NCBI GenBank assembly: GCA_018221305.1
Contig: JAAOYK010000055.1
Location: 1 to 59,656 of the forward strand
Reading direction: 5' to 3'
Length of the DNA: 59,656 nucleotides
From: Candidatus Pacearchaeota archaeon
GTDB lineage: Archaea; Nanobdellota; Nanobdellia; Pacearchaeales; GW2011-AR1
In this document: positions 1-59,656 of the stretch, piece after piece
Numbering within the stretch: position 1 is the first letter of the stretch
How the letters are laid out: every line of letters starts with the position of its first letter
Notes under the pieces: model-generated
Seen by the model: the letters and a program-made list of their open reading frames with translations, nothing else
What the model was told of the DNA's origin: nothing
The model's database searches: none
Position numbers and translations under genes: made by a program

Positions 1-68
1 ATATGTATATAATTTTAAGAATTTATAAGTTTAATAATCTAACGACTAGGGATTAATTGATTAAAAAT

Positions 69-584
69 TTAACATTCAGGGATTATTGGTTGCTCATCAA
101 TCTGCCCACAATCCTTGTTCAAATGGTATATTTTGACAGTTTCAGGTTTAGAAGTTAATCCTGTAATGTTATAAGTTTTTTCACCATTTTTTTGAGGAAG
201 AGTTATTTCGACTGTACCAGTTGCAGCTTTATACATCTTAACTCCTGTAATTGCCACTGTGGACGCTTTAATATCATAAGATTTTGAAGATCCGTCACTT
301 GTTCCTGCAACAACTATAAATCCGTTTATTTCTTCTTCAATAGCACCAAAATGTATTTGCAAATATAAACTCTGACTATTATTATTCCAACAAGTAAATT
401 TAGCATTGTTTTGTACTGTTATTTTTCCTGCAAGGTCATAACAATCATTACTAAGAATTTTTTTCACAAATGGCACAACAAAGGCCATTATGACCATAAC
501 TGTTATAATTACTATTAATATTAAAAGTACTGTAGCAATTACTTGTGATTGTGCTTTTTTTTGTTTCCTCATTTTTTTAACCAA
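69..584 (-). CDS. archaeal type IV pilin-like protein (class III signal peptide)
   Basis: N-terminus MVKKMRKQKKA|QSQVIATVLLILIVIITVMVIM has a short basic n-region and a small residue, followed by ~22 hydrophobic residues. It is the last of 4 co-oriented genes with this architecture. Confidence 0.6.
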   Translation of the reverse strand: MVKKMRKQKKAQSQVIATVLLILIVIITVMVIMAFVVPFVKKILSNDCYDLAGKITVQNNAKFTCWNNNSQSLYLQIHFGAIEEEINGFIVVAGTSDGSSKSYDIKASTVAITGVKMYKAATGTVEITLPQKNGEKTYNITGLTSKPETVKIYHLNKDCGQIDEQPIIPEC

Positions 585-616
585 ATTATATAATGTTTTA
601 TTGTTTTTAAATTCTT

Positions 617-1087
617 TTAAACTCTAAGTGCCCAGTCATCACTACATTCATGATCTTTAAGCCCTCCGGATTTTCGTGTTCCCATTAGTATAGGGGTTAT
701 ATATATTTTATCAGAATTTTTATAATTTACCCCCTTAAGGATAGTAGATATGCCCGGGTTAACTCTTCCTCCGCCAGATTTTTCAATACGTTTTATTTCT
801 GAACTGCCATCATCTTTTACTATTTTGACATTAACGCCATAAATTGGAATATTACCAAGATTTGAAAATCCAACCTCTCCTGAGTTTTCATCTAATATTT
901 TTTGCATTTTTACATCTCCACAAAACTTTGCAATATCTTTTCTATTACCTCCAATTGTTTTAAGAACCGCCTCTTTTACAAACCCTCTGGACCACAGTAA
1001 GATGATTACTGCTAGAATAATGACTATTAATATTAAAAGAACTGTAGCAATTATCGGACTAACCCCTTTTTTTTTATTTTGTTTCAT
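617..1087 (-). CDS. archaeal type IV pilin, Pilin_N (PF07790-like) N-terminus
   Basis: MKQNKKKG|VSPIIATVLLILIVIILAVIILL matches the canonical archaeal pilin N-terminal GVSPVIATVLLI motif. Confidence 0.7.
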   Translation of the reverse strand: MKQNKKKGVSPIIATVLLILIVIILAVIILLWSRGFVKEAVLKTIGGNRKDIAKFCGDVKMQKILDENSGEVGFSNLGNIPIYGVNVKIVKDDGSSEIKRIEKSGGGRVNPGISTILKGVNYKNSDKIYITPILMGTRKSGGLKDHECSDDWALRV

Positions 1088-1130
1088 TATAATTTTGGTT
1101 ATATTTTTTCATATAAATACTTTGCTGTTT

Positions 1131-1688
1131 TTATCTCATTAAGCAATTTTCTAGGTCCTGCTCAATTACTGCTGCTTCGCAAAATACTACTGTTTTCTTA
1201 TCAATTATGAACGGTTGAATTCTAACCTTTCTAATTTCCTCAAATCCGGCAGCTCTTGGAACTCCTTGCTCTGCCCCTGCGCCAACAACCTTGTTAGAAT
1301 AATTTGCATAAAGTGATGCACTAGGTTTAAGTTTAGATTCAAAAACATAACGTCCAGGAAAATATCCTCCAGCCACTTCTGGCATTAAAATATATATTGG
1401 AAATTTTTTTGTATCATTGCCAACACTAACGTATACTCCATTAATACTAAAACGTCCATTATTTCTGAGAAGGAGATCAAGCTTTCCATCACATAAATAA
1501 TCCTCTAATGTGATTGTTGTGCCTTCTTCACAGTTTTCAACAGGTGTGGGGTCTATGTAATCTTTAATAATAACAAAAAATGCCGCAGCCACGCTTAATA
1601 CTATGCCGATTAAAATAACATATGACACCATCAGGCTTACAGCTTTTCGTTTTTTAGTTCCTTTCAATATATCTTTCACCATTTTCAT
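1131..1688 (-). CDS. pilin-like protein (class III signal peptide)
   Basis: KKRKA|VSLMVSYVILIGIVLSVAAAFFVII follows a basic n-region. The gene overlaps the upstream pilin-like gene by 35 nt, so the true start may be internal. Confidence 0.5.
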   Translation of the reverse strand: MKMVKDILKGTKKRKAVSLMVSYVILIGIVLSVAAAFFVIIKDYIDPTPVENCEEGTTITLEDYLCDGKLDLLLRNNGRFSINGVYVSVGNDTKKFPIYILMPEVAGGYFPGRYVFESKLKPSASLYANYSNKVVGAGAEQGVPRAAGFEEIRKVRIQPFIIDKKTVVFCEAAVIEQDLENCLMR

Positions 1689-2196
1689 CTTTTGCTATGA
1701 CAAAATAAAACATTTCATTATCTTTTAATTCAAACGTAAATTGTTTTTCTAGTAACTTTACTTTCAGCTTGTTGCCTGGAAGCGTTGTTGTATCAATTTT
1801 TGTAATCTCAGAAAAACTTCCCACTGTTTCCCAATTAATACTTCCTCCAATTGTTGCTGATACTGTACCTGTGCTCTGCATTTTATACTGTGCTGCATAA
1901 AGGTCTTTTTTGTTTCCATAAACAAATACTATGTCTGTTCCTTGAGTCTTTTGCAAGAAATAATGTGAATATTTCTGATCTGTAAAATTTTCAATTAGAT
2001 CTTTAAGATTTTTCCCGTTATATATGCCATGTTCAACAATATGCAAACTTTCTTCACGAAGCTCGCTCCCAAGATCAGTTATTGTTCTTGGATTTGATTT
2101 ATATATTGCATAAGTGTTAATGCCTGCAATTCCTGATATCGCTATTACTATTAAAATTGCACCTATTATGTAGAACTGACCTCTTTTATTTTGCAT
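1654..2196 (-). CDS. pilin-like protein (class III signal peptide)
   Basis: MQNKRG|QFYIIGAILIVIAISGIAG. This is the first gene of the 4-gene minus-strand cluster. Confidence 0.5.
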   Translation of the reverse strand: MQNKRGQFYIIGAILIVIAISGIAGINTYAIYKSNPRTITDLGSELREESLHIVEHGIYNGKNLKDLIENFTDQKYSHYFLQKTQGTDIVFVYGNKKDLYAAQYKMQSTGTVSATIGGSINWETVGSFSEITKIDTTTLPGNKLKVKLLEKQFTFELKDNEMFYFVIAKDENGERYIERN

Positions 2197-2253
2197 AAAA
2201 TAACAAACTTTTCTATGTATATAAATTTAAGTTTTCTCTTCTTAAAAGAAAAA

Positions 2254-2517
2254 AATTTTGTAGACTCGAGGGTTTGCTCAACAATACCTAAAAAGCTATC
2301 TTCTTACATCCTCAGCTTTGCTACCCTCCAAGCATCAAAACTCATGTTTAGGGCTGCTCCGATCAAGGTCTGACCCAGTTCGCACAAGCTCGATCAAGAA
2401 GGACAAAACCTCAACGTTTGTAAAAAGACTTTTCAAACATTATATCACTCGCCCTCTCGCAGCTTGCCTAAAGCTCATTTGCAAACAGCGGTGAGCTAAA
2501 CCGCCAGCCTAGTCTAC
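2254..2517 (-). ncRNA. signal recognition particle RNA (7S/SRP RNA)
   Basis: The minus-strand transcript reads 5'-GUAGACUAGGCUGGCGG...GGGUCAGACCUUGAUCGGAGCAGCCCUAAAC...CCCUCGAGUCUAC-3'. The 5' and 3' ends pair (GUAGACU/AGUCUAC). The helix-8 core GGUCAG-N12-GCAGCCCUAA matches the universal SRP motif (E. coli GGUCAGGUCCGGAAGGAAGCAGCC). G+C is locally elevated. A TATA-like CCTTTTATAC box (2538-2547) sits ~26 nt upstream and a U-run follows the 3' end. The ends are approximate. Confidence 0.75.
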
Positions 2518-2557
2518 AAAAATGTTAAGAAATATGTGTATAAAAGGTTTTTGCTAG

Positions 2558-3337
2558 TCAATTTCCTTCAATCTTTTTATAGATTTCATCAACAATTATG
2601 TCTAACTTTTTATCATACTCATCTTTTAATTCTTTTATGACTTCTGCGTCTGGTCGTCCAAGTTCGGCTCGTAATGCTGCAATCTCTTGAGTTTTTAGTG
2701 TTTCAAATTCTGCTAATAATTTTGCAATTTCTGCAGTATAAATTTCTTTAGATGCAGCTAATGCTTCTTCACGAACAGGTTTATCTGGAAGTCCTGCTGC
2801 AACAAGTTTTGTATCTAATTCTGTAATCTTTGCTTCTAATTCTGTAGCTTTTGTGGTTTGTTCTCCTTGAATCTTTTCATAAAGATCCTTTATTTCTTTA
2901 GCTTTTGCGTCATATGCGGTTTTTAGTTTTGCTTCAGTGATTGCTATGACTTCACTATCTGGGTCCCCAGAACCTGCTAACTTTTCTGTCAAACCTGCAA
3001 CTTTGTCATTAAGATTTTTTTGTTCTAGTTCAGAATTTGTTTTGTACGCTTGTGATTCTGTTGAAAGTGTAGAATACATTGTTTGTGAGTTAGATAGTGC
3101 TGTTTCTAATGATGTAATCTTGTCACCTCTCTCACTTACTTGATCTTCATATTGAGTTATTTGTGTTTTATATCCTGTAATTTCTTCTTGCACTGACTTT
3201 TTACCTTTAGACTTTCCAAGCGAAAAAGCACCTACAGATAAAATGACTCCTAATGCTGCTGCACTGATAATATATTTTTTAGCATGCTTTTCAAGATGCC
3301 GTCCAAAGTTGATGTGTTGTTCATCAGTATTTTCCAT
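2558..3337 (-). CDS. membrane-anchored coiled-coil protein
   Basis: One TM segment (IISAAALGVILSVGAFSLG) is followed by ~200 aa of heptad-like E/K/L/T-rich sequence. No family was recognised. Confidence 0.5.
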   Translation of the reverse strand: MENTDEQHINFGRHLEKHAKKYIISAAALGVILSVGAFSLGKSKGKKSVQEEITGYKTQITQYEDQVSERGDKITSLETALSNSQTMYSTLSTESQAYKTNSELEQKNLNDKVAGLTEKLAGSGDPDSEVIAITEAKLKTAYDAKAKEIKDLYEKIQGEQTTKATELEAKITELDTKLVAAGLPDKPVREEALAASKEIYTAEIAKLLAEFETLKTQEIAALRAELGRPDAEVIKELKDEYDKKLDIIVDEIYKKIEGN

Positions 3338-3468
3338 AAACTTTAATAGACTTTTGAATATTTAAGTTCTATTGTAATGCCTGTTAATAAAAGGATTTAA
3401 AAACCCTTATTTCTAGCTAAATGTTCGTCAAAATTTATTTTTGAAACAAATAAGAAGTAATAACAAAA

Positions 3469-4110
3469 ATGACAAAAAATATTAGTAAAAGTGAAACACA
3501 TTCAAATGGACAGGGTTTGATAATCTTTACTCAAGGAATGAAGCGAAGGTTTTTAGCTAGTAGTGCTCAAGTTCCGCAAAATATTGCAACTTATCTTAAT
3601 AATAAAGGTCCGGATACTGAACTCCTCTTAAATGATGTTCAAGGTTATCATAATTTTGATGGGGATGGATATAGGCCAAATACTCCTATAGATGAAATTG
3701 GCATAAAATGTGGTCATATTGATTTGGTCGCAGGAACTTGTGAATTTGATTCAATGATCTATGCACCACTTTTGTCTAGACAAAAAACAAAAGAGATCTC
3801 TGTACGTCTTGGTCTTGTACCTTTTAAGTATGGTCTTGTAGGCGAGTTAAAATTCCCAGCGAATCATATACCAGAAGATAATGGAAAATTAAAATATATT
3901 TCAAATAGGCTAGAAAATCAAAACTTTGTTCCTTTTTATAATCCACGCCAACCGCTTAATCTTAATCGATCAAACCAAACTGAGGCAGAATATACTAGTT
4001 TGTTTAAAGATACACCTTTTGAAAGTAATATTCCAAGCAAAATTCTTCTTAATAGGACTCTTCATACAGTCCATAGCAAAGCCTTATGGGCATATCATAG
4101 TAAAAGATAA
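3469..4110 (+). CDS. hypothetical protein
   Basis: A 213-aa ORF in an otherwise non-coding interval. No motif was recognised. Confidence 0.4.
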   Translation: MTKNISKSETHSNGQGLIIFTQGMKRRFLASSAQVPQNIATYLNNKGPDTELLLNDVQGYHNFDGDGYRPNTPIDEIGIKCGHIDLVAGTCEFDSMIYAPLLSRQKTKEISVRLGLVPFKYGLVGELKFPANHIPEDNGKLKYISNRLENQNFVPFYNPRQPLNLNRSNQTEAEYTSLFKDTPFESNIPSKILLNRTLHTVHSKALWAYHSKR

Positions 4111-4337
4111 GTTAAACAAAGTTTAAATATTTCTAAAATCTTAGTTTCATATGAAAGAGAAGTTAGTTGCAATTTTAAATGATTTTGGTAAGAAGTTTTT
4201 AGAGATTCTAGATTAGATTAAAATTCCGGTATTTCTTATGTTTGCCGCTATGAGCGGGATAATCTTCAGTAAATTTAAATAACTTTCATTGCTTACTTAA
4301 ATATGGGAAATATCAAAAACAGGAAAAAACAATTAAA

Positions 4338-5180
4338 ATGGGGATAAATGAGGACAAACCTATTGTTCCATTTCCAGAAGATGTTGAGTTTGGTTTAGGT
4401 ATGAATCCAATTAAGGATGAATGGAGACATCCTGAAAAAGCAAAATATGCTTGGGACTTTATGCTTCCAGAAAATACTCCGCTCTACGCTACAAAATCTG
4501 GAAAAGTTTTACAAGTTAAAGTAGACTCAAATCTTCAGGGTTCTGAAAAACTTGATGAGATTATTGGAACAGATCCAGAAATGAAAAAAAAATTCAAAGA
4601 AGGCACTAATTTTATAATAATAGACCACGGGGATGGCACTTATTCTGATTATGAACATTTAAAATATGATGGTTCTGAAGTAGTTGAGGGCGAAGATGTA
4701 GTTAAAGGGCAGGTTATTGGGTATAGTGGAAATACCGGATATTCAGATGCTCCTCATTTGCATTTTGAAATATTTGAATTAACAAAGAAAGGAGACCCAA
4801 AACATTTAAATAAAATTAGAAAAACTAGAAGCATTCCTGTTAATTTCAAAAACATGATTCCTTACATGGAGAAATTAGTAGATAGGTTTGGAGAAAATAA
4901 AGCTCCATCAGATATTGTGGATTATTTGGCTTCAATGTATGGGGTAGGCCTTGAATCTAATGCAAAAACTGACAAGAAAGGGCCAGGCGGCTTAGAAAAA
5001 ATTACTGGAATAGTTTCAATCATTAGTTTTGCAGCATCACTTTTATTTCTAACTGGGATTACTGGCAATATTACTGGGGTAAGTAAAAATAATTTTTATG
5101 GATCAATTTTTACTGGATTAGGCTTAATTTTTGCTGGATTTTGGCTCTTTTTGAAAAATTCTACAAAGACTAAAAAATAG
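4338..5180 (+). CDS. M23-family metallopeptidase (LytM/lysostaphin-like) with C-terminal TM anchor
   Basis: Contains the HxxxD motif (IIIDHGDGTYSDYEHL) and the HxH motif (GYSGNTGYSDAPHLHFEI). The C-terminus has two hydrophobic helices (ITGIVSIISFAASLLFLTGI, IFTGLGLIFAGFWLFL). No N-terminal signal peptide is present. Confidence 0.8.
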   Translation: MGINEDKPIVPFPEDVEFGLGMNPIKDEWRHPEKAKYAWDFMLPENTPLYATKSGKVLQVKVDSNLQGSEKLDEIIGTDPEMKKKFKEGTNFIIIDHGDGTYSDYEHLKYDGSEVVEGEDVVKGQVIGYSGNTGYSDAPHLHFEIFELTKKGDPKHLNKIRKTRSIPVNFKNMIPYMEKLVDRFGENKAPSDIVDYLASMYGVGLESNAKTDKKGPGGLEKITGIVSIISFAASLLFLTGITGNITGVSKNNFYGSIFTGLGLIFAGFWLFLKNSTKTKK

Positions 5181-5264
5181 TGCGAGGGGTAGGAGTCGAA
5201 CCTACGAAGGCACTAAGCCACAGGATCTTAAGTCCTGCCCATTTGACCACTCTGGAACCCTCGC
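5181..5264 (-). tRNA. tRNA-Leu (anticodon UAA), type II with long variable arm
   Basis: Hand-folded cloverleaf: acceptor GCGAGGG/CCCUCGC, anticodon stem CAGGA/UCCUG with loop CUUAAGA, variable arm UGGCUUAGUGCCUUC, T-arm GUAGG-UUCGACU-CCUAC, discriminator A. There is no encoded CCA and no intron. Confidence 0.9.
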
Positions 5265-5329
5265 TTATAATAAATTTCATAATATTGATGCATTTAAAAA
5301 CTTAATGAAATTCCCAAAAATCCTATTTT

Positions 5330-6241
5330 TTATTCAGACTTTAATCTTCTCATTAATGTTAAGTGTGACAAGTCTGAAGCATCTTCAATAATTTTCACAA
5401 TATGCCTTATCATTCTTACTGTATGCTTATCTGTTGCTTTTAATTTTAATGATTCTGCCCTAATTTTTTTTCGTGAAGCGTATAGTTTTTCCAATTTTTC
5501 GGAGTTAAATTGATAATAAAGTTCAAATGCTTGATCAAGAACGCCTAGGGACTTTAATGCAAACTTTTTGAATTCTTCACTTTTTTTTGGATTATATTCT
5601 ATGTTCGTTCTCCAAAAGCGTGTTATTTCATCCCCAATCTTTTCAATTTCAAAAGAATATGTAAAAAGTATTCTTCCTCGTGTAGAGTTTGGGTATGACA
5701 TCTTATTGATTGAACGCTGCAGATATAAACAGAATTTGTTAACTTCTGTATCTCTTATACGCAATCCCTGCTCTGTTTCTTTTTCTTCTCCAAAAATATC
5801 GTTTATGGATGCCTCATAAAAAGATAATATCATCTGAAAGACTCGTTTAAAAATTTCGTCTAAATCTGAATACGTACTTCCACCAATATCTTTAATTTGA
5901 TAAATATTATCTTTTTTGCACAGCAGAGCATATCCAATTGTATTATTTAGGCCTGTTAGTATTTTTGATGTTAGATCCTTACTGGACTCAATTTCTATCT
6001 CGTCAATACCTTTTGCATAAAGCGCGCTTAAATGCCTGTAAATGTTTCTAGAATTCATATCCTCAATCTTTAATTTAGCTTTTTTTATCCTAATTTTGCC
6101 TTCATTAGTAATTCTAATAGACTTTCCAGAATCACTCATTTCAACTTCTCGTGTTTCATCAATCTTGTTTCGTCTAACCCATGCAATTGGTAAGGTTACT
6201 GTATATGCTTGATTTCCTTGTTTTACAACTTTTCGTCTCAT
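5330..6241 (-). CDS. AbrB/SpoVT-domain + PhoU-like domain regulator
   Basis: The N-terminus MRRKVVKQGNQAYTVTLPIAWVRRNKI is a typical AbrB/MazE swapped-hairpin motif. The long helical C-terminal part resembles the archaeal PhoU-type phosphate uptake regulator family. Confidence 0.65.
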   Translation of the reverse strand: MRRKVVKQGNQAYTVTLPIAWVRRNKIDETREVEMSDSGKSIRITNEGKIRIKKAKLKIEDMNSRNIYRHLSALYAKGIDEIEIESSKDLTSKILTGLNNTIGYALLCKKDNIYQIKDIGGSTYSDLDEIFKRVFQMILSFYEASINDIFGEEKETEQGLRIRDTEVNKFCLYLQRSINKMSYPNSTRGRILFTYSFEIEKIGDEITRFWRTNIEYNPKKSEEFKKFALKSLGVLDQAFELYYQFNSEKLEKLYASRKKIRAESLKLKATDKHTVRMIRHIVKIIEDASDLSHLTLMRRLKSE

Positions 6242-6394
6242 TTTTCAGTATTTTATCCAATTTAATTCTAAATTATTTGCTTTTGATTTACCTTTTTGCA
6301 TAAAAAGCGTTATTATATAATTTATATAAATTATATCGAAAGTATATAAATATTTCTATGCATTAACTATACTGTAAGGAGTAAATATCTAAAA

Positions 6395-7303
6395 ATGGAA
6401 AACCCAAAAAAATACATTGATTTTCACATGCACACAAAATATTCAGATGGTATGGAAAGTCCAGAATTGTTAGCGATGAATGTTAAACTTAGTGGTGTCG
6501 ATCTTGCAGCAAAAACAGATCACGACACAATAGAAGGTTATTGGGATTTTAAGGCTGCAGCAGACAAACTAGGTCTTGCAACAATCCCTGGAATAGAATT
6601 TTCTGATAAAGATTATCACATATTAGGGCTAGGCTTTAATCCAAAAGATTATGACTTTTGGAAACTAACTGAACGTTCAAAATATTATCAAAGATTGACC
6701 TCAGAACAAAGAGTACACATGCTCAAACGTCATGGTATTCCGATAACAATGGAAAAACTTGACAGTTTTTTCCCAGATTCTCGTCTTGGAAAACATAACA
6801 TATATAGGACTTTATACCATGATGAAGAGTGCAGGAGCTGGATTGAACAAAACTTACCTGACGCTACTCCTGATGATGTCTTTGAATACACTCTACGCAA
6901 AAGTGGAATAGCAGGAACAGTGGAGCATTACTATGACTTAGAACGTCATGTTATAATCGACGGTATTCATAAAGTCGGAGGATTAGCAATAGTTGCACAT
7001 TTACCAAAACAAGCAAAATCAATGAAAGAACTTGATGAACTCAAGGAAGCAGGCGTGGACGGTTTTGAAGTTCAGCCAAACTTTTATGGGACAAATTTTG
7101 GAGCTGTAAACTATCCTGATATAGAAAGTTATGCAAAACGTCACGACATGTTCATAACCTATGGCTCAGATTATCACGGCTCAATAATGCCAAGGAGCTT
7201 ACTTGGAAGAGGAATGAATGCAATGTCACCAGAACTTGAAGAACGCCTGCTTGGTAGTACTTATGGTAATGATTCAGAAACAAAAGAGGAGTGCTTAGTA
7301 TAA
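6395..7303 (+). CDS. PHP-domain metal-dependent phosphoesterase
   Basis: Contains IDFHMHTKYSDG (PHP motif I), TDHDT, and a C-terminal GSDYHG. An AAGGAG SD-like box lies upstream. Confidence 0.75.
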   Translation: MENPKKYIDFHMHTKYSDGMESPELLAMNVKLSGVDLAAKTDHDTIEGYWDFKAAADKLGLATIPGIEFSDKDYHILGLGFNPKDYDFWKLTERSKYYQRLTSEQRVHMLKRHGIPITMEKLDSFFPDSRLGKHNIYRTLYHDEECRSWIEQNLPDATPDDVFEYTLRKSGIAGTVEHYYDLERHVIIDGIHKVGGLAIVAHLPKQAKSMKELDELKEAGVDGFEVQPNFYGTNFGAVNYPDIESYAKRHDMFITYGSDYHGSIMPRSLLGRGMNAMSPELEERLLGSTYGNDSETKEECLV

Positions 7304-7475
7304 AATGCCAACAATGGATGAAGTTGCATACGTTAGCAAAATGAAAAGAAAACAAGAAATTCAGTCAAGCAAGCCTTGGCACTATGAACCTGCTAAAAAG
7401 CAAAAAGTAGTAAAAAAAGAAAACGAATCAGAAATTGTAATTTATTGTGTACCTTTATTTTTAGATGGATAATAA

Positions 7476-7652
7476 TTAAACACCTTTAATTTTAGCTTCT
7501 TCTATCCATTTCTCTTTTTTTTGACACTGATTACATACTGGTATAAAATCATTAATTCCTTTTTCATTTTTTGCTTTAATAATTGTACCTTTTAGTTTAC
7601 CAAATTCTTCTTCAATTGCTTCCTTACATATTGCACATTTTTTAACTGCCAT
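7476..7652 (-). CDS. small zinc-ribbon protein (58 aa; not in ORF track)
   Basis: Manual translation gives MAVKKCAICKEAIEEEFGKLKGTIIKAKNEKGINDFIPVCNQCQKKEKWIEEAKIKGV, with two CxxC pairs. It fills an otherwise empty intergenic gap. Confidence 0.45.
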   Translation of the reverse strand: MAVKKCAICKEAIEEEFGKLKGTIIKAKNEKGINDFIPVCNQCQKKEKWIEEAKIKGV

Positions 7653-7699
7653 AAAAAAACATATAAATTTAAGTTATTAAAATTAACTAATATTCTTAA

Positions 7700-8128
7700 C
7701 TATTCATTATCTTTATTCCAAGAACTTTCACCTAAATAAGTTAGTTCAATTCGATCAGGTTTAACTTCATCAACTCTAAAGTTATGCTCTCTAAAATGAA
7801 TGTTTTCCTGATTTGTTGGATAAAAAATGTTTGAACCATCAAATGTATATGATAATGAGTATGTAGTATCGCTGTTCATTCCATTATAGTTTATTAAGTG
7901 ACCTTCCAAAAAATGACTTGTTCCGGTTTTAATATTTATTTTTTTGTTAACAACTTGTTCTAATTTTTGTTTTTGCCTTTTTTCAGGTGTTAATGGTTTT
8001 TCACCAAATACGCCAAACGCACATAATGTAAGAACTGCTGCAGACGATAATCCAAGTAACATATAACTAAACGCACTCTTACTCCTAATTTTAGAAAAGT
8101 TTGATTGTTTATCCTCTCTATTATCCAT
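7700..8128 (-). CDS. hypothetical membrane-anchored protein
   Basis: One N-terminal TM segment (AFSYMLLGLSSAAVLTLCAFGVF). No family was recognised. Confidence 0.4.
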   Translation of the reverse strand: MDNREDKQSNFSKIRSKSAFSYMLLGLSSAAVLTLCAFGVFGEKPLTPEKRQKQKLEQVVNKKINIKTGTSHFLEGHLINYNGMNSDTTYSLSYTFDGSNIFYPTNQENIHFREHNFRVDEVKPDRIELTYLGESSWNKDNE

Positions 8129-8178
8129 CTTTAAATTAAGATGAATGAATTTATAAATATATATTTACTGTTAAATTT

Positions 8179-9879
8179 ATGTTTAAAGAGAATGTAATCG
8201 AGTTGTTAAGAAATGAAACAAAGCTTAAGCCAGAAGTTTTACTAAAATTAGTAGAAGTTCCGCCAAAGCTTGAACTTGGCGATTTTGCATTTCCATGCTT
8301 TATTTTGTCAAAAAAATTAAAAAAAGCACCAAATCAGATAGCAAGTATTCTTGTAGAAAAATTATCAAAGGATTTACCAAAACAAATTGATCGTGTTGTT
8401 GCCACAGGGTCTTATGTTAATTTTTTTGTAAATAAACTATTAATGGCTAAAAAGATAATAAAAATTAATAGTAATTATGGGAAAACTAATGTTGGGAAAA
8501 AGAAAAAGGTTATTATTGATTTTTCTGCGCCAAATGTAGGCAAACCCATGCATGTGGGTCACATCCGGTCAACTATTCTGGGTGACTCAATTATTCGGAT
8601 GTATGATTTTCTAAACTATAATCCTGTTGGTATTAACTATTTAGGAGATATTGGCCTTCATATAGGAAAACTAATTGTTGCATACGAATTATGGTTAGAT
8701 AAAGATCAATTAAAAAAAGATCCTGTAAATGAACTTTTACGCCTTTACGTAAAATTTTGTGATAAAGAAAAATCAACAGTACAGGTTGGTACTGATGAGG
8801 AAGACGAGTTCTCAAACAATGAATGGACATTAAAAGCAAAAGAAAAATTAAAACAATTAGAGTTAGGGGACAAAAAGGCTCACAAGATTTGGTCTGATAT
8901 TCAAAAATATTCCAGAAAAGGTTTTGATAAGGTCTATGACTTATTGAAAGTTAATTTTCATGAAACAGTTGGTCAAAGTCTGTTTAGTAATAAAGGAAAA
9001 CAAATAATAACCCAAGCAATACTTAGCGGTCATGCAAAGGCAGAACCTAGTGGTGCTGTTTTTGTTGAGTCACATGGTAAAAATAAATATATCTTACGTA
9101 CTGGTAAAATTGCAAGTTATATGACTCAAGATCTTGGGGCCGCAGTGACTCGTTTTGAAAAACATAAATTTGAAGAAATGATTTATTTGACAGATTATAG
9201 GCAAATTGATCATTTTAATCATCTTTTCAATATTTTAGAACTGTTTGGATATACTTTTGCTAAAAATTGTAAACATCTGGGGTTTGGGAATGTAAAGTTT
9301 GGAAAAGAAATATTGGCAACACGTAAAGGCAAGGTTATTCTTTTAGAAAGTGTCTTGAAAAAAACAATTGAAAAAGCACGTGAAGGTATTGACAAACGTG
9401 GCACAAAAGGTGATCCAAAAAAGGTCGGAGTTGGCGCTATTAAATATATTGTATTAAAAAATGAACCACAACGTGATGTTCAGTTTTCATGGAGCGAAGC
9501 ACTAAACTTTGAAGGAAATACTGGTCCTTACCTGCAGTATAGTTATGCTCGTGCATCTTCTATTATTAGAAAAGCAAAAAAAGAAAATTTTAATAAAGTA
9601 GCACCAAAAGTTAAAGATTTAACAACAGAAGAAATAGCATTAGTAAAAAAGATTGACAATTTCCCAGAGATAGTTTTGCGTGCTGCTAAAAGTTTAAACC
9701 CTGCAATAATTGCTAATTATGCGTATGAACTTGCTAAACTGTTTAATGAGTTTTATCATAACAATCATGTTATTGGTGACCCGCGTGAAGCATTTCGTCT
9801 TTACCTTCTTGAAGCGTTCAGGACGACTTTACAAAACTCGTTACATCTTTTAGGCATAGAAGTAATGGAAGAAATGTGA
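8179..9879 (+). CDS. argS: arginyl-tRNA synthetase
   Basis: Class I HIGH region SAPNVGKPMHVGHIRSTILGD and the C-terminal anticodon-binding (DALR) helix pattern. The 566-aa length fits. Confidence 0.9.
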   Translation: MFKENVIELLRNETKLKPEVLLKLVEVPPKLELGDFAFPCFILSKKLKKAPNQIASILVEKLSKDLPKQIDRVVATGSYVNFFVNKLLMAKKIIKINSNYGKTNVGKKKKVIIDFSAPNVGKPMHVGHIRSTILGDSIIRMYDFLNYNPVGINYLGDIGLHIGKLIVAYELWLDKDQLKKDPVNELLRLYVKFCDKEKSTVQVGTDEEDEFSNNEWTLKAKEKLKQLELGDKKAHKIWSDIQKYSRKGFDKVYDLLKVNFHETVGQSLFSNKGKQIITQAILSGHAKAEPSGAVFVESHGKNKYILRTGKIASYMTQDLGAAVTRFEKHKFEEMIYLTDYRQIDHFNHLFNILELFGYTFAKNCKHLGFGNVKFGKEILATRKGKVILLESVLKKTIEKAREGIDKRGTKGDPKKVGVGAIKYIVLKNEPQRDVQFSWSEALNFEGNTGPYLQYSYARASSIIRKAKKENFNKVAPKVKDLTTEEIALVKKIDNFPEIVLRAAKSLNPAIIANYAYELAKLFNEFYHNNHVIGDPREAFRLYLLEAFRTTLQNSLHLLGIEVMEEM

Positions 9880-9951
9880 TTTTTTTGACGTGTTCTTTTC
9901 TTATTTTTACAAAAAGTAAAATCATTTAAAACACTTTTGATACTAGAATTT

Positions 9952-11256
9952 ATGAATTCAGTATATATTGAAACTTATGGTTGTGCAGCTAATAAAAATA
10001 ATTCTGAAATACTTTTAGGTATCTTAAGAAGTTCTGGGTATCAAATAACAAGTAGTTTAGACATCGCAGATATTGTCATAATAAACAGTTGTATTGTTAA
10101 AGGAAAAACAGAAAATAAGATTATGCGACGTATTCAAGATTTGGCTTCAGGATTTAAAGACAAAATCTTGGTCCTTACCGGGTGTATGCCTGAGACTAAT
10201 GCAAAACAAATAAAAAATTTATGTCCAGACATTATTTTGCTTGGAACACATCATTTTAAAGATATTACAAAAATCTTGAAAGATTATAAAGAAAACAAGC
10301 TTGACTGGAAACGTCAAGATACTTATCTTGAGACACAAAAAGAAGAAAAACTGCTTACCCCAAAAATACCTGATAATAATTTAATTTCTATAACTCAGAT
10401 TAGTGAAGGTTGTCTTGGAAATTGTACATATTGTAAGACTCGCAAAGCAAAAGGATCTCTTTATTCATATCCAATAGACAAAATTGTTAAGTCGATAGAA
10501 TCTGATTTAAAAAATGGTGCAAAAGAAGTATGGATCACGTCTCAGGATTGTGCAAATTATGGTCAGGAGGGGGGTAAACTTTTGCTTCCAGAATTATTAA
10601 ACAAAATTCTAAATCTTAAACATAGATTCAAACTACGCCTTGGCATGATGGATCCCAACAATGTCGCACCAATATTAAACGATCTTATTGAAGTGTACAA
10701 AAATAATAAGATGTTTAAATTTTTACATATTCCTGTTCAATCTGGCTCAAATAAGGTTCTTAAAGATATGAACCGTCTTTATACTATTAAGGATGTACAA
10801 TTAATTATTGATAAGTTTAAATCAAACTTCTCTGATTCTGTGATTTCAACAGACATTATTGTAGGATACCCTACAGAAACTGACAATGATTTTCAAAAAT
10901 CAGTAGAATTTGTAAAAAGGAATAAGTTTGATGTATTTAATTTAAGCAAAATGTCAATACATAAAGGAACTTTAGCAGAAAAATTTAAAGCTTTGCCAAT
11001 AGATACAATAAACAAACGAACAACGCAGCTTATGAAATTGCATCGATTAGGTGCCAAGGAAAATAAACAAAAACATAAAAACAAAACCGTAAAAGTTTTC
11101 GTTGACAAAAAGATTCAAGGCAATCTTTATGAAGCACGTGATGATAATTATAACATAATTTTGATAAATACGAAAGAAAAAATTATTGGCAAAAATGTTT
11201 TTGTTAAGATAAATGAGGTTGGTGTTCATCACATGATTGGTGAAGCTGTTTTTTAA
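9952..11256 (+). CDS. MiaB-family radical-SAM tRNA methylthiotransferase (archaeal MtaB/CDKAL1-like)
   Basis: N-terminal UPF0004 motif YIETYGCAANKNNSE, a radical-SAM CxxxCxxC motif (EGCLGNCTYCKTR) and a C-terminal TRAM-like end. I prefer the ATG at 9952 over the TTG at 9937 used in the track. Confidence 0.85.
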   Translation: MNSVYIETYGCAANKNNSEILLGILRSSGYQITSSLDIADIVIINSCIVKGKTENKIMRRIQDLASGFKDKILVLTGCMPETNAKQIKNLCPDIILLGTHHFKDITKILKDYKENKLDWKRQDTYLETQKEEKLLTPKIPDNNLISITQISEGCLGNCTYCKTRKAKGSLYSYPIDKIVKSIESDLKNGAKEVWITSQDCANYGQEGGKLLLPELLNKILNLKHRFKLRLGMMDPNNVAPILNDLIEVYKNNKMFKFLHIPVQSGSNKVLKDMNRLYTIKDVQLIIDKFKSNFSDSVISTDIIVGYPTETDNDFQKSVEFVKRNKFDVFNLSKMSIHKGTLAEKFKALPIDTINKRTTQLMKLHRLGAKENKQKHKNKTVKVFVDKKIQGNLYEARDDNYNIILINTKEKIIGKNVFVKINEVGVHHMIGEAVF

Positions 11257-11330
11257 CGGATTGTATCCCCTAAGCCATATATTTATTCTGCTGCAATTTA
11301 ACTTAAATATATGTATAGATTAAAAAATGC

Positions 11331-11717
11331 ATGGTAAAGAATAGGTATGAGGTGGCAGTTGTTATACCTGATGATCATAAACGAATTCTTGTGTATCGAG
11401 ACTTTAATTTACCAAATTCATTATGGGATTTACCAAAAAGTGAAATACAGGGGGGAGATTTTAAAGAAAATGCTCAAAGAATAGTTAGTGAGCGTCTTGG
11501 ACTTGAAGCAAAAATAAAGCATGACCTTGGCGCCCTTAGTCACCCGTTTGGTGATATTATCTTATACACTCAAGTATATGGTATAAAAGGAAAAGTAAAC
11601 GATATTGCTTTTAGTAATGGCTTTAAGTGGGTGGATGTTAACGAATTAGTAGATATTGCTCAGAATAGTTCATTAGCAGCACGCATTTATTTGAAAAGTA
11701 TTGGGAAAAAATGGTAA
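11331..11717 (+). CDS. hypothetical protein, possibly degenerate Nudix fold
   Basis: GGDFKENAQRIVSERLGLE loosely resembles a Nudix box (GX5EX7REUXEEXGU) but lacks the catalytic EE pair. Confidence 0.3.
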   Translation: MVKNRYEVAVVIPDDHKRILVYRDFNLPNSLWDLPKSEIQGGDFKENAQRIVSERLGLEAKIKHDLGALSHPFGDIILYTQVYGIKGKVNDIAFSNGFKWVDVNELVDIAQNSSLAARIYLKSIGKKW

Positions 11718-11718
11718 T

Positions 11719-12069
11719 TTAAGTATTAACTGACTGATCATAATTATGAGCAAGCACACAAACTTTTTCATGCTTTTTCATGATTTTCATATAACTATTA
11801 ACATATTCTCTATATTTTTCTTCGTTTAAAAATAATGGTCCAAAACAAAACAAATAATGATACGCTAAAACATGCGCACTTTCATCCCCTTTACTTTTTA
11901 ATAAATGCAGATTTTGTTTTAATCTTCTTTCTAATCCTATCCTGGACTTTATTGGAATTTTAACCTTTTCTTCACTCAAATCCTGTTCAAAAAGTTCAGA
12001 TTTGTCCTTTAAAGTTGGTCGCCCTCCTTGTTGATACTTTTCATCAAACCATTCCTTTCCGTTACTCAT
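11719..12069 (-). CDS. hypothetical protein
   Basis: ORF only. It is convergent with 11331..11717. Confidence 0.35.
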   Translation of the reverse strand: MSNGKEWFDEKYQQGGRPTLKDKSELFEQDLSEEKVKIPIKSRIGLERRLKQNLHLLKSKGDESAHVLAYHYLFCFGPLFLNEEKYREYVNSYMKIMKKHEKVCVLAHNYDQSVNT

Positions 12070-12143
12070 AAAAAAAAATGTAAAAGTTCATTAATAAAGA
12101 TTATTATAAATAATTATAATTTTTAAGAAATAATTAGCCAAAC

Positions 12144-12947
12144 TTAAAGTTTCTTAAACCCTTTCCATGCAGCTTCAAACAATTGCTCCATTGCTGCGGT
12201 AAAAAAGTCAGTTGATAACCAGATAGCGATATCATAATTCGGATGAACTTTTTCATCGTCCAAGACCATGAATAATAATTGTTCTGAATCGACGATTGCA
12301 AATCGTGCCCTCATTTTTGGCATTGTTCTTACTTCTGCAACTTTTTCAAGCTCTTCTGCAATCTTTTTATTATCCTCATTTACTTGAGTAGCTATTCTTA
12401 TTTCTACACCGCGCTTTTTTGCTTTTTCTAGGCTTGGAAGTAATGCTTCCATTTTTCTGTTAAGTCCTGGAGCAGTTGTAACGATTGTGATTGTTTTCTC
12501 TGCTTCTCGAATCATCATGTCTAAATGATTGTAAACATTTTGTCTCCCTTTGACACTTCCTGAAAGGTCACTTGGTTCAATAAACTTTATTCCTTGTGTA
12601 AACAAACTGTTTAATTCTTCTAAAATATCTTCACCTTTTAATTTGTCAAGTCGTTTACTTTTATCATCTGCATCACGTTTCAAATTCTTTTTTACTCTTT
12701 CTACGACTTCTTCAGGTTTTAGGGCAACAAACTTTATTGGTTTTCCAAGCTTCATTACAATAAATCCTTTTTTTTCTAATGTTTCAAGAATATCATACGT
12801 CCTACTTCTAGGAACATCACTAATATTAGACAATTCTCCAGCAGTTGAGACACCTCTGGATAACAATGCAGTCCAGACCCTCACCTCGTACAGGTTTAGA
12901 TCGAATATTTTTCTGAGCCTGCTTAAGAACTCTTCTTTAACTATCAT
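12144..12947 (-). CDS. TrmB-family transcriptional regulator
   Basis: N-terminal wHTH LNLYEVRVWTALLSRGVSTAGELSNISDVPRSRTYDILETLEKKGFI, followed by a coiled linker and a C-terminal TrmB-type effector domain. Confidence 0.8.
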   Translation of the reverse strand: MIVKEEFLSRLRKIFDLNLYEVRVWTALLSRGVSTAGELSNISDVPRSRTYDILETLEKKGFIVMKLGKPIKFVALKPEEVVERVKKNLKRDADDKSKRLDKLKGEDILEELNSLFTQGIKFIEPSDLSGSVKGRQNVYNHLDMMIREAEKTITIVTTAPGLNRKMEALLPSLEKAKKRGVEIRIATQVNEDNKKIAEELEKVAEVRTMPKMRARFAIVDSEQLLFMVLDDEKVHPNYDIAIWLSTDFFTAAMEQLFEAAWKGFKKL

Positions 12948-13029
12948 GTTGTTCCCTCTTTATTATCATTAGTAAGATAAACATTGATTACTATTTAAAT
13001 CTTTTTGTTATTTAATAATAGTTATTAAA

Positions 13030-15825
13030 TTAAAGCTTCTTTAAAGCTATTTTTACAACTTTCCCTTTAATTTTGCTCTCAAAGATCTGACTTTTACCGA
13101 CGCTGTCCTGCGTATCTGTCAAGAGGTCTAATTGTTTAGAATTAGTTCGTTCTTTGATGAAATTTGCTTGATTTTCAATAATTTTGGCCATTTCAGGGTC
13201 CAAGATTAAAGTTGCTTTGACACGATCTGTCTTAACAAATCCTAATTTTTTTCGCGCTGCTTGCACGTTTCGTGCTATAACTCGAGCATAACCTTCAGAT
13301 TCTAACGCTGGTGTCATCTTAGTGTCTAGATCAACTTGTATCTCTTTACCTTTTTTGATCCTGAGTTCTTTAACATTAAGTTGTGTTTTAATTATTTCTT
13401 GTAATTCTGGGCTTATCTTATCAATACAACTGATTGTTGCGCGCATTAGCGGCCATTTTAATCCTATTTGTGCCTTATCTCGAAATGCTAATCCTTTTTC
13501 AACAATTTCTAGTACAGATGTAAACATTTTTTCTAATGTTTGGTCAATAAACTTTTCATTAATTTTTGGCCAATGCGACAAATGTACAGATTTTTTGTTA
13601 AGTTGATAATAAATATGTTCACTGATATATGGTGCGTAAGGTGCAAGTATTAATGACACTTTGCGTAGGACTTCTTCTAAAATTTCTTTTGTATCTTCCC
13701 TATCTCTTGTAATTTTTATATAGGTCCGAGAAAAATCATTAACAACAAAATCCATAATAGAAAGTGCTGCCTTATCAATCGCATAATTTTCAAGATCTTT
13801 TGTAACTTTTTTAACTACTGAGTTTAATCTGCTCAAAATCCACTTATCTTCAATTTTTTTATTATTTTTATTATTTTTTAATTGTTTATAATAAGTGTAG
13901 CTATTTGACAACACATTCAAGAACGGTAATACTGCTTCACGGACCATGTTTTCTGAGAATCGTTTTTCTTTACCTGGATCTGTTGTACAAAACTGTATTC
14001 GTGTAGCATCAACCCCTACTTTATCAATAATTTCTCTTGGCTTGATTATATTTCCTTTAGTCTTGCTCATCTTTTCACCTTTTTCATCAACTAGTAATCC
14101 TGCGCATATTACATTTTTATAGGCTGGTTTATCAAAAAGCATTGTAGATATTGCATGCATTGTATAAAACCATCCTCTTGTCTGATCAATTGCTTCTGAA
14201 ATGTAATCATAGGGAAACCTTTTTTCGAATTCTTTTTTGTTTTCAAATGGATAATGAAACTGTGCAAAAGGCGCACTTCCAGAATCATACCATACATCAA
14301 TTAGATCAGGAATTCTACTCATTTCTTTGCCACACCCACATTTGAGCTTAATTTTATCAATCCAAGGTCTGTGCAAATCATACTTTTTGAATTCTTTAGT
14401 TGAACTTTTTCTTAACTCTTCTACACTTCCAATAATTTTTTCCTTGCCACACTCGCATCTCCAAACTGGTAATGGTGTTCCCCAAAATTTTGTTCTTGAC
14501 AGGTTCCAATCTTTAATATTTTCTAACCATTTACCAAATCTGCCTTCTTTGATGTGCCCAGGGTACCAATTAATTTTCTTATTATTCTTGACCATTTTAT
14601 CTTTTACTTTCGTAACTGCAATAAACCAAGAATCAATGGCATAGTACAATAATGGGCAGTGACATCTCCAACAAAAAGGGTAAGTATGTTGAATCGTTTG
14701 AGTTTTGAATAATAAATGTCTTTTCTTTAAATCTTCAATAATTTCTTTTTCAACGCTTTTAACAAATTTTCCTTTCCATTTTGGAACCAATTCATTAAAT
14801 TTCCCGTCAGGATTTACTGTATGGATTAATGGTAAATTATTTTCTTTACAAATAACATAATCATCTTCCCCATACATCCCTGCAGTATGCACAACACCTG
14901 TTCCGTCTTCTGTTGTAACAAAGTCTGCTAAAATTATTTTATGCGAATTTTCATTCTGTAATTTTTTTATGTCAAATAATGGTTCGTACTCAACTCCTAC
15001 TAAATCTTTTCCTTTTATTTCTTCAACGATCTTATAATCTCCCTGCAAAACATCCATTCGATCTTTCCCAATAATTAGTTTATCTCCGTCTGGAAGTTCT
15101 ACTTTAACATAATCAATATCTTTTCCTACTGCTAATGAAACATTTCCAGGTAATGTCCAAGGCGTTGTTGTCCAAGCTAAGATATACTCTCCTTTAGTTT
15201 TAAGTTTAAATGCGATATACACCGATACCTCTTTAATTTCCTTATATCCTTGAGAAACTTCATGACTTGATAATGAGGTTCCGCACCTAGGGCAATATGG
15301 AACAACTTTAAACCCTTCGTATAATAATTTTTTGTCATATAATTCTTTCAAGCTCCACCAAACACTTTCAATATAGTCATTATCTAGGGGTTTGTAAGCA
15401 TTTTGTAAATCAATCCAATAATCTAATTCTTTAGTAGATTCTTCCCAATCTTTAATATTACTAAAAACACTAATCTTACATTGTTTGATAAATTTGTCCA
15501 TACCATAAGCTATTACATCTTTTTTTGATTTTAATCCTAATTTTTTTTCAACCTGAACTTCAACTGGAAGTCCGTGAGTATCCCATCCCCCTTTACGTGG
15601 AACTGAAAATTTGTTCATAAACTTAAATTTACAGATTAAATCCTTATAAGTTCTTGCTTCAAGATGATGAAGTCCTGGCGGCGCATTTGCAGTTGGAGGT
15701 CCTTCTAAAAATGAAAAAAGTTTCTTGCTTGAATCATCTTTAACAGTAGCTTTTCTAATCTCTTTATTATACTTCTTCCACACCTTTCGTGCACTTTCTT
15801 CGATCTCTTTAAATTCATATGCCAT
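13030..15825 (-). CDS. ileS: isoleucyl-tRNA synthetase
   Basis: Contains EGPPTANAPPGLHH (archaeal/eukaryal-type HIGH region), the PYCPRCGTSL zinc knuckle, EAIDQTRGWFYTM and the KMSKTKGN (KMSKS) motif. Confidence 0.9.
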   Translation of the reverse strand: MAYEFKEIEESARKVWKKYNKEIRKATVKDDSSKKLFSFLEGPPTANAPPGLHHLEARTYKDLICKFKFMNKFSVPRKGGWDTHGLPVEVQVEKKLGLKSKKDVIAYGMDKFIKQCKISVFSNIKDWEESTKELDYWIDLQNAYKPLDNDYIESVWWSLKELYDKKLLYEGFKVVPYCPRCGTSLSSHEVSQGYKEIKEVSVYIAFKLKTKGEYILAWTTTPWTLPGNVSLAVGKDIDYVKVELPDGDKLIIGKDRMDVLQGDYKIVEEIKGKDLVGVEYEPLFDIKKLQNENSHKIILADFVTTEDGTGVVHTAGMYGEDDYVICKENNLPLIHTVNPDGKFNELVPKWKGKFVKSVEKEIIEDLKKRHLLFKTQTIQHTYPFCWRCHCPLLYYAIDSWFIAVTKVKDKMVKNNKKINWYPGHIKEGRFGKWLENIKDWNLSRTKFWGTPLPVWRCECGKEKIIGSVEELRKSSTKEFKKYDLHRPWIDKIKLKCGCGKEMSRIPDLIDVWYDSGSAPFAQFHYPFENKKEFEKRFPYDYISEAIDQTRGWFYTMHAISTMLFDKPAYKNVICAGLLVDEKGEKMSKTKGNIIKPREIIDKVGVDATRIQFCTTDPGKEKRFSENMVREAVLPFLNVLSNSYTYYKQLKNNKNNKKIEDKWILSRLNSVVKKVTKDLENYAIDKAALSIMDFVVNDFSRTYIKITRDREDTKEILEEVLRKVSLILAPYAPYISEHIYYQLNKKSVHLSHWPKINEKFIDQTLEKMFTSVLEIVEKGLAFRDKAQIGLKWPLMRATISCIDKISPELQEIIKTQLNVKELRIKKGKEIQVDLDTKMTPALESEGYARVIARNVQAARKKLGFVKTDRVKATLILDPEMAKIIENQANFIKERTNSKQLDLLTDTQDSVGKSQIFESKIKGKVVKIALKKL

Positions 15826-15870
15826 CTTGCTTATTTATCCATATTTTCCTTTACTTTTAAACATTTTTAA

Positions 15871-16095
15871 TTATGCACTAAAATATGCAGCCTTTATTTT
15901 CCAACCCTGATCCTGTTTTTCTATATACCTTCGCGCATATTCTGGCAATTTTTCATAAAATTCTCTTGCATCTTTTTTCTCGCGTTTATCAACAAGACTG
16001 AAAAACTTATTCGCAGCATCCTCTAATTCTGCCTTTGTTGGTTCACGTTCATTGTTCGTTTGTATATTAGTCTCTAAACTCATAATAAACTCCAC
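15871..16095 (-). CDS. hypothetical small protein
   Basis: 74-aa ORF. No motif was recognised. Confidence 0.3.
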   Translation of the reverse strand: MEFIMSLETNIQTNNEREPTKAELEDAANKFFSLVDKREKKDAREFYEKLPEYARRYIEKQDQGWKIKAAYFSA

Positions 16096-16222
16096 GCAAA
16101 TCCGAAATATATCAGATTTGCAATCAAATAATAATTATAATACTAGCTATGTTAGAAATTCCAATCTTGCTTAGTTGGTTGTATAGCTGTATTTTCATAG
16201 GATTAATAGCTTTTTTAAGTAT

Positions 16223-17404
16223 TTAAGATTTATGGATTACCTCTAACATAAATCTTATATCATTGTCATTAAATTCTCGTTTAATTTTTTGTCTAACCAT
16301 ATTTGACATTTTAATGATAATGTTTGCTGCAACGGTTTTGTCAATTGTATAGCCTAATTCTTGCGCTTTAGAAATAACTCCGTGATATCCAGAACATGGC
16401 CCCATGATAAGTTCTGACTTTCTTCCAAAATCTTTAGCATTTACAGCTTCATATGAGTTTACATCATTAACTACTGCATGTTGATGTATGCCAGATTTGT
16501 GCGAAAATGCACTTTTTCCTACAATTGGCGCAAAATCGCTTTTTATCCCTGTAGCCCTGCTAACTAGTTTTGCTGCTTCGTACAATTTTGTTGAATCTAT
16601 TTGTGTATCAAAAGTTCTTGGTTTTCTTAATGATAGTGCAATAATTTGTTCTAGGGAGCAGTTCCCTGCACGTTCTCCAATACCCCAAATGGTAGTTTCT
16701 ACTTGCCCTGCACCATTTTGTATAGCATAATATGTATTAGCAGTAGCCATTCCATAATCATTATGGCAATGTGCACTAACCTTTACAGTATCGCTTTCTT
16801 GTTTGACAACTTGTTTAATATTTTTAACAAGTTGCCCAAATTCCTGTGGCATTGCATATCCTACTGTATCTGCAATATTGATAACTTCTGCACCTTCACT
16901 GATTACTGCTTTGCACATTTTCGTCAATGTGGAAAATTTGCTTCTAACAGAATCTTCAGGTGTGAACTCTATTATCTGAAAATATTTTGCTGCATATCTA
17001 ACAGCACTTGCAGCCATTTCAATAAGTTCATCTTCACTTTTCTTTAGTTTTGCATCATTTTGGACGTCTGAGGTTGGAACAAATATGTGAACTATTCTTT
17101 TATCATATTTCTTGAAAGCGTCATATGTTGCATCAATATCTTGTTTTGTAGCTCTTGCAAGTCCGCACAAGTATGGTTTTTTTATCTTGCTTGCAATTTC
17201 TTTCATAACTTCTATATTACCTTTAGATGCTGCAAATCCTGCTTCAATTATGTCAACATTTAACTTTTCAAGCATTTTTGCAATCTCGATTTTTTCATTA
17301 TCATACATCGTACAAAACGGGTTTTGTTCACCATCCCGTAATGTCGTGTCCATAACAGAAATATTGTTTAGTTCTTTTTCAATGCAATTATAATTAGAAA
17401 TCAT
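16223..17404 (-). CDS. 2-isopropylmalate/homocitrate/citramalate synthase family enzyme (HMGL-like, short form)
   Basis: Contains DTTLRDGEQ, HCHNDYGMATANT and GIGERAGN motifs. At 393 aa it lacks the LeuA C-terminal regulatory domain. A GGAGG box lies 10 nt upstream of the ATG. Confidence 0.85.
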   Translation of the reverse strand: MISNYNCIEKELNNISVMDTTLRDGEQNPFCTMYDNEKIEIAKMLEKLNVDIIEAGFAASKGNIEVMKEIASKIKKPYLCGLARATKQDIDATYDAFKKYDKRIVHIFVPTSDVQNDAKLKKSEDELIEMAASAVRYAAKYFQIIEFTPEDSVRSKFSTLTKMCKAVISEGAEVINIADTVGYAMPQEFGQLVKNIKQVVKQESDTVKVSAHCHNDYGMATANTYYAIQNGAGQVETTIWGIGERAGNCSLEQIIALSLRKPRTFDTQIDSTKLYEAAKLVSRATGIKSDFAPIVGKSAFSHKSGIHQHAVVNDVNSYEAVNAKDFGRKSELIMGPCSGYHGVISKAQELGYTIDKTVAANIIIKMSNMVRQKIKREFNDNDIRFMLEVIHKS

Positions 17405-17446
17405 ATGTAAGTTTCCTCCAAGAATTAATCAAAAATTAAGATTTAG

Positions 17447-17520
17447 ATGAAACCCTAAATTAAAATAAGCAGAGCTAATAAAATATTTCCAGTGCTGTTA
17501 TTAGCTCTTGTGGGTTTCAT
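17447..17520 (-). other. 74-nt two-tier stem-loop in the intergenic region upstream of the synthase gene
   Basis: Outer stem ATGAAACCC (17447-17455) pairs with GGGTTTCAT (17512-17520). Inner stem AGAGCTAATAA (17471-17481) pairs with TTATTAGCTCT (17498-17508), with a 16-nt loop. Confidence 0.4.
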
Positions 17521-17577
17521 GAAATAGTTAATTAAGTACTCTTTTTAAATTTATTCAATATACTATATCTCTAAAAT

Positions 17578-18126
17578 TTATGCTTTAATCTGTAATAATT
17601 TGTTTCTTTGATAAAAGTCTTCAATTGTATCTTTTTTCCACCAGATCGTACTTTGTCCATAATCTTTAATTTCTCCAGGAACAATCATATGAGGTAAATG
17701 AAATGCGACAATTCCTGGGTTTATCCTATAACCTTCGGTATCTTTCCACCTAACATGCATTAAATGATCTCCTTTAAACCAAACCCCATTTCTTAAAACT
17801 GCTCGCCTTATAGCAATATCATGGATATGATTATTTTCTGTCTCTTGAATCTCATAATTAAATTTTGATTTAATATTACTTTCTTCAGTGTCATAAATAT
17901 CACTTGCATTATCAATTAACCAGTCTAAAGTACCTGAACAACGTTTAAAAAATTCATAATATCCATCTTCATAAATTTGTAATGCTTCTTTTCTAGGGAT
18001 TATTAAATCTCCCCATTGATAAGCAATACGCCAGTTATTTTCACCAAACTTTTTGTCCCATTGACTAACCACTTCGTCCCTTTTTTTACCTAAATATCCT
18101 GGACGTTCAATAGTCTCCCATTCCAT
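17578..18126 (-). CDS. hypothetical protein
   Basis: 182-aa W/Y-rich soluble ORF. No family was recognised. Confidence 0.4.
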   Translation of the reverse strand: MEWETIERPGYLGKKRDEVVSQWDKKFGENNWRIAYQWGDLIIPRKEALQIYEDGYYEFFKRCSGTLDWLIDNASDIYDTEESNIKSKFNYEIQETENNHIHDIAIRRAVLRNGVWFKGDHLMHVRWKDTEGYRINPGIVAFHLPHMIVPGEIKDYGQSTIWWKKDTIEDFYQRNKLLQIKA

Positions 18127-18190
18127 GTTATGATCTCCTTTTCTAAGTTTTTAAAAACATTTGAACAATAAAATATATATTATAAAATTC

Positions 18191-18583
18191 TTAAGCTTCA
18201 TGCCTATTTTTGTATGCATTAAAACGTAATCTGTCTCGTTTTTCTAATGCAGTTTCAATAGTTAATTTTAACTCTTGCGGATTTTCAAAAAATGCTTTTT
18301 CAAGTGCCAGGTCTAAAAGATATTCTGGATGACCTTCCTCATGCTCTTCCATGGCTGCTTCATGAATATCCTGAGATTTGCCTGTTATAAGATGCCTGTA
18401 ATAAAAATCTAAAATATCTTTTTGTTGTTTTGGTGTATAACTTACTTGATTCTGCCATCTGTTAACAAATGTGTATGGTTTTAATTCGTCATCATGCCAA
18501 AACACTGAATTATTATCTAAGGAAGTTTCACTATCTTTGTCTTCTTTTCTCCCTTCATATGTTGTTTTAGTGTCTAAACTCAT
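18191..18583 (-). CDS. hypothetical protein
   Basis: 130-aa acidic ORF, co-oriented with 17578..18126. Confidence 0.4.
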   Translation of the reverse strand: MSLDTKTTYEGRKEDKDSETSLDNNSVFWHDDELKPYTFVNRWQNQVSYTPKQQKDILDFYYRHLITGKSQDIHEAAMEEHEEGHPEYLLDLALEKAFFENPQELKLTIETALEKRDRLRFNAYKNRHEA

Positions 18584-18820
18584 TGTTAGTGTGTTACAAG
18601 CCCTAAAAAATTGTAAATGTAAGGCTTGTATTTAATGATAAAATTTATTCGGTTTGCTTGAAGCTATGACTAAAGAACCTTTTTTCTCTTTTCTACTTTT
18701 TATCGTCATAACCATTGTAATATTGCATGCCTCTTGTAGTTTTTAAATATTATTATAACTTCCAATATGTTTGAAGCATACTAACTTTAGGTTTAAAAAC
18801 CTTAAATTCTTTAATTTATC

Positions 18821-19483
18821 ATGAAAAAGAGAAAATCTATTAAAAAGAAGATTAAATTAAAACCACAAATAAAGCTTGCGATTTTTGATTTTGACGGAAC
18901 AATAGGTAATACTAAGGCAATTTATTATAAAGAGATAGGCGATGTCTTACATAAGTATGGCATTTCAAGACGCAAAACTGCTGCTGCTATTGATCTTGGA
19001 ATGAATTTAAAAAAAACCTTGGGAAAGTTTGGTTTTGGTTTTGTTAATGCCTGGTTTTTAGAAAAAAGTATAATGAAAAATGTTAAAAAAAATGCGAGTA
19101 ATATTAAAAAGTGCCACGATGTTGATTCAATAAAAAAAATAAAAACACGAAAAATTCTTGTAACTAACTCCCTGAAAAAATTTGTAAAACCAGTATTAAA
19201 ACATTTTAAGCTAAGAAAAGAATTCACAAGTGTATATGGTGTCGAAGATTTTTCTGATAAAGCAAAATTTATTAAAAAATATTTAGAAAAGCATAAAATT
19301 CTAGGTGATGAATGTATTTATGTTGGAGATCGTGTGGCTGACATTGATGTAGCTAAAGAAGCTGGTTGCTTGTCCGTAATTATTTCAGGCAAATGTGCCT
19401 GGGACTCAAAAACTCAACTTTTAAAAAATCATCCAAACCTCCTGCTTGAAAATATGAGTGATTTATTAGAAATTATTGATTAA
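18821..19483 (+). CDS. HAD-superfamily hydrolase
   Basis: Motif I is FDFDGTIGNT, and motif IV is VGDRVADIDVAKEAG. Confidence 0.75.
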   Translation: MKKRKSIKKKIKLKPQIKLAIFDFDGTIGNTKAIYYKEIGDVLHKYGISRRKTAAAIDLGMNLKKTLGKFGFGFVNAWFLEKSIMKNVKKNASNIKKCHDVDSIKKIKTRKILVTNSLKKFVKPVLKHFKLRKEFTSVYGVEDFSDKAKFIKKYLEKHKILGDECIYVGDRVADIDVAKEAGCLSVIISGKCAWDSKTQLLKNHPNLLLENMSDLLEIID

Positions 19484-20094
19484 TTAATTGGTTCAAATCC
19501 AATTTTTTCACTAATTTTTTGCATGGCTTTTATTGCAAGTTCTAAAAATTTGCTTAATTCTATGTCCGCTTTTTCAATGTCTGTTATTAAGTCTCGTCTA
19601 ACATTTGCTGCAAATGTTCGATCCTTCATTTTTTTCTTTAATCCTTTAATTGTCATATCTTGTAAACCTCCACGCATTAAAGCATATGCATAAATAAGTC
19701 CTGAAATATTGTCAGCAGCAGACAAACAATAATCAAAAGTATTTTCACGTTTTATCAATGTATTTTCTTCATTATGTGCCTGGATAGCATGCAAAATTTC
19801 TTGAGGAAAATTAAACTTTTTCAGTCTATGTGCCGTGAGCCTCCCATGGTCACGTTTAGCTTGCTCATTGGTCCAGTCAAGGCCTTCATAATCTAAATCA
19901 TGAAGTCGTCCTGCGATTGCCCATTCTTCTTCATTTTTCCCTAACTCTTTTGCTAGTTCTCTCATTATTACTTCAACTTCAATACAATGCATTTTAAGTT
20001 CAGGTTTTGTAACATGATCTTTAAACAGTTCGTCAGCTTTGTCAAAAAGCTTATGTATTTCTATTTTCTTGTAACTTACTCTCTCGTCTGTCAT
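19480..20094 (-). CDS. HD-domain phosphohydrolase
   Basis: An H...HD pattern (HCIEV...GRLHDLDY) with downstream His residues (HAIQAHNE). Confidence 0.7.
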   Translation of the reverse strand: MTDERVSYKKIEIHKLFDKADELFKDHVTKPELKMHCIEVEVIMRELAKELGKNEEEWAIAGRLHDLDYEGLDWTNEQAKRDHGRLTAHRLKKFNFPQEILHAIQAHNEENTLIKRENTFDYCLSAADNISGLIYAYALMRGGLQDMTIKGLKKKMKDRTFAANVRRDLITDIEKADIELSKFLELAIKAMQKISEKIGFEPIN

Positions 20095-20110
20095 TTTTTT
20101 GTTTTATCCT

Positions 20111-20155
20111 TTAAAATGATAGGCCTAAAAATCTTTGATTTTTTACGTCTGTCAT
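20111..20155. promoter_or_regulatory. promoter module with palindromic operator AAAAATC-TTT-GATTTTT (copy 1, upstream of HD gene)
   Basis: The core CCTAAAAATCTTTGATTTTTTA lies at 20124-20145, 30 nt upstream of the ATG at 20094. It is nearly identical to copy 2 at 20953-20973, and the flanks are also similar. Confidence 0.45.
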
Positions 20156-20156
20156 A

Positions 20157-20420
20157 CTATTTGCTCCTGATCCATAATTTCTTAAAAAAAGATAAGGTTA
20201 ATGTAGAAAGCACAAATGCTACTGCCGGAACAATTGAGTTAATAAATGGTTGTGGAAGTTTTGCAAAATAAAAAAAAATCACAATTACTACATAGGTGAG
20301 CAAAAAAATAAGAATTTTACGAATAAAACTGGTTTCCCATGCTTTATCAAGCTCTACACGTTTGTTTCTCTTCTTAATAATGCTAATTTCCTTTTCTAAT
20401 TTAGCTAATTTTATGGCCAT
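20157..20420 (-). CDS. small membrane protein (N-terminal helix + 2 TM)
   Basis: 87-aa ORF with two hydrophobic segments. No family was recognised. Confidence 0.4.
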   Translation of the reverse strand: MAIKLAKLEKEISIIKKRNKRVELDKAWETSFIRKILIFLLTYVVIVIFFYFAKLPQPFINSIVPAVAFVLSTLTLSFFKKLWIRSK

Positions 20421-20470
20421 CTACTTAAGTTATTATTATTATTTAATAAAACTATTCATTTATCAAAAAC

Positions 20471-20920
20471 TTACATTTCTACAAATTCGGTCTTAACTTG
20501 TTTTAGTGAAGTAATTGAGGTAGATTTTGCAAATTTAAACTTTTGAACATTATTTTTAACCCATTCATAATACTCATCAATATCTTTAGTTCTTAATTTA
20601 ACCAGAAGTTCATAATCTCCTGTGCATATATCTACGCTTTCTACGCTTTCATCTTTAGCTAGTTCTTTAGCTATTTTTTCAGGATTTCCATAATCTTCTC
20701 CACTTAAATTAATTAGTAAATACGTGCAATGGCCTTGCCCAATTTTTTTGTAATCAAAAACTGCCTTATATGCTTTGATTACACCTTCTTTTTCCATTCG
20801 TTTAATATTATAATGAAGTGTTGTGGAGGGCTCTTTAATCTTCTTAGCAATTCTTGCAATCTGTGGAACACAAAATCCTTGCTTAAACAAATTTACTAGT
20901 TTTAGACGTATATCTTTCAT
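20471..20920 (-). CDS. Lrp/AsnC-family transcriptional regulator
   Basis: N-terminal HTH (GFCVPQIARIAKKIKEPSTTLHYNIKRMEKEGVIK) plus a C-terminal RAM/AsnC_trans_reg-like domain. 149 aa. Confidence 0.8.
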   Translation of the reverse strand: MKDIRLKLVNLFKQGFCVPQIARIAKKIKEPSTTLHYNIKRMEKEGVIKAYKAVFDYKKIGQGHCTYLLINLSGEDYGNPEKIAKELAKDESVESVDICTGDYELLVKLRTKDIDEYYEWVKNNVQKFKFAKSTSITSLKQVKTEFVEM

Positions 20921-20939
20921 TTTTTGTAGTTCAGAGTAG

Positions 20940-20983
20940 TTAAATGAAAGATCCTAAAAATCTTGATTTTTTATATCTTTCAT
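20940..20983. promoter_or_regulatory. promoter module with palindromic operator AAAAATC-TT-GATTTTT (copy 2, upstream of Lrp gene)
   Basis: The core CCTAAAAATCTTGATTTTTTA lies at 20953-20973, 33 nt upstream of the Lrp ATG at 20920. The geometry matches copy 1. Confidence 0.45.
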
Positions 20984-21100
20984 AAATGGTATAATCTTCA
21001 ACTATTTATAAATATTTTGGTATATTTTCGAAGATTATTCGATTATTTATATTAAGATAAGTGATTTATTGATATTAACTAAACCTGGAGAAAAATAAAC

Positions 21101-22093
21101 ATGAAAACAGAAATAACCTGCGAATTAAGCAACTTAAGGAAAAAAATAGATAACATAGATGAAGGCTTGTTAAACCTTTTAGATAAAAGAATAAAAGCAG
21201 TTAGATCTATTGGAAATTTTAAAGAGAAAAATAACTTACCTATTATTGATAATTCACGAGAAACAAATGTACTGAACAAAACAGATAAAACAGTAAACCC
21301 AATTGCTATCAGAAGCATTTTTAAGAAAATAATTAAAGAATCAAGAAACATACAACACAATAAATCACTGAAAATTGGAATAATTGGTTTTGGCGCAATG
21401 ACCCAATTTATGGTTAGCTTTTTGAAACAAAAAGCAGAAATTTTTGTAAGTGATATTAAAGATAAATCTAAATTAGCAGAAAAATTAGGCGTAAAGTTTG
21501 TTTCAGTGCAAGAAGCTGCAAAAAAAGATATAGTAATTTTAGCTCCCCCTGTAAATCAGCTTAAGCAATGCATGTTAGAGATAAAAGATTTACTAAATCC
21601 TGGGGCTCTATTATTAGATGTTTGTTCTGTAAAAGTTAAGCCAATAAACATAATGTTAAAACTTGCTCCAAACAATGTTGAGATAATTGGGACTCATCCG
21701 CTATTTGGACCTCAGAGTGGAAAAAACACAATTAAAGGGTTGAAAATTGTTCTTTGTCCAGTAAGAACAACACGCTTAGATCAAATCAAAGAATTTTTGC
21801 AATCTTTTGACTTAGAAGTAATTATTTGTACTCCAGAAAAACATGATAAAGAAATGGCAAAAACTCAAAGCTTAGCCCATTTAATTGGTAAAGCACTTGT
21901 GAATCTTGATATTAATGAGGGAGAAATAACAACCCCAAGCTTTAGTCATCTTATAAATTTAAAAGAAAATTTAAAACAAGATCGCCCTGAACTTTTCAAT
22001 TGTATACAAAATGATAATCCCTTTGCAAAAAAGATTCGAAATAATTTTTTTAATGAATTAGATAAAATCAATAAACAAACAAAAAAGAGGTGA
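21101..22093 (+). CDS. tyrA: bifunctional chorismate mutase / prephenate dehydrogenase
   Basis: N-terminal AroQ chorismate mutase helix (LRKKIDNIDEGLLNLLDKRIKAVRSIG...DNSRE), then a Rossmann motif (KIGIIGFGAM) and the PDH core (VCSVK...GTHPLFGP). Confidence 0.8.
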   Translation: MKTEITCELSNLRKKIDNIDEGLLNLLDKRIKAVRSIGNFKEKNNLPIIDNSRETNVLNKTDKTVNPIAIRSIFKKIIKESRNIQHNKSLKIGIIGFGAMTQFMVSFLKQKAEIFVSDIKDKSKLAEKLGVKFVSVQEAAKKDIVILAPPVNQLKQCMLEIKDLLNPGALLLDVCSVKVKPINIMLKLAPNNVEIIGTHPLFGPQSGKNTIKGLKIVLCPVRTTRLDQIKEFLQSFDLEVIICTPEKHDKEMAKTQSLAHLIGKALVNLDINEGEITTPSFSHLINLKENLKQDRPELFNCIQNDNPFAKKIRNNFFNELDKINKQTKKR

Positions 22094-22095
22094 TC

Positions 22096-22809
22096 TTACT
22101 CTTTAACCTCAAAACTTGTTAATGCTTCTTGTTCCATAAAATGAAGCTCGCCAGGAACTACAAAACAAAAAGGTGATTTTACTTTTTGTTTTTTTAATTG
22201 ATCAAGTGTTCCGTAAAAAATTGTTGACTTTTTTGTACCTAATTTTCTGCATAAAACAATTTTGTCTAATTCAACATTTTTATCTTTTGCACATTTGTCT
22301 AATTGTTCAATAGCTTTATCTATTGGAAGACCAATATCAACCAAAAGCAAAGTATGCGCTTCAATACTTTTGTTTTGTTTAACATATTCCATAAAGTCTG
22401 GATTATATCCTTTGTCCCAAGTAGGCATACTACTTATTTTACCAAACTTGTATAACTGTAATCCTGTCTCACCGATTGCATCAAATACTGACGCTGCCTG
22501 AACAATTCTTGTTTTAACGTTTGCCTTTCTTGCGTCCATTAATAATGTAATATGTGTTGTTGCAAAAAGTGGTGCGCCATAAACCAAAAGTGCAACATTT
22601 TCTTGCTTAGCTTCATTGATTAGTTTGTCTGATTCAACATCTCCGCGAGCTAAATTAATAATACTTTCATCAATCCCGAGATCTGTTATGTCATAAGGAA
22701 AATCTACGGTATAATTTTCAAGATAAACTTTATCACACTTTTCAATAGACCTGACTGCGTCTAATGATAATCCATGTTCACTTAGTCCTAGGCCAATTAG
22801 GTATAACAT
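22096..22809 (-). CDS. dph5: diphthine synthase
   Basis: N-terminus MLYLIGLGL...KCDKVYLENYT is typical of the tetrapyrrole-methylase-fold Dph5. This is an archaeal/eukaryal-specific gene. Confidence 0.85.
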   Translation of the reverse strand: MLYLIGLGLSEHGLSLDAVRSIEKCDKVYLENYTVDFPYDITDLGIDESIINLARGDVESDKLINEAKQENVALLVYGAPLFATTHITLLMDARKANVKTRIVQAASVFDAIGETGLQLYKFGKISSMPTWDKGYNPDFMEYVKQNKSIEAHTLLLVDIGLPIDKAIEQLDKCAKDKNVELDKIVLCRKLGTKKSTIFYGTLDQLKKQKVKSPFCFVVPGELHFMEQEALTSFEVKE

Positions 22810-22855
22810 AAAAATAGCAAAAATTAATGGTTAATAAAGTTATCGAATATAAAAT

Positions 22856-23806
22856 TTAGCAACTAAAAGTAGGATCGTATGGGGCTGGTAAGTGATCATT
22901 ATCAATATGTAGGTCTGAGAACCTACAATCAAATGATGTTGGCATTCCGACATCTGTACTATTAAAATATCTATAATCAACTAAAGTTTTTGTTGTCACA
23001 GTAACTCCTAGGTCTGATAAATTCTCAGGATTTATTAAAGATTCAATCCCATAACCTCCAGGGTTTGCAGAAAGATCTCCTTGAAGACGCTGTAAAAAAC
23101 TTGGCGCGTCATTATGTGCTATGTAATACGAATTTTTCCAGTGTTTTTCAAATTCATTATCATCAGTAAAATCAGGATGAATTGTCTTCAAAATCTTGTT
23201 TGTAACTCTTCCTTCTGTTTCCATATAATATATTGGGTCTTCAAAATTTGTTACAGGGATATAAACATCAAGGTCTATGTCTCTATTCCATGAGGCAAGT
23301 CCTGCATTATCTTTTATTGCTATGTCAACTTGTAAATTAACTTTTACTTTCCATGGATCATCTTGGCTTATTGTAAACTCTGGCACAGAACTATTAGACA
23401 CGTTTGCATTAATTTTTGCACCTGTTTCACTCATCTGGGTCATGATGTCATTAAAAGTAACCCCTTCCATTAAATCTAACCCGCCTTCATAACTTCCGTT
23501 ATTCATTGTTCCGTTAAACATCATTTCAGAAAAATTTCCTGGAATGTCTGAAATGTATTCATTTTCTTCAACAATTCGTTTTTCAAACAAAAAGATTACT
23601 CGAAATCCTGAGATATACAATTCTCGCTCTAAATCTTCTTGCACAGAAAATACAAAATTGTTAAGTGTCTGTATTCTTTTATTTACTGGTTCTCTGTCTT
23701 TTGTAATCGAATAAAATCCGTACGATAAGACAAAAAGTGATAGCAGCAAAATTATAAGCATTGTAAAAAACATGCCTTTTTTATTTTTTATTATGTTAAA
23801 TATCAT
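22856..23806 (-). CDS. pilin-like/pilus-associated protein (class III-type N-terminus)
   Basis: KNKKG|MFFTMLIILLLSLFVLSYGF. This is the last gene of the 6-gene minus-strand pilin operon. Confidence 0.5.
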   Translation of the reverse strand: MIFNIIKNKKGMFFTMLIILLLSLFVLSYGFYSITKDREPVNKRIQTLNNFVFSVQEDLERELYISGFRVIFLFEKRIVEENEYISDIPGNFSEMMFNGTMNNGSYEGGLDLMEGVTFNDIMTQMSETGAKINANVSNSSVPEFTISQDDPWKVKVNLQVDIAIKDNAGLASWNRDIDLDVYIPVTNFEDPIYYMETEGRVTNKILKTIHPDFTDDNEFEKHWKNSYYIAHNDAPSFLQRLQGDLSANPGGYGIESLINPENLSDLGVTVTTKTLVDYRYFNSTDVGMPTSFDCRFSDLHIDNDHLPAPYDPTFSC

Positions 23807-23832
23807 TCTTTATCTTTTAGACCTTTTTAGGC

Positions 23833-26800
23833 TTAGTCCCATCTCCTTATTTGAACCTCTGTTGACCACTCATACGGTATCCCTTCAAGCCTTGTAGAGG
23901 ATATCTGAAAATTGTCTTGAGTAAACTTAACATCAACTAATCTGTCATCATTAAAATCTAATGAGTTTAATAGGTTAAATGCTGCAATTTTTAATGAATC
24001 GTTTGTTAACGGTGCAAGTGATGAATTACAATAACCATCTCCACATTCACTATGTTTTGCTCCTCCAAAATAACATTTTTCTCCAAGATTATACGAGTCG
24101 GGTATTGGTAGATCATTTTCAGTACTTCCGTCAAAAAATTCTATTGTCCAGTCGCATCCCTCTGCATCATTAGATATTGCAGAGTATGCTTCTAATTTTT
24201 TTATCAGTGTTACTAATATGCTGTTATCTATTGACCCTTCACTATTTTGGTTTGGCTCTAGACCAGTATTCATCCGAACAATGTTTATATTAGCATTTTT
24301 GTTAATCATTGATGTAGGAATGTTTACTGCATAAGGATCTCCTAATTTAAGAAAAAAGTTTTGATATTCTCCAAGATCATAAGCTGTTTCGTACGGATTA
24401 CCATTATCTCTAATAAATACTTCGTTAGTCCAAAACGGGCCTGAATATGATATAACTTTTGCATCCAAAATTTTAAAATCTTTAGGCACAGTAAAATTTC
24501 CATGACGCGTGTCATTAAATGGCCAGTTTTGAGTCACAACAAGTCCTGCATTTCTATCTCTTAGATAATCAAACTCAATGTATGAATCAGGATCTAAGTA
24601 TGAATAAAATTGTCCAACAATTTCTAATGTCTGTTTTCGATATGTTGCATTCATTATATCATTTGCTATTTGCGCATAAAGCGCTTCAAGACCTCCCACA
24701 TTTCCAATATAATCAATACCATTCCCGCAAGTTGGTTCAACCATTTGTTCGAGTGTAATCTTTGCGCTTGCAGGTGCATTAAACGCTACTGTATATACTT
24801 TGATCCCGTATTTTTGATATGCCCTGCATGCAGCTGCAACAGCATAATCCGCAGGAAAATTTATACCAGCGATATCTGGAACATATCCCATTTCAGCACA
24901 CGGTTGAGTCGCCGAACCATCAGTCATAACAACCATAAATTTATCTCTGCCTTCTGATTCACATGTAGAAGAGCATCCGTCCCCATTTATTATATTACCG
25001 TCGTCACATTCTTCAGTACTATTTTTATAATCATCTCCACAAGTTTCTGAAAAATAGCATGCATTAAATGTTCCTGCAGCAGTGCATGAATGATAACCTT
25101 CATTTTCTAAAGCATCATAACACGTAACTCTATCTCCGTCACAAACTTCTCCTACTTCTACAATACCGTTATCACCACCTGCTGACTGATCATAAAGACC
25201 GCTTATTTCTGCAGGTGTTAATGTTTTGTCATAAAGTCTTACTTCATCAATAAATCCTTCAAAAAAGTCTGTTGGTGTATAATCAAAATCATCATCATAA
25301 TCTTGCCCAATAGTAAAATTTGTGTCAGGGCTTACAACTGTAAATCCTGCAGGTCCATCTATATCTGAAGTCCTTCCAGTAAGGTTATGTGTATAAACAT
25401 CTACATCATCAATATACATTTTAATAAATCTTGCATCAAAATCATAAGTCATAACAATATGATGCCAATTAGAATCTCTTATTGAAATAGCAGTGTCATA
25501 ATATTTATTATCCGTCTTAAGGTTTAAGTTATTAGTAACATCTCTAATCATTGCTCTGATGTCGTAAAACTCATCACTATTTTCATCCCACATCTTTATA
25601 TGATCTTGATAAAATGCAAATAATGTATCTTTATCAGAACCTGCATCACTTTTTGCCCAAAGTGATACTGAAAAATCATTATTACTTATATCCCCATTTT
25701 TTGTTATATATTTTGTAAAAAAGTCTGCTACAATATAATCATCACCACTCATTTTTAATGAATTACCTTCAATAACGTCAACAAGATCCGCAGAATATTC
25801 TTCTGTTCCTTTAAAGATTCCATCATTTCCTAAAGGACCTTTATCATCTGTAGTATTATCATCAAAGTCATAATAAGCAACCAACCCTGTAGATTTTGGT
25901 TGTACAAATTCCCAAACAGCCCTGTTTACTCCAGAACAAATATTTGTTCTTCCAACATCTCTCCAAGGAGAAACTTCTGCTTTTAATGATGTCTTATCAT
26001 CTGATAATTCATGATATTCTGTGTTACTTACATAAGATCCATAACCATTAACTCCTACTCTATTATTTCCAATTGCAGGATTCGTATCATTTAACATTAC
26101 ATCAATCAATCTTTTTGTCGCTCTTATTGATTCTGACATCTTAGAATTATAATCAGTCGCACTTCCCATACTTCCTGATAAATCATTAACCGAAACAACG
26201 TCAATATCTGCTTCAACTTGTGTAATTAATGATGAAGCATTTTTTATGCCTAACCTTACTGGAACAGTTGTTCGCGAAATTTTAGAATAATTAATTTGTG
26301 CATCAAAAGCAGCATCTGTTATTTTTTTAGTTACAAGACCTACAGCTTTTGTAGTAATATCTGTTGTGTTCCCTAGTTCAAACGTTTTGTTACCAATTGC
26401 CAAAAATATGTCAAGACTACTATTAAACCTGATACTTGCGTTCATTTTGTTTATTTGTCCAGGGATATAAAATCCATCATAAACATTTAAAAATCCTTCA
26501 ATCCCAGGAAAATAATATTTTTTTGGTTGTTCATACTCGTCTAATGGGTCATAAATAATCTTTAGATATCCTCCAGCAATATGCAACTTTTCTGTAGCAC
26601 TATGCAGCTTCACATAATCAACAGATTTACCAAACTGATCTAACCTGTTGTTTGGAATAGTGCATGTGCTAGGTGTAAAGTCATTTACTGCTGCACTACA
26701 TGAAATCATTTTTCCAGGGTTCACTGGCGGGTTTATTGAAACTTTAAAATTATAAGGTATTGTGTGCACTATTTCTGCGCTTTGTATTGTACCATTAAAA

Positions 26801-27351
26801 TCTACTCTAAGAGTTAAATCACCTTCACCAACATAACCGCCAAAATAAAAATGTTTTGTTCTGTTAAGCGCGCTCAAAAATGCTCGCGCAGAATATCCAG
26901 TTATTCCTTTATCACTTATCCCACTAATAACATGACGTTCTACATCAATATTTTTTGCAGCTGCTAAAGAAAACGGCGTATTATTATTTTTTGCAGCAAC
27001 ACATTTATTGTCATACCAAATCCCAATTTTTTCTTTTGTCTTTAACTGATTTAATGTTATATTAGCAAGCTCTACTGCCTTTTCTCTGTCTCCTTGAGAA
27101 ATAAAAATTCCAATTTGTTCAATTATTGTTTTGGATCCATCAGTAACATCACCATCATTTATCCACTGAGTAACTGTTGCGTTATTAATTTCTCCAATTT
27201 TTAAAGTTGTTAAAACTCTTATCAAATCTCCTTGAATCTCAGACCTTTTCTGTGAAGATTTTACAATTGGGAACGCAACCGTTAAAACAATAATTATTAT
27301 TGATAATGCGATTAACGCATCCATACTAAAAAATGCACCTCTTTTTTTCAT
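23833..27351 (-). CDS. giant pilin-like adhesin: class III signal peptide + vWA domain interrupted by LamG(Laminin_G_3)-like and Cys-rich-repeat modules
   Basis: The N-terminus is MKKRG|AFFSMDALIALSIIIIVLTVAF. The MIDAS motif is DLSGS (aa 390-394), with VVMTDGSA at aa 807-814. The LamG_3 signature is FSVSLWAKSD...NWHHIVMTYD...FEGFIDEVRLYDKTLTPAEISGLY. The Cys repeat is ETCGDDYKNSTEECDDGNIINGDGCSSTC. It is collinear with the paralog at 27356..29818 apart from a ~320-aa insertion. Confidence 0.8.
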   Translation of the reverse strand: MKKRGAFFSMDALIALSIIIIVLTVAFPIVKSSQKRSEIQGDLIRVLTTLKIGEINNATVTQWINDGDVTDGSKTIIEQIGIFISQGDREKAVELANITLNQLKTKEKIGIWYDNKCVAAKNNNTPFSLAAAKNIDVERHVISGISDKGITGYSARAFLSALNRTKHFYFGGYVGEGDLTLRVDFNGTIQSAEIVHTIPYNFKVSINPPVNPGKMISCSAAVNDFTPSTCTIPNNRLDQFGKSVDYVKLHSATEKLHIAGGYLKIIYDPLDEYEQPKKYYFPGIEGFLNVYDGFYIPGQINKMNASIRFNSSLDIFLAIGNKTFELGNTTDITTKAVGLVTKKITDAAFDAQINYSKISRTTVPVRLGIKNASSLITQVEADIDVVSVNDLSGSMGSATDYNSKMSESIRATKRLIDVMLNDTNPAIGNNRVGVNGYGSYVSNTEYHELSDDKTSLKAEVSPWRDVGRTNICSGVNRAVWEFVQPKSTGLVAYYDFDDNTTDDKGPLGNDGIFKGTEEYSADLVDVIEGNSLKMSGDDYIVADFFTKYITKNGDISNNDFSVSLWAKSDAGSDKDTLFAFYQDHIKMWDENSDEFYDIRAMIRDVTNNLNLKTDNKYYDTAISIRDSNWHHIVMTYDFDARFIKMYIDDVDVYTHNLTGRTSDIDGPAGFTVVSPDTNFTIGQDYDDDFDYTPTDFFEGFIDEVRLYDKTLTPAEISGLYDQSAGGDNGIVEVGEVCDGDRVTCYDALENEGYHSCTAAGTFNACYFSETCGDDYKNSTEECDDGNIINGDGCSSTCESEGRDKFMVVMTDGSATQPCAEMGYVPDIAGINFPADYAVAAACRAYQKYGIKVYTVAFNAPASAKITLEQMVEPTCGNGIDYIGNVGGLEALYAQIANDIMNATYRKQTLEIVGQFYSYLDPDSYIEFDYLRDRNAGLVVTQNWPFNDTRHGNFTVPKDFKILDAKVISYSGPFWTNEVFIRDNGNPYETAYDLGEYQNFFLKLGDPYAVNIPTSMINKNANINIVRMNTGLEPNQNSEGSIDNSILVTLIKKLEAYSAISNDAEGCDWTIEFFDGSTENDLPIPDSYNLGEKCYFGGAKHSECGDGYCNSSLAPLTNDSLKIAAFNLLNSLDFNDDRLVDVKFTQDNFQISSTRLEGIPYEWSTEVQIRRWD

Positions 27352-27355
27352 TTGT

Positions 27356-29818
27356 TTACCTCCACGTTCTTATTTGTACCTCTGTTGACCAACTATAGGG
27401 AATCCCCATAATCTCATTAGATCCAATATCAAAATTTTGATCAGTGAACATTACATCTAATAGCCCATCATTATCAAAATCTAATAACTTTAATAATCTA
27501 TATGTTGCAATCTGAACAGCATCATTACTATTTTCACAATTACTACCGTCACAGTTCATGCCTCCAAACGTATTATTTCCATAATTACAATTTATTCCGC
27601 CAGAATAATTTAATGGTATTGCTAAACTTTGGTTTGATCCGTCATTAAAATATAATGTCCAGTCACAACCTTGCGAGACTGGGGAAAGTTTTGAGTAAGC
27701 AATCAGGTTTGTTGAGATTGTATATATTACTTTGTTGTTTATTGATCCTGGTGAATGGTTTCCTGGATAAAGTCCTGTCGTAAGGTTGATAGTGTTTGGG
27801 CTTGCTAGTGAAACTAAATATGTAGGAATATTAACAACATATGGGTCTCCAAGTTTTATATATTCGTCTCCATACTCTTCCAAATCATATATTGTATTAT
27901 TATTCATAGTTAATCTGTTTGTCCAACGCGGACCAGAGTATGATATAACTTGCGTGTTGATAACTGTAGAGTTTGGAGGTATCTGAAACGTTGCTGTGTA
28001 TGGGTCATCAAAAGGTTCTTCAATTGTAGCAATTAATCCTGTATAAGTATCTCTGTCATACCCAAACTCAATGTACGAATCCTCTGTAAGGTTTGTTCGG
28101 TAACTTCCAGACTGTACGATTATTGTTTGTTTTTTGTATGCCAAATTTATTATATCTTCTGCAACTTTTTCATAAATACTTACTAAATCATCAATATCAC
28201 TTTCATAATAAGTTCCATTCCCGCAAGCCGCAATAGGTATCAGGTTTGCAGTCTCAACTATCTTTCCAAAACCTACAACATTTATCATTATTTCATGATT
28301 ATTCCATGCATCACATGCAGCATCTATTGCGTCCTGTACACCGTCAGCAGTGCTACATCCTTGGTTTGCTTTCCCACTACCCATAACAACTACTGACCTA
28401 AAATTATTAGGATCTGACTGCGCCAAAAGATAATTTACTCCTGCTTCTATGCCGCAACATAAACAATCATTTTCACCAAGATTTGTGTCAACCCAGCTTT
28501 CATCTAGTTTGTCATACAATGTAGATTTAGTATTAGTTAATTCTAGATAATTTTGTGGGTATACTGCCGTTTTATATCCCACAAGCCCTACGTTTGTTGT
28601 TGATTCGTTTAATAACATGTCAATAAGTCTTTTATTTGCATGATATGACTGATTGATAAGTGTTGTGCTGTACCCTGCCCCAAGATTTTTGTTCATTTCT
28701 CCTGAAAGGCTTGAGACAGAATAAACATCAGCTTCAACATTTCCTCCTAAGACATAAGAAGCGTTTAATATACCAAAACGCAACGGAACTGTTTTTCTAC
28801 TTAAATCACTATAATCAAGCAAAGAATCAAGTATTGAATCATCTATGACAATGTTTTCCATCCCACTTGTGTTTCCTTGATAAACTGTAACATTTCCTAT
28901 TGTTAAAAAAGTAGATACTTCACTATCAAAGTTCAAATTAATGTCCATTGTGTTTAGTGTACCTGGGATATAAAAACTATCATAAAGGTTCATAATACCT
29001 TCAACCCCTGGAAAATAATATCTTTCAGGTTCTTCATATTCAATAGCACTATCATAAGTAACTTTTATGAAACCTCCTGCAATGTGTAAGCTTTCGTCCA
29101 AAATTTCTATAATGTTTACACCTGAATTAAAATCAGTTATAGGAAGTGTATATGTTCTTGGCGTAAAGTCATCAACAGACTTTTCATAAGCTCCAGCAAA
29201 GTTTGAGTTAACATACACACTAAAATTTTTATCAATTGCAAGCTCCATTGTTGCACTACTAATATTTCCGTTGTATTCAATACGCGCGCTTAAATTTCCT
29301 TCACCAACATATCCTCCAAAATAAAAATATTTTGTTTGCATTGTATTTTTTAAAAATGCTCGTGCAGAATATCCTGTTAAAGAGCTTCCATTACTAATAC
29401 CTGAAACTGTCTGACGTTCTACCCCTACTTGGACAGCGTCACTGTATGGTGTGTTATTCATTGATGCAAGAAGCGTGTTTCCATACCAAATCCCTATATT
29501 TTCTGTAGTGTTTAAGTTTGATAATATTGCTGTTGCAAGTCCTTGTGCTAACGTAATATTTGTAACATAAAATTCTCCAATTTGTTCTAATATGTTTTTG
29601 TTATAATCAGTGATTTTTCCTTGAGCTTTTAGATTATCAACATAAGCATTATCAATCTCTCCGATCTTTAAAGAAGATAAAACCCCTTGAAAATCTCCAC
29701 TAATGTCAGAATCTTGGTTGGAAAATTGAATAATTGGTATTGTAAATCCTACAACTATTAAAATTATTATAAGTGCTACTAATGCGTCGAAGCTAAAATA
29801 TGCTGCTCTTTTTTTCAT
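27356..29818 (-). CDS. giant pilin-like protein: class III signal peptide + vWA-like domain with degenerate MIDAS
   Basis: The N-terminus is MKKRA|AYFSFDALVALIIILIVV. It aligns end to end with 23833..27351 (for example GYSARAFL, YFYFGGYVGEG, LHIAGG, YYFPG.EG, ISYSGP.WTN, KLGDPY.VNIPT, QGCDWT, GIPY.WSTEVQIR). The MIDAS position reads SLSGE instead of DLSGS. A DFDNDGLLD Ca-binding-like loop lies near the C-terminus. Confidence 0.75.
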   Translation of the reverse strand: MKKRAAYFSFDALVALIIILIVVGFTIPIIQFSNQDSDISGDFQGVLSSLKIGEIDNAYVDNLKAQGKITDYNKNILEQIGEFYVTNITLAQGLATAILSNLNTTENIGIWYGNTLLASMNNTPYSDAVQVGVERQTVSGISNGSSLTGYSARAFLKNTMQTKYFYFGGYVGEGNLSARIEYNGNISSATMELAIDKNFSVYVNSNFAGAYEKSVDDFTPRTYTLPITDFNSGVNIIEILDESLHIAGGFIKVTYDSAIEYEEPERYYFPGVEGIMNLYDSFYIPGTLNTMDINLNFDSEVSTFLTIGNVTVYQGNTSGMENIVIDDSILDSLLDYSDLSRKTVPLRFGILNASYVLGGNVEADVYSVSSLSGEMNKNLGAGYSTTLINQSYHANKRLIDMLLNESTTNVGLVGYKTAVYPQNYLELTNTKSTLYDKLDESWVDTNLGENDCLCCGIEAGVNYLLAQSDPNNFRSVVVMGSGKANQGCSTADGVQDAIDAACDAWNNHEIMINVVGFGKIVETANLIPIAACGNGTYYESDIDDLVSIYEKVAEDIINLAYKKQTIIVQSGSYRTNLTEDSYIEFGYDRDTYTGLIATIEEPFDDPYTATFQIPPNSTVINTQVISYSGPRWTNRLTMNNNTIYDLEEYGDEYIKLGDPYVVNIPTYLVSLASPNTINLTTGLYPGNHSPGSINNKVIYTISTNLIAYSKLSPVSQGCDWTLYFNDGSNQSLAIPLNYSGGINCNYGNNTFGGMNCDGSNCENSNDAVQIATYRLLKLLDFDNDGLLDVMFTDQNFDIGSNEIMGIPYSWSTEVQIRTWR

Positions 29819-29888
29819 ATTCCTAAATATAATATATCAATACATAATTTTTCAGTATATATATAGGTTACGAACCTTTTCTAAGAAA

Positions 29889-30434
29889 TTATTCTTCCCA
29901 AATGTAAAGATAAGCCGTAATCGGTTTATTTTTATATATTGTAAACCGTGTGATTTTCACCAGGTTTTTTGCATTAGAATAAACATCTTTTCCGATGACA
30001 GGGTTTGTAGCAGGATTATTATCTCCATCTAGATTCATATCTTCTTCTAAAAAAAATCTGTACTCATAACGTGTATTAAAAACCTTTTTTGTAAATGTAT
30101 AATTGCCATTACCATCACTATTATCACTTAAGTCCCAAAACGCTTGAAGCTTTTTGTCATCAATCTTGTTTGACGAGTTTAAAATTCCAATTTTCATTAT
30201 ATTGTTATGATCAGCAGTAGCTAATGGTACCAATGTCTCCCAATTTGTAGGATAACCTTCAGACATTAAAGAGTCCATTACAAGTTTTCCATTATGATAT
30301 AAGTATTCAAACTTTTCCTTAGTATCTCCTGGACTGTTTAATGTGTAGATAAAGAAAAGCATTATGCCAAACGTGAACAATGTTACAGCTACCATTAAAT
30401 CTATGCCCCATGTTTGTGCTTTTTTATTTTTCAT
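29889..30434 (-). CDS. pilin-like protein (class III signal peptide)
   Basis: MKNKKA|QTWGIDLMVAVTLFTFGIMLFFIY. Confidence 0.55.
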   Translation of the reverse strand: MKNKKAQTWGIDLMVAVTLFTFGIMLFFIYTLNSPGDTKEKFEYLYHNGKLVMDSLMSEGYPTNWETLVPLATADHNNIMKIGILNSSNKIDDKKLQAFWDLSDNSDGNGNYTFTKKVFNTRYEYRFFLEEDMNLDGDNNPATNPVIGKDVYSNAKNLVKITRFTIYKNKPITAYLYIWEE

Positions 30435-30446
30435 TGCTTACTGTTT

Positions 30447-30878
30447 TTAAGGTACTAATGTAATAGATATTACTTCCCCTGTTTTGCTTATCTTGTTTTT
30501 ATCAGGGTTTGTGTTTAGTGTAAAAGGGTTTGTAGCAACATTAACTTCTGCTATAGGTAACATTAGTGAATGAGCATTATCTGTTGTTTTTACATAAACA
30601 GCATTATCAGAAATTTGTACATCATACGTTTTACCATCAATTCTTGCAGGAAGCGTAAACTCACGTTCATATCCATTTGCAGCTTTTACTGCCAAGGAAA
30701 TCTCGTTTTGTACTTCTAGTGCCACTTCATTAGTTAACAAGTCCCGTTTTTCATTTATTCTATCAAAGTTAACTTCATATATTGTGACAACCAAAATAGT
30801 AAAGAAAAAAAACACTGCACCAAAAACTATTATGAACTCAATACCTACTTGTGCTTTTTTTTTGTTTTTTTTTATCAT
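30447..30878 (-). CDS. archaeal pilin, DUF361/EppA-substrate-like (Q at +1, E at +5)
   Basis: MIKKNKKKA|QVGIEFIIVFGAVFFFFTILVV. There is a 4-nt ATGA overlap with the upstream pilin gene. Confidence 0.65.
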   Translation of the reverse strand: MIKKNKKKAQVGIEFIIVFGAVFFFFTILVVTIYEVNFDRINEKRDLLTNEVALEVQNEISLAVKAANGYEREFTLPARIDGKTYDVQISDNAVYVKTTDNAHSLMLPIAEVNVATNPFTLNTNPDKNKISKTGEVISITLVP

Positions 30879-31318
30879 CCTTGACTAATAACTGCATGAC
30901 TTGCGTCTGCTTCGATAATTATCATTTTCACACCAGATGCTATTGTTATTGGATTTGAACTATCTATCATAATAGGTACATCAGATTTAAAAGATAACTT
31001 TTGCTCTCCTGAAGATGCTGTAATATTAATCAATAGATAATATAATCCATTATAATACACAGCATCTATACCACTAATCCCTTCTGGAAGGAATGGGTAA
31101 ATTGTAGCTTTTGATGGCTCTCCTGCATAAAATACTGTCCTAGAAGCGCCGACTACTTTATTTCCAAAATTATGTATTTGTGTTTCTTTTAATTGATCAC
31201 CTGAGGTTGTGCTATAATAAAGTCCAATACCAAGAATGCCAGTTATAATAATTGTTAAAAATCCTACAAGTATTAAATACTCCATACTTACCTGCGCTTT
31301 ACTAGAAATGTTTTTCAC
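30875..31318 (-). CDS. archaeal pilin, DUF361/EppA-substrate-like (Q at +1, E at +5)
   Basis: MKNISSKA|QVSMEYLILVGFLTIIITGILGI. This is the first gene of the operon. Confidence 0.65.
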   Translation of the reverse strand: MKNISSKAQVSMEYLILVGFLTIIITGILGIGLYYSTTSGDQLKETQIHNFGNKVVGASRTVFYAGEPSKATIYPFLPEGISGIDAVYYNGLYYLLINITASSGEQKLSFKSDVPIMIDSSNPITIASGVKMIIIEADASHAVISQG

Positions 31319-31443
31319 TTTTTCCTTCTACCTCTTTTTATAAATGAGTTATGTTTTGTTGATTAATAAACTTATTGTTAAGTTTAAAAACAATACATTT
31401 ATAAAATTAATAATATATATCATAATAATTATAATACTATACA
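31319..31443. promoter_or_regulatory. divergent promoter region of the pilus locus
   Basis: A 125-nt very AT-rich spacer between divergent operons. TTTATAAA boxes lie at 31337-31344 (19-26 nt from the minus-strand ATG) and 31398-31406 (38-46 nt from the plus-strand ATG). Confidence 0.5.
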
Positions 31444-32361
31444 ATGGCAAAAGAGGTGATAAAAGTAGTAACTATTGGGAGCTTAGCATTTCTAGGATTA
31501 ATTTTTGTTAACACTATCCTTTTGTTTTTAGGTCATGAAAGTTCTCCTGGGATTACTGGTAATTCTGTTGCTGACAGTTTAAAAGAGGTTTATACAGAAA
31601 TGTCACTAGCGTCAAAGATTTTCTTGTTAGTACAGTTCATTGCATTATTAATAATTTTTATTTATTTTATTATTAAAGCAAGAAAATCTATTAAAGAACG
31701 TGACGAAATTGCTCATTTAAATGTTGTAAAAAATCCTGGAGGATCAAAGACTGATATTGACACGTTATATGAAATTTTAAAAGATAGAAAACAAATAAAC
31801 ATTCCATCAGTTGGTAAAGCTTTTCGTGTTAGTAAAGAGTTAGCAATGGAATGGTGTCGTATTTTAGAAAATAATGATTTAGCAACAATTGATTATCCTG
31901 GTTTTATTGGAGATCCTTCAGTAAAACTTGCTGTACCAGAATCAGAAAAAAGTAAAGACAAAAAAGATAAAGATAAAGACAAAAAATCAGACGATAAAAA
32001 GGACGATAAAAAGGATGATAAAAAAGATGATAAAAAAGATGAGAAAAAGATAGATAAAAAAGATGTGGACGAGAAAAAGGATGATAAAAAGCCTGACCAA
32101 GATAAAACTAATGTAGAAAAACCTACTGAAACTGCTGCCCAAAAACCAAAAAAACGTTTTAATATATTTAAAAAGAAAAAGCCATTAGACACTTCAGTAC
32201 CTGTAGCACAAAATGTAGGGGTTACAGACAAAGATAAAAAATGGGTAAGTGAGGCAATAAAAAAAGGATTAAATGAAAAAGATGTTAGTAAATTATTGCA
32301 AGGGTTAGAAAAAAGTAAAAGAGAACAAATTGTTAATTATTATAAATCTGTTTCAAAATAA
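31444..32361 (+). CDS. pilus-locus membrane protein: 2 TM + globular segment + poly-(K/D) linker + C-terminal ~40-aa helical module
   Basis: The TM segments are VVTIGSLAFLGLIFVNTILLFLG and IFLLVQFIALLIIFIYFII. A KDDKK-type low-complexity tract covers aa 169-218. The C-terminal WVSEAIKKGLNEKDVSKLLQGLEKSKREQIVNYY is shared with the N-terminus of 35932..37005. Confidence 0.6.
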   Translation: MAKEVIKVVTIGSLAFLGLIFVNTILLFLGHESSPGITGNSVADSLKEVYTEMSLASKIFLLVQFIALLIIFIYFIIKARKSIKERDEIAHLNVVKNPGGSKTDIDTLYEILKDRKQINIPSVGKAFRVSKELAMEWCRILENNDLATIDYPGFIGDPSVKLAVPESEKSKDKKDKDKDKKSDDKKDDKKDDKKDDKKDEKKIDKKDVDEKKDDKKPDQDKTNVEKPTETAAQKPKKRFNIFKKKKPLDTSVPVAQNVGVTDKDKKWVSEAIKKGLNEKDVSKLLQGLEKSKREQIVNYYKSVSK

Positions 32362-32392
32362 AATTAAGTTTTTTTAAAAAAAAGACAAAAAC

Positions 32393-34069
32393 ATGGCAAG
32401 AAAAAAAGTAATAAAGAAAAAAAATATAAAAAGAAAAGTTATCAAACGTAAAACTGCAAACGTAGTAAGGACAAAAGTTCGAGCCTCTAGGCCGGTTGTA
32501 CCAAAAAGACTTCCAAGCACATCAAACCCTATGCAGTCAGCAATTAAAGGTCATGTGTCTCAAAAGCCTGAAAAAAGACGTCCAGAAGTTCTTGAAAGAT
32601 ATTTTATTGAGGCAGAAAAATCTAAAATAAAGATTGAGATCCAGAGAAGAGGTACAACAACGACTTATGTTGTCGAGGCACCAAAAATTAATGAAGCTAC
32701 AGCAGCCCTTCTTGATGAGGTTAGGGATGAATTAGTTACTGCAACATCTGTTGGAATGAACGAAATCATGGACTCTGGAGCTATTAAAAATATGAAGAAA
32801 CGTTTTGGTATTGAGGCAGGAACTTTAATAGCAAAAAAATTGCCTCATATTAATAAAGATACTCAAAGTATCCTGGTTAACAAATTAATGCAAGACATGC
32901 TTGGTCTAGGCGAGATTGAATTTTTAATAAATGATCCTCATTTAGAAGAAATAGTTATTCCTTCATCAAAAGAAACAATACGCACGTATCATAAAAAGTA
33001 TGGCTGGCTTCCAACAAATCTTCGCATTGCTCGTGAAGATGAAATTGTTAATTATTCAAACATTATAGCGCGTCGTGTTGGACGACAAATTACAGTGCTT
33101 ACACCATTGCTTGACGCTCATTTAGTATCAGGTGATAGAGTAAATGCTATACTTTACCCAATAAGTAGTAAAGGTAACACTATAACTATCAGAAAGTTTG
33201 CACGTGACCCTTTTACAGTAATAGACCTTATAACAACAAAAACTTGCAGTGTTGAAGTTACTGTACTTTTATGGCTTGCTATTGAGTATGAGATGAATGT
33301 TTTAATTTCAGGAGGTACAGCGTCAGGTAAAACCTCACTACTTAACGCATGCATTCCTTTTATTCCTCCAAATCATAGAATTATTAGTGTAGAAGATACC
33401 CGTGAATTAATGCTTCCTGAATTTTTATACTGGACACCTCTTGTTACACGTACTCCTAATCCTGAAGGTAAAGGGGAAGTTTCAATGTTGCATTTATTAG
33501 TAAACTCACTGCGAATGCGTCCAGACCGTATAGTTTTAGGTGAAATGCGGCGTAAAGAAGAAGCAATGGTTTTATTTGAAGCAATGCATACAGGACACTC
33601 AGTGTATGCTACTCTTCATGCAAACACTGTTGCAGAAACGTTGTCGCGTCTTACAAACCCTCCACTAAGTGTTCCTGCAAACTTATTGTCAGCAGTTAAT
33701 CTAAACGTTGTAATGTTTAGAGATAGGAGACGAGGGATACGGCGTGTCTATCAAGTAGGTGAATTTAATGTAAGCAATGACCGGGCAGAAGCAAACATTT
33801 TATATCGATGGAGTCCTGAAGAAGACAAAATATTAAAACATACAGATAACATGCGAGTCTTTGAAGATATTGGTAGAAATACTGGAATGGGTCGCGCACA
33901 GATTAATAGAAATTTGGAAGAAAAAAAGTTTATTATTAACTGGATGATAAAAAATAAGTTCAGATCTTTAGAAGATTTTGGTAAAGTCATGCAACAGTAT
34001 TATGGTGACAAAGAATTTTTAATAAAAAATATTAGGGCTAATAATAGTAAAGCAATAATTGGGAGATAG
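32393..34069 (+). CDS. type IV pilus/archaellum assembly ATPase (ArlI/FlaI-PilB-VirB11 family) with polybasic N-terminal extension
   Basis: Walker A is SGGTASGKTSLLNA. Asp/Glu boxes include IISVEDTRELMLP. Walker B is RPDRIVLGEMRRKEEA, and the His box is HTGHSVYATLHAN. The N-terminal ~65 aa are Lys/Arg-rich (MARKKVIKKKNIKRKVIKRK...). Confidence 0.85.
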   Translation: MARKKVIKKKNIKRKVIKRKTANVVRTKVRASRPVVPKRLPSTSNPMQSAIKGHVSQKPEKRRPEVLERYFIEAEKSKIKIEIQRRGTTTTYVVEAPKINEATAALLDEVRDELVTATSVGMNEIMDSGAIKNMKKRFGIEAGTLIAKKLPHINKDTQSILVNKLMQDMLGLGEIEFLINDPHLEEIVIPSSKETIRTYHKKYGWLPTNLRIAREDEIVNYSNIIARRVGRQITVLTPLLDAHLVSGDRVNAILYPISSKGNTITIRKFARDPFTVIDLITTKTCSVEVTVLLWLAIEYEMNVLISGGTASGKTSLLNACIPFIPPNHRIISVEDTRELMLPEFLYWTPLVTRTPNPEGKGEVSMLHLLVNSLRMRPDRIVLGEMRRKEEAMVLFEAMHTGHSVYATLHANTVAETLSRLTNPPLSVPANLLSAVNLNVVMFRDRRRGIRRVYQVGEFNVSNDRAEANILYRWSPEEDKILKHTDNMRVFEDIGRNTGMGRAQINRNLEEKKFIINWMIKNKFRSLEDFGKVMQQYYGDKEFLIKNIRANNSKAIIGR

Positions 34070-34075
34070 ATTTTT

Positions 34076-34960
34076 ATGAAATTTAGAATTCCATTTACTT
34101 TTTCGGACATTGATAAGTTGAAGCGAAGGTCTTCATTTATTTCTCAAAGGATTAAAAGGAAAAAAAATTCAAAACTTAAAGAAGAACTTGAAAGTGCTGG
34201 TATTGATATAACACGTGAAGAATATATAGGTGTTTGTCTTAGAAATTTGATTATAATTTTTATTTTCACTTTTGTTGTTGCTACTTCATTTTTCGCAGTA
34301 GCAAACCAGAAAATTTTTTACATCTTAGGCCCAGGAGTAGCCTTAGTAATCTCTTCTTTTTTATTTTTTATGCAGATAATGTTTCCAAAACTTTATATTA
34401 CAAAAAAACAAAAAGATATTGAACGTAACTTGCTTTATGCATTAGAAGACATTTTGATTCAATTAAACTCTGGTGTACCTCTTTTTGACATTTTGAGAAA
34501 TATTTCATATGCAAACTATGGAGTTTTAAGTGACGAATTTAAAAAAGCAGTACATCGTATAAATTCAGGCGAGCCAGAAGTTGCGGTTCTGGCAGATATT
34601 GGAAAACGTAACCCGTCTGTCTTTTTAAAACGTACATTATGGCAAATAAGTAATGGTCTTAATGCAGGAAGTGACATGTCTTTAATTGTTCGGGACAGTA
34701 TAAAAACTTTAAATGAAGAACAATTGATTCAGATCCAAAGTTATGGTAACAAATTAAATCCATTAATAATGTTTTATATGTTGTTATCAGTCATTGTCCC
34801 TTCTTTATCTGTAACTTTTTTAACAATTTTGGCATCAATGGCTGGCATGAATAAGCAGATAACGATAGGTGCTTTTGCAGGACTTTTTTGTTTTGTAGTC
34901 TTGTTTCAAATAATGTTTTTAGGTCTTATTAAATCACGTCGTCCAAGTTTGTTAAGTTGA
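34076..34960 (+). CDS. pilus platform membrane protein, single T2SSF domain (TadB/TadC-like half of ArlJ/PilC)
   Basis: The cytoplasmic helical T2SSF-like segment (LLYALEDILIQLNSGVPLFDILRNIS...SDEFKKAVHRINSGEPEVAVLADIGKRNPS) is flanked by TM helices. Confidence 0.75.
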   Translation: MKFRIPFTFSDIDKLKRRSSFISQRIKRKKNSKLKEELESAGIDITREEYIGVCLRNLIIIFIFTFVVATSFFAVANQKIFYILGPGVALVISSFLFFMQIMFPKLYITKKQKDIERNLLYALEDILIQLNSGVPLFDILRNISYANYGVLSDEFKKAVHRINSGEPEVAVLADIGKRNPSVFLKRTLWQISNGLNAGSDMSLIVRDSIKTLNEEQLIQIQSYGNKLNPLIMFYMLLSVIVPSLSVTFLTILASMAGMNKQITIGAFAGLFCFVVLFQIMFLGLIKSRRPSLLS

Positions 34961-35886
34961 AAAAAATGAATTATAGAAAAAAAATATCACGTCTTACAGA
35001 AAAGGAAAAGAAAACATTAAGACGTAGACGTCTGTCTACAATTATTTTAGCTATCTTAACAAGCTTTGTTTTGTTTGCAATCTATAGGACTCCTTTAATA
35101 CCAATCATTGGCTTTTTTAGTGCAATTGTTATAATCTTTTTATTTTTTCATTTTAGTGACGGTTTTAAAAAATCTGGACGTATTAATAAGATGGAAACAG
35201 TTTTTCCAGACTTTTTACAGTTAGTGTCGAGCAACCTTCGGGCTGGAATGACTGTTGATAAATCAATAATGCTTGCCGCACGTCCAGAGTTTGCACCTTT
35301 AGACGAAGAAATTATACAGACAGGTAAAGATATAACAACTGGCAAAAATATTGAACGAGCATTAAAAGATTTGTCATATCGTATAGGTTCTGATAAGATC
35401 GGAAAAACAATTTTAATAATCATTTCAGGTATTAGGGCAGGAGGAGACATTGCAGTACTTTTAGATGAAACAGCTGGTAACATGCGTTCACGAGAATTTG
35501 TAGCAAAACGTGCAGCATCACAGGTCTTAATGTATGTAATTTTTGTATTTTTTGCTGTAGCTGTCTTTGCACCAGGCTTGTTTGCTTTGTCAAATGTTTT
35601 AGTTTTTACAATGGATAATCTGATAGGAGACATTGATACAAGCGCTGTTCAAGGATCCAGTTATATATCTTTTCAAAAGATTAGTGTTTCTTTAGACTTT
35701 ATACTATATTATTCAATAATTTTTATAGTATGTATTGATATTTTAGCATCATTAGTTATTGGCTTGGTTAATAAAGGTGAAGAACGTGAAGGTCTCAAAC
35801 TTCTTCCTTTTATGATAGGACTAAGTCTTGGATTATTTTTTCTGTTAAAGATTGTAATATCCAATATAATGGGAAAACTAATTTAG
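34957..35886 (+). CDS. pilus platform membrane protein, single T2SSF domain (second half)
   Basis: FPDFLQLVSSNLRAGMTVDKSIMLAARPEFAPLDEEIIQTGKDITTGKNIERALKDLSYRIGS is flanked by TM helices. The track uses a TTG start at 34957, which overlaps the upstream stop. The first ATG is at 34966. Confidence 0.75.
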   Translation: MKKMNYRKKISRLTEKEKKTLRRRRLSTIILAILTSFVLFAIYRTPLIPIIGFFSAIVIIFLFFHFSDGFKKSGRINKMETVFPDFLQLVSSNLRAGMTVDKSIMLAARPEFAPLDEEIIQTGKDITTGKNIERALKDLSYRIGSDKIGKTILIIISGIRAGGDIAVLLDETAGNMRSREFVAKRAASQVLMYVIFVFFAVAVFAPGLFALSNVLVFTMDNLIGDIDTSAVQGSSYISFQKISVSLDFILYYSIIFIVCIDILASLVIGLVNKGEEREGLKLLPFMIGLSLGLFFLLKIVISNIMGKLI

Positions 35887-35931
35887 TATTAACAAAACAC
35901 TTTTATACTCTAAATTTTTTTAATAAACATA

Positions 35932-37005
35932 ATGGCTCGAAAAAAAGTTGTAAAAAAGAAATCTAAAAAGAGAACATTAAAAAAACGTCCAACCAAAAAA
36001 AGAGTTGCAAAACCAAAAGTTGATACTTTTGGGCTTGATAATGAAAGTCTTTCTTGGGTAAAACAATCAATAGATAAAGGTTTTGAACGCGCGCAAGTTG
36101 AAAAATTATTAAAAGACGTTGACGCAAGCCAAAAACAAAAAATGCTTTCATATTATGATGCTTTAAATAAGATCCCTGACAGTAGCGAATCTTCTATGCA
36201 AGAGACAGTTAGTGCTTCAGAACCAGTCGCAGAAAAAAAATCTGCTCCGATTAGTAGTTATGAACCAGAAATCAAGCCAACAAAAGCTCGCGGTCATAAA
36301 GTTCCAAGCGGAATTTTAGGTCTTGACAAGTTAACTCATGGAGGATTTGAAAACCATTCAACAAACCTTTTGGTCGGAGGAAGTGGTACTGGGAAATCAA
36401 TATTTTCTATTCAGTTCTTGGTTGAAGGCGTTAGAAAGGGTGACAGATGTTTATATATTACTTTTGAAGAACGTAAAGGAGAATTTTATACTAATATGAA
36501 AGAACTTGGCTGGGATCTTGCAAAAATGGAGAAAAATAATAAATTTTATTTTTTGTCTTACACTCCTGAAAAAGTAAAAACAATGCTTGAGGAGGGCGGC
36601 GGAGAAATTGAAAGTATGGTATTAACAAATAAAATCAACCGTATTGTAATTGATAGTATTAATGCATTTATCATGATGTTTGATAATGACCTGCAACGTC
36701 GTGAAGCGTCTTTAAAACTATTTTCTCTGCTTAGAAACTGGAACAGTACTTCAGTTTTAATCTATGAACGTGACCCTTTGGTTGACAAAAGATCTTCTTC
36801 CAGAGTGCTCGAGTTTGAATCAGACTCACTCATCTTTCTGTACTTTGTTCGCTTAAGGCGTCAACGAGAACACTTTATGGAAGTTTTTAAAATGAGAGGC
36901 TCAAATCATTCAAAAGAGATCCATCCTTATGTTATTACTAAGGGTGGTATAAAGGTTACAACAGCCCCTTACGCAGGAAATCTTGACAAGTTTAGGACTG
37001 TGTAA
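35932..37005 (+). CDS. KaiC/ArlH(FlaH)-like RecA-superfamily ATPase with polybasic N-terminus and ~40-aa helical module
   Basis: Contains SGILGLDKLTHGGFENHSTNLLVGGSGTGKS (Walker A) and RIVIDSI (Walker B), with a KaiC-like single-domain length (~230 aa). The N-terminus MARKKVVKKKSKKRTLKKRPTKKR precedes WVKQSIDKGFERAQVEKLLKDVDASQKQKMLSYY. Confidence 0.8.
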   Translation: MARKKVVKKKSKKRTLKKRPTKKRVAKPKVDTFGLDNESLSWVKQSIDKGFERAQVEKLLKDVDASQKQKMLSYYDALNKIPDSSESSMQETVSASEPVAEKKSAPISSYEPEIKPTKARGHKVPSGILGLDKLTHGGFENHSTNLLVGGSGTGKSIFSIQFLVEGVRKGDRCLYITFEERKGEFYTNMKELGWDLAKMEKNNKFYFLSYTPEKVKTMLEEGGGEIESMVLTNKINRIVIDSINAFIMMFDNDLQRREASLKLFSLLRNWNSTSVLIYERDPLVDKRSSSRVLEFESDSLIFLYFVRLRRQREHFMEVFKMRGSNHSKEIHPYVITKGGIKVTTAPYAGNLDKFRTV

Positions 37006-37041
37006 ATAATACTTAAAGTTTTAAAAAAATTCTTTTTACTT

Positions 37042-37236
37042 TTATTTTTTCTTAGCAGACCTATACTTTTTCCATTCATATATTGCAAACAATATTGAAA
37101 GAATACCAATAATGATCCAGCTCACTGAATTTATACTAAACTCTTTAGTTATTATGGACAGTATTCCTACTATTACTATAATTATCCCTGCAATAAGTCC
37201 TGCTATTGCATTAATAAAATAAATTGCTTTTCCCAT
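37042..37236 (-). CDS. small 2-TM membrane protein
   Basis: 64-aa ORF with two hydrophobic helices and a basic tail. Confidence 0.4.
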   Translation of the reverse strand: MGKAIYFINAIAGLIAGIIIVIVGILSIITKEFSINSVSWIIIGILSILFAIYEWKKYRSAKKK

Positions 37237-37239
37237 TTA

Positions 37240-37452
37240 CTAAACCTCCTTTTTTTGAGTTAAACCTTTTTTAATTTTTACTGCTTGAATAATTTCTTTA
37301 ATAGCTATCACTGCGCCTATTGCTGCTCCAATAAATATGATAACAGCAAAAGGCATATTGCCATCATTAAGAAACTTGATCCCATAGTAAATAATTCCTA
37401 TGACAAAAAGAATTCCTACAATTCCCCATATCAGTTTTTTTGTATTTATCAT
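37240..37452 (-). CDS. small 2-TM membrane protein
   Basis: 70-aa ORF with two hydrophobic helices. It sits in tandem with 37042..37236, separated by 3 nt. Confidence 0.4.
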   Translation of the reverse strand: MINTKKLIWGIVGILFVIGIIYYGIKFLNDGNMPFAVIIFIGAAIGAVIAIKEIIQAVKIKKGLTQKKEV

Positions 37453-37549
37453 TACAATAATAAACTACTCGATGAAATATTTAAAGTTTACGCTTGATTT
37501 ATAAGGTTTTGTAACAATTATTAAATTTCTAATAAATCTACGACAATAA

Positions 37550-37616
37550 CTTAAAAAAAATAAAAAAAAGATAACCCTAACACCTTCTTTCATCCTTTTT
37601 TGGTTGAAAGGGTTAT
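37550..37616 (-). terminator. hairpin + U-run terminator downstream of the major pilin gene
   Basis: The minus strand reads AATAACCCUUUCAACC...GGUGUUAGGGUUAU (ATAACCCT/AGGGTTAT stem, 37571-37616), followed by UCUUUUUUUUAUUUUUUUU. Confidence 0.55.
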
Positions 37617-37656
37617 TTATTTTTAAATATAAAAATAAAAAAAATAAAAAGTTTAA

Positions 37657-38127
37657 TTATGCTTGAACTTTGGCACTTATTGAACCAGTAGACTGATGAA
37701 CTAAACCAGCACCACCTGCTTTTATATACGTGATCACAATATTTGCTCTAAAATCTTCACCTGCTGTCAATGCACATCCTGCAGGACCGTTAACTACTGA
37801 ATCAGCTCCTGATGCTAAAGTAGTTGTTATTACTGTTGCAGCACCATTACATGTTGCTTCAGTAGCATCACTAAGTGTGAAAGTAACAGTATTTACACTC
37901 TCTGCACCACCATTTCTGATATTAAAAATTGCGTCTGGAGCACCAGTACCACTAAGTATAAAATCATTAAGAACAAATGGGGCGCTTACTGCAGCAACTT
38001 CACTACCAACATTACTTAAGTACAAGTATCCTATAGCTCCAATAACTATTATCGCGGCGAGGATTGCCCAACCGTAAGTCATTAAGAACTCCATAGCAGC
38101 TTGTCCCTTCTTTTTTCTATATAACAT
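37657..38127 (-). CDS. major pilin candidate, DUF361/EppA-substrate-like class III signal peptide
   Basis: MLYRKKKG|QAAMEFLMTYGWAILAAIIVIGAIG, followed by a Gly/Ala/Thr/Ser-rich beta-type domain. A perfect GGAGGTGA SD (38143-38150) lies 15 nt upstream of the ATG at 38127. The GTG at 38145 used in the track lies inside the SD. The gene is monocistronic with its own terminator. Confidence 0.75.
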   Translation of the reverse strand: MLYRKKKGQAAMEFLMTYGWAILAAIIVIGAIGYLYLSNVGSEVAAVSAPFVLNDFILSGTGAPDAIFNIRNGGAESVNTVTFTLSDATEATCNGAATVITTTLASGADSVVNGPAGCALTAGEDFRANIVITYIKAGGAGLVHQSTGSISAKVQA

Positions 38128-38293
38128 TTTTATTATTTTCCTCACCTCCTTTCACTTTCTTTTTTAAATCATTAACTCTCATACCCTTATATCTAAATAT
38201 AAACGAATAATGATTTTTAGTCTAGTTATACTTTATGTTTTTACGTATATAAATGTTTTCTTTTTTTTCATTAATGAAAAAAATTGCATTTTT

Positions 38294-38632
38294 TCATTTT
38301 CTTTTATGCTTACCTTTATGCTCACTTTTATGTTTGTTTTTATGCTTCTTTTTTTGTTTGCTTTTAGGTTTTGATCTTTGTGTTTGATAGCTTCGCCAGA
38401 TAATCGTCAGCGAAGTGATACCTATAAAAAGTAGTGCGATTGTCGCCTCAAATGAGTAATCATATGAGAACTTTGTAGTAGATATGATGAAAGCAATTAT
38501 TAAGCAGATTATTGTTACCAAGACAAGACGTCCTCGCCATGCTTTAACTTCATCAAAACACATGCGTGACAAGATCATGCCTACTGGAAATCCTGCAATT
38601 AATATTAATAAATAGATTATGTTTTGTAACAT
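38294..38632 (-). CDS. membrane protein with K/H-rich C-terminal tail
   Basis: Three hydrophobic helices and the tail QRSKPKSKQKKKHKNKHKSEHKGKHKRK. Confidence 0.4.
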   Translation of the reverse strand: MLQNIIYLLILIAGFPVGMILSRMCFDEVKAWRGRLVLVTIICLIIAFIISTTKFSYDYSFEATIALLFIGITSLTIIWRSYQTQRSKPKSKQKKKHKNKHKSEHKGKHKRK

Positions 38633-38750
38633 ATTTTGATAATGTGCAAATAATATTTAAATGTATCTTTAAAAAATAACATAGAAAAAAAACAAAATTA
38701 TATTTTTATGATATGTATTGCTTTTGTTTAATATTTAATCATTTTAAATC

Positions 38751-39164
38751 TTAAAGCCTAACCCGTCTATGGTTTGGTACTGCATGACCATACACTGAAT
38801 CATATTCTCGATCTTTTTCTCTTTCGTCATAAATACCGCCTGTAAGAGATCTTTCTTTTAAATGATAAGCACTAACATTTTTTCGTATCCCGCCAACCAC
38901 AATACCAACACCAAGCAATCCTATTCCTGTAAAAAGGCTAATAAGGCCTGCCTTTGTATCTTTTGCAGCTTTTTGTGCTTCCTGGGTTGTATATTCTGGG
39001 CCCATATATCCTGGGGCAACCTGTGTTACATGATCAGTATATTTCTCAGACCAAAGTTCCATATTTTGTCCAAGCTTTAATGACCCCCATGTACCTCCTG
39101 CTAAGCCTAGACAGACTATACTTGTACCAATCCATCCTCTAAGCGTTTGTGGTAGAAATCCCAT
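38751..39164 (-). CDS. hypothetical membrane protein
   Basis: Two hydrophobic segments. No family was recognised. Confidence 0.4.
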   Translation of the reverse strand: MGFLPQTLRGWIGTSIVCLGLAGGTWGSLKLGQNMELWSEKYTDHVTQVAPGYMGPEYTTQEAQKAAKDTKAGLISLFTGIGLLGVGIVVGGIRKNVSAYHLKERSLTGGIYDEREKDREYDSVYGHAVPNHRRVRL

Positions 39165-39251
39165 TAAATTTTTATGTAATTGGTATTTTTATATTTTTGT
39201 ATACTTTAAAAAAATAACAATTTTTATATACTGTTTGCACTAAATTTTAAA

Positions 39252-40070
39252 ATGAGATTTGCAATAATTTATTCAAAAGCTAACGAAGCAGGACCTTTAA
39301 TTGTTGAAGAATTAAAAAAACTAGCTTTTTTGCCACAAGTCCCAATAATTGAAATACCAAAAAAGCAAGTAATTTTTTTACAAGACATTAATGATAAGAT
39401 TTATCCAGAACTGCGTGACATAGAATTCTTAATTTTTGCATCAACTCATCGGTCTGTGCAAGGAAACCCAAGCTTATCATTGCACGCGCCAGGGAACTGG
39501 AGAAGTGCTGACCTTGGTGGAGAATCAGGAAAGATTTGTATGACGTCATGTTTTGTTTTAAAACATTTGTTTCAAGAATTAAACAAAAATGCGCAACTTG
39601 TACCTGAAGTAAAAGAGAAGTATGAAGTAACTTTAGAGGTTACTCATCACGGACCAAAAACTAATATTCCGTGCGCGTTTATTGAGCTTGGAAGTAGTGA
39701 AGAATACTGGAAAGATTCAAGCGCTGCAAAAGTTTTGGCAAAAACAATAATTAGTTTGCAAGAGTTTGATCCTAAATCTAAAAAAGATGTCTGGCGACCA
39801 TGTATTGCTGTTGGAGGCCCGCATTATGCTCCTGTGTTTAATAAGGTTCAATTAAATAGTATTTATGCAGTCGGTCATATTGTCCCTCAATATGCTCTTC
39901 CCTTAACAGAAAACATGTTAATTGAATCAGAAGAAAAAACAAAAGAGCAAGTACATAGTGTTATAATTGATTGGAAAGGTTGCGGCAAAAGTGCAGGCAG
40001 ACAAAATACAGTAAATGTTATAGAAAAACAAGGCCTAAAATGGCTAAAAACTAAACAGATTGAAAAATAA
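39252..40070 (+). CDS. dtdA: D-aminoacyl-tRNA deacylase, archaeal type
   Basis: FASTHRS, HAPGNW, EVTHHGP, FIELGSSEE, GGPHYAP, GHIVPQYA and DWKG are all collinear with the Pyrococcus DtdA (PF04414) sequence as I recall it. Confidence 0.9.
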   Translation: MRFAIIYSKANEAGPLIVEELKKLAFLPQVPIIEIPKKQVIFLQDINDKIYPELRDIEFLIFASTHRSVQGNPSLSLHAPGNWRSADLGGESGKICMTSCFVLKHLFQELNKNAQLVPEVKEKYEVTLEVTHHGPKTNIPCAFIELGSSEEYWKDSSAAKVLAKTIISLQEFDPKSKKDVWRPCIAVGGPHYAPVFNKVQLNSIYAVGHIVPQYALPLTENMLIESEEKTKEQVHSVIIDWKGCGKSAGRQNTVNVIEKQGLKWLKTKQIEK

Positions 40071-40164
40071 GTTCTGTACTATAATTCTATATTCTAAAAC
40101 AATAATCTTGAAATACTAATAATTTTTTTCTTTAATCACTAAAAAAGATTATTTTCGAAAAAAG

Positions 40165-40647
40165 ATGGCACAGAAGTTGACAAAAGAAGATAAAGGTTTA
40201 ATTAGAAAATTGCACAATCAAGGCTTATCAACAAAAGAAATTTCATCCCAGTTAGGGATAGCAAATTCTACTGCATGGATCTATGCAAAAAGTGACCCTG
40301 AAGAAACTTCTCCAACAACCAATTATCATGATTCCTGGGCACAAAGTAAAGGGTATGCAGATTTTAGTGATTATAAAGAAAGTCATGCAATAGCTAATGG
40401 GTTTCAGTCTTATAGTGAGTATCAAGCACATCTTGAAAATTTACGAACACAAAAGGCTAAAAATCAAGAATTAGGAGAGTTGATACAAAGCGAGCTTAAA
40501 CGTCGTAAAAAAAATCAAACCTGGCTTGCAGATTGTGTTGATGTTACTCATCAGGCAGTGTCGTCGTACATAAATGCAAAATCTTACCCTTCAGATGAAG
40601 TAGTAGAAAAAATTTATGAATGTTTTATGCATGTTGAATCAGAATAA
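40165..40647 (+). CDS. double helix-turn-helix DNA-binding protein
   Basis: The N-terminal HTH (IRKLHNQGLSTKEISSQLGIANSTAWIY) resembles resolvase or IS-transposase HTHs. The C-terminal part is XRE-like (KKNQTWLADCVDVTHQAVSSYINAKSYPSDE). Confidence 0.55.
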   Translation: MAQKLTKEDKGLIRKLHNQGLSTKEISSQLGIANSTAWIYAKSDPEETSPTTNYHDSWAQSKGYADFSDYKESHAIANGFQSYSEYQAHLENLRTQKAKNQELGELIQSELKRRKKNQTWLADCVDVTHQAVSSYINAKSYPSDEVVEKIYECFMHVESE

Positions 40648-40651
40648 AAAT

Positions 40652-41488
40652 CTATTTTTGTGCCCAGCCAATTTTTTTATCTTTAAGCTCTTTGAGCCTA
40701 GGCCACTTATCCTGAAGTGTTGGCAAAATTTCTTGATAAATAACACCTATTGGAATTTTACCGTTTTTCCCGTTATAATCCCACTGGTTTGCTAAAAGTT
40801 CTGCTTTAGCCTTATTTTTGTTATCTTTTATTTTATACATTAATTTGTCTTTATTATTAATCTCTTTATTAAAAATTAAACAATCTTGTATTATTTCGAC
40901 AAAAGAACATCCTGGATGTTTTATAGCTTTCTCAATAACTTCTGCTGTGTGTGCAATATCTTTTGCATTAGTACGCGCAATAAATGTCATACCAGAAGCA
41001 ATTGCCATCTTTACTGGATTTAATGGCTGGTTTACTTCACCCATTGGTTCTGCTTTACTTTTAAACCCGATTTGAGAAGTTGGTGTACATTGTCCTGTTG
41101 TTAATGAAAAACTCTGGTTATCGTGAACAATTATTGTCATGTTTGAATTAAATCGTGCTGCATGAATAAAGTGGCTTATCCCTTCACTGTATGCTCCGCC
41201 ATCACCCATAAATGCCATAACATTAAGGTTTGGGTTACCAAGTGTTAAACCTAATGCTGCAGGAATAGCACGCCCGTGCAGTCCATATAATCCGTTAATA
41301 TTAATATAATCAAATATTTTAGAACTACACCCAACATCTGTTGTCAGCGCAAAAGATTCATGTTTATATTTTTGCTTTTTTAAACTTTTTATTGCTTGCT
41401 TAACCCCAGCTAGTATCATATGGTTTGGGCATCCAGGGCACCAAGTCATTTCATAATCAGTATCCAACTTTTTACTAAATAGGCTCAT
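40652..41488 (-). CDS. 2-oxoacid:ferredoxin oxidoreductase, beta (TPP-binding) subunit
   Basis: N-terminal WCPGCPNH and the TPP motif MAFMGDGGAYSEG...IVHDNQSFSLTTGQ. Confidence 0.85.
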   Translation of the reverse strand: MSLFSKKLDTDYEMTWCPGCPNHMILAGVKQAIKSLKKQKYKHESFALTTDVGCSSKIFDYININGLYGLHGRAIPAALGLTLGNPNLNVMAFMGDGGAYSEGISHFIHAARFNSNMTIIVHDNQSFSLTTGQCTPTSQIGFKSKAEPMGEVNQPLNPVKMAIASGMTFIARTNAKDIAHTAEVIEKAIKHPGCSFVEIIQDCLIFNKEINNKDKLMYKIKDNKNKAKAELLANQWDYNGKNGKIPIGVIYQEILPTLQDKWPRLKELKDKKIGWAQK

Positions 41489-41490
41489 TT

Positions 41491-41880
41491 TTAATTATCT
41501 TTAACTCCTAATCGTTTAACTTCGCGCGCAGTTTGGTAAAGGAAAGCTGCTGCGTTCCCCCATAGAAAAAATAACCAAAAAGGTATATTTATTACATTAT
41601 AAACAGTATATTGCCATGCACCAAAATATATAGCAATCATTTCACATACAGGTCCCCATAACGCTCCAAATATCCAAATGACAACAGTACGTCTTGAGTT
41701 CCATTTAAAAAATCCAACAACTGACACAACCCCAATTAATATTGTTGTAAGTAATATGTCTTTAAAAAATAATACTACAAAAAGTACTGAAACAAATGCA
41801 TAGACAGCATTAAACAGTATGTTTCTCCATTCCTTTTTAAATCGTCTTTCTAACTTTTTGTTATCTTTTTTCTTTGCCAT
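41491..41880 (-). CDS. hypothetical 4-TM membrane protein embedded in the OFOR operon
   Basis: 129-aa ORF with a basic N-terminus and 3-4 hydrophobic helices. It lies 3 nt from the upstream gene and 2 nt from the downstream gene. Confidence 0.5.
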   Translation of the reverse strand: MAKKKDNKKLERRFKKEWRNILFNAVYAFVSVLFVVLFFKDILLTTILIGVVSVVGFFKWNSRRTVVIWIFGALWGPVCEMIAIYFGAWQYTVYNVINIPFWLFFLWGNAAAFLYQTAREVKRLGVKDN

Positions 41881-41883
41881 GTT

Positions 41884-43404
41884 TTAAAATTGTTGAATGT
41901 CTGCACGTAGTTTATCAGATTCAAAAGGTAAGCCGTCATACTTTAATATACGGTTTGCAATACTAATACCTGTCTTTTCTCTTATAAGTCGGCCTAATTG
42001 GCCTGTAACATTTTGTTCAATAAGTATAACTTTTGCTGCAGATTGCAGGTGTTGTTTTATTTCATTAGATATTGGTTTTGCATATAATACTTGCAAAAAT
42101 TTATAGTCAAGACCTTCTATTGCGTCTAGTATGACCCCTTTTGTTGACCCAGAGCCAACTATTATGTTTTTACTTTCAGGATTACCATGAATTTTTATCA
42201 TTTCAAATTTTTTGCTAATTTCTTCTTTTGCACGATCATACTTTTTTGTTCTATTATCAGCATTAAGTTTTGCCCATTTAGCGCTTTCAGTAGTGTTCCC
42301 GTCTTTATCATGTTCATAACTGCTTGCTTTTACTATGCCATCAATAAGAGGTAAATCTCTTTTAACTTTTACTTTGATAGGCTTTTTGGCTGTATTACTT
42401 GTTGAAAATTCTGATTCTGCTACATGTTTGTCTCCTAAAATAATTGACAACATTCCATACTTTTCACTTAAATAAAAACATTCATTAGTTTTTTCTTGTG
42501 CTTCTATTGGATCTCCGGGCATAACAACAATACGCGGAAATTCTCCATGACCGCCTCGAAGCGCAATATCAAGGTCTCCTTGGATATGATATGTTGGTAT
42601 TCCTGACCCTGGCCCTGGTCGTGCAGATAAATATACAACTAATGGTATTTCACTCATTCCTTGCATACTTAATCCTTCAGTCATTAAGTCGTATCCGCCA
42701 CCACTTGAGCCAATCATTGTTTTTGCTCCAGCAAAACTTGCACCTAATGCAGAGTTTACTACACTAATTTCATTTTCTGGCTGAAAAACCATAAATCCAT
42801 GCTTTTCTTGTTCACCAGCTAACGCATGTAACACTCCTGTAGAAGGTGTCATTGGGTATGCAATATACAAATTAATACCAGAATCTATTGCTCCTTTAGC
42901 AATGCCAACATTTCCTACCATTTTTGTTATAACGTTTGGTAAACGTTTTAGTCCATACTTATTTTGTTGACTATTATACCCAAGCTCTCCTGCCTTATTG
43001 CTGTCAGGATTATGAAACTGTTCTTCTATTTCGTTGATTAGTAATTCTTTTGGTAATCCAAAAACTTTGATTAAAGCTCCGGATTGTGCGACATTTAAGT
43101 TTCTGCCCAAATTCTCAAAACCTTTCGGAGTTATAACAAATCCATCTTTTTTTAATATTTTTTTATGAAGTTTGACAGTATTGTCATCCATTGCAATTAT
43201 CCCGTCAAGCATTGACTCATAACTTCCAACACGTTTATCACTAATAGACAATATGTTATAATTATGACCCCCGCGAATAAGGCTTGGATAATCTCTATAA
43301 TTAAAAGTAAAATATCCATAACTGTTCATAACTTTCGCTACAATTTCACTAATCTTATTAATTCCTTGTCCAGCTTTTCCGCCGATTAAAATATTAAGTC
43401 GCAT
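41884..43404 (-). CDS. 2-oxoacid:ferredoxin oxidoreductase, fused gamma-alpha subunit
   Basis: The N-terminal gamma domain is LIGGKAGQGINKISEIV...RGGHN. It is followed by the alpha-subunit motif IAYPMTPSTGVLHAL. Confidence 0.85.
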   Translation of the reverse strand: MRLNILIGGKAGQGINKISEIVAKVMNSYGYFTFNYRDYPSLIRGGHNYNILSISDKRVGSYESMLDGIIAMDDNTVKLHKKILKKDGFVITPKGFENLGRNLNVAQSGALIKVFGLPKELLINEIEEQFHNPDSNKAGELGYNSQQNKYGLKRLPNVITKMVGNVGIAKGAIDSGINLYIAYPMTPSTGVLHALAGEQEKHGFMVFQPENEISVVNSALGASFAGAKTMIGSSGGGYDLMTEGLSMQGMSEIPLVVYLSARPGPGSGIPTYHIQGDLDIALRGGHGEFPRIVVMPGDPIEAQEKTNECFYLSEKYGMLSIILGDKHVAESEFSTSNTAKKPIKVKVKRDLPLIDGIVKASSYEHDKDGNTTESAKWAKLNADNRTKKYDRAKEEISKKFEMIKIHGNPESKNIIVGSGSTKGVILDAIEGLDYKFLQVLYAKPISNEIKQHLQSAAKVILIEQNVTGQLGRLIREKTGISIANRILKYDGLPFESDKLRADIQQF

Positions 43405-43481
43405 GCTATTTTTTTCCTCTTTTTTTGTCCCCTTAATCTATCGAGGTTTGTTTAGTTTTTAAATGTTGCTTACATCTAAAC

Positions 43482-45167
43482 TTAATTCACAACGTTTTCT
43501 TTACTAACCTTCTTTGCAATGTAAGTTATTATAAATCCAAAAATGAAAAAGACTACTAATTTGTCAATAGATGCCATAAAAAAGTTTAATTGACGTCCAA
43601 GAACAATTGTATTAAACAAAATGTTTTGAATAATAACTAGCGGGTTTAATCTGACAAAAAATCCAATTATTGGCCCGGTCATAAACGTTGGAGCTAAAAT
43701 GTCTGAAAAAACAATAATTAAAAGGGTTGCAAAGATTGACAAAAGCATTGACAAACTTTGTGTTTTTATTAAGTATCCCAAAGTCATCCCAATAAAAATA
43801 AATATTGACGTAACTAAAAATATTGAGAGTAATACCAAAAGTGAACTAACTGGGAAAGGGACCTTTATCCAGTATAATCCTATTAAAAATAATGCAACTA
43901 TTTGTACTGATGCAAGAAAGATGTTGGTTACATAATCAGCAACCAAAAATGAAATATCTTTTGCAGGACTAATAATTTCTCTCAAATGGCTTGACCTATG
44001 AACCTGGCGCAGTATGAACGTGTTTGACAAAACTATTGAAGTGAACGCTATAATCATTGCAATAAGCATTGGGTAAGTGTATAGTACAGGATCTGTAGAA
44101 AATGTGAACGGATTCTTAAAATTAACATATACTCGCCCTTTGCCAAATTTATCAGACATTTCGTCCATCTCGCTTCGTGCTTCATCTAACTGAGTCAAAA
44201 AGGTTTTTACTCTAGACTTTGCAGCCCGTGTCCTGCTAATTGATGTTACTAAATCACTTTCAAGTTTGTACAAGGCAGCTTTCATTGACATCATCTGGTT
44301 TATTAAATTGTCTAATTCAACTTCTGCTTTATTGGCTGCCCCTTGCACTGACAAACCAGAGATAGTTTCAAGATCATTATTTATGTCTACGAATTCGTTA
44401 TTAATTTGATCAATTTGATAATTTAACTGATTATCATAAGTTGAATCTGTATCATTATTTATTATACTACTAATCACAGCAACCCGATCCAAGATTTCTT
44501 CGTTACGTGATTTAATACTTTCTATTTCTTGTTTGAGTAAGATAGCTTCAGAACTTTGGGCTGCAGTATCATATTGATACTTAAGATAGTTTAGTTGTGC
44601 TTCAATATCTTCAACAGTTCTTATAGTGTTAGTAACATTTGTATGATAAAGACTAAGCATTTCTTCTTGTTCTTCTAGTTCAACGTAAACTTGATCTAAT
44701 TCCTTTTTTGCAGTATCAATAGATGTAGAAAAAAGTGTCATTTTTGCGTCAAGATCTTTTGCAGTTTCTTCAATAAATACTGCTTGTTCTTCTGAAACTT
44801 TTTCCAAAATATACTTTTTCATATAAACTTCTATACTTTCTTTAGAATTATCAATCATGATATCAATTTGACGCACACCATTATCTTTTTGTATATGAAA
44901 ACAAATATTTGTAGTTTCCTCGACTAGATCATTAATACAACTAGAAAGTGAATGATAATTTTTAATTTTTTTAAATTCAGAAAAATCAAAATTATATTCT
45001 GGATCTTCATTTATTACACCAACTCTTAAGTTTGATGCAGAACTTGAACTAAGTAGGGTTCCTGCGATTAAGATTAATGCTATTGGACACACAATTAATA
45101 CAACAAAATAATTCCAATTACGTGACACGGTTTTCAGATTTTTTTTAAAAACATTAAGCACTGCCAT
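43482..45167 (-). CDS. ABC-2-type permease with large extracytoplasmic coiled-coil insert (YhgE/Pip-like topology)
   Basis: An N-terminal TM, then ~330 aa of helical or coiled-coil sequence, then 5 C-terminal TM helices. There is a 14-nt overlap with the ATPase gene. Confidence 0.65.
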   Translation of the reverse strand: MAVLNVFKKNLKTVSRNWNYFVVLIVCPIALILIAGTLLSSSSASNLRVGVINEDPEYNFDFSEFKKIKNYHSLSSCINDLVEETTNICFHIQKDNGVRQIDIMIDNSKESIEVYMKKYILEKVSEEQAVFIEETAKDLDAKMTLFSTSIDTAKKELDQVYVELEEQEEMLSLYHTNVTNTIRTVEDIEAQLNYLKYQYDTAAQSSEAILLKQEIESIKSRNEEILDRVAVISSIINNDTDSTYDNQLNYQIDQINNEFVDINNDLETISGLSVQGAANKAEVELDNLINQMMSMKAALYKLESDLVTSISRTRAAKSRVKTFLTQLDEARSEMDEMSDKFGKGRVYVNFKNPFTFSTDPVLYTYPMLIAMIIAFTSIVLSNTFILRQVHRSSHLREIISPAKDISFLVADYVTNIFLASVQIVALFLIGLYWIKVPFPVSSLLVLLSIFLVTSIFIFIGMTLGYLIKTQSLSMLLSIFATLLIIVFSDILAPTFMTGPIIGFFVRLNPLVIIQNILFNTIVLGRQLNFFMASIDKLVVFFIFGFIITYIAKKVSKENVVN

Positions 45168-45951
45168 CTTTTGATTTTTCCGGTTTTGTTAGTTTTGATT
45201 TTTCCGGTTTTTTTACAATTGGTTTTTCAGGTTTTATTACAATTGATTTAAAGATTTCAGAAAATGCTTTTTTTGTTCCATACTTTTTCCGATAATTTTT
45301 TGGAGACGCTATCGCAACAATTTTCCCTTTATCTAATATTCCTATCCTGCTACAATTTGCTTCAATTTCATCCAAAAGATGCGATGTAACAATTATCGTT
45401 GTTCCTGCCTTATTAATCTCATGAATATATGCCCAAATATTTTTTCGCAAAAGCGGGTCCAGTCCTGCAGTAGGTTCGTCCAAAATTAAAAGTTTTGGGC
45501 TATGTATTAGCGATACTAACAAGTTTGCACGTTTTTGTGTACCTCCAGAAAGATTTCTTATAAGCGTATTTTTGTAATAAGATAATCCTAACAATTTTGC
45601 TAACATGTCAAAGCGTTCTTTAATTTCTGCTTTCTTTTTCTTATAAAGACGTCCAAAATATAAACTGTTTTCAAAAATACTCATTTCCATAAATAAAGTA
45701 TTACCTTGTGTTGCAAAACCAGTGTTATTTCGAAGATAACCAATCTTACGTCGCGTATTTTTTCCTTCAAACATAATGGTTCCTTGACTACTTTCAGACA
45801 TGCCGATGATAATCTTAAGAAGTGTTGACTTCCCGCCCCCGCTTTCTCCGATAAGTCCAAAAATTTCTCCAGAAAGTATATTAAAATTTATGTCTGAAAG
45901 GATTACATTTTTCCCATACTTCTTTTTTACATTCTTAAATTCTAATAACAT
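45154..45951 (-). CDS. ABC transporter ATP-binding protein
   Basis: Walker A is GESGGGKST, the signature is LSGGTQKR, and Walker B is LLILDEPTAGLD. The C-terminal tail carries KPEK repeats. Confidence 0.9.
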   Translation of the reverse strand: MLLEFKNVKKKYGKNVILSDINFNILSGEIFGLIGESGGGKSTLLKIIIGMSESSQGTIMFEGKNTRRKIGYLRNNTGFATQGNTLFMEMSIFENSLYFGRLYKKKKAEIKERFDMLAKLLGLSYYKNTLIRNLSGGTQKRANLLVSLIHSPKLLILDEPTAGLDPLLRKNIWAYIHEINKAGTTIIVTSHLLDEIEANCSRIGILDKGKIVAIASPKNYRKKYGTKKAFSEIFKSIVIKPEKPIVKKPEKSKLTKPEKSKDGSA

Positions 45952-46028
45952 TATTACTATATAGATGAATATATCTTTTTAAAAACTTGCTTTAAAGTTA
46001 CCTAAGACTTTCTTGGATAGAAATATTG

Positions 46029-47981
46029 TTATTGAGTCTCAACAATCTGCTTAATTCTGCCAACACTTTGAGGGTTAACTAAAGTCATTAATCCTTTAGG
46101 TTCTTCCTTTGTGATTATTGCTTTAAGGATTCTTCTCATTATTTTACCAGACCGAGTTTTTGGCAAATCCTCGACAAAATATATTTTTGCAGGTCTAGCT
46201 GTTGGCCCAATTTTTATATCAACAAACTTTTTTAATCTTTTTTCTAGTTCTGGCCCTGGTTTTCCATGTTTTAAAACTACAAAAGCTACAGGAACTTGTC
46301 CTTTAACAGCATGAGGTAATGGTACTATTGCACATTCTCCAACATGTTTATCTGCGTCTATTGCATTTTCTAGTTCTGCTGTTGCAAGTCTGTGTCCTGC
46401 AACTTTCATGACGTCATCAGTTCGTCCTGTAATTCTTATAAGACCATTAGTTGTGTAAGCACCATCGCTTGTATCATAATACTTTTTATACTTTTTCCAG
46501 TATGTTTCAACAAACTTTTTATGATTATTATACACCCCATGAAGCATTCCTGGAGCAAAAGGGCTTTTCTGTATTAAAAATCCTGGCTTTCCTGGTTTTA
46601 CGGGTCTGCCTTTTTCATCAACAATTTCTTTGGTAACTCCTGGAAATGGCCTGCCTGATACTGTTGGGACAAATGGCCCAATTCCTGGTAATACATTGAT
46701 TAGTGTACCTCCAGTTTCGGTCTGCCACCAAGTATCAATTATTGGACATCTTCCTCCACCAATCTTATTAAAATACCACATCCATGATTTAACATCTATT
46801 GGTTCTCCAACCGAGCCCATTATTCTAATTGATGATAAGTCATATTTATTAATCCATTTTTCATCAATTTTCATAAACATTCTAATAGCTGTAGGTGCAG
46901 TGTAGAACATGTTAACCTTATGATCTTGTATTAACTTCCACCATCTTCCAGGGTTAGGATAATCAGGCCCGCCTTCATAAATTAATGTTTTTGCACCAAC
47001 TAGTAATGGTCCATACATTGCATAAGTATGTCCTGTAATCCACCCAACATCAGCAGTACACCACATTAAATCATCTTCATGCATGTCAAAGTTCCATTTT
47101 GTTGTCAAGTATGCTTGCATTGCATACCCTCCAGTATCATGAACTATTCCTTTAGGTTTACCTGTAGTTCCTGAAGTGTATAAGATAAACATTGTATCTT
47201 CACTGTTCATAATCTCAGGCGCGCAATAAGAATCAACTTTCTCCATTTCTTTATTAAAATCTAAATATTTACCACCAGTAGGCGCTTTTTTCTTTATCCT
47301 TGGGACAATTATTATTTTCTTGATTGTTGTACGTCTAGCAGCTGCTCTAGCTTTTTTTAGTAAAGGTTCTGGTTTTCCTCGCCTGTAATACCCATCACTT
47401 GTGATCAAAATTTTTGCTTTACCATCTTGTATTCGTGCTTTTAGTGCCTCTGAAGAAAATGCACTAAATACTATAGAATGTATTGCTCCAATTCTTGTAC
47501 ATGCGAGCATTGCAACCATTGCTTCAGGAACCATTGGTAAATAAATTGAGACAACGTCTCCTTTACCAACTCCATACTTTTTTAGCACGTTAGCAAATCT
47601 GTTAACTTTGTCATATAATTGTCCATAAGTAAACTCAATTGGTTTTTCGTTCACAGGTTCAGGAACCCAAACCATTGCAACCTTGTTTGCTTTGTTTAGA
47701 TGTCTATCAAGACAGTTTACACAAAAATTAAGTTTTCCTCCTTTAAACCATTTAAAATAAGGCAATTTTTCTTCATATCCTATGTCCCATTCTTTTTCCC
47801 ATGTTAACCCCTCACGCGCTTGCTCTTCCCAGAACTTTACAGGATCTTTTGCAGCTTTAGAATAAACACGCGGATCACTCATGAACGCAATCTTTTTCAT
47901 TGCAGGACTTGGCCAGAAAACTCCATTTTTACGAGTAACATACTTTACTGCTTTTTTTTTCTCTTTTGCCAACTTATTCAC
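46029..47981 (-). CDS. acs: acetyl-CoA synthetase (AMP-forming)
   Basis: Contains YTSGTTGKPKG, the WWQTETGG hinge and the C-terminal PKTRSGKIMRR. The 650-aa length fits. Confidence 0.9.
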   Translation of the reverse strand: MNKLAKEKKKAVKYVTRKNGVFWPSPAMKKIAFMSDPRVYSKAAKDPVKFWEEQAREGLTWEKEWDIGYEEKLPYFKWFKGGKLNFCVNCLDRHLNKANKVAMVWVPEPVNEKPIEFTYGQLYDKVNRFANVLKKYGVGKGDVVSIYLPMVPEAMVAMLACTRIGAIHSIVFSAFSSEALKARIQDGKAKILITSDGYYRRGKPEPLLKKARAAARRTTIKKIIIVPRIKKKAPTGGKYLDFNKEMEKVDSYCAPEIMNSEDTMFILYTSGTTGKPKGIVHDTGGYAMQAYLTTKWNFDMHEDDLMWCTADVGWITGHTYAMYGPLLVGAKTLIYEGGPDYPNPGRWWKLIQDHKVNMFYTAPTAIRMFMKIDEKWINKYDLSSIRIMGSVGEPIDVKSWMWYFNKIGGGRCPIIDTWWQTETGGTLINVLPGIGPFVPTVSGRPFPGVTKEIVDEKGRPVKPGKPGFLIQKSPFAPGMLHGVYNNHKKFVETYWKKYKKYYDTSDGAYTTNGLIRITGRTDDVMKVAGHRLATAELENAIDADKHVGECAIVPLPHAVKGQVPVAFVVLKHGKPGPELEKRLKKFVDIKIGPTARPAKIYFVEDLPKTRSGKIMRRILKAIITKEEPKGLMTLVNPQSVGRIKQIVETQ

Positions 47982-48037
47982 ACTCTTTTTTTGATAAATA
48001 TATATTAAAACATGACTTTCAACTTATAAATCTTTGT

Positions 48038-48631
48038 CTAGTCAATAAACTTTTTTTTACCTTTGGTCCCTTTATACCAAAGCATTTTTGTATAACCGGT
48101 GTTATCGATCCATTCTGCAGGAATTTCTAATTCTTTTAAAACTTCTCGAAGTTTACGCCTTGCTTTTTCCATTTCAGAAGGTTTTGCTAAATATTCAAGT
48201 TCCATGAACCAGCCCAAATTTTTTACATTATTTAGCTCGATTGAAACTTTTTTATCTTTTTTCCATTTATATGTTTCATTAAACTTAATCTTTTTTACCC
48301 ATTCTTTAAACCCTAAATCTTCAAACAATGCTAGCAAGTCTTGTACTTCTTCTTTACCTTTTAATGAAAATTCAAATTCTTGTTTGACAACAATATCTTT
48401 TGTCCAATGATTTTTAAGATGTTTTTTAAAATTAACTTCAAACTTATCACTCATTGCCCGAATCCTAAAAGCTTTTTTTGGGTATCCACCCATTTTTCGT
48501 TTAATTGCAAAATAATCATCACTTTTTTTGCCTTTCTTGTCAAACTTGGCAATTTTCTTAATTTTTGCACGAAGGTTTTGAATCTCAGAAATAGGAATCT
48601 GTGCTTTTGTTTCAACCTCTAACCATACCAT
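48038..48631 (-). CDS. CYTH-domain protein (CyaB-type class IV adenylyl cyclase / triphosphatase family)
   Basis: N-terminal EVETK (the ExExK motif), alternating basic beta-strands (FRIR, FKKH), and a late ELNNV..LGWFMELEY. Confidence 0.7.
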   Translation of the reverse strand: MVWLEVETKAQIPISEIQNLRAKIKKIAKFDKKGKKSDDYFAIKRKMGGYPKKAFRIRAMSDKFEVNFKKHLKNHWTKDIVVKQEFEFSLKGKEEVQDLLALFEDLGFKEWVKKIKFNETYKWKKDKKVSIELNNVKNLGWFMELEYLAKPSEMEKARRKLREVLKELEIPAEWIDNTGYTKMLWYKGTKGKKKFID

Positions 48632-48696
48632 CTTTTTTTTAAAATAATCTGTCCTCTTAAATATGAAACTGTTATAATCTTTATAAAGTTTGCTCT

Positions 48697-49674
48697 TTAT
48701 TTTTGAGCACCCTTAAGCTTTTCAAGTTCAGCCCTATCTGATTCTAGTTTCTTTTTTGCTTCACTAATTTTTCGCTTTTTATCTTTAATGTTTGAAATTT
48801 CTTTTTGAGCTTCCATTAATTTGCTCTCAGCGTCAGCTAATTCTTGATCTTCAGTAATATATGCTGGCTTACTTATTGCTTGAGCTGCCATTTGTAATGC
48901 TGGTTGAGGAACCACTGGTTTGCTTGGCTGCATTTGTTCGTTAACTTTTTGTGGTGCAGCTTTTTGTGGTTGAACATATTGTCCTTGAAATGGGCTGCCT
49001 TTAGCAGGCTTTTTCTTTTTAGACTTTTTGACAATAAAAATTATGATAAACAATATTATCACAAAGACAAGAAAACCAATACCACTATAAATTAATATGT
49101 TTAATAAATCTGAATTATCGCCATCTTCATCGCCTAAAATGGCTTCTCCTGTAACAGACGTGTCAGTATCCTGATCCTGAGCTATTGTCTCAACAGTTGC
49201 TTCCCCATCATTACTTAAATTCTCAACAACAGTCTCATTAGGGTCAACCACCTCTTCTTCAGGCTTTTTTTCTGGAACAGTCTCAATATATCCAGTATCA
49301 ACCGTAGCTACTGGGTTTGGTGCAGTTAAATCAATAAATACGCTTTTTCCTAGCATAACTGTCTCAATCATAAGTATAGGGTTATCTTTGAATCTTATCA
49401 TGTTTTTATTCTCATCCTTAATAATAAAAGAAATATGTGCTAATTTTTCACTTGTTGTATGATTTACTGTAAAAATTCCTTCATTATCTGTAGTACCATA
49501 CAACGTTCCGCCAGGCAATTTTCTTCCGGTTACTGGATTCAAAAGGTTCATAGAAACTTCATACCCTGGCCCGGTTTTTATTCTAAATAGAACATTTCCT
49601 GCCAAGACTGCAGGCATTATAGACATGACTATTATTATTGCAAATATCGATAACACACCAGTTTTTCTTATCAT
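48697..49674 (-). CDS. type I membrane protein with CarboxypepD_reg-like beta domain and cytoplasmic Q/P-rich + coiled-coil tail
   Basis: A signal peptide (LSIFAIIIVMSIMPAVLAG), an acidic stalk, a TM segment (ILIYSGIGFLVFVIILFIIIFIV) and a helical tail. Confidence 0.45.
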   Translation of the reverse strand: MIRKTGVLSIFAIIIVMSIMPAVLAGNVLFRIKTGPGYEVSMNLLNPVTGRKLPGGTLYGTTDNEGIFTVNHTTSEKLAHISFIIKDENKNMIRFKDNPILMIETVMLGKSVFIDLTAPNPVATVDTGYIETVPEKKPEEEVVDPNETVVENLSNDGEATVETIAQDQDTDTSVTGEAILGDEDGDNSDLLNILIYSGIGFLVFVIILFIIIFIVKKSKKKKPAKGSPFQGQYVQPQKAAPQKVNEQMQPSKPVVPQPALQMAAQAISKPAYITEDQELADAESKLMEAQKEISNIKDKKRKISEAKKKLESDRAELEKLKGAQK

Positions 49675-49720
49675 ACTTTTTTAGAAATCATTTTAATTTA
49701 TAAACTTATGTATGAATAAA

Positions 49721-50473
49721 TTATTTAACAAATAATCTCTTATAATTCTCTTTGATTTTCTCTTCAACTACTTTTAAATTCATATCTTTAATCTCACTAA
49801 TTTTTTTATAACCTTCAATAACATTTACTGGCGTATTATTTCTTTGTCCTTTTTGCGGGTGCAGATATGGGCTATCAGTTTCACACAAAATGTTTGTTAT
49901 TGGTAATTTGTCAACTAATTTTTGCATTTGTTCACTATATGTAATATTAGTAGGTATTGAAAAATACCATCCATTTTTTATTGCTTTATCAACTAGGGAC
50001 AGTTTTCCATTAAAACAATGAACTATTACTTTTTTACAATTATCTCGGTCTAACATGTCCAGGACATCATGTTCTGCGTTTCTTGAATGAACAATTATTG
50101 GTTTGTCTAAATCTATACTTAATTGTATAAACTTTTCAAAATTTTCTTTTTGAGCCTTTAGCTCCTTACTCCATTTTAAATCAATACCTACTTCACCAAT
50201 TGCTATTATTTTGCCCTTATTTTTTTTAATAAAATTGATCTCATCTTCAACCTCTTGATCTGTTAATTTTAATGCATCTATTGGATCAATCCCAAGAGCC
50301 ACCTTAATCTCAGTATATTTATCTGCAAGTTTTAAGATGCGTCTGTTAGTCTTCACATTTACTCCATTAACAATAATTGTATCAACATTATTTTTTCTAG
50401 CACCCTCTATAACTTGTTCAATTTTTTCATCACTATACATGTCAATATGGCAATGCACATCTATATATGTCAT
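49721..50473 (-). CDS. TatD-family metal-dependent hydrolase
   Basis: Contains IDVHCHI, GEVGIDL, IVHSRNA, HCFNG and ETDSPY motifs. Confidence 0.85.
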   Translation of the reverse strand: MTYIDVHCHIDMYSDEKIEQVIEGARKNNVDTIIVNGVNVKTNRRILKLADKYTEIKVALGIDPIDALKLTDQEVEDEINFIKKNKGKIIAIGEVGIDLKWSKELKAQKENFEKFIQLSIDLDKPIIVHSRNAEHDVLDMLDRDNCKKVIVHCFNGKLSLVDKAIKNGWYFSIPTNITYSEQMQKLVDKLPITNILCETDSPYLHPQKGQRNNTPVNVIEGYKKISEIKDMNLKVVEEKIKENYKRLFVK

Positions 50474-50506
50474 AATTATAATTAGATCTAAAGGGTATAA
50501 AAATGT

Positions 50507-50896
50507 TTAACTTTCTTTATTAAAGACTGTTTCCTGAAACCATTGATATGTCTTAGGTAAATTTTCTTTAACAACTTTTTCTGGTAAAAATCCTAATAAT
50601 GATTCCAATCGAGGTGGTCTTGTTAAGCATACTGTATGAAGCGCAGGAGCATCTATCTCGTTTAATGGATTATTATACTCTCCGACTATGGCATAAACAT
50701 GAAAGATTCTCTCCCCAGATAACCAGGATCGCATAGATTTGACTTTTTCATTATTTAAAGGAGAAACTAATTCTTCTTGACAGTCATATCCAAAAGTTGA
50801 AGTATTTATGTAAACAGATCCTCTGCCAGCCTCATCTTTTATTGCAATATGGGGTGTTATTATATTTTCTTTTGATTCATGATCTACTACTGTCAT
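50507..50896 (-). CDS. hypothetical protein
   Basis: 129-aa ORF. No motif was recognised. Confidence 0.35.
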   Translation of the reverse strand: MTVVDHESKENIITPHIAIKDEAGRGSVYINTSTFGYDCQEELVSPLNNEKVKSMRSWLSGERIFHVYAIVGEYNNPLNEIDAPALHTVCLTRPPRLESLLGFLPEKVVKENLPKTYQWFQETVFNKES

Positions 50897-51076
50897 AAAT
50901 ATATTACTAATTAATGCTTTTTAAAGAAGTTTACTTTTCAATCATATCAATTGCTGAATATACTTTCACAAATCAAACTCTTGGATAAATTCATATCATT
51001 TATAAAGTATGCTTACTCAATCTTTGTATTGAACTTTTTAGACAATTATAGGGAGGTAAAAATAATAAAATATATA

Positions 51077-51571
51077 ATGGTAAAAACAGCAATATATGTT
51101 GGTGTTGGGGTTATTGTGACTTTAGCACTTTTGGCAACTTTTGGTCTTGTTAGTGCTCATTGGTCTAGTGATATAAAAGACAAACCAGGCTATGACTCAG
51201 AAAAATACACTGCAATGCAAGAAACTTATGATAACTTAGATTATGATGGCTGGGTTGCGTTAATGCAAGAATATGGTAAGGATTCAGAATTTATAGAATC
51301 TATAACAGAAGAAAATTTTGAAACTTATGTTGCAATGAATAAGGCAAAAATGTCTGGCGATATTGAAACTGCTAAAGAGTTAGCAGAAGAACTTGGTCTT
51401 TGGAAAGATAAAAGTGATTGGAAAGATAAAGCTGCTTGGCATAAAGGCAAGTTTGCAGGCAAAGGTGATTGGGCTGAAATGCACAAAGGCAAGTTTGCAG
51501 GCAAAGGTTATGGTGGATGTTCTAAGGGATGTGACGCAAAACCAGGATGTCCATACACAAACACTGAATAA
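51077..51571 (+). CDS. small membrane-anchored/secreted protein with duplicated HKGKFAGKG motif
   Basis: I prefer the ATG at 51077 (MVKTAIYVGVGVIVTLALLATFGLVSA, a signal or anchor sequence) over the TTG at 50951. An internal repeat reads WHKGKFAGKGDWAEMHKGKFAGKGYGG. The C-terminus is CSKGCDAKPGCPY. Confidence 0.45.
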   Translation: MVKTAIYVGVGVIVTLALLATFGLVSAHWSSDIKDKPGYDSEKYTAMQETYDNLDYDGWVALMQEYGKDSEFIESITEENFETYVAMNKAKMSGDIETAKELAEELGLWKDKSDWKDKAAWHKGKFAGKGDWAEMHKGKFAGKGYGGCSKGCDAKPGCPYTNTE

Positions 51572-51697
51572 TTTTATTTTTTATTTTTTTTAATCTTTAG
51601 TTAGAAATAACTAGTAAATTACAAATAAATTTTTATAGTTACTTTTTGTTAAATTATTAAATAGAAGAAAAAAGGAGGGATAAAATATAAAAACAAG

Positions 51698-51907
51698 ATG
51701 ACAAAAAAACAATTTTTAGAAAGTTTACGCGGAAAACCGGTTCATGTTGATTTCATGGAAGATGATAATCTCTCACAAGTAGAAGGTTACCTTGATTTCA
51801 CGATTGACCCTGAGGATCCTGATAACATTGCATTAGAAATCATGTCAAACAAAGGGTATCAAAAAATCGATATGAGTGAAGTAAAAAAGATTTATGTTAA
51901 AGGGTAA
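51698..51907 (+). CDS. small hypothetical protein (possibly Sm-like fold)
   Basis: 69-aa ORF preceded by a strong AAGGAGGG box. A weak Sm1-like pattern (GKPVHVDF...VEGYLDFTID) is present. Confidence 0.35.
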   Translation: MTKKQFLESLRGKPVHVDFMEDDNLSQVEGYLDFTIDPEDPDNIALEIMSNKGYQKIDMSEVKKIYVKG

Positions 51908-51912
51908 ATCAA

Positions 51913-54294
51913 TTATAATTTCTTAGATTTATTAGAAGAAACACTTTTACTGACTCGAGAAGATTTTTTCTTAGAAGAAATTCCTTTAATTTTGGATAAT
52001 ATTAAATCTTTTTTCTTATAACCAAAAAAGCCAAGAACACCTATCACACTCAGAACTAAAATTATAATTCCGATAATAGTGCCTTTTGAAGAACTTAAAC
52101 CCGCCTTTGATTTACTTAATTTTCCTATATTTATTACATCAGGCTGTTGTTTAATTATTTTTATCTCTGAATCTTTATATTCTTCAAGAAAAGTCTTTCC
52201 AGATTTATCAGAACTAATTTTTAAATCAGTTCCTTTATCAACAGCAATATCATTAAATTCTTTATATTCTTTATTTCCCTTTTTATCAATTTCAATGATA
52301 GTAATGTCTGCAGTTCCGCTTCCAGTTCCAGTAATTTTGTATTCTACTTTTTCAGGATCAACACCAATCGCAATTGCAACTTCTACAGCAGATTTGCTAT
52401 AGAACTTATAAGATCCTTCTAATTCATCATGAAAAATTCCATTTTCATCTTTTCCAAGACTTTTCCCATTTTCATGTTCAATTAAGATGTTAACTGGAGA
52501 ATGTGATACAATAGATGCAGAACTCTCCCCTGTCTCTTCAAATAATCCAATAACAATCCCTTCAACTATATAGTCCAAGATTCTCCCAAAAACACCAAAA
52601 TAATCTTCAAAACACTCAAAAACATTAAGAACTTTCGCTACCACAAAAGCATTATCACCCAAATCAACAAGAATCAGAAAAAGTTTTGCTGTAGCTGCAT
52701 TAATCTTTTTCCTTGCAGCGTTTATGCTGTTCGTATTTGTAACATCTAAATTATCAATAGCATTTACTAATTCCCGGATAACATCACAATAAAAATCAAC
52801 AGCATTTTCAGCCACATCTGCAACTATATTTAATTCAGCTAATAAGGTAGCATAACAATCCACATAATTTCTAGAAGAACCTTCACCTAGATCACACAAT
52901 AAACTCCATTCTTCCTTTTTTGTTGTTGACTGGGTTACTGTTTGTTCAGAAGATGATTCTGCTTTATAAGTATAAGTTTGAACTTCATCCTCATCACTTG
53001 TTTCAGTTGTAGAAGTTACTTCTGTAATTTTTTTCACACAATAATAATTTGAATGACATCTGTAACCTTCAGAACAGTCTGATTCCTGATAACAACAATC
53101 TTTTCCAGATTCACAGCAATATCCTCCACCAGATCCATAACCTTCATATCCACCTAAATTACAATTATTAGAAGAACAGTCACTATCAAAACTACACGAC
53201 TCTCCGTTTGACTTCATTGTAGATTTACAATAATAATAATCAGTATCACAAACAAAGCCATCTCCACAGTTAGAAGTATATTGACAGCAAGTTTCGCCAG
53301 AAATACAACAGATACCATTTTGACAATTTGCAGAAGAACACTGAGAATTTGAACTACAGTAATATCCATTATCTTTTAAAGCTTCTGAAGACGATTCAAT
53401 ACAATAATTGCTTGCTCCACATTCATAATCAGATAAACAGTTAGCATTAGAAGTACAACATGTTTTTCCTGTTAAGCAACAAAGATTATTTTCACAATTC
53501 CCAGATTCACAATTTGAATTTGAAGAGCAATATTCTCCATTACATGCCCCGCAGTCATCTGAACATGAGGAACAAGTTTCATCTGAGTCACAAGTTCCGT
53601 CCCCACAGTAAGAAGAGGGCGAACATGCCCCGCAGTCACCTGAACATGAAGAACAAGTCTCATCTGAGTCACAAGTTCCGTCCCCACAATAAGAAGAAGG
53701 CGCAGAAGCAGTACAGTCATAACTTTCACAAGTATAATCTGAATTACAGTCAGAATCAGAACAACAGTCTCCATTAAAAATATTCCCAGAACAACAAACT
53801 TCTCCAGAAGAAGTTGGATAATCTTCAGGACAACTTTCGCAGTTTTCACTGGTTATTTCTCCATTAACACAAGTTCCTAATCGATATCCTGAATAAGTCC
53901 CTTGTTTTCCATCCCCACACCAAGCATACTTATAAATATCATAATCCCAAAGACAACCATCACACCAACTACTTGGACTAAATGTAATATCTATTGTACC
54001 TCCAGGATTTGCATCAACTATACATTCATAACTATCAGTACAGCCCCCAATTATAATAGAAATGTCGCAAGAAGTATCACAATACTCTCCAGTCCCTTCA
54101 TGTGGGGCGATTTTAACTTTACACCCATAATAATCACTTGGAACTGTAGCACTATATGTATCATCAAAACTATATCCTGAATTCCATCCAAAATTGACAC
54201 TTCTAGTTTCTGCAGAAACACCCTCACATAAAAACCCTGATAAAAAGATTAAACTAATTCCAACCATTATTTTGATTAATAATTTGTTTTTCAT
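51913..54294 (-). CDS. Cys-rich type I surface protein (signal peptide, multiple Cys-repeat modules, helical domain, beta domain, C-terminal TM + K/S tail)
   Basis: The signal peptide is MKNKLLIKIMVGISLIFLSGFLCEGVSA. A tandem PSSYCGDGTCDSDETCSSCS(G/D)DCGAC unit occurs twice. Three CSSNSxCxSxNC...CC...CC modules follow. The TM segment is IIGIIILVLSVIGVLGFFGY and the tail is KKKSSRVSKSVSSNKSKKL. Confidence 0.7.
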   Translation of the reverse strand: MKNKLLIKIMVGISLIFLSGFLCEGVSAETRSVNFGWNSGYSFDDTYSATVPSDYYGCKVKIAPHEGTGEYCDTSCDISIIIGGCTDSYECIVDANPGGTIDITFSPSSWCDGCLWDYDIYKYAWCGDGKQGTYSGYRLGTCVNGEITSENCESCPEDYPTSSGEVCCSGNIFNGDCCSDSDCNSDYTCESYDCTASAPSSYCGDGTCDSDETCSSCSGDCGACSPSSYCGDGTCDSDETCSSCSDDCGACNGEYCSSNSNCESGNCENNLCCLTGKTCCTSNANCLSDYECGASNYCIESSSEALKDNGYYCSSNSQCSSANCQNGICCISGETCCQYTSNCGDGFVCDTDYYYCKSTMKSNGESCSFDSDCSSNNCNLGGYEGYGSGGGYCCESGKDCCYQESDCSEGYRCHSNYYCVKKITEVTSTTETSDEDEVQTYTYKAESSSEQTVTQSTTKKEEWSLLCDLGEGSSRNYVDCYATLLAELNIVADVAENAVDFYCDVIRELVNAIDNLDVTNTNSINAARKKINAATAKLFLILVDLGDNAFVVAKVLNVFECFEDYFGVFGRILDYIVEGIVIGLFEETGESSASIVSHSPVNILIEHENGKSLGKDENGIFHDELEGSYKFYSKSAVEVAIAIGVDPEKVEYKITGTGSGTADITIIEIDKKGNKEYKEFNDIAVDKGTDLKISSDKSGKTFLEEYKDSEIKIIKQQPDVINIGKLSKSKAGLSSSKGTIIGIIILVLSVIGVLGFFGYKKKDLILSKIKGISSKKKSSRVSKSVSSNKSKKL
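53539..53700 (-). repeat. 81-nt in-frame tandem duplication (2 copies) inside the Cys-rich protein gene
   Basis: CATCTGAGTCACAAGTTCCGTCCCCACA recurs at 53580 and 53661 with period 81. It encodes two 27-aa copies (aa 199-225 and 226-252) that differ at 2 residues. Confidence 0.85.
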
Positions 54295-54455
54295 TCTCTT
54301 TTTTCTATTCTTCTAAGAGAAGAGTCACCCCTATAAATCTAAGGTTGGAAAGTGAAACATTTTTTCAAAAAAAAAATTAAATAGTAAAAAAAAATTAAAT
54401 AAAGTTGGAATGATCGGTTTTAAAGGTAGATTTATAACTCTGCCATACAACAAAA

Positions 54456-54536
54456 CGCCGCCACTGGGAATCGAACCCAGGCACCCCGAAGGGTCCAGGT
54501 TAGCAACCTGGTGCAATACCATTATGCGATGGCGGC
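54456..54536 (-). tRNA. tRNA-Ser (anticodon GCU), type II
   Basis: Hand-folded cloverleaf: acceptor GCCGCCA/UGGCGGC, a 3-bp D stem, anticodon stem CCAGG/CCUGG with loop UUGCUAA, variable arm ACCCUUCGGGGUGC, T-arm CUGGG-UUCGAUU-CCCAG, discriminator G. There is no CCA and no intron. Confidence 0.9.
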
Positions 54537-54571
54537 ACGATTATGATAAAAATATGCACATTTTATAGAAT

Positions 54572-54940
54572 TTAAAGGTTTGTGTTTTTAAGATTTAATT
54601 CAAGAAGATCCTCTCTATACACGTTCAATAACTTTTCAGACTTTTGCTTTAATTCTTCAGATAACTCGCAATAAACTATCTTTCCTATGTTTAATTTACC
54701 AAATGCTTGCCTATACGGATTATAAGGTTCAAGAGATCCATCCCCAAAACTGTCCCTAAACGGTCCGTCTTCGAATTTATTTTCCTTCATGTAAGAATCA
54801 AAATCTTGTTGCGTGACAAGTATAGCTGTTCCGCCATTACTTTGTACATACATTTTACACTGATGTCTTGGAGAAAGTTCAATTGCTGGGTTTGTCATCT
54901 CTTCTGTTTTTATGCCTGATACTTTAAATTCTATTCCCAT
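54572..54940 (-). CDS. hypothetical protein
   Basis: 122-aa ORF. No motif was recognised. Confidence 0.35.
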   Translation of the reverse strand: MGIEFKVSGIKTEEMTNPAIELSPRHQCKMYVQSNGGTAILVTQQDFDSYMKENKFEDGPFRDSFGDGSLEPYNPYRQAFGKLNIGKIVYCELSEELKQKSEKLLNVYREDLLELNLKNTNL

Positions 54941-55028
54941 AAAAACCCTTATTAATAGTTATTTAAATTATTTATGCTTTTTTGTAATATACATAACCTA
55001 CATAAATACACAAACCTGTAACAATGTC

Positions 55029-55346
55029 TTAGCTTTGATCACTTAGAGCTTCATAAATTTGTTCTGCAATACGCTTATAATCTTCTTTTTTTCCTGCACC
55101 ACCTTTATCTATATGATATCTTCGTTTAGAATGTAATTTTCGTCCAAACTCAAACTGTTGGACAAACGTGTTATACACTAAATCCTGAACTTCTTTAACA
55201 GATGAGCATGCGCAAACACTTTGCATTACTTTTTTTGCTTCGTTTTCATACTCAGTTTTTGGCGCCCCCCCTTCTAAAAGCCCTATTGGATCTTGCTCAT
55301 TTATTGCTGATCTTATTTTATCAAAAAGTTTATCATTTGTCATCAT
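55029..55346 (-). CDS. hypothetical protein
   Basis: 105-aa ORF. No motif was recognised. Confidence 0.35.
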   Translation of the reverse strand: MMTNDKLFDKIRSAINEQDPIGLLEGGAPKTEYENEAKKVMQSVCACSSVKEVQDLVYNTFVQQFEFGRKLHSKRRYHIDKGGAGKKEDYKRIAEQIYEALSDQS

Positions 55347-55471
55347 TATCTATATTTCTTTAATTTATAAGGATTATGAAGCTACGGGATTCTAGTTAGA
55401 ATTTAATAAGATTTTAACCTATACTTTCAAGTAGAGTAAAAACTTTAATATTCCAGATTGTTCTAGTTTCT

Positions 55472-56593
55472 ATGGTAATTTTAAAATTATTAAGAAACAC
55501 CTCGGCCAAAGTGCAAGCCACCCTTTCAACAATTGTTAAAATAATTTTAGTGTTATCAATTTTGAATGCATTTTATAATCATTTCTGGCACATTTTGTTT
55601 GCGAACATGTTGCTACTTTTCCTAACTTTTTCTCCAACAATTGCACGCAAGCGTTATGAAGTAGTTATCCCAAGGGAGTTTGAGTTTGTATTTTTAATAT
55701 TTATAATCATAACCTTTTTCCTTGGAGAATTACGTGGGGTTATAATGCAAATGTTTTTTGGAATAGCTCTTGGTTTTGCTGGCTTTTTAATGATGCTTAT
55801 TCTTTATTCAAATAATAAAATCAAAAAAAATTATTTCTTAATAGCAATCTTTGCTTTTAGTGTTTCAGTAAGTCTTGGCCTGGCACTTGAAATGGCAAAA
55901 TATTATCTAAAAATTTATTTGAGCTATACAATGACTGCCGGTGATCTAGAATACACAATGAGGAGCCTTTTACTGGTAACCATCGGTGCTGTTGTTTCCT
56001 CAGTTACTGGTTATATTTATATGAAAGGGTACAAACTAAAATTTTTAATAAGACTTGCAGAAATTTTTAAGAAAGAAAATCCAAACATTTTTGGTAAGAC
56101 CGAAGACACAAAAGAAAAAGTTTTAGATCTTATAAAAGGCGATGAATCAGAAAAGCTTGAGTTTAAGTCAACCTTGCGCATGAACCTGTACACTCATATT
56201 CCTGATAAAAAGATTGAATCATCAATCCTTAAAACAATTACAGCATTCCTAAATTCGCAAGGAGGAACTCTTCTTGTAGGTATTGATGATGCAGGTCGCA
56301 TTTTAGGGATTGAAAAAGATAGGTTTCAAAATAGTGACAAACTTGCTCTTCATTTTACAAACTTGTTCAAAGATCATATTGGGGACCAGTACATGCCATT
56401 GATAGATTTTAAATTAATAAGAATGAGTGAAGAGAAAACGGTACTAAAAGTGAACTGTAGTAAAAGTAATCGTCCAGTATTTTTTAAGCATAGTGGCTTG
56501 GAAGAATTTTATATGCGTGTAGGTCCTGCAAGTGTAAGGATAATTGGAAGCAAACTGCTGAGTTATATTCATTATAGGTTTCGGAAACAATAA
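55472..56593 (+). CDS. polytopic membrane protein fused to C-terminal AlbA_2 (Schlafen-like) nucleic-acid-binding domain
   Basis: About 5-6 TM helices cover aa 15-185. The AlbA_2 signature follows: ESEKLEFKSTL...ILKTITAFLNSQGGTLLVGIDDAGRILGIEKD...FYMRVGP. Confidence 0.65.
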   Translation: MVILKLLRNTSAKVQATLSTIVKIILVLSILNAFYNHFWHILFANMLLLFLTFSPTIARKRYEVVIPREFEFVFLIFIIITFFLGELRGVIMQMFFGIALGFAGFLMMLILYSNNKIKKNYFLIAIFAFSVSVSLGLALEMAKYYLKIYLSYTMTAGDLEYTMRSLLLVTIGAVVSSVTGYIYMKGYKLKFLIRLAEIFKKENPNIFGKTEDTKEKVLDLIKGDESEKLEFKSTLRMNLYTHIPDKKIESSILKTITAFLNSQGGTLLVGIDDAGRILGIEKDRFQNSDKLALHFTNLFKDHIGDQYMPLIDFKLIRMSEEKTVLKVNCSKSNRPVFFKHSGLEEFYMRVGPASVRIIGSKLLSYIHYRFRKQ

Positions 56594-56630
56594 ACATTAT
56601 GAAATGAGTTTTGACAATTTTTTATTTCAA

Positions 56631-57554
56631 CTATAAAAAGTATGTCTTCTTAAGTTTCATAATCTCGCTTTCTAAATATGTTTTGTCTAAGACGTTCCCT
56701 CCTGGCAAAGCTTCTCGCATTTTAAATTCTAATTTTGCAAAATTTTCTTTTGTGTTAAGTTCTCTTTGAATTATGGTATTTCTAAGCAATTCCTTTTGTG
56801 CTTTAGATAAATCTCTCCATTTAATCTTAGAATTATTTTTTTCAAGAATTATCTCCTGAATTTTTTTTGCTAATATTTTTGGATTTTTAGTTTCTTCTTT
56901 AATACAAATCATTTCAGGAAACCTATCAAATGTACCAAGTTCTAAAGGAATAACTAGTGTCAATGCCTCATTTACACTTCGCGTTATTGCCTCCTCAATA
57001 GAGATATCCTTTTCTAAATACTTTACTATATGTTTATATATTGCTCCACATTTTATCGGAAAACAGTTTGGATTTTTTTCCATTAAATCTTTTGTCTCAT
57101 CTAATAAATCTTCTTTAATTCCTTTTGAAAGTCTTTCTTTAAGAATAAGGCCTAAATTAGTATTCTCAGGATAAACTATACAAATTGGTACATAAAAAAA
57201 GTCCCTATTTTTCTTAGCATTACAAGCTATTAAAGCGTCTAAATATTTTCCAGAAAATCCTTCAATAATTGGTATATAGCCTTTTCTTATTATTTTTGGA
57301 ATGAGTGATTCAACTTCAGATACATATTTTTCTGCGGACCATGTTCTTTCATTAAGTCCTAGTATTCCATAAAAATGACATTTTATTGATTCTTCTAATT
57401 GTTTTATATCTCTAATAGATTTAACACCAGAATAAAATGTAAATCTATCACAGCTGATAATCTGTCCTTTAATAATTTTTGCTAATTCTATAGCAGTTTT
57501 AGTTTTTCCAACAGTGGTTGGTCCGCAAATAATAGGTATTTTAATTATTTTCAT
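56631..57554 (-). CDS. IPT/MiaA-like P-loop isopentenyltransferase-family protein
   Basis: ICGPTTVGKTKTAIELAKIIKGQIISCD...YSG...HFYGIL...YIPIIEGFSGKYLDAL is collinear with the MiaA N-terminus (GPTASGKT.LAIELAK...GEIIS.DS.QVY.G...HHL...G..P.LVGGTGLY..AL). The C-terminal half is divergent. Confidence 0.55.
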   Translation of the reverse strand: MKIIKIPIICGPTTVGKTKTAIELAKIIKGQIISCDRFTFYSGVKSIRDIKQLEESIKCHFYGILGLNERTWSAEKYVSEVESLIPKIIRKGYIPIIEGFSGKYLDALIACNAKKNRDFFYVPICIVYPENTNLGLILKERLSKGIKEDLLDETKDLMEKNPNCFPIKCGAIYKHIVKYLEKDISIEEAITRSVNEALTLVIPLELGTFDRFPEMICIKEETKNPKILAKKIQEIILEKNNSKIKWRDLSKAQKELLRNTIIQRELNTKENFAKLEFKMREALPGGNVLDKTYLESEIMKLKKTYFL

Positions 57555-57625
57555 TTTTATTACTAAAGAACTCTCTTTCCTTTTTTAGGCTATAAAGATA
57601 AAAAATAAGTTGCTTTTAAACTTTT

Positions 57626-58426
57626 TTATTTAAAAATTTCTAACAACTTCTCATGAAGTACTGGATTTGCAGCCAAAATTGATGGGTCTGTTATGTCCCA
57701 TTCTTTTCCTTTAATGTTTGTAACTTTTGCTCCAGCTTCTCTGGTTATAATTGTTCCTGCCGCCATGTCCCATGGTTCTAGGCTTAATGCCATGTAAGCG
57801 TGCAATTTTCCTGCGGCAGTAAGGGCCAAAGGAACAGACGCGCATCCAGATGCTAGAAAGCACGTGATGCCGTTTGGTGAATAAACTTTGTCAATATATT
57901 TTGTAATATCAGCCCTTTTGAAATCTTTAGTTTCTTTTCCACCATCAAGACCCATTAATGTATGATTAATATTATCTTCCAATGAAACAGTTATTTTTTT
58001 ATTGTCGTTAAAAGTCTGACAAAAAGCACCTTTTCCTTCTTGAGCATAATAAAGTTCTCCACGTTTTGGTGCATATGTTACTCCCATGATTGGCTTTTTA
58101 TTTTTGGCCAAAGCAATACAAACACTAAAGTGGTCAGTGATCCCCTGACGATAAGGTATTGTTCCATCTAGCGGATCAATAAGCCAATCATATTCTGAAT
58201 CATTATTAACATCATCATCTTCTTCTGAATAAATATTATGTTCTGGAAATGTTTCTTTTATCCTCTTTAGTATATATTCATTACTTTGCGTGTCAACTTC
58301 AGTTCTAAAATGCTGTTTTGCAGTCCACTCAAGCTCTTGCATCTTACCATAATTTTTCATCAAAATTTTGTCACCTGCATAAGCCGCAGTCAATTTTGCA
58401 AACCCTAAAAATTCGTTTGTGTTCAT
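57626..58426 (-). CDS. suhB: inositol monophosphatase / FBPase-family phosphatase
   Basis: Contains EEDD, WLIDPLDGTIPY and the ASGCASVPLALTAAGKLHAY motif. Confidence 0.85.
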   Translation of the reverse strand: MNTNEFLGFAKLTAAYAGDKILMKNYGKMQELEWTAKQHFRTEVDTQSNEYILKRIKETFPEHNIYSEEDDDVNNDSEYDWLIDPLDGTIPYRQGITDHFSVCIALAKNKKPIMGVTYAPKRGELYYAQEGKGAFCQTFNDNKKITVSLEDNINHTLMGLDGGKETKDFKRADITKYIDKVYSPNGITCFLASGCASVPLALTAAGKLHAYMALSLEPWDMAAGTIITREAGAKVTNIKGKEWDITDPSILAANPVLHEKLLEIFK

Positions 58427-58555
58427 TAAGTAAAATGATTTTTAGTTGTTATATAAATATTATTATGCTAAAGTGCTAAAATTATGGTTTAAAAACTTTT
58501 CCCCTTGTTTTTTTTGTGCAATTACCTTTAAAAACTAAGCTTTATTTTTGCATAC

Positions 58556-59656
58556 ATGGGCAAAGAAAGTTCAAACGGTTCGGGAACCCTTAAAAAAAGT
58601 GTGAGGAATCATTCGAAGAAGTTTGGAACTTTTGCAGGAGTTTTAATGCCTTCACTGTTAACCATTTTAGGTGCAGTAATGTATTTTATTGTACCTCAAG
58701 TGTTAGGGGGGGTCGGGTTTACCAAGACAATTCTTATAATTTTGATAGCACATTCAGTGACCATTGCTACAGCCTTTTCAATATCCGCAATCGCTACAAA
58801 CATTAAAGTAAAAGGTGGCGGGCTTTATTACTTAATCTCTCGTAGTCTTGGGTCTGAGTTTGGAGGAAGTCTTGGGATTCAGTTATACCTTGCACAAACT
58901 ATTGCTTCAAGTTTTTATGCTATAGCGTTTGCCCGAGGAATGACCACCATTCTGAACTATTTTGGTATTGCTTTTCCTGAAGCACAGATTGCATTAGTCT
59001 CAATTCTTGTCTTTGGAGTAATGGTTTTTATTGGTGCAAAATTTGTTATCAAAATTCAGTATTTTATTTTGGGTGCAATAATACTTAGTTTGATTTCAAT
59101 CTTTTTAGGCCCTCAAACCGGAGGCATTGAAACAATGTTTTTCACGTCTGGTGCTATTCCTTTTTGGATAGCATTTGCCATGTTTTTCCCGGCAGTTACT
59201 GGCATTGACGCCGGTGTTGGTATGTCTGGGGATCTTAAAGATCCAAAAAAAAGTTTAGTACGTGGAACTTTTCTGGCAATATTCATAACTTTAGGTGTTT
59301 ACCTTGCTTTGGTTATAAAACTTGCATTATCTGCAAGTCCTGAGAATTTATTAACAAACCCGCAAGTAATACAACAAGTCGCAATAATTTCGCCTTTGGT
59401 CCTTTTAGGAATTATAATGGCTACATCATCTTCTGCCCTAAGCAGTTTAATGACTGCTCCACGTTGCCTGGTTGCTATGACTGAAGATAAGGTCTTGCCA
59501 AAATTTTTCAATTTTTTGGGCAAAAAAAGCGGAAAGAATAATGAGCCACGTGTTGCACTAATTTTAAGCCTTATAATTGGTGTTGCAGTAATTTTGTCAG
59601 GATCATTAGAATATGTTTCTCAGGTAGTTTCTTTATTTTTCTTATCAGTATATGGA
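58556..59656 (+). CDS. APC-superfamily permease, cation-chloride cotransporter (SLC12)/amino-acid permease-like; 3' truncated by window edge
   Basis: The frame is open from the ATG at 58556 to the window end (367 codons), and is absent from the ORF track because there is no stop. Manual translation gives MGKESSNGSGTLKK...FGTFAGVLMPSLLTILGAVMYF...GGGLYYLISRSLGSEFGGSLGIQLYLAQ, which is typical of SLC12/AA_permease TM1-TM3. Confidence 0.7.
   Translation, partial: MGKESSNGSGTLKKSVRNHSKKFGTFAGVLMPSLLTILGAVMYFIVPQVLGGVGFTKTILIILIAHSVTIATAFSISAIATNIKVKGGGLYYLISRSLGSEFGGSLGIQLYLAQTIASSFYAIAFARGMTTILNYFGIAFPEAQIALVSILVFGVMVFIGAKFVIKIQYFILGAIILSLISIFLGPQTGGIETMFFTSGAIPFWIAFAMFFPAVTGIDAGVGMSGDLKDPKKSLVRGTFLAIFITLGVYLALVIKLALSASPENLLTNPQVIQQVAIISPLVLLGIIMATSSSALSSLMTAPRCLVAMTEDKVLPKFFNFLGKKSGKNNEPRVALILSLIIGVAVILSGSLEYVSQVVSLFFLSVYG

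Follow-up and report, generated by a model that had tools for sequence, protein, structure and literature searches.

The locus that we describe here is a real type IV pilus locus of twelve genes, which is conserved across Pacearchaeota/Woesearchaeota-type (DPANN) archaea and is a signature of these archaea. It lies at positions 22856-38145 of the window, that is, the whole 59,656-nt contig analysed (JAAOYK010000055.1, assembly GCA_018221305.1, Candidatus Pacearchaeota archaeon). Its product is probably an organelle for attachment to cells or surfaces, and there is a good chance that this organelle is an adhesive type IV pilus that bears an adhesin at its tip. The machine is a lineage-specific variant within a known machine type, not a new type. 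In the literature, the host-attached >2.5 um size fraction was enriched in Pacearchaeota more than in any other DPANN lineage. All 12 open reading frames of the initial annotation were recovered in place (Table 1), and searches with Pfam and NCBIfam profiles returned T2SSE, two single-domain T2SSF, KaiC, VWA and Laminin_G_3 above threshold, with Class_IIIsignal below it. The same families recur in 80 species-level genomes of Pacearchaeota, Woesearchaeota and Nanoarchaeota, so these genes do not lie together by chance. In these genomes, the complete set persists although its genes come in at least three rearranged orders, and independent gene calls in one locus (L082) give the same picture of gene content. 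Presence counts out of 37 refer to the loci with full flanks. Near-identical loci are present by the thousands in public MAGs, under generic names. Profile matches and recurrence thus bear out the proposal that this DPANN-type genome encodes a type IV pilus-like machine of archaeal kind, as well as its parts: a secretion ATPase, a two-gene platform, a KaiC-family ATPase, minor pilins, vWA pilin-adhesins and a separate major pilin.

Table 1. Features of the pilus locus in the window; presence counts refer to the 37 fully covered loci.
Feature	Positions	Strand	Evidence
Minor-pilin-like protein, 316 aa (family p316)	22856..23806	-	N-terminal NKKG/IFFT, class III-type signal
Modular pilin-adhesin, 1172 aa	23833..27351	-	Pfam Laminin_G_3 1.8e-18; paralog of 820-aa protein
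Modular pilin-adhesin, 820 aa (canonical family length)	27356..29818	-	Pfam VWA 9.7e-08
Minor-pilin-like protein, 181 aa	29889..30434	-	N-terminus KKAQ/AWG.DL; 33/37
Small pilin, 143 aa	30447..30878	-	K.Q/SAIEF.IL; 34/37
Small pilin, 147 aa	30875..31318	-	Family consensus KRGQ/IS.EYLIV; 35/37
Divergent AT-rich spacer, 125 bp	31319..31443		15% G+C vs 32% for the window
2-TM membrane protein, 305 aa	31444..32361	+	Family in 37/37; no Pfam match
Assembly ATPase, FlaI/GspE-type T2SSE family, 558 aa	32393..34069	+	Pfam T2SSE 5.5e-35
Platform N-terminal half, one T2SSF domain	34076..34960	+	Pfam T2SSF 3.1e-14
Platform C-terminal half, one T2SSF domain	34957..35886	+	Pfam T2SSF 7.3e-14
Single-domain KaiC-family ATPase, 357 aa	35932..37005	+	Pfam KaiC PF06745 6.5e-55
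Major pilin candidate, ~156 aa from ATG 38127	37657..38127	-	Profile match to 8FK7; 31/37

The 305-aa protein, encoded first in the plus arm, is ordered as two TM helices, a conserved cytoplasmic winged-helix-like domain (~100-160), a lineage-specific poly-K/D linker and a small three-helix C-terminal domain. Its AF2 model, of low confidence (overall pLDDT 54), gives H-E-H-H-E at 102-150 and helices at 262-304 (pLDDT ~86), and a PDB profile search weakly matches the wHTH 2D1H (E 0.44). The assembly ATPase retains all its catalytic boxes (Walker A at 307, Asp box at 332, Walker B at 378, His box at 400). Among solved structures, it scores highest against the A. fulgidus GspE (219 bits), ahead of FlaI (188) and CpaF (165), and it fails the NCBIfam FlaI model of ArlI (292 bits, cutoff 550). 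Its relatives in DPANN MAGs reach 56-72% identity, and the named ones among its nearest relatives belong to Altiarchaeales (42%) and Nitrosopumilaceae (35%); the closest bacterial ATPases in a plasmid search are CpaF proteins, at 31% identity. The PilB3_C domain of Pfam is found in many of its orthologs and matches the 558-aa protein weakly (E 0.021). The two platform genes overlap by 4 nt and are present in 80 (N-terminal half) and 77 (C-terminal half) of the 80 loci. In NCBIfam, the first protein covers positions 6-248 of 555 in the ArlJ model, and the second ArlJ 176-463 of 465 and UpsF 264-432 of 484. Each thus corresponds to one half of ArlJ, the first to the N-terminal and the second to the C-terminal one, and the platform is genuinely split. 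This had been likened to bacterial Tad pili, with the implication that it is unusual, which does not hold: according to the literature, a platform in two parts is standard in archaeal clade 1/System 1 (Epd-like), frequent in clade 2 and also found in DPANN subsystem 4A loci.

Seven pilin-like families, namely the six minus-arm proteins and the stand-alone pilin (162 aa when its open reading frame is called mechanically from the GTG at 38145), carry class III-type N-termini, [KR][GA] followed by hydrophobic residues, which are conserved across 47-67 orthologs per family. The class III signal peptides ascribed to the six minus-arm proteins are thereby confirmed. For the two small pilins, labelled DUF361-type, the Class_IIIsignal ('DUF361') scores of the 147-aa (19.6 bits) and 143-aa (13.5 bits) proteins stay below the Pfam cutoff of 23.7 bits. 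The two are paralogs: the 143-aa pilin, which also has a sub-threshold match to DUF7266 (26.6 bits), aligns to the family of the 147-aa pilin with an hhalign probability of 96.7%. The 316-aa family is found in 32 of the 37 fully covered loci, with an N-terminus conserved in 50 orthologs; the protein has no match in Pfam or NCBIfam, and the family profile finds nothing in the PDB. The stand-alone pilin starts with a nearly invariant KKGQ/AAMEFLMTYGWAILAA, and the rest of it is a beta-rich globular domain. Among solved structures, its profile best matches the flagellar-like archaeal T4P pilin of Pyrobaculum calidifontis (8FK7, E 8.6e-4, a weak match), with weaker matches to 8Q30 and to the H. 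volcanii pilin 8FJ5. By its profile, it is a globular archaeal type IV pilin, with a predicted mature length of about 140 aa and a beta-sandwich-like domain.

The two giant minus-arm proteins are indeed paralogs, at 40-43% identity, and differ by an insertion of ~325 aa in the 1172-aa copy. In this copy, a class III-type N-terminus and conserved N-terminal domains precede a vWA domain that is interrupted by a Laminin_G_3 lectin-like module and a Cys-rich repeat, and a conserved C-terminal beta domain comes after it. Its VWA, VWA_2 and DUF4215 matches in Pfam are sub-threshold, residues 769-800 match the NCBIfam myxo_disulf_rpt model above cutoff, and its MIDAS residues are intact (DLSGS 390-394, T469, D810). 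In the 820-aa copy, the MIDAS is degenerate, with S370, S372, E374, D451 and S481 against a family consensus of D, S, S, T and D, and by its residues this copy has no functional-looking MIDAS; of 60 members of the family, 52-58 keep the site. The AF2 model of the 820-aa protein (pLDDT 84.5) comprises an N-terminal helix, a beta domain, the vWA domain and a C-terminal beta domain. Foldseek matches it to vWA domains, including that of PilB, a modular type IV pilin from S. sanguinis (TM-score 0.42 normalised to target), and to the pilus tip adhesins SpaC and Mfa5. The protein has 489 database relatives at E<=1e-5, and most of the best 120 of them span the full 820-aa query at 40-51% identity. The head varies by genome, with LamG, DUF4215, a sialidase-N lectin-like domain or beta-propeller-like repeats, or without any vWA, and both ends are nevertheless conserved. 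Like PilB of S. sanguinis, TadG and PilY1, these proteins fuse a class III/pilin-type N-terminus to a vWA domain with MIDAS and are encoded alongside minor pilins. Unlike them, they are archaeal and much larger (820-1172 aa), with extra conserved N- and C-terminal beta domains and a swappable insert inside the vWA.

The initial annotation had placed the locus outside the characterised archaeal systems. This stands for those characterised experimentally, but the locus falls within the catalogued archaeal TFF diversity and has near-identical counterparts in MAGs. KaiC-family ATPases, split platforms and adhesins have been described before in pilus loci of archaea that are not archaellum loci (Makarova 2016, Denise 2019, Kreutzberger 2023, Sivabalasarma & Albers 2026). 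With the PilA-based clade 2, or System 2 (e.g. the H. volcanii PilB3C3 with PilA1-6), the locus shares the ATPase kinship, A. fulgidus GspE being the best solved match and PilB3_C a domain of many orthologs, and a stand-alone gene for a globular PilA-like major pilin; clade 2 is also on record as having KaiC-family genes and large adhesin-like proteins, and 'many' of its loci have two tadC genes. It differs in that System 2 platforms are single genes in the 2026 census (Sivabalasarma & Albers 2026), in that no euryarchaeal orthologs were seen among the nearest ATPase relatives, and in that its minor pilin set and 2-TM winged-helix-like protein have no detectable counterparts in System 2 pili. 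With the Epd-like System 1 (M. maripaludis Epd), which has been reported in some DPANN, it shares a platform of two single-T2SSF genes that adjoins the ATPase and a secondary RecA/KaiC-type ATPase, there FlaH-type arCOG04148 (Denise 2019), and clade 1 loci also contain large lectin-like (DUF2341) proteins. The Tad pilus, the bacterial derivative of Epd-like systems, is approached through the vWA pilin-like protein, which parallels TadG, and through the CpaF proteins mentioned above. However, the major pilins of Epd and Tad are short and without a globular domain, and, unlike Tad, the locus has no secretin and no TadZ/MinD gene conserved across the 80 loci.

Together, these parts suggest how the adhesive pilus would work. 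By homology, a hexameric FlaI/GspE-type ATPase powers the two platform halves, which extract prepilins, processed at their class III signals, from the membrane. This processing has to be assumed, since neither the window nor any of the 80 loci holds a prepilin peptidase, which would be encoded elsewhere. The stand-alone, strongly conserved 156-aa pilin is, again by homology, the likely filament subunit. The 147-, 143-, 181- and 316-aa pilin-like proteins may form a priming or tip complex, in analogy to TadE/F and the minor pilins of bacteria. This complex would carry a giant adhesin into the filament tip via the pilin-like N-terminal helix of the adhesin, whose variable head (vWA with MIDAS, with or without lectin-like inserts) could then bind a ligand, be it on a host cell or on a surface. 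In the Pacearchaeota genome, the adhesin was presumably duplicated, one copy keeping the MIDAS and gaining the LamG lectin module and the other losing the MIDAS. Finally, the KaiC-like ATPase, probably co-transcribed after the platform genes, may form a cytoplasmic accessory module with the operon-first 2-TM protein; depending on ATP or phosphorylation, this module would most likely gate or position the assembly ATPase, by analogy with ArlH for ArlI, and would not make the machine rotary. We hold the specific role of the KaiC-like protein to be an evenly balanced matter.

The motifs of this protein are intact (Walker A GGSGTGKS at 149, catalytic EE TFEER at 177, Walker B VIDS at 239, KMRGSNHS at 320). 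Its basic, three-helix N-terminal extension is lineage-specific and missing from most orthologs. The gene is held by 35 of the 37 fully covered loci and was not found within +/-10 kb in the other two; it directly follows the second platform gene in 31, on the opposite strand in 5 of these. The gene is thus a conserved member of the cluster, so that chance adjacency to the ATPase gene, entertained earlier, fails. The KaiC-like protein might instead be a general signalling hub that shares the neighbourhood and regulates expression or other processes without touching the machine, the remainder of the locus still being an adhesive pilus. KaiC-like ATPases have been proposed as such general signal-transduction hubs in archaea, and motility in H. 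volcanii is reportedly regulated by the KaiC-like protein CirA; the cases of opposite strand, and the relocation of the gene in a few loci, also suit this reading, which we nonetheless regard as rather unlikely. Indeed, the gene stays in the cluster through every rearrangement seen: in L069 it has moved along with the adhesin module, and in L050 and L057 it sits at the far end of the minus arm. Moreover, its median gap to the platform gene is 36 nt (45 loci, same-strand cases), which suggests co-transcription, and neither KaiB nor another output partner is conserved nearby in the 80 loci.

An archaellum-like or 'proto-archaellar' organelle, rotary or dynamic and used for motility or for actively reeling in the host, is quite improbable. 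There, the KaiC-like protein would play the part of ArlH and the 2-TM protein that of an ArlX-like scaffold. As in the archaellum motor (ArlH-ArlI-ArlJ), one operon tightly links the assembly ATPase and the platform with a KaiC-superfamily ATPase; it starts with a gene for a membrane-anchored cytoplasmic protein, and in crenarchaea, arlX is encoded first in the operon. The N-terminal extension of the KaiC-like protein weakly matches Arch_fla_DE (15.9 bits, cutoff 21), but the two further copies of this small domain lack the match. The P. calidifontis pilin, the closest solved one, is encoded in a T4P locus with a KaiC-family ATPase and without stator genes, and the filament is discussed by its authors as an intermediate towards archaella; however, this filament, from a hyperthermophilic member of the Thermoproteales, showed no supercoiling and is classed as a pilus (Kreutzberger 2023). 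The KaiC-like protein is distinct from ArlH, scoring 53 bits in the ArlH model (cutoff 215), 159 against KaiC_arch_3 (cutoff 249), and 25 against the S. acidocaldarius FlaH, whereas the KaiC CI domain (~104) and PH0186 (92) are far closer. Together with KaiC-family ATPases already recorded in non-archaellum T4P loci (Makarova 2016, Denise 2019 and the P. calidifontis pilus), this removes the initial argument that such a partner is the hallmark of the rotary archaellum. The failed ArlI and ArlJ models, the split platform, the lack of matches to Arch_flagellin or other archaellin or stator families, ArlF/G, ArlCDE and ArlX among the cluster proteins, and the giant tip adhesins, which favour adhesion, all speak against it as well.

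A pseudopilus-type machine, be it a short piston, a 'bindosome'-like display or secretion of vWA/lectin proteins, or a DNA-uptake pilus, would suit the scavenging on which DPANN rely, the published proposal that archaeal TFF machineries are functionalised with class III-signal binding proteins, and a distant NCBIfam match of the ATPase to the bindosome ATPase BasE (143 bits), but it is very doubtful, since the BasE score is far under its cutoff of 1000 and under the FlaI score of 292, the dedicated, nearly invariant stand-alone globular pilin resembles filament-forming archaeal pilins, and no substrate-binding-protein, ABC-transporter or DNA-translocation (ComEC-like) gene is conserved across the 80 loci.

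As to the transcription signals of the adhesive pilus locus, the stand-alone pilin gene had been described as preceded by an SD and followed by a terminator. It does have GGAGGTGA upstream and a T8AT8 run downstream, but the downstream hairpin is no better than in shuffled sequence (z = -0.95). The shared AT-rich promoter spacer of the two divergent operons holds up in its composition and contains TATA-like boxes (TTTATA/TTTAAA) facing both arms. The divergent junction between the 147-aa and 305-aa families is the same in nearly all 80 loci.

The locus that the initial annotation had described as an atypical pilus-like machine is real: its 12 tightly packed ORFs form a strongly conserved cluster, and what they encode is probably an adhesive archaeal type IV pilus. 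It is a DPANN-specific variant, every component type of which has already been documented individually. In the minus arm, which extends from 31318 down to 22856, intergenic distances range from a 4-nt overlap up to 70 nt. A 125-bp spacer separates the two arms; its G+C content is 15%, and it has TATA-like boxes in both directions. In the plus arm, whose genes are listed below in their order, the two T2SSF ORFs share 4 nt, and the KaiC-family gene starts after a 45-nt gap. The stand-alone pilin gene is convergent with this arm, preceded by a GGAGGTGA motif and followed by a T8AT8 run; the hairpin previously seen downstream of this gene is no better than shuffled sequence, and the T-runs alone stand.

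Features of the pilus locus and of other parts of the window, with the number of related loci matched and the N-terminal motifs (a slash marks the break in the motif)
Feature	Position	Strand	Length (aa)	Loci matched (of 80)	Motif or sequence
Pilus locus, 12 ORFs	22856-38145
147-aa pilin		-	147	67	KRGQ/IS.EYLIV
143-aa pilin		-	143	61	K.Q/SAIEF.IL
181-aa protein		-	181	56	KKAQ/AWG.DL
vWA giant, 820-aa paralog	27356-29818	-	820	55 (vWA giant)
vWA giant, 1172-aa paralog	23833-27351	-	1172	55 (vWA giant)
316-aa protein		-	316	52	NKKG/IFFT
Membrane protein		+	305	78
Shared small domain, C-terminus of membrane protein	32215-32358	+
T2SSE ATPase		+	558	80
Basic tail of T2SSE ATPase	32393-32520	+			MARKKVIKKKNIKRKVIKRK...
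T2SSF-1		+		80
T2SSF-2		+		77
KaiC-family ATPase		+	357	58
Basic tail of KaiC-family ATPase	35932-36020	+			MARKKVVKKKSKKRTLKKRPTKKR...
Shared small domain, N-terminus of KaiC-family ATPase	36028-36177	+
Two small ORFs	37042-37452	-	64, 70	none detectable
Stand-alone pilin	37657-38127	-	about 156	47	KKGQ/AAMEFLMTYGWAILAA
Four pilin-like ORFs	69-2196	-	171, 156, 185, 180		e.g. KKKGVSPIIATVLLILIVIILA
ORF with signal-peptide-like N-terminus	51913-54294		793
AlbA_2 protein	55472-56593		373

The conservation of the cluster was followed with the window proteins in 80 loci, each from a different species-level genome, many of these loci being truncated. The adhesin arm is divergent from the ATPase arm, as in the window, in 12 loci, and it comes after the KaiC gene on the same strand in 20 others. 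The window layout is also found in another Pacearchaeota contig, with independent gene calls and precomputed Pfam domains. For statements on presence, we will refer to the 37 fully covered loci, those that extend 9 kb or more upstream and 6 kb or more downstream. Clustering all the ORFs of the 80 loci gave no further conserved member, and prepilin peptidase, MinD/TadZ and KaiB are absent among the conserved families of these loci. No A24-family class III signal peptidase was matched by Pfam among the cluster proteins and 10 further ORFs of the window; the prepilin peptidase gene is usually located away from the pilus locus. The other recurrent neighbours look housekeeping-like by eye (ribosomal protein L15e-like, topoisomerase-like and Met-tRNA-synthetase-like genes). 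MinD-type ATPases, which are homologous to TadZ, are proposed partners of the archaeal pili of clades 1 and 2, two of the published classes. One Pacearchaeota contig (locus L082, 16824-17561) carries a ParA/MinD/CbiA-family ATPase about 2.3 kb downstream of its KaiC gene; this ATPase is no conserved feature of the loci, and none is found near the cluster in the window. The two small ORFs between the KaiC and pilin genes of the window have two-TM-like products and faint Pfam matches, and they may or may not be real genes.

The 558-aa protein is a secretion ATPase of the PilB/VirB11 type (Pfam T2SSE, 5.5e-35), and its boxes are intact (Walker A at 307, Asp at 332, Walker B at 378 and His at 400). 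Its relatives are counted in thousands; the best 120 listed share 61-72% identity with it, and the named sources among these 120 are Pacearchaeota, Woesearchaeota, Nanoarchaeota or simply "archaeon". In the NCBI taxonomy, Pacearchaeota belong to the kingdom Nanobdellati, formerly DPANN. In an exhaustive search of representatives, the nearest named ATPases outside Pacearchaeota and Woesearchaeota were those of Altiarchaeales (42% identity) and Nitrosopumilaceae (35%), and a tblastn search of plasmids returned bacterial CpaF alone (31%). Among solved structures, the GspE of A. fulgidus scores highest (219 bits), ahead of FlaI (188) and CpaF (165), and many orthologs carry a PilB3_C domain. Bit scores and the representative search place these ATPases in what appears to be a DPANN-specific clade, which may belong to System 1 or to System 2 or 4A, again published pilus classes. 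Many representatives of the family (database proteins P0244, P0246-P0248 and P0251-P0255, among others) are about 1000-1200 aa long and align to the query over about 65-336 and again over about 305-555, with about 500 aa in between. This is the pattern that would be expected of an intein just past the P-loop region.

The polytopic platform is encoded by two neighbouring genes, and each product has a single T2SSF domain. In NCBIfam, the first product aligns with ArlJ over its N-terminal half and the second with ArlJ/UpsF over the C-terminal half, and the platform is therefore split, not duplicated. A split of this kind is typical of clade 1/System 1 (the Epd-like class, ancestral to Tad) and frequent in clade 2, and in DPANN it has been recorded in System 1 and in subsystem 4A, where a PilY-like adhesin accompanies it. 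One known system that the locus calls to mind is the Epd-like/System 1 pilus, as defined by Denise 2019 and Sivabalasarma & Albers 2026, as two single-T2SSF genes lie beside the ATPase gene together with a secondary ATPase of FlaH/KaiC type. In Epd-like loci, the secondary ATPase encoded beside the main ATPase and both platform halves is of the FlaH type (Denise 2019). The major pilin differs: in System 1 it is short and without a globular domain (Flp/EpdE-like), whereas the candidate here has about 156 aa and a beta-rich domain matching globular archaeal pilins.

Class III-type N-termini ([KR][GA], the break, then Q or a hydrophobic residue) are conserved in seven families of the cluster, as in filament subunits; the Pfam Class_IIIsignal matches are sub-threshold. 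The 147- and 143-aa proteins are paralogous (hhalign probability 96.7%), and the profile of the 316-aa family matched nothing in the PDB. When the profile of the stand-alone pilin is compared to solved structures, it matches the "flagellar-like" AT4P of P. calidifontis (8FK7, E 8.6e-4) and, more weakly, 8Q30 (E 0.017) and the H. volcanii pilus 8FJ5 (E 0.44). These matches make it an archaeal pilin with a globular domain rather than a short one of the Flp/Epd type. It is also the best candidate for the major pilin, being conserved, encoded by a monocistronic gene and nearly invariant at the N-terminus. Thus, from the comparisons of platform, ATPase and pilin with the published clades, the locus reads as a mix: the split platform and the secondary ATPase are System-1-like, the globular pilin of the PilA type is clade-2-like, and the set of minor pilins and the adhesin are lineage-specific. 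At the edge of the window, four consecutive ORFs also have class III/Pilin_N-like N-termini; their globular parts are unrelated to the pilins of the main locus, and none has a Pfam match at E<0.01. This small cluster abuts the edge and possibly continues past it, and a nearby match was found in 1 of the 80 related loci.

The secondary ATPase has a single KaiC domain (residues 124-344; Pfam KaiC, 6.5e-55) with all its motifs intact (Walker A at 149, catalytic EE at 177, Walker B at 239 and KxRGxxH at 320), and it belongs to the single-domain archaeal KaiC-like class. A circadian-type KaiC would have tandem CI and CII domains and a KaiB partner; here there is one domain, and the loci share no conserved KaiB-like gene. 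The protein falls below the cutoffs of all the named NCBIfam subfamilies, with 159 bits for KaiC_arch_3 (cutoff 249), 53 bits for ArlH (cutoff 215) and 40 and 25 bits for the FlaH models. Its core domain scores best with isolated KaiC CI domains (about 104 bits), then with PH0186 (92), PH0284 (84) and SSO2452 (74), and reaches 25 bits with the FlaH of S. acidocaldarius (4YDS). From these subfamily and structure scores, the KaiC-like protein is therefore not an ArlH ortholog. Its gene is present in 35 of the 37 fully covered loci, and in 31 of those it follows the second platform gene at a distance of no more than 1.5 kb, 26 times in the same orientation and 5 times in the opposite one. Across all loci, the median gap in the same-strand cases is 36 nt (n=45), and the gene remains within the cluster even in unusually rearranged loci such as L050, L057 and L069. 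KaiC-family ATPases are already on record in pilus loci other than those of archaella (Makarova 2016), and a KaiC gene is also present in the pilus locus of P. calidifontis. The highly basic N-terminal tails of the two ATPases of the window are near-identical, and their long forms are not conserved in orthologs.

The initial annotation had taken this ATPase, partnered with the secretion ATPase, as a hallmark of the archaellum. The cluster is strongly conserved, but its reading as an atypical machine with an archaellum hallmark was overstated. The ArlI and ArlJ models failed along with that of ArlH: the FlaI model gives 292 bits for the secretion ATPase against a cutoff of 550, and the ArlJ models, which describe a single two-domain protein where the platform is split here, give 41 and 28 bits against cutoffs of 550 and 400. 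No Pfam family of archaellin, of the ArlF/ArlG stator, of ArlCDE or of ArlX matches any cluster protein, Arch_fla_DE giving only a sub-threshold match (13.5-15.9 bits versus 21) in a lineage-specific extension.

The adhesive part of our reading comes from the giant proteins of the minus arm. A database search with the 820-aa protein gave 489 relatives at E<=1e-5, and most of the 120 listed span the whole query at 40-51% identity. Its AlphaFold2 model (60-sequence input, pLDDT 84.5) starts with a hydrophobic N-terminal helix at residues 10-32 and a small helical region, followed by a beta-rich domain at 107-350, the vWA domain at 363-562 and a C-terminal beta domain at 575-820. With this model, Foldseek finds vWA domains, including those of PilB, a modular type IV pilin from Streptococcus sanguinis, and of the pilus tip adhesins SpaC and Mfa5. 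The canonical MIDAS, D-x-S-x-S...T...D, is the consensus of the family (52-58 of 60 members). The consensus and the 1172-aa copy both join a MIDAS to a pilin-type N-terminus and to a vWA fold, the latter according to AlphaFold2 and Foldseek. The 1172-aa paralog keeps the MIDAS, with a Laminin_G_3 domain and a Cys-rich repeat inserted between its Thr and its Asp, and the 820-aa paralog has four of the five MIDAS residues replaced. The window is alone in having such a tandem pair among the 49 loci with a full-length adhesin; the loss of the MIDAS in one copy after this duplication, and its retention in the other, suggests sub- or neofunctionalisation.

Between genomes, it is the head of the adhesin that differs: it can be a vWA alone, vWA with LamG, with DUF4215 or with PF13385 plus PF02973, vWA with beta-propeller-like repeats (about 1130 aa, 8 loci), or a form with no recognisable vWA region (about 630 aa, 7 loci). 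Because the head varies while the N- and C-terminal ends stay conserved, this suggests that the adhesin is made of a putative conserved scaffold for incorporation in the pilus and a putative diversifying module for ligand binding. The ORFs of about 1130 aa (as in loci L005, L031, L032, L039, L044 and L061) have about 300 aa of W-rich repeats (WNGT.W...) within the vWA domain, beta-propeller-like by eye, and those of about 630 aa, apparently without the vWA region, are found for instance in L006, L024, L033, L035, L038 and L041.

The 305-aa family is present in all 37 fully covered loci. Its conserved core consists of two TM helices and then a cytoplasmic domain of about 60 aa (consensus TDLD.LY..LK.KK....S.IAK.F.V.KE.AMEWCKILE.G.LA.I.YP), predicted as H-E-H-H-E. 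This would be compatible with a winged helix, the two-sequence model being of low confidence (pLDDT 54). The profile has no significant match in the PDB, the best being a wHTH protein (E 0.44), and a word-indexed homologue search with the protein returned one relative. We infer a putative scaffold or regulatory partner of the motor, because the gene is the first of the ATPase operon and its product is membrane-anchored with a cytoplasmic domain. A small domain of about 45 aa (consensus KKW...AI.KG......LL......K....YY) occurs twice in the window, C-terminally in the 305-aa protein and N-terminally in the KaiC-like ATPase (BLASTP E 2e-06). AlphaFold2 gives a three-helix unit (pLDDT about 86) for the 305-aa copy, the sole one modelled. 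The domain is absent from the 80 related loci, but P0241, the closest relative in the database, has it C-terminally. Such a lineage-specific module hints that the two proteins may meet each other or a common partner. A link of this domain to ArlD/E was rejected, the Arch_fla_DE match being sub-threshold and in one of three copies.

Within the literature searched, there appears to be no description of this fixed architecture of 11-12 genes in combination with class III-signal vWA mega-adhesins with swappable heads, a 2-TM winged-helix-like protein and a KaiC-proper-like ATPase found across Pacearchaeota and Woesearchaeota. A bolder joint reading, which we consider unlikely, is that of one dedicated host-capture organelle of Pacearchaeota and Woesearchaeota, in which the KaiC-like hexamer and the 305-aa protein would form an ArlH/ArlX-like cytoplasmic ring on the pilus ATPase. 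If it were true, the locus would be an extant intermediate linking static type IV pili to the archaellum, its filament would be capable of regulated extension and retraction, or of torque, and the swappable vWA/lectin tip adhesin would set the host range. As an adhesive type IV pilus, the locus adds another natural case of a KaiC-family ATPase in a non-archaellum pilus, which bears on the recruitment of ArlH to the archaellum.

Few uncultured DPANN archaea are as widespread as Pacearchaeota and Woesearchaeota, and we know of no cultured member of either. In a widely cited groundwater study, type IV pili were treated as "missing in DPANN genomes", though Pacearchaeota were the most strongly host-attached lineage in that same study; hence the practical value of the locus as a candidate attachment organelle. 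A single locus of 11-12 genes offers as candidates a near-invariant pilin, four minor pilins and a head-swapping adhesin, which can serve the assignment of filaments in cryo-ET, the metaproteomics of surface structures and the prediction of host range from the adhesin type.

Unrelated to the pilus locus, the window also contains a 793-aa ORF with no Pfam match and a hydrophobic, signal-peptide-like N-terminus, and a 373-aa protein with a Schlafen AlbA_2 domain (3e-20) and a hydrophobic-looking N-terminal region.

Follow-up and report, generated by a model that had tools for sequence, protein, structure and literature searches.

Tandem vWA-domain surface proteins beside a DPANN archaeal pilus locus, one with a LamG and Cys-rich module inside its vWA domain, as candidate pilus-associated adhesins

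The window analysed here is a 59,656-nucleotide stretch of Candidatus Pacearchaeota DNA (contig JAAOYK010000055.1). According to the list of open reading frames, two giant surface-protein genes adjoin within it on the reverse strand, separated by a gap of 4 nt (Table 1). The long paralog comprises a class III signal-like helix, a jelly-roll scaffold, a vWA domain that is split by a LamG and Cys-rich insert, and a C-terminal domain. The short paralog shares this scaffold, and its vWA domain is uninterrupted (residues ~362–560). The two proteins align with BLASTP in two blocks (residues 1–479 of the long with 1–461 of the short paralog, 43% identity, E = 6e-105; residues 804–1171 with 474–819, 40% identity, E = 1e-75). 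The blocks are collinear, and the extra ~324 residues of the long paralog are therefore a single contiguous insert. The initial annotation had described tandem collinear paralogs; the reading frames and the alignment bear this out, and all of the shared blocks that it quoted (GYSARAFL, YFYFGGYVGEG, LHIAGG and others) were found. N-x-S/T sequons are in excess (21 against ~12 expected, p ~ 0.005, both proteins) and the giants contain 19 and 10 Cys residues; the sequon excess and the Cys counts suggest that both proteins are extracellular.

Table 1. Features of the giant genes and the neighbouring pilus locus
Feature	Position (nt)	Strand	Evidence
Long paralog, 1172 aa	23833..27351	-	ORF, Pfam and NCBIfam domains, AF2 model, Foldseek
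Long, N-terminal helix, aa 1–31, MKKRG/AFFSMDALIAL...	27259..27351	-	Sequence, conservation, model
Long, helical segment and beta-rich N-terminal scaffold, aa 36–375	26227..27246	-	Model, Foldseek
Long, N-terminal vWA half, aa 380–483	25903..26214	-	VWA_2 match, secondary structure, MIDAS columns
Long, insert, aa 484–801 (about 480–803), ~320 aa	24949..25902	-	BLASTP gap versus short paralog
Long, LamG/concanavalin A-like jelly-roll, aa ~490–722	25186..25884	-	Laminin_G_3, Foldseek
Long, Cys-rich segment, aa 737–800	24952..25143	-	TIGR02232, Cys positions
Long, C-terminal vWA half, aa 802–903	24643..24948	-	VWA match, secondary structure
Long, C-terminal beta-rich domain, aa 904–1172	23836..24642	-	Model, invariant columns
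Short paralog, 820 aa	27356..29818	-	ORF, VWA match, MIDAS columns, BLASTP
Cassette protein A, 147 aa, KA/QVSMEY (Glu +5)	30875..31318	-	Class_IIIsignal E = 8.5e-4, below cut-off
Cassette protein B, 143 aa, KKA/QVGIEF (Glu +5)	30447..30878	-	DUF7266 E = 5e-6, synteny
Cassette protein C, 181 aa, KKA/QTWGIDL (Asp +6)	29889..30434	-	Sequence
Cassette protein E, 316 aa, NKKG/MFFTMLII	22856..23806	-	Sequence
Type IV pilus assembly ATPase (T2SSE, PilB3_C-like)	32393..34069	+	PF00437 E = 5.5e-35
Two platform genes (TadC/FlaJ-like, T2SSF), 34076–34960 and 34957–35886	34076..35886	+	PF00482 E = 3e-14, 7e-14
KaiC/FlaH-like ATPase linked to the pilus locus	35932..37005	+	PF06745 E = 6.5e-55

The four smaller genes around the giants form, with a giant gene, a cassette of the order [~140 aa][~130 aa][~160 aa][giant][~310 aa], which recurs in the loci L001–L005 and in the majority of 58 GTDB loci. 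Its class III-type N-termini with Glu +5 or Asp +6 are conserved across these loci. Protein A keeps both its position and its N-terminus elsewhere, the Class_IIIsignal match of protein B is weak, and other loci likewise encode, immediately before the giant, a protein with a conserved K[GA]Q/xWGxD N-terminus, as in protein C. The gene for protein E, the N-terminus of which has no acidic residue, is always immediately downstream of the giant; a downstream reading frame of more than 200 residues was present in 55 of the 58 loci with enough flank (~303–324 residues in those with a listed length). The tip-most GspK also lacks this acidic residue, and the five-gene cassette resembles the minor-pilin/PilY1 and GspH–K sets. 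In distant genomes the cassette stays strictly linked to the ATPase and platform genes, the layout recurs in Woese-, Pace- and Nanoarchaeota MAGs, and the KaiC/FlaH-like neighbour is also found in L001–L003. A search of the window's reading frames of at least 110 residues yielded no prepilin peptidase gene. In archaeal clade-1 pilus loci, two TadC genes are accompanied by five or more class III proteins and by a pair of large proteins predicted to be tip adhesins (PMC4858521), and LamG-like proteins have been linked to pilus loci in DPANN archaea (PMC5498576). The pilus analogy of the initial annotation is reinforced by this setting, in which five proteins with class III signals form a conserved cassette beside ATPase and platform genes.

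The long paralog starts with a basic leader whose last residue is Gly, and a hydrophobic helix (residues 9–31 in the model) with a conserved Asp at +6 follows; the short paralog begins MKKRA/AYFSFDALVAL. Across 80 homologs, residues Phe7, Phe8, Asp11, Ala12, Ile14 and Ala15, and the helix motif FFSxDALIAL, show conservation of 90% or more. The description of these segments as pilin N-termini stands as regards the signal, the helix and the synteny, but not as regards the fold: Foldseek of the N-terminal model found no canonical pilin globular fold and returned weak jelly-roll or GH2 sugar-binding-like matches (TM < 0.22). Neither giant significantly matches the Pfam models Class_IIIsignal, Pilin_N and N_methyl or the TadG and PilY1 families, and the sole hint is ComGE (E ~ 0.01). 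The N-terminus would suit an uncleaved signal anchor just as well. The missing pilin fold and HMM matches would suit membrane-anchored surface adhesins or S-layer-associated proteins that are co-regulated with the pilus and lie outside the filament, with the N-terminal segment an uncleaved signal anchor and the proteins decorating the cell envelope. So would a size of 820–1172 residues with several globular domains, which is bulky for a filament subunit, and the drop in confidence at segments 139–161 and 274–287 of the N-terminal-only model; in the full model the scaffold, which bears the motifs GYSARAFL, YFYFGGYVGEG, LHIAGG and YYFPGxEG, mostly has pLDDT values of 85–95. We nevertheless regard this arrangement as unlikely. 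The pattern [KR][GA]/xFFSxDALIAL, with its invariant Asp, is conserved far beyond the needs of a plain anchor, and the same type of N-terminus is common to all four cassette neighbours, two of which have the pilin hallmark Glu +5. The strict gene linkage also speaks for the pilus, and pilins and tip proteins of bulky, modular build are known from bacteria (PMC8179133, PMC11870444).

The vWA domain of the long paralog is matched in two parts (VWA_2 positions 3–85 at residues 387–478 and VWA positions 102–149 at residues 801–869), and that of the short paralog in one (E = 1e-7, residues 396–549). A profile of the family hits the solved vWA structure 4rck (E = 6e-10) and also the vWA domain of the Mfa5 pilus tip. 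Foldseek of the long AF2 model (mean pLDDT 77.6) returned the vWA domains of ITIH1 and Mfa5 among its matches, the Mfa5 alignment running across the insert (551 columns for a target of 296 residues). The N-terminal half of the domain provides βA, the DLSGS MIDAS loop, α1, βB, βC, α2, Thr469 and α3, and the C-terminal half βD with MTDGS, α4, βE, α5, βF and α6; in the model the canonical order is broken once only, between α3 and βD. The residues at the MIDAS columns agree with the earlier contrast between an intact and a degenerate site: the long paralog has Asp390-x-Ser392-x-Ser394, Thr469 and Asp811, whereas the short paralog has Ser370-x-Ser372-x-Glu374, with Asp and Ser481 at the Thr469 and Asp811 positions, and its MIDAS is dead.

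The insert occupies the loop between helix α3 (residues 471–483) and strand βD (residues 802–810) of the AF2 model. It had been placed between vWA strands at nt 24946–25902, which is exactly residues 484–802; it does lie within the domain, but it joins a helix to a strand. Laminin_G_3 matches residues 551–717 above its gathering score (E = 1.8e-18; 1.6e-19 for the insert alone), although this part is modelled with low pLDDT values (38–86). The segment that follows has eight Cys residues (737–797), including a CGDD...ECDDGNIINGDGCSSTC repeat, and at residues 769–800 scores 37.3 bits with TIGR02232 (myxo_disulf_rpt; cut-off 20.8). DUF4215 matches below its cut-off (E = 3e-4), and identity with the repeats of a DUF4215 protein (P0122) is 70%. 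A LamG module with Myxococcus-type Cys-rich repeats, inserted as one unit in the vWA domain, is thus confirmed, and the pairwise alignment that had been proposed places its boundaries at residues ~480–803. Glycoside hydrolases occur in the concanavalin A-like superfamily, and the Foldseek matches include GH43 arabinanase and sialidase domains. The module could accordingly be an enzyme, such as a jelly-roll of the glucanase type that attacks glycans of the host envelope; another conceivable role is that of a structural spacer in the form of a disulfide-braced rigid strut. Either role appears highly improbable: the parts that are matched are non-catalytic binding or lectin domains (AbnA domain 4 at 2e-8, the lectin domain of trans-sialidase, NanA CBM40), and the Pfam matches (Laminin_G_3, Laminin_G_2, Pentaxin and Sialidase-like_CBM) are all binding modules. 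Foldseek also returned BoNT/NTNH Hc-N and pentraxins, and phage LamG proteins likewise support the assignment of this part.

The analysis counted 313 relatives in GTDB species genomes, and about 500 clusters at 50% identity. Across the family the α3–βD loop is a hot spot for insertions: it is empty or holds a ~185-residue Sialidase-like CBM, 245–340 residues of LamG with or without Cys repeats, or larger modules (435–690 residues). The proposal that relatives would carry different modules at the same site is therefore upheld. The loop is 12 residues long in the short paralog (residues 462–473) and in ~50 homologs, and the α3-to-βD spacing forms discrete size classes of 16–28 residues in 43 members, 199–212 in 11, 255–355 in 17 and 454 in one. 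Laminin_G_3 was found in 19 of 32 inserts, Sialidase-like_CBM in 11 and DUF4215 in 10. A second hot spot lies just after the DxSxS motif; match break points among 1.84 billion representatives cluster at query residues ~376–393 and ~459–473. Mean identity is 28% in the LamG part against 46–52% in the scaffold, and by this measure the LamG part is the faster-evolving of the two. Such modules may diversify binding specificity.

These observations bear on whether the giants chiefly prime, cap or regulate pilus assembly, in the manner of the PilY1–minor-pilin complex or GspK. A giant and its four partners would then nucleate the pilus, aid envelope passage or sense force, with vWA and LamG used in assembly or mechanosensing and not in host recognition. 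The likeness of the cassette to minor-pilin sets, with a 316-residue member devoid of the acidic residue, fits this role, as does a single-copy family member (P0057 of L003) with a dead MIDAS, which implies that MIDAS-dependent binding is not always needed. CpaL and PilY1 have been implicated in surface sensing (PMC11870444). As the main function we consider it distinctly unlikely, although one protein could serve in both adhesion and assembly. Lectin-type modules turn over rapidly at two loops, which fits a ligand-binding surface and not an assembly factor, the low conservation of the LamG part relative to the scaffold points the same way, and 73 of 80 members retain an intact MIDAS.

We therefore favour, with reasonable though not high confidence, the interpretation that the giants are extracellular adhesins of modular build, associated with the pilus of a tiny symbiotic DPANN archaeon from the Woese-/Pace-/Nanoarchaeota group. 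Their bacterial counterparts TadG/CpaL, PilB/PilC and PilY1 are analogues, without detectable TadG or PilY1 homology. Streptococcus sanguinis PilB is a pilin with a vWA adhesin and PilC a pilin with a concanavalin A-like lectin (PMC8179133), while in CpaL/TadG a vWA domain is joined to a minor pilin, and modelling places the protein at the tip of the Tad pilus (PMC11870444). By this analogy we infer that the giants are incorporated into the pilus, probably at its tip, and bind ligands. A prepilin peptidase would cut after Gly5 (long) or Ala5 (short), and the hydrophobic helix would dock the giant, along with the four smaller proteins of the cassette, into a complex that primes the pilus or forms its tip, as in the bacterial TadG/CpaL, PilB/PilC or PilY1–minor-pilin systems. 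At the MIDAS face, a divalent cation could mediate the binding of an acidic protein ligand. The insert should, from the canonical topology of vWA domains, exit on the opposite (bottom) face, and so it would not directly tune the MIDAS site; there the LamG module may provide an additional, independent glycan-binding site. The tandem copies would represent two adhesin variants, one with a lectin and a live MIDAS and the other with no lectin and a dead MIDAS, that could serve host-cell or surface attachment. A sugar-binding-type module at a variable site makes the giants good candidates for host-cell recognition.

The conserved C-terminal domain of the long paralog (pLDDT 85–92) carries the motifs ISYSGPxWT, LGDPYxVNIP, GCDW and GIPYxWSTEVQIRxW and has no PDB match among the top 50 Foldseek hits. 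An FG-GAP/EF-hand-like Ca loop had been reported in the short paralog. A DxDxDG-type loop does exist there (DFDNDGLLD, residues 780–788), but it has no FG-GAP match and is conserved family-wide, the long paralog having the Ca-loop-like motif DFNDDRLVD at residues 1132–1140 (nt 23932–23958).

LONG and SHORT, the tandem giant vWA paralogs, are encoded back-to-back with 4 nt between their ORFs (see the table below). BLASTP aligns them in two collinear blocks, residues 1–479 of LONG with 1–461 of SHORT (43% identity, E = 6e-105) and residues 804–1171 of LONG with 474–819 of SHORT (40% identity, E = 1e-75). What LONG has in addition is thus a single contiguous block of ~324 residues, which stands in place of a 12-residue loop in SHORT. 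The initial annotation had described collinear tandem paralogs distinguished by one insertion of ~320 residues at nt 24946–25902; the alignment agrees on each point, and these nucleotides correspond exactly to residues 484–802 of LONG. The insert contains a Laminin_G_3 (LamG) domain at residues 551–717 (E = 1.8e-18; 67.5 bits against a Pfam gathering score of 27.6) and, at residues 769–800, a match to the Myxococcus cysteine-rich repeat family TIGR02232 (37.3 bits against a curated cut-off of 20.8), so that both the lectin signature and the Myxococcus-type repeat first read from the sequence are recovered above threshold. On the same repeat Pfam DUF4215 scores 19.9–21.4 bits, below its cut-off of 27.

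Features of the giants and of the surrounding window (nucleotide positions, or residues of LONG where marked aa; a slash marks the end of the leader)
Feature	Position	Strand	Remarks
LONG	23833–27351	minus	ORF, 1172 aa
SHORT	27356–29818	minus	ORF, 820 aa
βA	aa 382–390		AlphaFold2
α1	aa 404–421		AlphaFold2
βB	aa 431–437		AlphaFold2
βC	aa 446–450		AlphaFold2
α2	aa 453–460		AlphaFold2
α3	aa 471–483		AlphaFold2
Insert	aa 484–801		AlphaFold2
βD	aa 802–810		AlphaFold2
α4	aa 833–848		AlphaFold2
βE	aa 850–857		AlphaFold2
α5	aa 861–870		AlphaFold2
βF	aa 880–883		AlphaFold2
α6	aa 885–902		AlphaFold2
Small cassette ORFs upstream of SHORT		minus	class III signal-like: KA/QVSMEY (Glu +5), KKA/QVGIEF (Glu +5), KKA/QTWGID (Asp +6)
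Cassette ORF downstream of LONG		minus	316 aa; class III signal-like: KKG/MFFTML, no acidic residue
Four small ORFs	69–2196	minus	167, 156, 185, 180 aa
SRP RNA	2260–2517	minus
TP_methylase-family gene	22096–22809	minus
Deposited fragment of LONG (P0121)	23833–25311	minus	492 aa
Protein upstream of pilus ATPase	31444–32361	plus	305 aa
ORF	51913–54294	minus	793 aa
Tandem partner of the closest LamG ortholog, in locus L006 (L006 positions)	4051–7470	plus	1139 aa

The vWA domain of LONG is split around this insert. Positions 3–85 of Pfam VWA_2 match residues 387–478 and positions 102–149 of VWA match residues 801–869, both below the Pfam cut-off; the contiguous vWA of SHORT matches VWA above it (E = 1e-7, 32.9 bits). 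An AlphaFold2 model of LONG built on an 80-sequence alignment has a mean pLDDT of 77.6, with values of 85–95 in the scaffold domains and 38–86 in the LamG part. Over residues 382–902 the secondary-structure order of the model is the canonical βA-α1-βB-βC-α2-α3-βD-α4-βE-α5-βF-α6, broken once at 484–801, which places the insert between helix α3 and strand βD. The earlier description of an insertion 'between vWA strands' was thus right in locating it within the vWA and is amended as to the elements that flank it. The vWA fold on either side is further indicated by a match of the family profile to the solved vWA 4rck (E = 6e-10, whole domain covered), by a marginal match of the same profile to the pilus-tip protein Mfa5, and by Foldseek matches of LONG to ITIH1 (1e-6) and Mfa5 (1.8e-4). 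The Mfa5 alignment takes 551 columns for a 296-residue target and therefore bridges the insert. The remaining Foldseek matches in the PDB are to LamG-type carbohydrate-binding domains, the best being AbnA domain 4 (2e-8), alongside botulinum Hc-N/NTNH, the trans-sialidase lectin domain, NanA CBM40 and pentraxins, and sugar binding is predicted; a search of the BFVD viral library returned LamG-type phage proteins only. LONG provides a clear example from nature of an entire domain nested within the α3-βD loop of a vWA.

As noted at the outset, LONG has an intact MIDAS (D390/S392/S394, T469 and D811 in the 80-sequence alignment), as opposed to S/S/E, D and S at the corresponding positions of SHORT, which do not fit the motif DxSxS...T...D. 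The full motif is present in 73 of the 80 homologs. In the canonical vWA topology the α3-βD connection lies on the face opposite the MIDAS, and the LamG module would therefore be a second, separate predicted binding site and would not modify the MIDAS pocket. The sortase-pilus tip adhesins RrgA, GBS104 and PilA likewise have a MIDAS vWA with two inserted, highly variable arms that are thought to shape ligand specificity (PMC7893114), and they share with the window family a MIDAS-bearing vWA with inserted variable elements in a (here putative) pilus-tip adhesin. In RrgA, however, the arms elaborate the MIDAS face as hairpins or loops, whereas the insert of LONG comprises a complete ~230-residue LamG domain and a Cys-rich repeat and, if canonical topology is followed, lies on the other side; neither the type of pilus nor the chemistry of anchoring is related.

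The N-terminal 376 residues of LONG modelled alone (pLDDT 74.5) gave weak Foldseek matches to jelly-roll and GH2 sugar-binding-like domains (TM < 0.22), with no pilin fold among the top 50 PDB matches; two N-terminal segments that are confident in the full model are less so when modelled in isolation. For the C-terminal domain there was no PDB match in the top 50 Foldseek hits of the full-length model. This domain carries a putative metal loop of the DxDxDG type (LDFDxDGxxDV; DFDNDGLLD in SHORT) that is conserved across the family. The FG-GAP label originally attached to it is withdrawn, since neither LONG nor SHORT has a Pfam FG-GAP match. PilY1 also has a C-terminal Ca-binding loop, at a site reportedly described by Orans in 2010, and PilY1/PilC of Pseudomonas and Neisseria, like the giants, are large vWA-containing proteins, and they work with a set of minor pilins, as the giants may. 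Unlike the giants, which have their own class III-type N-terminus, PilY1 is not itself a pilin and ends in a β-propeller; no Pfam match to the PilC/PilY1 propeller was found in LONG or SHORT, and no β-propeller was among the Foldseek matches of LONG.

The family to which the giants belong is large. A word-indexed search gave at least 379 matches, one-genome-per-species GTDB contigs contain 313 relatives, nearly all in Woese-, Pace- or Nanoarchaeota MAGs, and 501 clusters at 50% identity (E ≤ 1e-30, 800–2031 aa long) were found among 1.84 billion representatives. Homologs of LONG and SHORT are assigned by name to Pacearchaeota, Woesearchaeota or Nanoarchaeota. When every homolog is mapped onto SHORT, length differences concentrate at two sites: site A, just after DxSxS, and site B, the α3-βD loop (residues 457–473 of SHORT). 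Site A holds a mini-insert of 30–55 residues, often Cys-rich, in many members, and ~900 residues with Laminin_G_3 and three CARDB domains in two proteins of 1727–1731 aa (P0072 and P0112). Site B is a 12-residue loop in ~50 of the 80 aligned sequences, and otherwise contains inserts of ~185–205, 220–350, 435–447 or 689 residues. The α3-to-βD spacing in the GTDB loci is 16–28 (n = 43), 199–212 (n = 11), 255–355 (n = 17) or 454 residues (n = 1), with no intermediates; the contents of site B are therefore discrete modules and not the result of gradual loop growth. In the 32 site-B inserts scanned, Laminin_G_3 was found in 19, Sialidase-like_CBM in 11 and DUF4215 repeats in 10, and every identified module is a jelly-roll binding-type domain. 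Orthologs thus carry different modules, or none, at the same site, in keeping with the modular diversification first proposed.

Insert-bearing and insert-free proteins are interspersed on a neighbour-joining tree of the scaffold (with long branches), which argues for repeated gain or loss of inserts. Among 26 LamG-bearing orthologs the mean identity is 28% in the LamG part and 46–52% in the scaffold parts. The rank correlation between LamG and scaffold pairwise distances is 0.06–0.11 and the Mantel r is 0.45, the latter driven by close pairs and the signal being saturated at ~28% identity. A homology search with the insert only returned mostly DUF4215 repeat proteins, with nearest LamG matches ~30% identical, and identified no donor protein; the JGI metagenome contigs scanned with LONG-derived patterns yielded no relative. 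A more far-reaching reading, possible but doubtful, is that sites A and B would be dedicated cassette sites at which DPANN lineages gain, lose and trade complete modules of the lectin type, with alternative versions carried by tandem copies. The pilus-tip protein would then be a swappable host-range determinant of episymbiotic archaea, comparable to the swapping of phage receptor-binding modules.

The giant is single-copy in most genomes, and tandem pairs occur in the window and at four other GTDB loci (L006/L007, L014, L046 and L073). In 187 of 200 neighbour-joining bootstraps LONG groups with SHORT as its sister, and the copies within each tandem-pair genome are 50–74% identical in the N-terminal domain; from this, duplication seems to have been independent in several lineages. 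Tandem copies are often unlike in their middle part, with LamG in one and no insert in the other (the window and L014) or LamG in one and a different vWA with another large insert in the other (L006). The L006 paralog beside the closest LamG ortholog retains the family's N-terminal and C-terminal domains (61–64% identical to its neighbour); its middle is the different vWA (IDSTGSM ... LTDAPPH), in which the large insert sits at a different place. Exchange can apparently extend to the entire middle of the scaffold. A dead MIDAS as a general trait of one tandem copy was ruled out, because DxSxS is kept in both copies of L006, L014, L046 and L073; among tandem pairs the loss is confined to SHORT, and a single-copy subgroup with a dead MIDAS also exists (for example L003).

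The N-termini of LONG (MKKRG/AFFSMDALIALSIIIIVLTVAF) and SHORT (MKKRA/AYFSFDALVALIIILIVVGF) have a short basic leader ending in Gly or Ala and then a hydrophobic helix (~20 residues being the length sought), as in class III signals. The consensus among the giants is [KR][GA]/xFFSxDALIAL, with F7, F8, D11, A12, I14 and A15 at least 90% conserved, and the helix spans residues 9–31 in the LONG model. Searches of the giants with the curated pilin/class III signal HMMs PF04021 and PF07790 gave nothing at E ≤ 0.1; the neighbouring cassette proteins gave sub-threshold matches (E = 8.5e-4 and 0.075). Were the giants signal-anchored envelope adhesins merely co-regulated with the pilus, which we consider unlikely, a plain membrane anchor would suffice; as far as can be judged from sequence, the high conservation of the helix and its buried acidic residue are instead as expected for a pilin helix that docks into a filament. 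Both proteins contain more N-x-S/T sequons than expected (21 rather than ~12, p ~ 0.005) and many Cys residues, two features that would fit an extracellular, glycosylated archaeal surface protein. An intracellular regulatory vWA of the ArnB type (Makarova et al., 2016) was ruled out by the same features together with the N-terminal signal helix.

The giants are part of a cassette in which three small ORFs lie just upstream of SHORT and a 316-aa ORF lies downstream of LONG, all on the same strand with gaps of 0–70 nt. On the opposite strand, and placing the giants in a pilus locus, are a T2SSE-type ATPase (E = 5.5e-35) and two T2SSF platform genes, 3–6 kb from the giants, together with a KaiC-like ATPase. 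The linkage to ATPase and platform genes is repeated in L001–L003 and L006, and the order ~140 aa, ~130 aa, ~160 aa, giant vWA, ~310 aa beside the ATPase, two platform genes and KaiC recurs around homologs in unrelated MAGs (L001–L005). In 55 of the 58 GTDB loci with enough flank the giant is followed directly downstream by an ORF longer than 200 aa (~303–324 aa where printed), and each family of cassette proteins has its own conserved N-terminal motif. Among the window ORFs of at least 110 aa no gene for Peptidase_A24 (prepilin peptidase) was identified, despite at least nine class III signal-like proteins in the window. A scan of the cassette for bacterial-type promoters and terminators was at shuffle expectation, the models being bacterial and not applicable to archaea.

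This layout is close to that of the archaeal clade-1 pili, which have two TadC genes, at least five class III proteins and two large DUF2341 proteins modelled as tip adhesins (Makarova et al., 2016; PMC4858521); such System 1 loci are reported in methanogens and some DPANN (PMC4858521; 2026 preprint 10.64898/2026.04.22.720090). Common to both are one ATPase, two platform (TadC) genes, five or more proteins with class III signals and a pair of large secreted proteins with a predicted tip location. The window family differs from clade 1 as described in its vWA core with MIDAS and nested lectin insert, and no window protein has a Pfam DUF2341 match. In the census of Makarova et al. (2016) vWA proteins appear only as cytoplasmic ArnB-type regulators (PMC4858521), and LamG-like proteins have been linked to pilus loci in DPANN (Golyshina et al., 2017; PMC5498576). 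Our literature search found no paper describing either the vWA family or its nested lectin architecture.

The best-supported reading is that the giants are probably modular adhesins that a type IV pilus displays or that are assembled together with it, by analogy with TadG/CpaL, PilB/PilC, PilY1 with its minor pilins, and RrgA/GBS104. Through its prepilin-like helix the giant would dock, together with the four smaller proteins of the cassette, into a complex that primes the pilus or sits at its tip, and ligand binding would be supplied by the vWA MIDAS and the inserted lectin module. The priming complex could also be the chief business of the giants: a role mainly in assembly priming or mechanosensing, which is not exclusive of adhesion, appears less probable still than envelope anchoring, and we prefer the pilus-associated adhesin. 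CpaL/TadG, a minor pilin-like protein with a vWA, has been modelled at the Tad pilus tip (PMC11870444). It shares with the giants a hydrophobic pilin-like N-terminus followed by a vWA, and a Tad-type locus (ATPase and TadB/TadC-type platform) that also encodes small minor pilins, but the archaeal proteins have double its size and additional conserved β domains at both termini, and in many members a lectin module lies inside the vWA. The likeness is architectural only, with no Tad-family (TadE/TadG-like) match at E ≤ 0.1 in Pfam or NCBIfam, and the parallel drawn in the initial annotation with TadG and PilY1 is one of architecture. Among the modular pilins of Streptococcus sanguinis, PilB is a pilin with a vWA adhesin and PilC a pilin with a ConA-like lectin, and PF13385 ranks among the modules most often found in the modular pilins of bacteria (PMC8179133). 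The class III-type signal, the grafting of a binding-type module onto an N-terminus that docks, or in the giants would dock, into the filament, and the two module types (vWA with MIDAS, ConA-like lectin) are common to both groups. In the archaeal proteins, however, a single polypeptide contains both modules, the lectin being nested within the vWA instead of joined end-to-end; no globular pilin module was recognised in the N-terminal model, and the bacterial N-methylation signature is missing from the N-terminal motif. Membership of the TadG, PilY1, bacterial pilin or FG-GAP families is not supported by these searches, and to judge from sequence the relation to them is one of analogy, not homology.

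Pilus-associated modular adhesins are known; what is new here is that a vWA loop, which behaves as a module slot across the family, houses a full lectin domain, in uncultivated DPANN archaea. Woese-, Pace- and Nanoarchaeota are abundant, almost entirely uncultivated and thought to live attached to host cells. The family combines two classic adhesion modules with switching of the presence and type of lectin modules at fixed loops, and strict linkage ties its genes to those of type IV pili. Its members are concrete candidates with which host recognition can be put to the test in a major group of uncultivated archaea. The family also offers the insert type as a marker to correlate with co-occurring hosts in metagenomes, and extends the 'modular pilin' idea from bacteria to archaea.

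Several further features of the window were observed. The N-termini of the four small ORFs at one end of the contig are class III signal-like (MKQNKKKG/VSPIIATVLLILIV and MRKQKKA/QSQVIATVLLILIV are examples), and on this sequence evidence the ORFs may encode the (major) pilins of the organism; Pfam Pilin_N matches to them were not significant (E = 0.5–4.7). The protein encoded directly upstream of the pilus ATPase has one TM helix and a long low-complexity tail rich in Lys, Asp and Glu, and the equivalent position in L001, L003 and L006 holds an ORF without a significant Pfam match (a weak TM2 hit in L006 only). The 793-aa ORF has no Pfam match at E ≤ 0.001. In the public protein collection LONG is present only as the C-terminal fragment P0121 (residues 682–1172 with Met replacing I681 as the start), and because the full 1172-aa product is not on record the deposited gene call appears truncated. 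The TP_methylase-family gene directly downstream of the cassette is diphthine synthase-like, and one is also close downstream in L005; a diphthamide-pathway gene has been linked to clade-1 pilus loci (Makarova et al., 2016; PMC4858521), and its position here may be coincidence. The SRP RNA scores as Bacteria_large_SRP (62.4 bits against a gathering score of 60) on a contig of ~31% GC that is otherwise archaeal.

Follow-up and report, generated by a model that had tools for sequence, protein, structure and literature searches.

Why do the first and the last gene of one archaeal operon encode related modules of about 40 residues, one at the C-terminus of a membrane protein and the other near the N-terminus of a soluble ATPase, and what could such modules do? 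The question is raised by a window (the whole stretch of DNA that was analysed, 59,656 nucleotides) from Candidatus Pacearchaeota archaeon. DPANN archaea are, to our knowledge, almost unexplored in their cell biology; their attachment to hosts is generally ascribed to pili and giant surface proteins. The features of the locus are given below in the coordinates of the window.

27356-29818 (-): VWA-domain protein, 820 aa, in the divergent cluster (Pfam VWA, E=1e-7)
29889-30434, 30447-30878 and 30875-31318 (-): divergent pilin-like genes with weak Class_IIIsignal and DUF7266 matches
31444..32361 (+): first gene of the operon, 305-aa membrane protein (ORF; TM helices at residues ~11-29 and ~59-77 by hydropathy)
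31729-31929 (+): conserved helical domain of winged-helix-like appearance, membrane protein residues 96-162
31930-32241 (+): poly-K/D linker, membrane protein residues 163-266, followed by the module
32242..32358 (+): module copy 1, C-terminal 39 residues (267-305) of the membrane protein, WVSEAIKKGLNEKDVSKLLQGLEKSKREQIVNYYKSVSK, predicted three-helix bundle
32393..34069 (+): ArlI/FlaI-like secretion ATPase, 558 aa, with a K/R-rich N-terminal tail and no module (Pfam T2SSE PF00437, E=5.5e-35)
34076-34960 and 34957-35886 (+): two ArlJ/TadC-like platform genes (T2SSF) with a 4-nt overlap (Pfam PF00482, E=3e-14 and 7e-14)
35932..37005 (+): last gene of the operon, single-domain KaiC/ArlH-like RecA-superfamily ATPase, 357 aa (Pfam KaiC PF06745, E=6.5e-55, residues 124-344)
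35932-36021 (+): basic tail of the KaiC-like protein
36055..36171 (+): module copy 2, residues 42-80 of the KaiC-like ATPase, WVKQSIDKGFERAQVEKLLKDVDASQKQKMLSYYDALNK, predicted three-helix bundle
36172-36297 (+): S/E/P-rich linker of the KaiC-like protein
36298-37002 (+): KaiC domain

By its divergent pilin-like and VWA genes (27356..31318) the locus would be classed among type IV filament systems, and the operon is taken as part of the pilus machinery of this type in a Woesearchaeota/Pacearchaeota-like DPANN archaeon. The gene order of the divergent cluster is also seen in the orthologous loci L001, L008 and L009. The pilin-like proteins scored 19.6 and 13.5 bits with Class_IIIsignal (gathering score 23.7) and 26.6 with DUF7266 (vs 27.6), and N-termini such as KAQVSMEYLILVGF look typical by eye. 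When compared with the NCBIfam models, the ArlI-like ATPase reached 292 bits for FlaI, under the equivalog cutoff of 550, and the platform genes gave weak matches to ArlJ. The KaiC-like protein contains the Walker A (GGSGTGKS) and FEE motifs in its sequence and matched KaiC_arch_3 best (159 bits, sub-cutoff); with 53 bits against a cutoff of 215 it does not reach ArlH equivalog status. Archaellins, ArlF, ArlG, ArlX and ArlCDE had no Pfam match in the genes scanned around the operon, apart from a weak Arch_fla_DE match over the linker of the KaiC-like protein (E=0.072), which was rejected as it did not recur with the isolated modules.

The 305-aa membrane protein has no Pfam or NCBIfam match. 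Its two TM helices presumably leave both termini in the cytoplasm. The helical domain of this protein is conserved in ~80 metagenomic loci, without exception upstream of an ArlI-like ATPase. The first gene belongs to a widespread DPANN pilus operon. The AF2 helix pattern of the winged-helix-like domain is of low confidence (3-sequence alignment). A scan of the genome collection with the N-terminal domain had the contig already found as its sole match, and a word-indexed search with the whole protein, in which the poly-KD tract swamped the scoring, returned one orthologue only.

Re-translation of 32242-32358 and 36055-36171 gave exactly the peptides quoted in the sequence-only reading, and copy 1 is directly followed by the stop codon of the ORF 31444-32361. 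The two segments had been said to align over 39 residues without gaps and with about 12 identities; the alignment is indeed gap-free and 13/39 positions are identical. Its BLOSUM62 score is 84, while composition-preserving shuffles have a mean of -23 (sd 13, z=8.1) and none of 200,000 scored 84 or more, so the similarity greatly exceeds what chance would give. The Smith-Waterman score of the whole proteins (108) was likewise above all 300 global and all 300 block-wise shuffles, and BLASTP of the membrane protein against the KaiC-like protein gave E=2e-6. At the DNA level the copies are 57% identical, mainly at second codon positions, which indicates an old duplication seen at the protein level and no DNA repeat. 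No third copy was found in the window by a two-sequence HMM run on the six-frame translation. Sequence comparison thus confirms the segments 32242-32358 and 36055-36171 as paralogous copies of one ~40-residue domain.

AF2 modelling of the module alignment gave a three-helix bundle with a pLDDT of 90.7 and helices at positions 2-12, 17-23 and 29-43. When the full-length membrane protein was modelled with AF2, the pLDDT was above 90 for residues 262-304 and ~35 for residues 143-260; this low-confidence stretch of ~115 residues before the module is probably disordered. The module of the KaiC-like protein is preceded by a K/R-rich tail of 30 residues and followed by an S/E/P-rich linker of ~42 residues. 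A flexible, highly charged linker beside each module, as had been described from the sequence, is therefore borne out by the low pLDDT in one protein and by the K/R and S/E/P stretches in the other. Each copy is predicted to be an independently folding three-helix domain tethered by a long low-complexity linker.

The statement that the module corresponds to no named domain also stands, as no significant match was found in Pfam, NCBIfam or the PDB. Sequence profile searches of the PDB gave chance-level matches only, and Foldseek found no significant structural neighbours of the model in the PDB (best E=3.4). The top matches, all with E >3, were an RxLR effector, a FimV TPR and a COMMD HN domain, and the fold thus offers no functional hint. 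A word-indexed search with a 6-sequence module alignment returned nothing, the query being too short for the word index. Pfam matches of the isolated modules (UBA_3, COMMD8_HN, HTH_MCM7, RecX and RuvA_C) were scattered and sub-threshold and were rejected as evidence of membership. The module does resemble UBA domains in being a ~40-residue three-helix bundle with a helix-turn-helix-loop-helix layout, and its conserved K-G-[FLY] first turn recalls the UBA M-G-[FY] loop. Membership is unsupported, since UBA_3 matched 2 of 18 members at E ~0.008 and there was no UBA among the Foldseek PDB matches.

The sequence-only reading had raised the point that the module might be absent from orthologous loci; the closest ones carry it in both proteins. 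It occurs on the membrane protein (1-2 copies) and on the KaiC-like ATPase in all three lineages of the closest clade, namely the window, L001/L002/L012, and L006+L003, which abut and represent one locus. Among the membrane-protein orthologues the module is found in P0121 (two tandem copies) and P0123, and the KaiC-like orthologues P0002 and P0003 have kept it with 19-23/39 identical residues; the matches in orthologues range from E=1e-12 to 1e-38. The linkers vary so much among these lineages, in composition as well as in length, that no alignment of them is possible. As the module is conserved all the same, selection acts on the module rather than on the tail.

In the sister loci L007, L008 and L009 and in ~70 more distant loci, both proteins lack the module. 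Only 3 of the 120 closest KaiC-like homologues have it, and many KaiC-like orthologues retain the basic tail without the module. In an NJ tree of the ArlI-like cores the module-bearing loci form one clade. The membrane protein and the KaiC-like ATPase gained the module together, once, in one clade. The co-occurrence on both proteins is then one evolutionary event and provides no independent statistical evidence. The KaiC-type copies cluster together (KGF...M[IL]SYY, 19-23/39 identical), which shows an old duplication retained in each protein. The membrane-type copies share KGL and are only weakly alike across lineages (11-16/39), about the same as between types.

An exhaustive HMMER scan of 1.84 billion proteins returned only ~5 genuine clusters. 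The type 1 module, with the consensus W[VA]xxA[IV]xKG[FLY]...LL...YY, was matched by its HMM in 5 protein architectures with per-domain E=1e-10 to 1e-17. The matches P0124-P0127 were set aside as spurious or uncertain (repeat proteins, partial matches; P0124 lies on a short uninformative contig). Hits had been expected at pilus loci only, an expectation that fails: locus L005 encodes two paralogous non-pilus membrane proteins, one of them a 2110-residue beta-helix protein, which have tandem modules on their cytoplasmic tails. The role of the module is therefore not pilus-specific. The two module-bearing genes of L005 are flanked by a gene for a DisA-type diadenylate cyclase (DAC + DisA-linker) and a DHH/DHHA1 gene.

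A homologous subtype was identified at the N-terminus of the ArlI-like ATPase, behind a basic tail, in 7 loci of a distant clade of this operon family (hhalign against the window-type module: probability 96.8%, E=3e-10). In the complete loci L051, L065 and L072 this ATPase is the only component with a homologous module, so a pair of modules within the operon is not required. Other loci contain a second type of small helical module. It is attached to the membrane protein, at either its N- or its C-terminal end, or N-terminally to the ArlI-like ATPase or the second T2SSF protein; in L016 two proteins of one operon have it. Types 1 and 2 gave 52% with hhalign, from just a 20-column match in shifted register. 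All module copies are predicted to be cytoplasmic, and every cytoplasm-facing component of the operon family bears a homologous or similar module in some lineage. The analysis defines two new families of small domains, together with a conserved but uncharacterised first gene (two-TM, with a helical domain) of the DPANN pilus operon. All three could enter domain databases, where they would help to annotate proteins of the 'dark matter'.

Archaeal type IV pilus loci with a KaiC-family ATPase have been described (Makarova, Koonin & Albers 2016, PMC4858521). Like the loci of that paper, the window operon has a FlaI/VirB11-type ATPase, TadC/FlaJ-type platform proteins, a VWA protein and a KaiC-family ATPase. 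The loci described there include pilins with class III signal peptides; the pilin-like proteins of the window have sub-threshold Class_IIIsignal matches and N-termini of typical appearance. Neither a conserved two-TM first gene with a helical domain nor a shared three-helix module is mentioned in the passages of that paper returned by a keyword look-up. For the role of the pilus-associated KaiC-like ATPases, which that paper could address only by prediction (PMC4858521), the module offers a handle. More generally, a small portable domain found on differing pilus components by lineage, and on the tails of giant surface proteins, is a testable handle on the assembly, localisation or regulation of the machine.

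As for what the module does, we lean towards a tethered protein-protein docking module that binds a common site or hub or other modules. Both the binding of a protein and the identity of the partner are inferred from architecture and distribution. With copy 1 at the presumably cytoplasmic C-terminal end of the two-TM protein and copy 2 close to the N-terminus of the KaiC/ArlH-like ATPase, the tethers would act as fishing lines. Together they would concentrate the soluble ATPase and the membrane-protein tail at the cytoplasmic face of the pilus base, either because both modules bind the same site of the machine or a hub protein, or through module-module association. Such a role fits the anatomy (terminal modules on flexible linkers in two proteins of one operon) and also fits the spread of homologous or similar modules over all cytoplasm-facing components. 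Conceptually, the arrangement is analogous to the terminal docking domains of modular polyketide and non-ribosomal peptide synthases. In these, short helical modules, C-terminal on one polypeptide and N-terminal on a second from one gene cluster, determine which proteins associate. There is no sequence relationship to these, and unlike them the window modules are mutually homologous, with copies also found singly and in tandem.

Membrane tethering of such ATPases has precedents in the ArlX-ArlH-ArlI assembly of the archaellum and in GspL-GspE of the type II secretion system. Like the crenarchaeal ArlX-ArlH-ArlI set, the window operon combines the gene of a membrane-anchored protein with those of two ATPases, one KaiC-like with a single domain and one of FlaI type. 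ArlX binds ArlH and ArlI and holds both at the archaellum motor, a tethering of the kind suggested for the window. The membrane protein of the window has no detected sequence relationship to ArlX, and the tethering proposed here differs from the archaellum scaffold in using a duplicated terminal module on long linkers.

A narrower form of the docking reading, to which we give a minor share of the probability, is a strict heterotypic pair. Copy 1 on the membrane protein would bind copy 2 on the KaiC-like ATPase directly, much as docking domains of modular synthases pair, and the two would serve no other purpose. The two proteins acquired and retained the module together in one clade, the first gene product has its copy C-terminally and the last one N-terminally, and the KaiC-type signature KGF (vs KGL in the membrane type) has been kept across three lineages. 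However, that co-gain is a single event, and the modules, which are mostly net basic, show no obvious charge complementarity between the KaiC-type and membrane-type copies. Tandem copies within P0121 and on two non-pilus membrane proteins also speak against a strict pair. Complete loci of other clades, in which the ArlI-like ATPase alone has a homologous module, argue against an obligatory membrane protein/KaiC-like pairing and slightly favour a common partner or generic module-module association.

The docking reading can also be widened, in a form that we regard as unlikely, to an "address tag" of a lineage-specific cytoplasmic network, which would gather the pilus base and the tails of giant adhesin-like surface proteins on one hub. 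The pilus base would be represented by the membrane protein and the KaiC-like regulator, or by the ArlI-like motor in other clades. Such a hub could lie at the host-attachment site of episymbiotic DPANN cells and, given the DAC and DHH/DHHA1 neighbours in L005, could respond to c-di-AMP; a clustered attachment organelle would then arise from the multivalency of tandem copies on long linkers.

Nucleic-acid binding is quite improbable. Here the module would be a tri-helical (HTH-like) domain that works with the K/R-rich tails, for example in pilus-linked DNA uptake, and the KaiC-like ATPase would act on nucleic acid. The three-helix fold, the mostly net basic modules and the very basic tails adjoining them would suit this, and Pfam returned non-significant matches to HTH_Tnp_Tc3_2 (0.002), RecX_HTH2 (0.017) and HTH_MCM7. 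These matches are neither significant nor consistent across members, though, and many orthologues have the basic tail but not the module. DNA binding also has no obvious rationale for the tails of giant surface proteins, or for copy 1 of the window, which follows an acidic/basic poly-KD linker.

A role as small-ligand sensor is very unlikely. In this reading a second messenger such as c-di-AMP would be the ligand, and its binding would control the pilus machine together with the associated surface proteins, making the module a functional analogue of MshEN/T2SSE_N. Among the N-terminal domains of bacterial secretion ATPases, GspE N1 binds GspL, and MshEN/T2SSE_N on PilB/MshE binds c-di-GMP. They resemble the module in being small helical domains that are joined by a flexible linker to the ATPase of a type IV filament and either dock it to a partner in the membrane or sense a signal, and the homologous subtype N-terminal to the secretion ATPase in L051, L065, L072 and others has the same position. 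The module has no sequence match to these domains, and in the window the secretion ATPase is free of it, the two copies being those of the membrane protein and the KaiC-like ATPase. T2SSE_N had no Pfam match in any protein or module, no known nucleotide-binding motif was matched, and the module differs by eye in its motif spacing from the tandem 24-residue MshEN motif RLGxx[LVI][LVI]xxG[LVI][LVI]xxxxLxxxLxxQ. The placement of module genes between DisA-type diadenylate cyclase and DHH/DHHA1 genes speaks for a sensor, but it is confined to one locus (L005) and the scanned ORFs of the window include no DAC or DHH gene. A 39-residue three-helix bundle moreover has little room for a pocket.

Finally, a mere chance similarity of two lysine-rich low-complexity tails, for which only the K-richness of both proteins and the shortness of the segments would speak, is refuted by the shuffles and by the conservation in orthologues, is at odds with the confident AF2 fold and has next to no probability left.

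The 39-residue module occurs twice in the window, at the end of the membrane protein encoded by the first gene of the operon and near the start of the KaiC-like ATPase encoded by the last:

32242-32358, + strand: module copy 1, final 39 residues of a 305-aa ORF (31444-32361)
36055-36171, + strand: module copy 2, residues 42-80 of a 357-aa ORF (35932-37005)

Both ranges translate exactly into the residues quoted in the sequence-only reading, which had proposed a gap-free alignment with about 12 of 39 identities. The alignment is indeed ungapped, with 13/39 identities by count and a BLOSUM62 score of 84. Composition-preserving shuffles of the pair gave a mean of -23 (sd 13) and none of 200,000 reached the observed score (z = 8.1), so that the similarity is significant against composition-matched sequences and chance is refuted as its source. 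The whole-protein local score of the membrane protein against the KaiC-like ATPase likewise exceeded all global and block-wise shuffles, and BLASTP of the two gave E = 2e-6. No third copy was found in the window when its six-frame translation was searched with a two-sequence HMM. At the DNA level the two copies are 57% identical, mostly at second codon positions. They are therefore an old duplication kept at the protein level, and a DNA repeat is ruled out.

AF2 modeling of a six-sequence module alignment gave a three-helix bundle (pLDDT 90.7). In the full-length membrane protein, residues 262–304 have pLDDT >90 while the ≈115 residues before them are at ≈35, in line with the flexible linker proposed from sequence. 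The module is thus a conserved, autonomously folding three-helix unit, sitting either on long linkers of low model confidence, which are probably disordered, or on helical spacer linkers. Adjacent conserved hydrophobic residues (WV, LL, YY) suggest a putative exposed binding patch. Tests for membership of the UBA and MshEN families were negative. The linkers beside the module in the orthologues P0121 (membrane protein, L001 5295-6458), P0002 and P0003 (both KaiC-like) contain long ER/K-rich stretches, e.g., QKETQEREIRRQKQEQERQVKIQEQEAERAKIAEQAKREEAMRELEK, which by eye look like single α-helix spacers, unlike the poly-K/D tract at the corresponding place in the window membrane protein.

In the membrane protein itself, two TM helices are followed by a conserved helical domain, the poly-K/D linker and the module, and no model in Pfam or NCBIfam matches the protein.

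31729-31929, + strand: conserved unannotated helical domain of the membrane protein (residues 96-162)

Residues T103, D106, F127, A134, W137, E142, and Y151 are invariant in this domain. It looks winged-helix-like, and AF2 on a shallow alignment modeled it with low confidence. The first gene lies directly 5′ of the gene for the ArlI-like ATPase, the T2SSE secretion ATPase of the operon, in ≈80 metagenomic loci (within L006–L090), as it does in the window.

Among the 120 closest homologs of the KaiC-like ATPase the module is found only in the closest two, P0002 and P0003 (core identity 69 and 62%), and many of the others have a K-rich N-terminal tail alone. The locus that encodes P0002 (L001, a Woesearchaeota MAG) has the gene order of the window, and its membrane protein P0121 carries two module copies with an ER/K-rich helix between them. 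The orthologous membrane protein P0123 has one C-terminal copy; its contig (L006) and the contig of P0003 (L003) abut within the ArlI-like gene and therefore represent one locus. The module proposed from sequence is accordingly present in orthologous loci (L001 and L006/L003), and all three lineages of the window clade (3/3) have it on both the membrane protein and the KaiC-like ATPase, on linkers of wholly different length and composition. The KaiC-type copies are mutually 19–23/39 identical with the signature KGF...M[IL]SYY, and this conservation implies that the duplication predates the split of these lineages. The membrane-type copies have KGL in common and are 11–16/39 identical across lineages, no closer to one another than to the KaiC type.

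The module profile, which covers the narrow subtype only, was searched exhaustively with HMMER against 1.84 billion representative proteins and returned nine matches at E ≤ 1e-3, of which about five are genuine (P0121, P0001, P0003, P0122, and P0123). This makes the window subtype very rare. When metagenomes were scanned with the membrane protein's helical domain, 80 loci with the same operon were identified, and among these the module is confined to the clade of the window itself, L001/2/4/11, L012, and L006/L003. In the sister loci L007, L008, and L009 it is missing from both the membrane protein and the KaiC-like ATPase. The module-bearing loci form one clade in a neighbor-joining tree of ArlI-like cores, so its co-occurrence on two proteins represents one evolutionary event.

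Related modules are found on other components. Seven loci of a distant clade within the same operon family (L051, L063, L065, L071, L072, L076, and L080) have a homologous subtype at the N-terminus of the ArlI-like ATPase, behind a basic tail, with the pattern W[VI]xxAIxKGY[ST]xxxLRxxLLKxxYxxxQILKxLSxYEK. Comparison of the window subtype with this subtype by hhalign gave a probability of 96.8% (E = 3e-10). An internal KGY[ST].../..GY.. repeat pattern can also be seen in the ArlI-N subtype. A second type of small helical module (≈43 residues), with the pattern ..YLKKY...Y.L..LK.KII.SGY[ST]......AL, occurs in related operons: on the membrane protein (N-terminus in L016 and L048/49, C-terminus in L027/28), at the N-terminus of the ArlI-like ATPase (L019) and at the N-terminus of the second T2SSF platform protein (L016, L078, L082, and L089/90), with L016 having it on two proteins of one operon. 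Kinship of the two types is unproven, as hhalign gave 52% over 20 columns in a shifted register, and neither type matches any Pfam family. Every cytoplasm-facing operon component bears such a tethered module in some lineage.

Whether the module is confined to pilus loci was a check suggested in the sequence-only reading. It is not, since non-pilus membrane proteins carry tandem copies of it on L005, a 63-kb contig from a JGI sample shared with L002:

L005 10001-17798 (JGI 3300031653, contig Ga0315550_1000058): two paralogous module-bearing membrane proteins

The paralogs are P0122 (455 aa) and a 2110-aa NosD/β-helix protein, with the conserved start MVYK..I.R.G.V.GPYY..SYRD..GKV. In each, a cytoplasmic GPYY motif at the N-terminal end precedes the first of two TM helices, the region between the helices is extracellular and Cys-rich, and the cytoplasmic tail after the second helix ends in two module copies. 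A DisA-type diadenylate cyclase gene lies on one side of this gene pair and a DHH/DHHA1 gene on the other.

A second element common to proteins within the operon is a basic tail:

32393-32455, + strand: basic N-terminal tail of the ArlI-like ATPase
35932-35994, + strand: basic N-terminal tail of the KaiC-like ATPase

These tails, MARKKVIKKKNIKRKVIKRKT and MARKKVVKKKSKKRTLKKRPT, are nearly identical (14/21 residues in common, equaled by 0 of 100,000 composition-preserving shuffles), and the DNA 5′ of them shows no similarity (15/40). K/R-rich tails are also frequent on module-less orthologous ArlI-like, KaiC-like and membrane proteins.

Fusion of modules of this kind is promiscuous, extending to several subunits of a single machine as well as to surface-protein tails, and every copy appears to be cytoplasmic. 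The module would belong with the accessory domains tethered to type IV filament components, and we infer that it is a protein-protein docking unit concentrating its carriers at a common site. For the window, this would mean that the soluble KaiC-like ATPase, along with the membrane protein's tail, is kept at the base of the pilus. ArlX holds ArlH and ArlI, and GspL holds GspE; the proposed tethering may be analogous to both. Loci with a single copy, and the carriers outside pilus loci, speak against the membrane protein and KaiC-like ATPase having to pair, and fit either a common partner or a generic module-module association. The basic charge of the module and the adjacent K/R tails might instead point to a nucleic-acid-binding tri-helical unit, but its HTH matches are all sub-threshold. 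A second-messenger sensor, by analogy to MshEN, would fit the DAC/DHH neighborhood in L005, the one locus where this association was seen.

The window is an archaeal chromosome fragment (GC 32%) with housekeeping genes including those for ArgRS, a class I aaRS, a TrmB regulator, POR and D-Tyr-tRNA deacylase, and the closest protein relatives carry the names Candidatus Woesearchaeota, Pacearchaeota or Nanoarchaeota, all DPANN. The + strand operon encodes, in order, the membrane protein, the ArlI/FlaI-like T2SSE ATPase, two ArlJ/TadC-like T2SSF proteins and the single-domain KaiC-like ATPase, with intergenic gaps of 31, 6, -4, and 45 nt. This operon type is already known, and KaiC-family ATPases have been described in association with type IV pilus loci of archaea (PMC4858521). 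Neither of the two module types nor the conserved first-gene family is described in Pfam, NCBIfam or PDB, which bears out the earlier failure to recognize a named domain, and a limited literature search found no description of any of the three.

34076-35886, + strand: two T2SSF genes (ArlJ/TadC-like platform), separate, with a 4-nt overlap
31893-32231, - strand: 112-aa antisense ORF
31987-32142, - strand: 51-aa antisense ORF
23833-29818, - strand: two very large proteins adjoining the pilin genes (820-aa VWA-domain and 1171-aa)

The platform is likewise split into two T2SSF genes in every related locus examined. The antisense ORFs lie opposite the poly-K/D tract and are made up of F/L/S repeats; almost certainly they are mere by-products of the low-complexity coding sequence. 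The operon (window 30800-37300) was matched at ≥99% identity and low depth in a public sediment run (X1) labeled "metagenomic RNA-Seq", which probably represents the environment of origin; the matches are fragmented low-depth contigs that include both flanks and are not evidence of expression. Pilin-like genes and the gene for the 820-aa VWA-domain protein are divergent from the operon. This protein has a pilin-like N-terminus and the 1171-aa protein has a Laminin_G_3/ConA-like domain; both may be pilus-associated adhesins.
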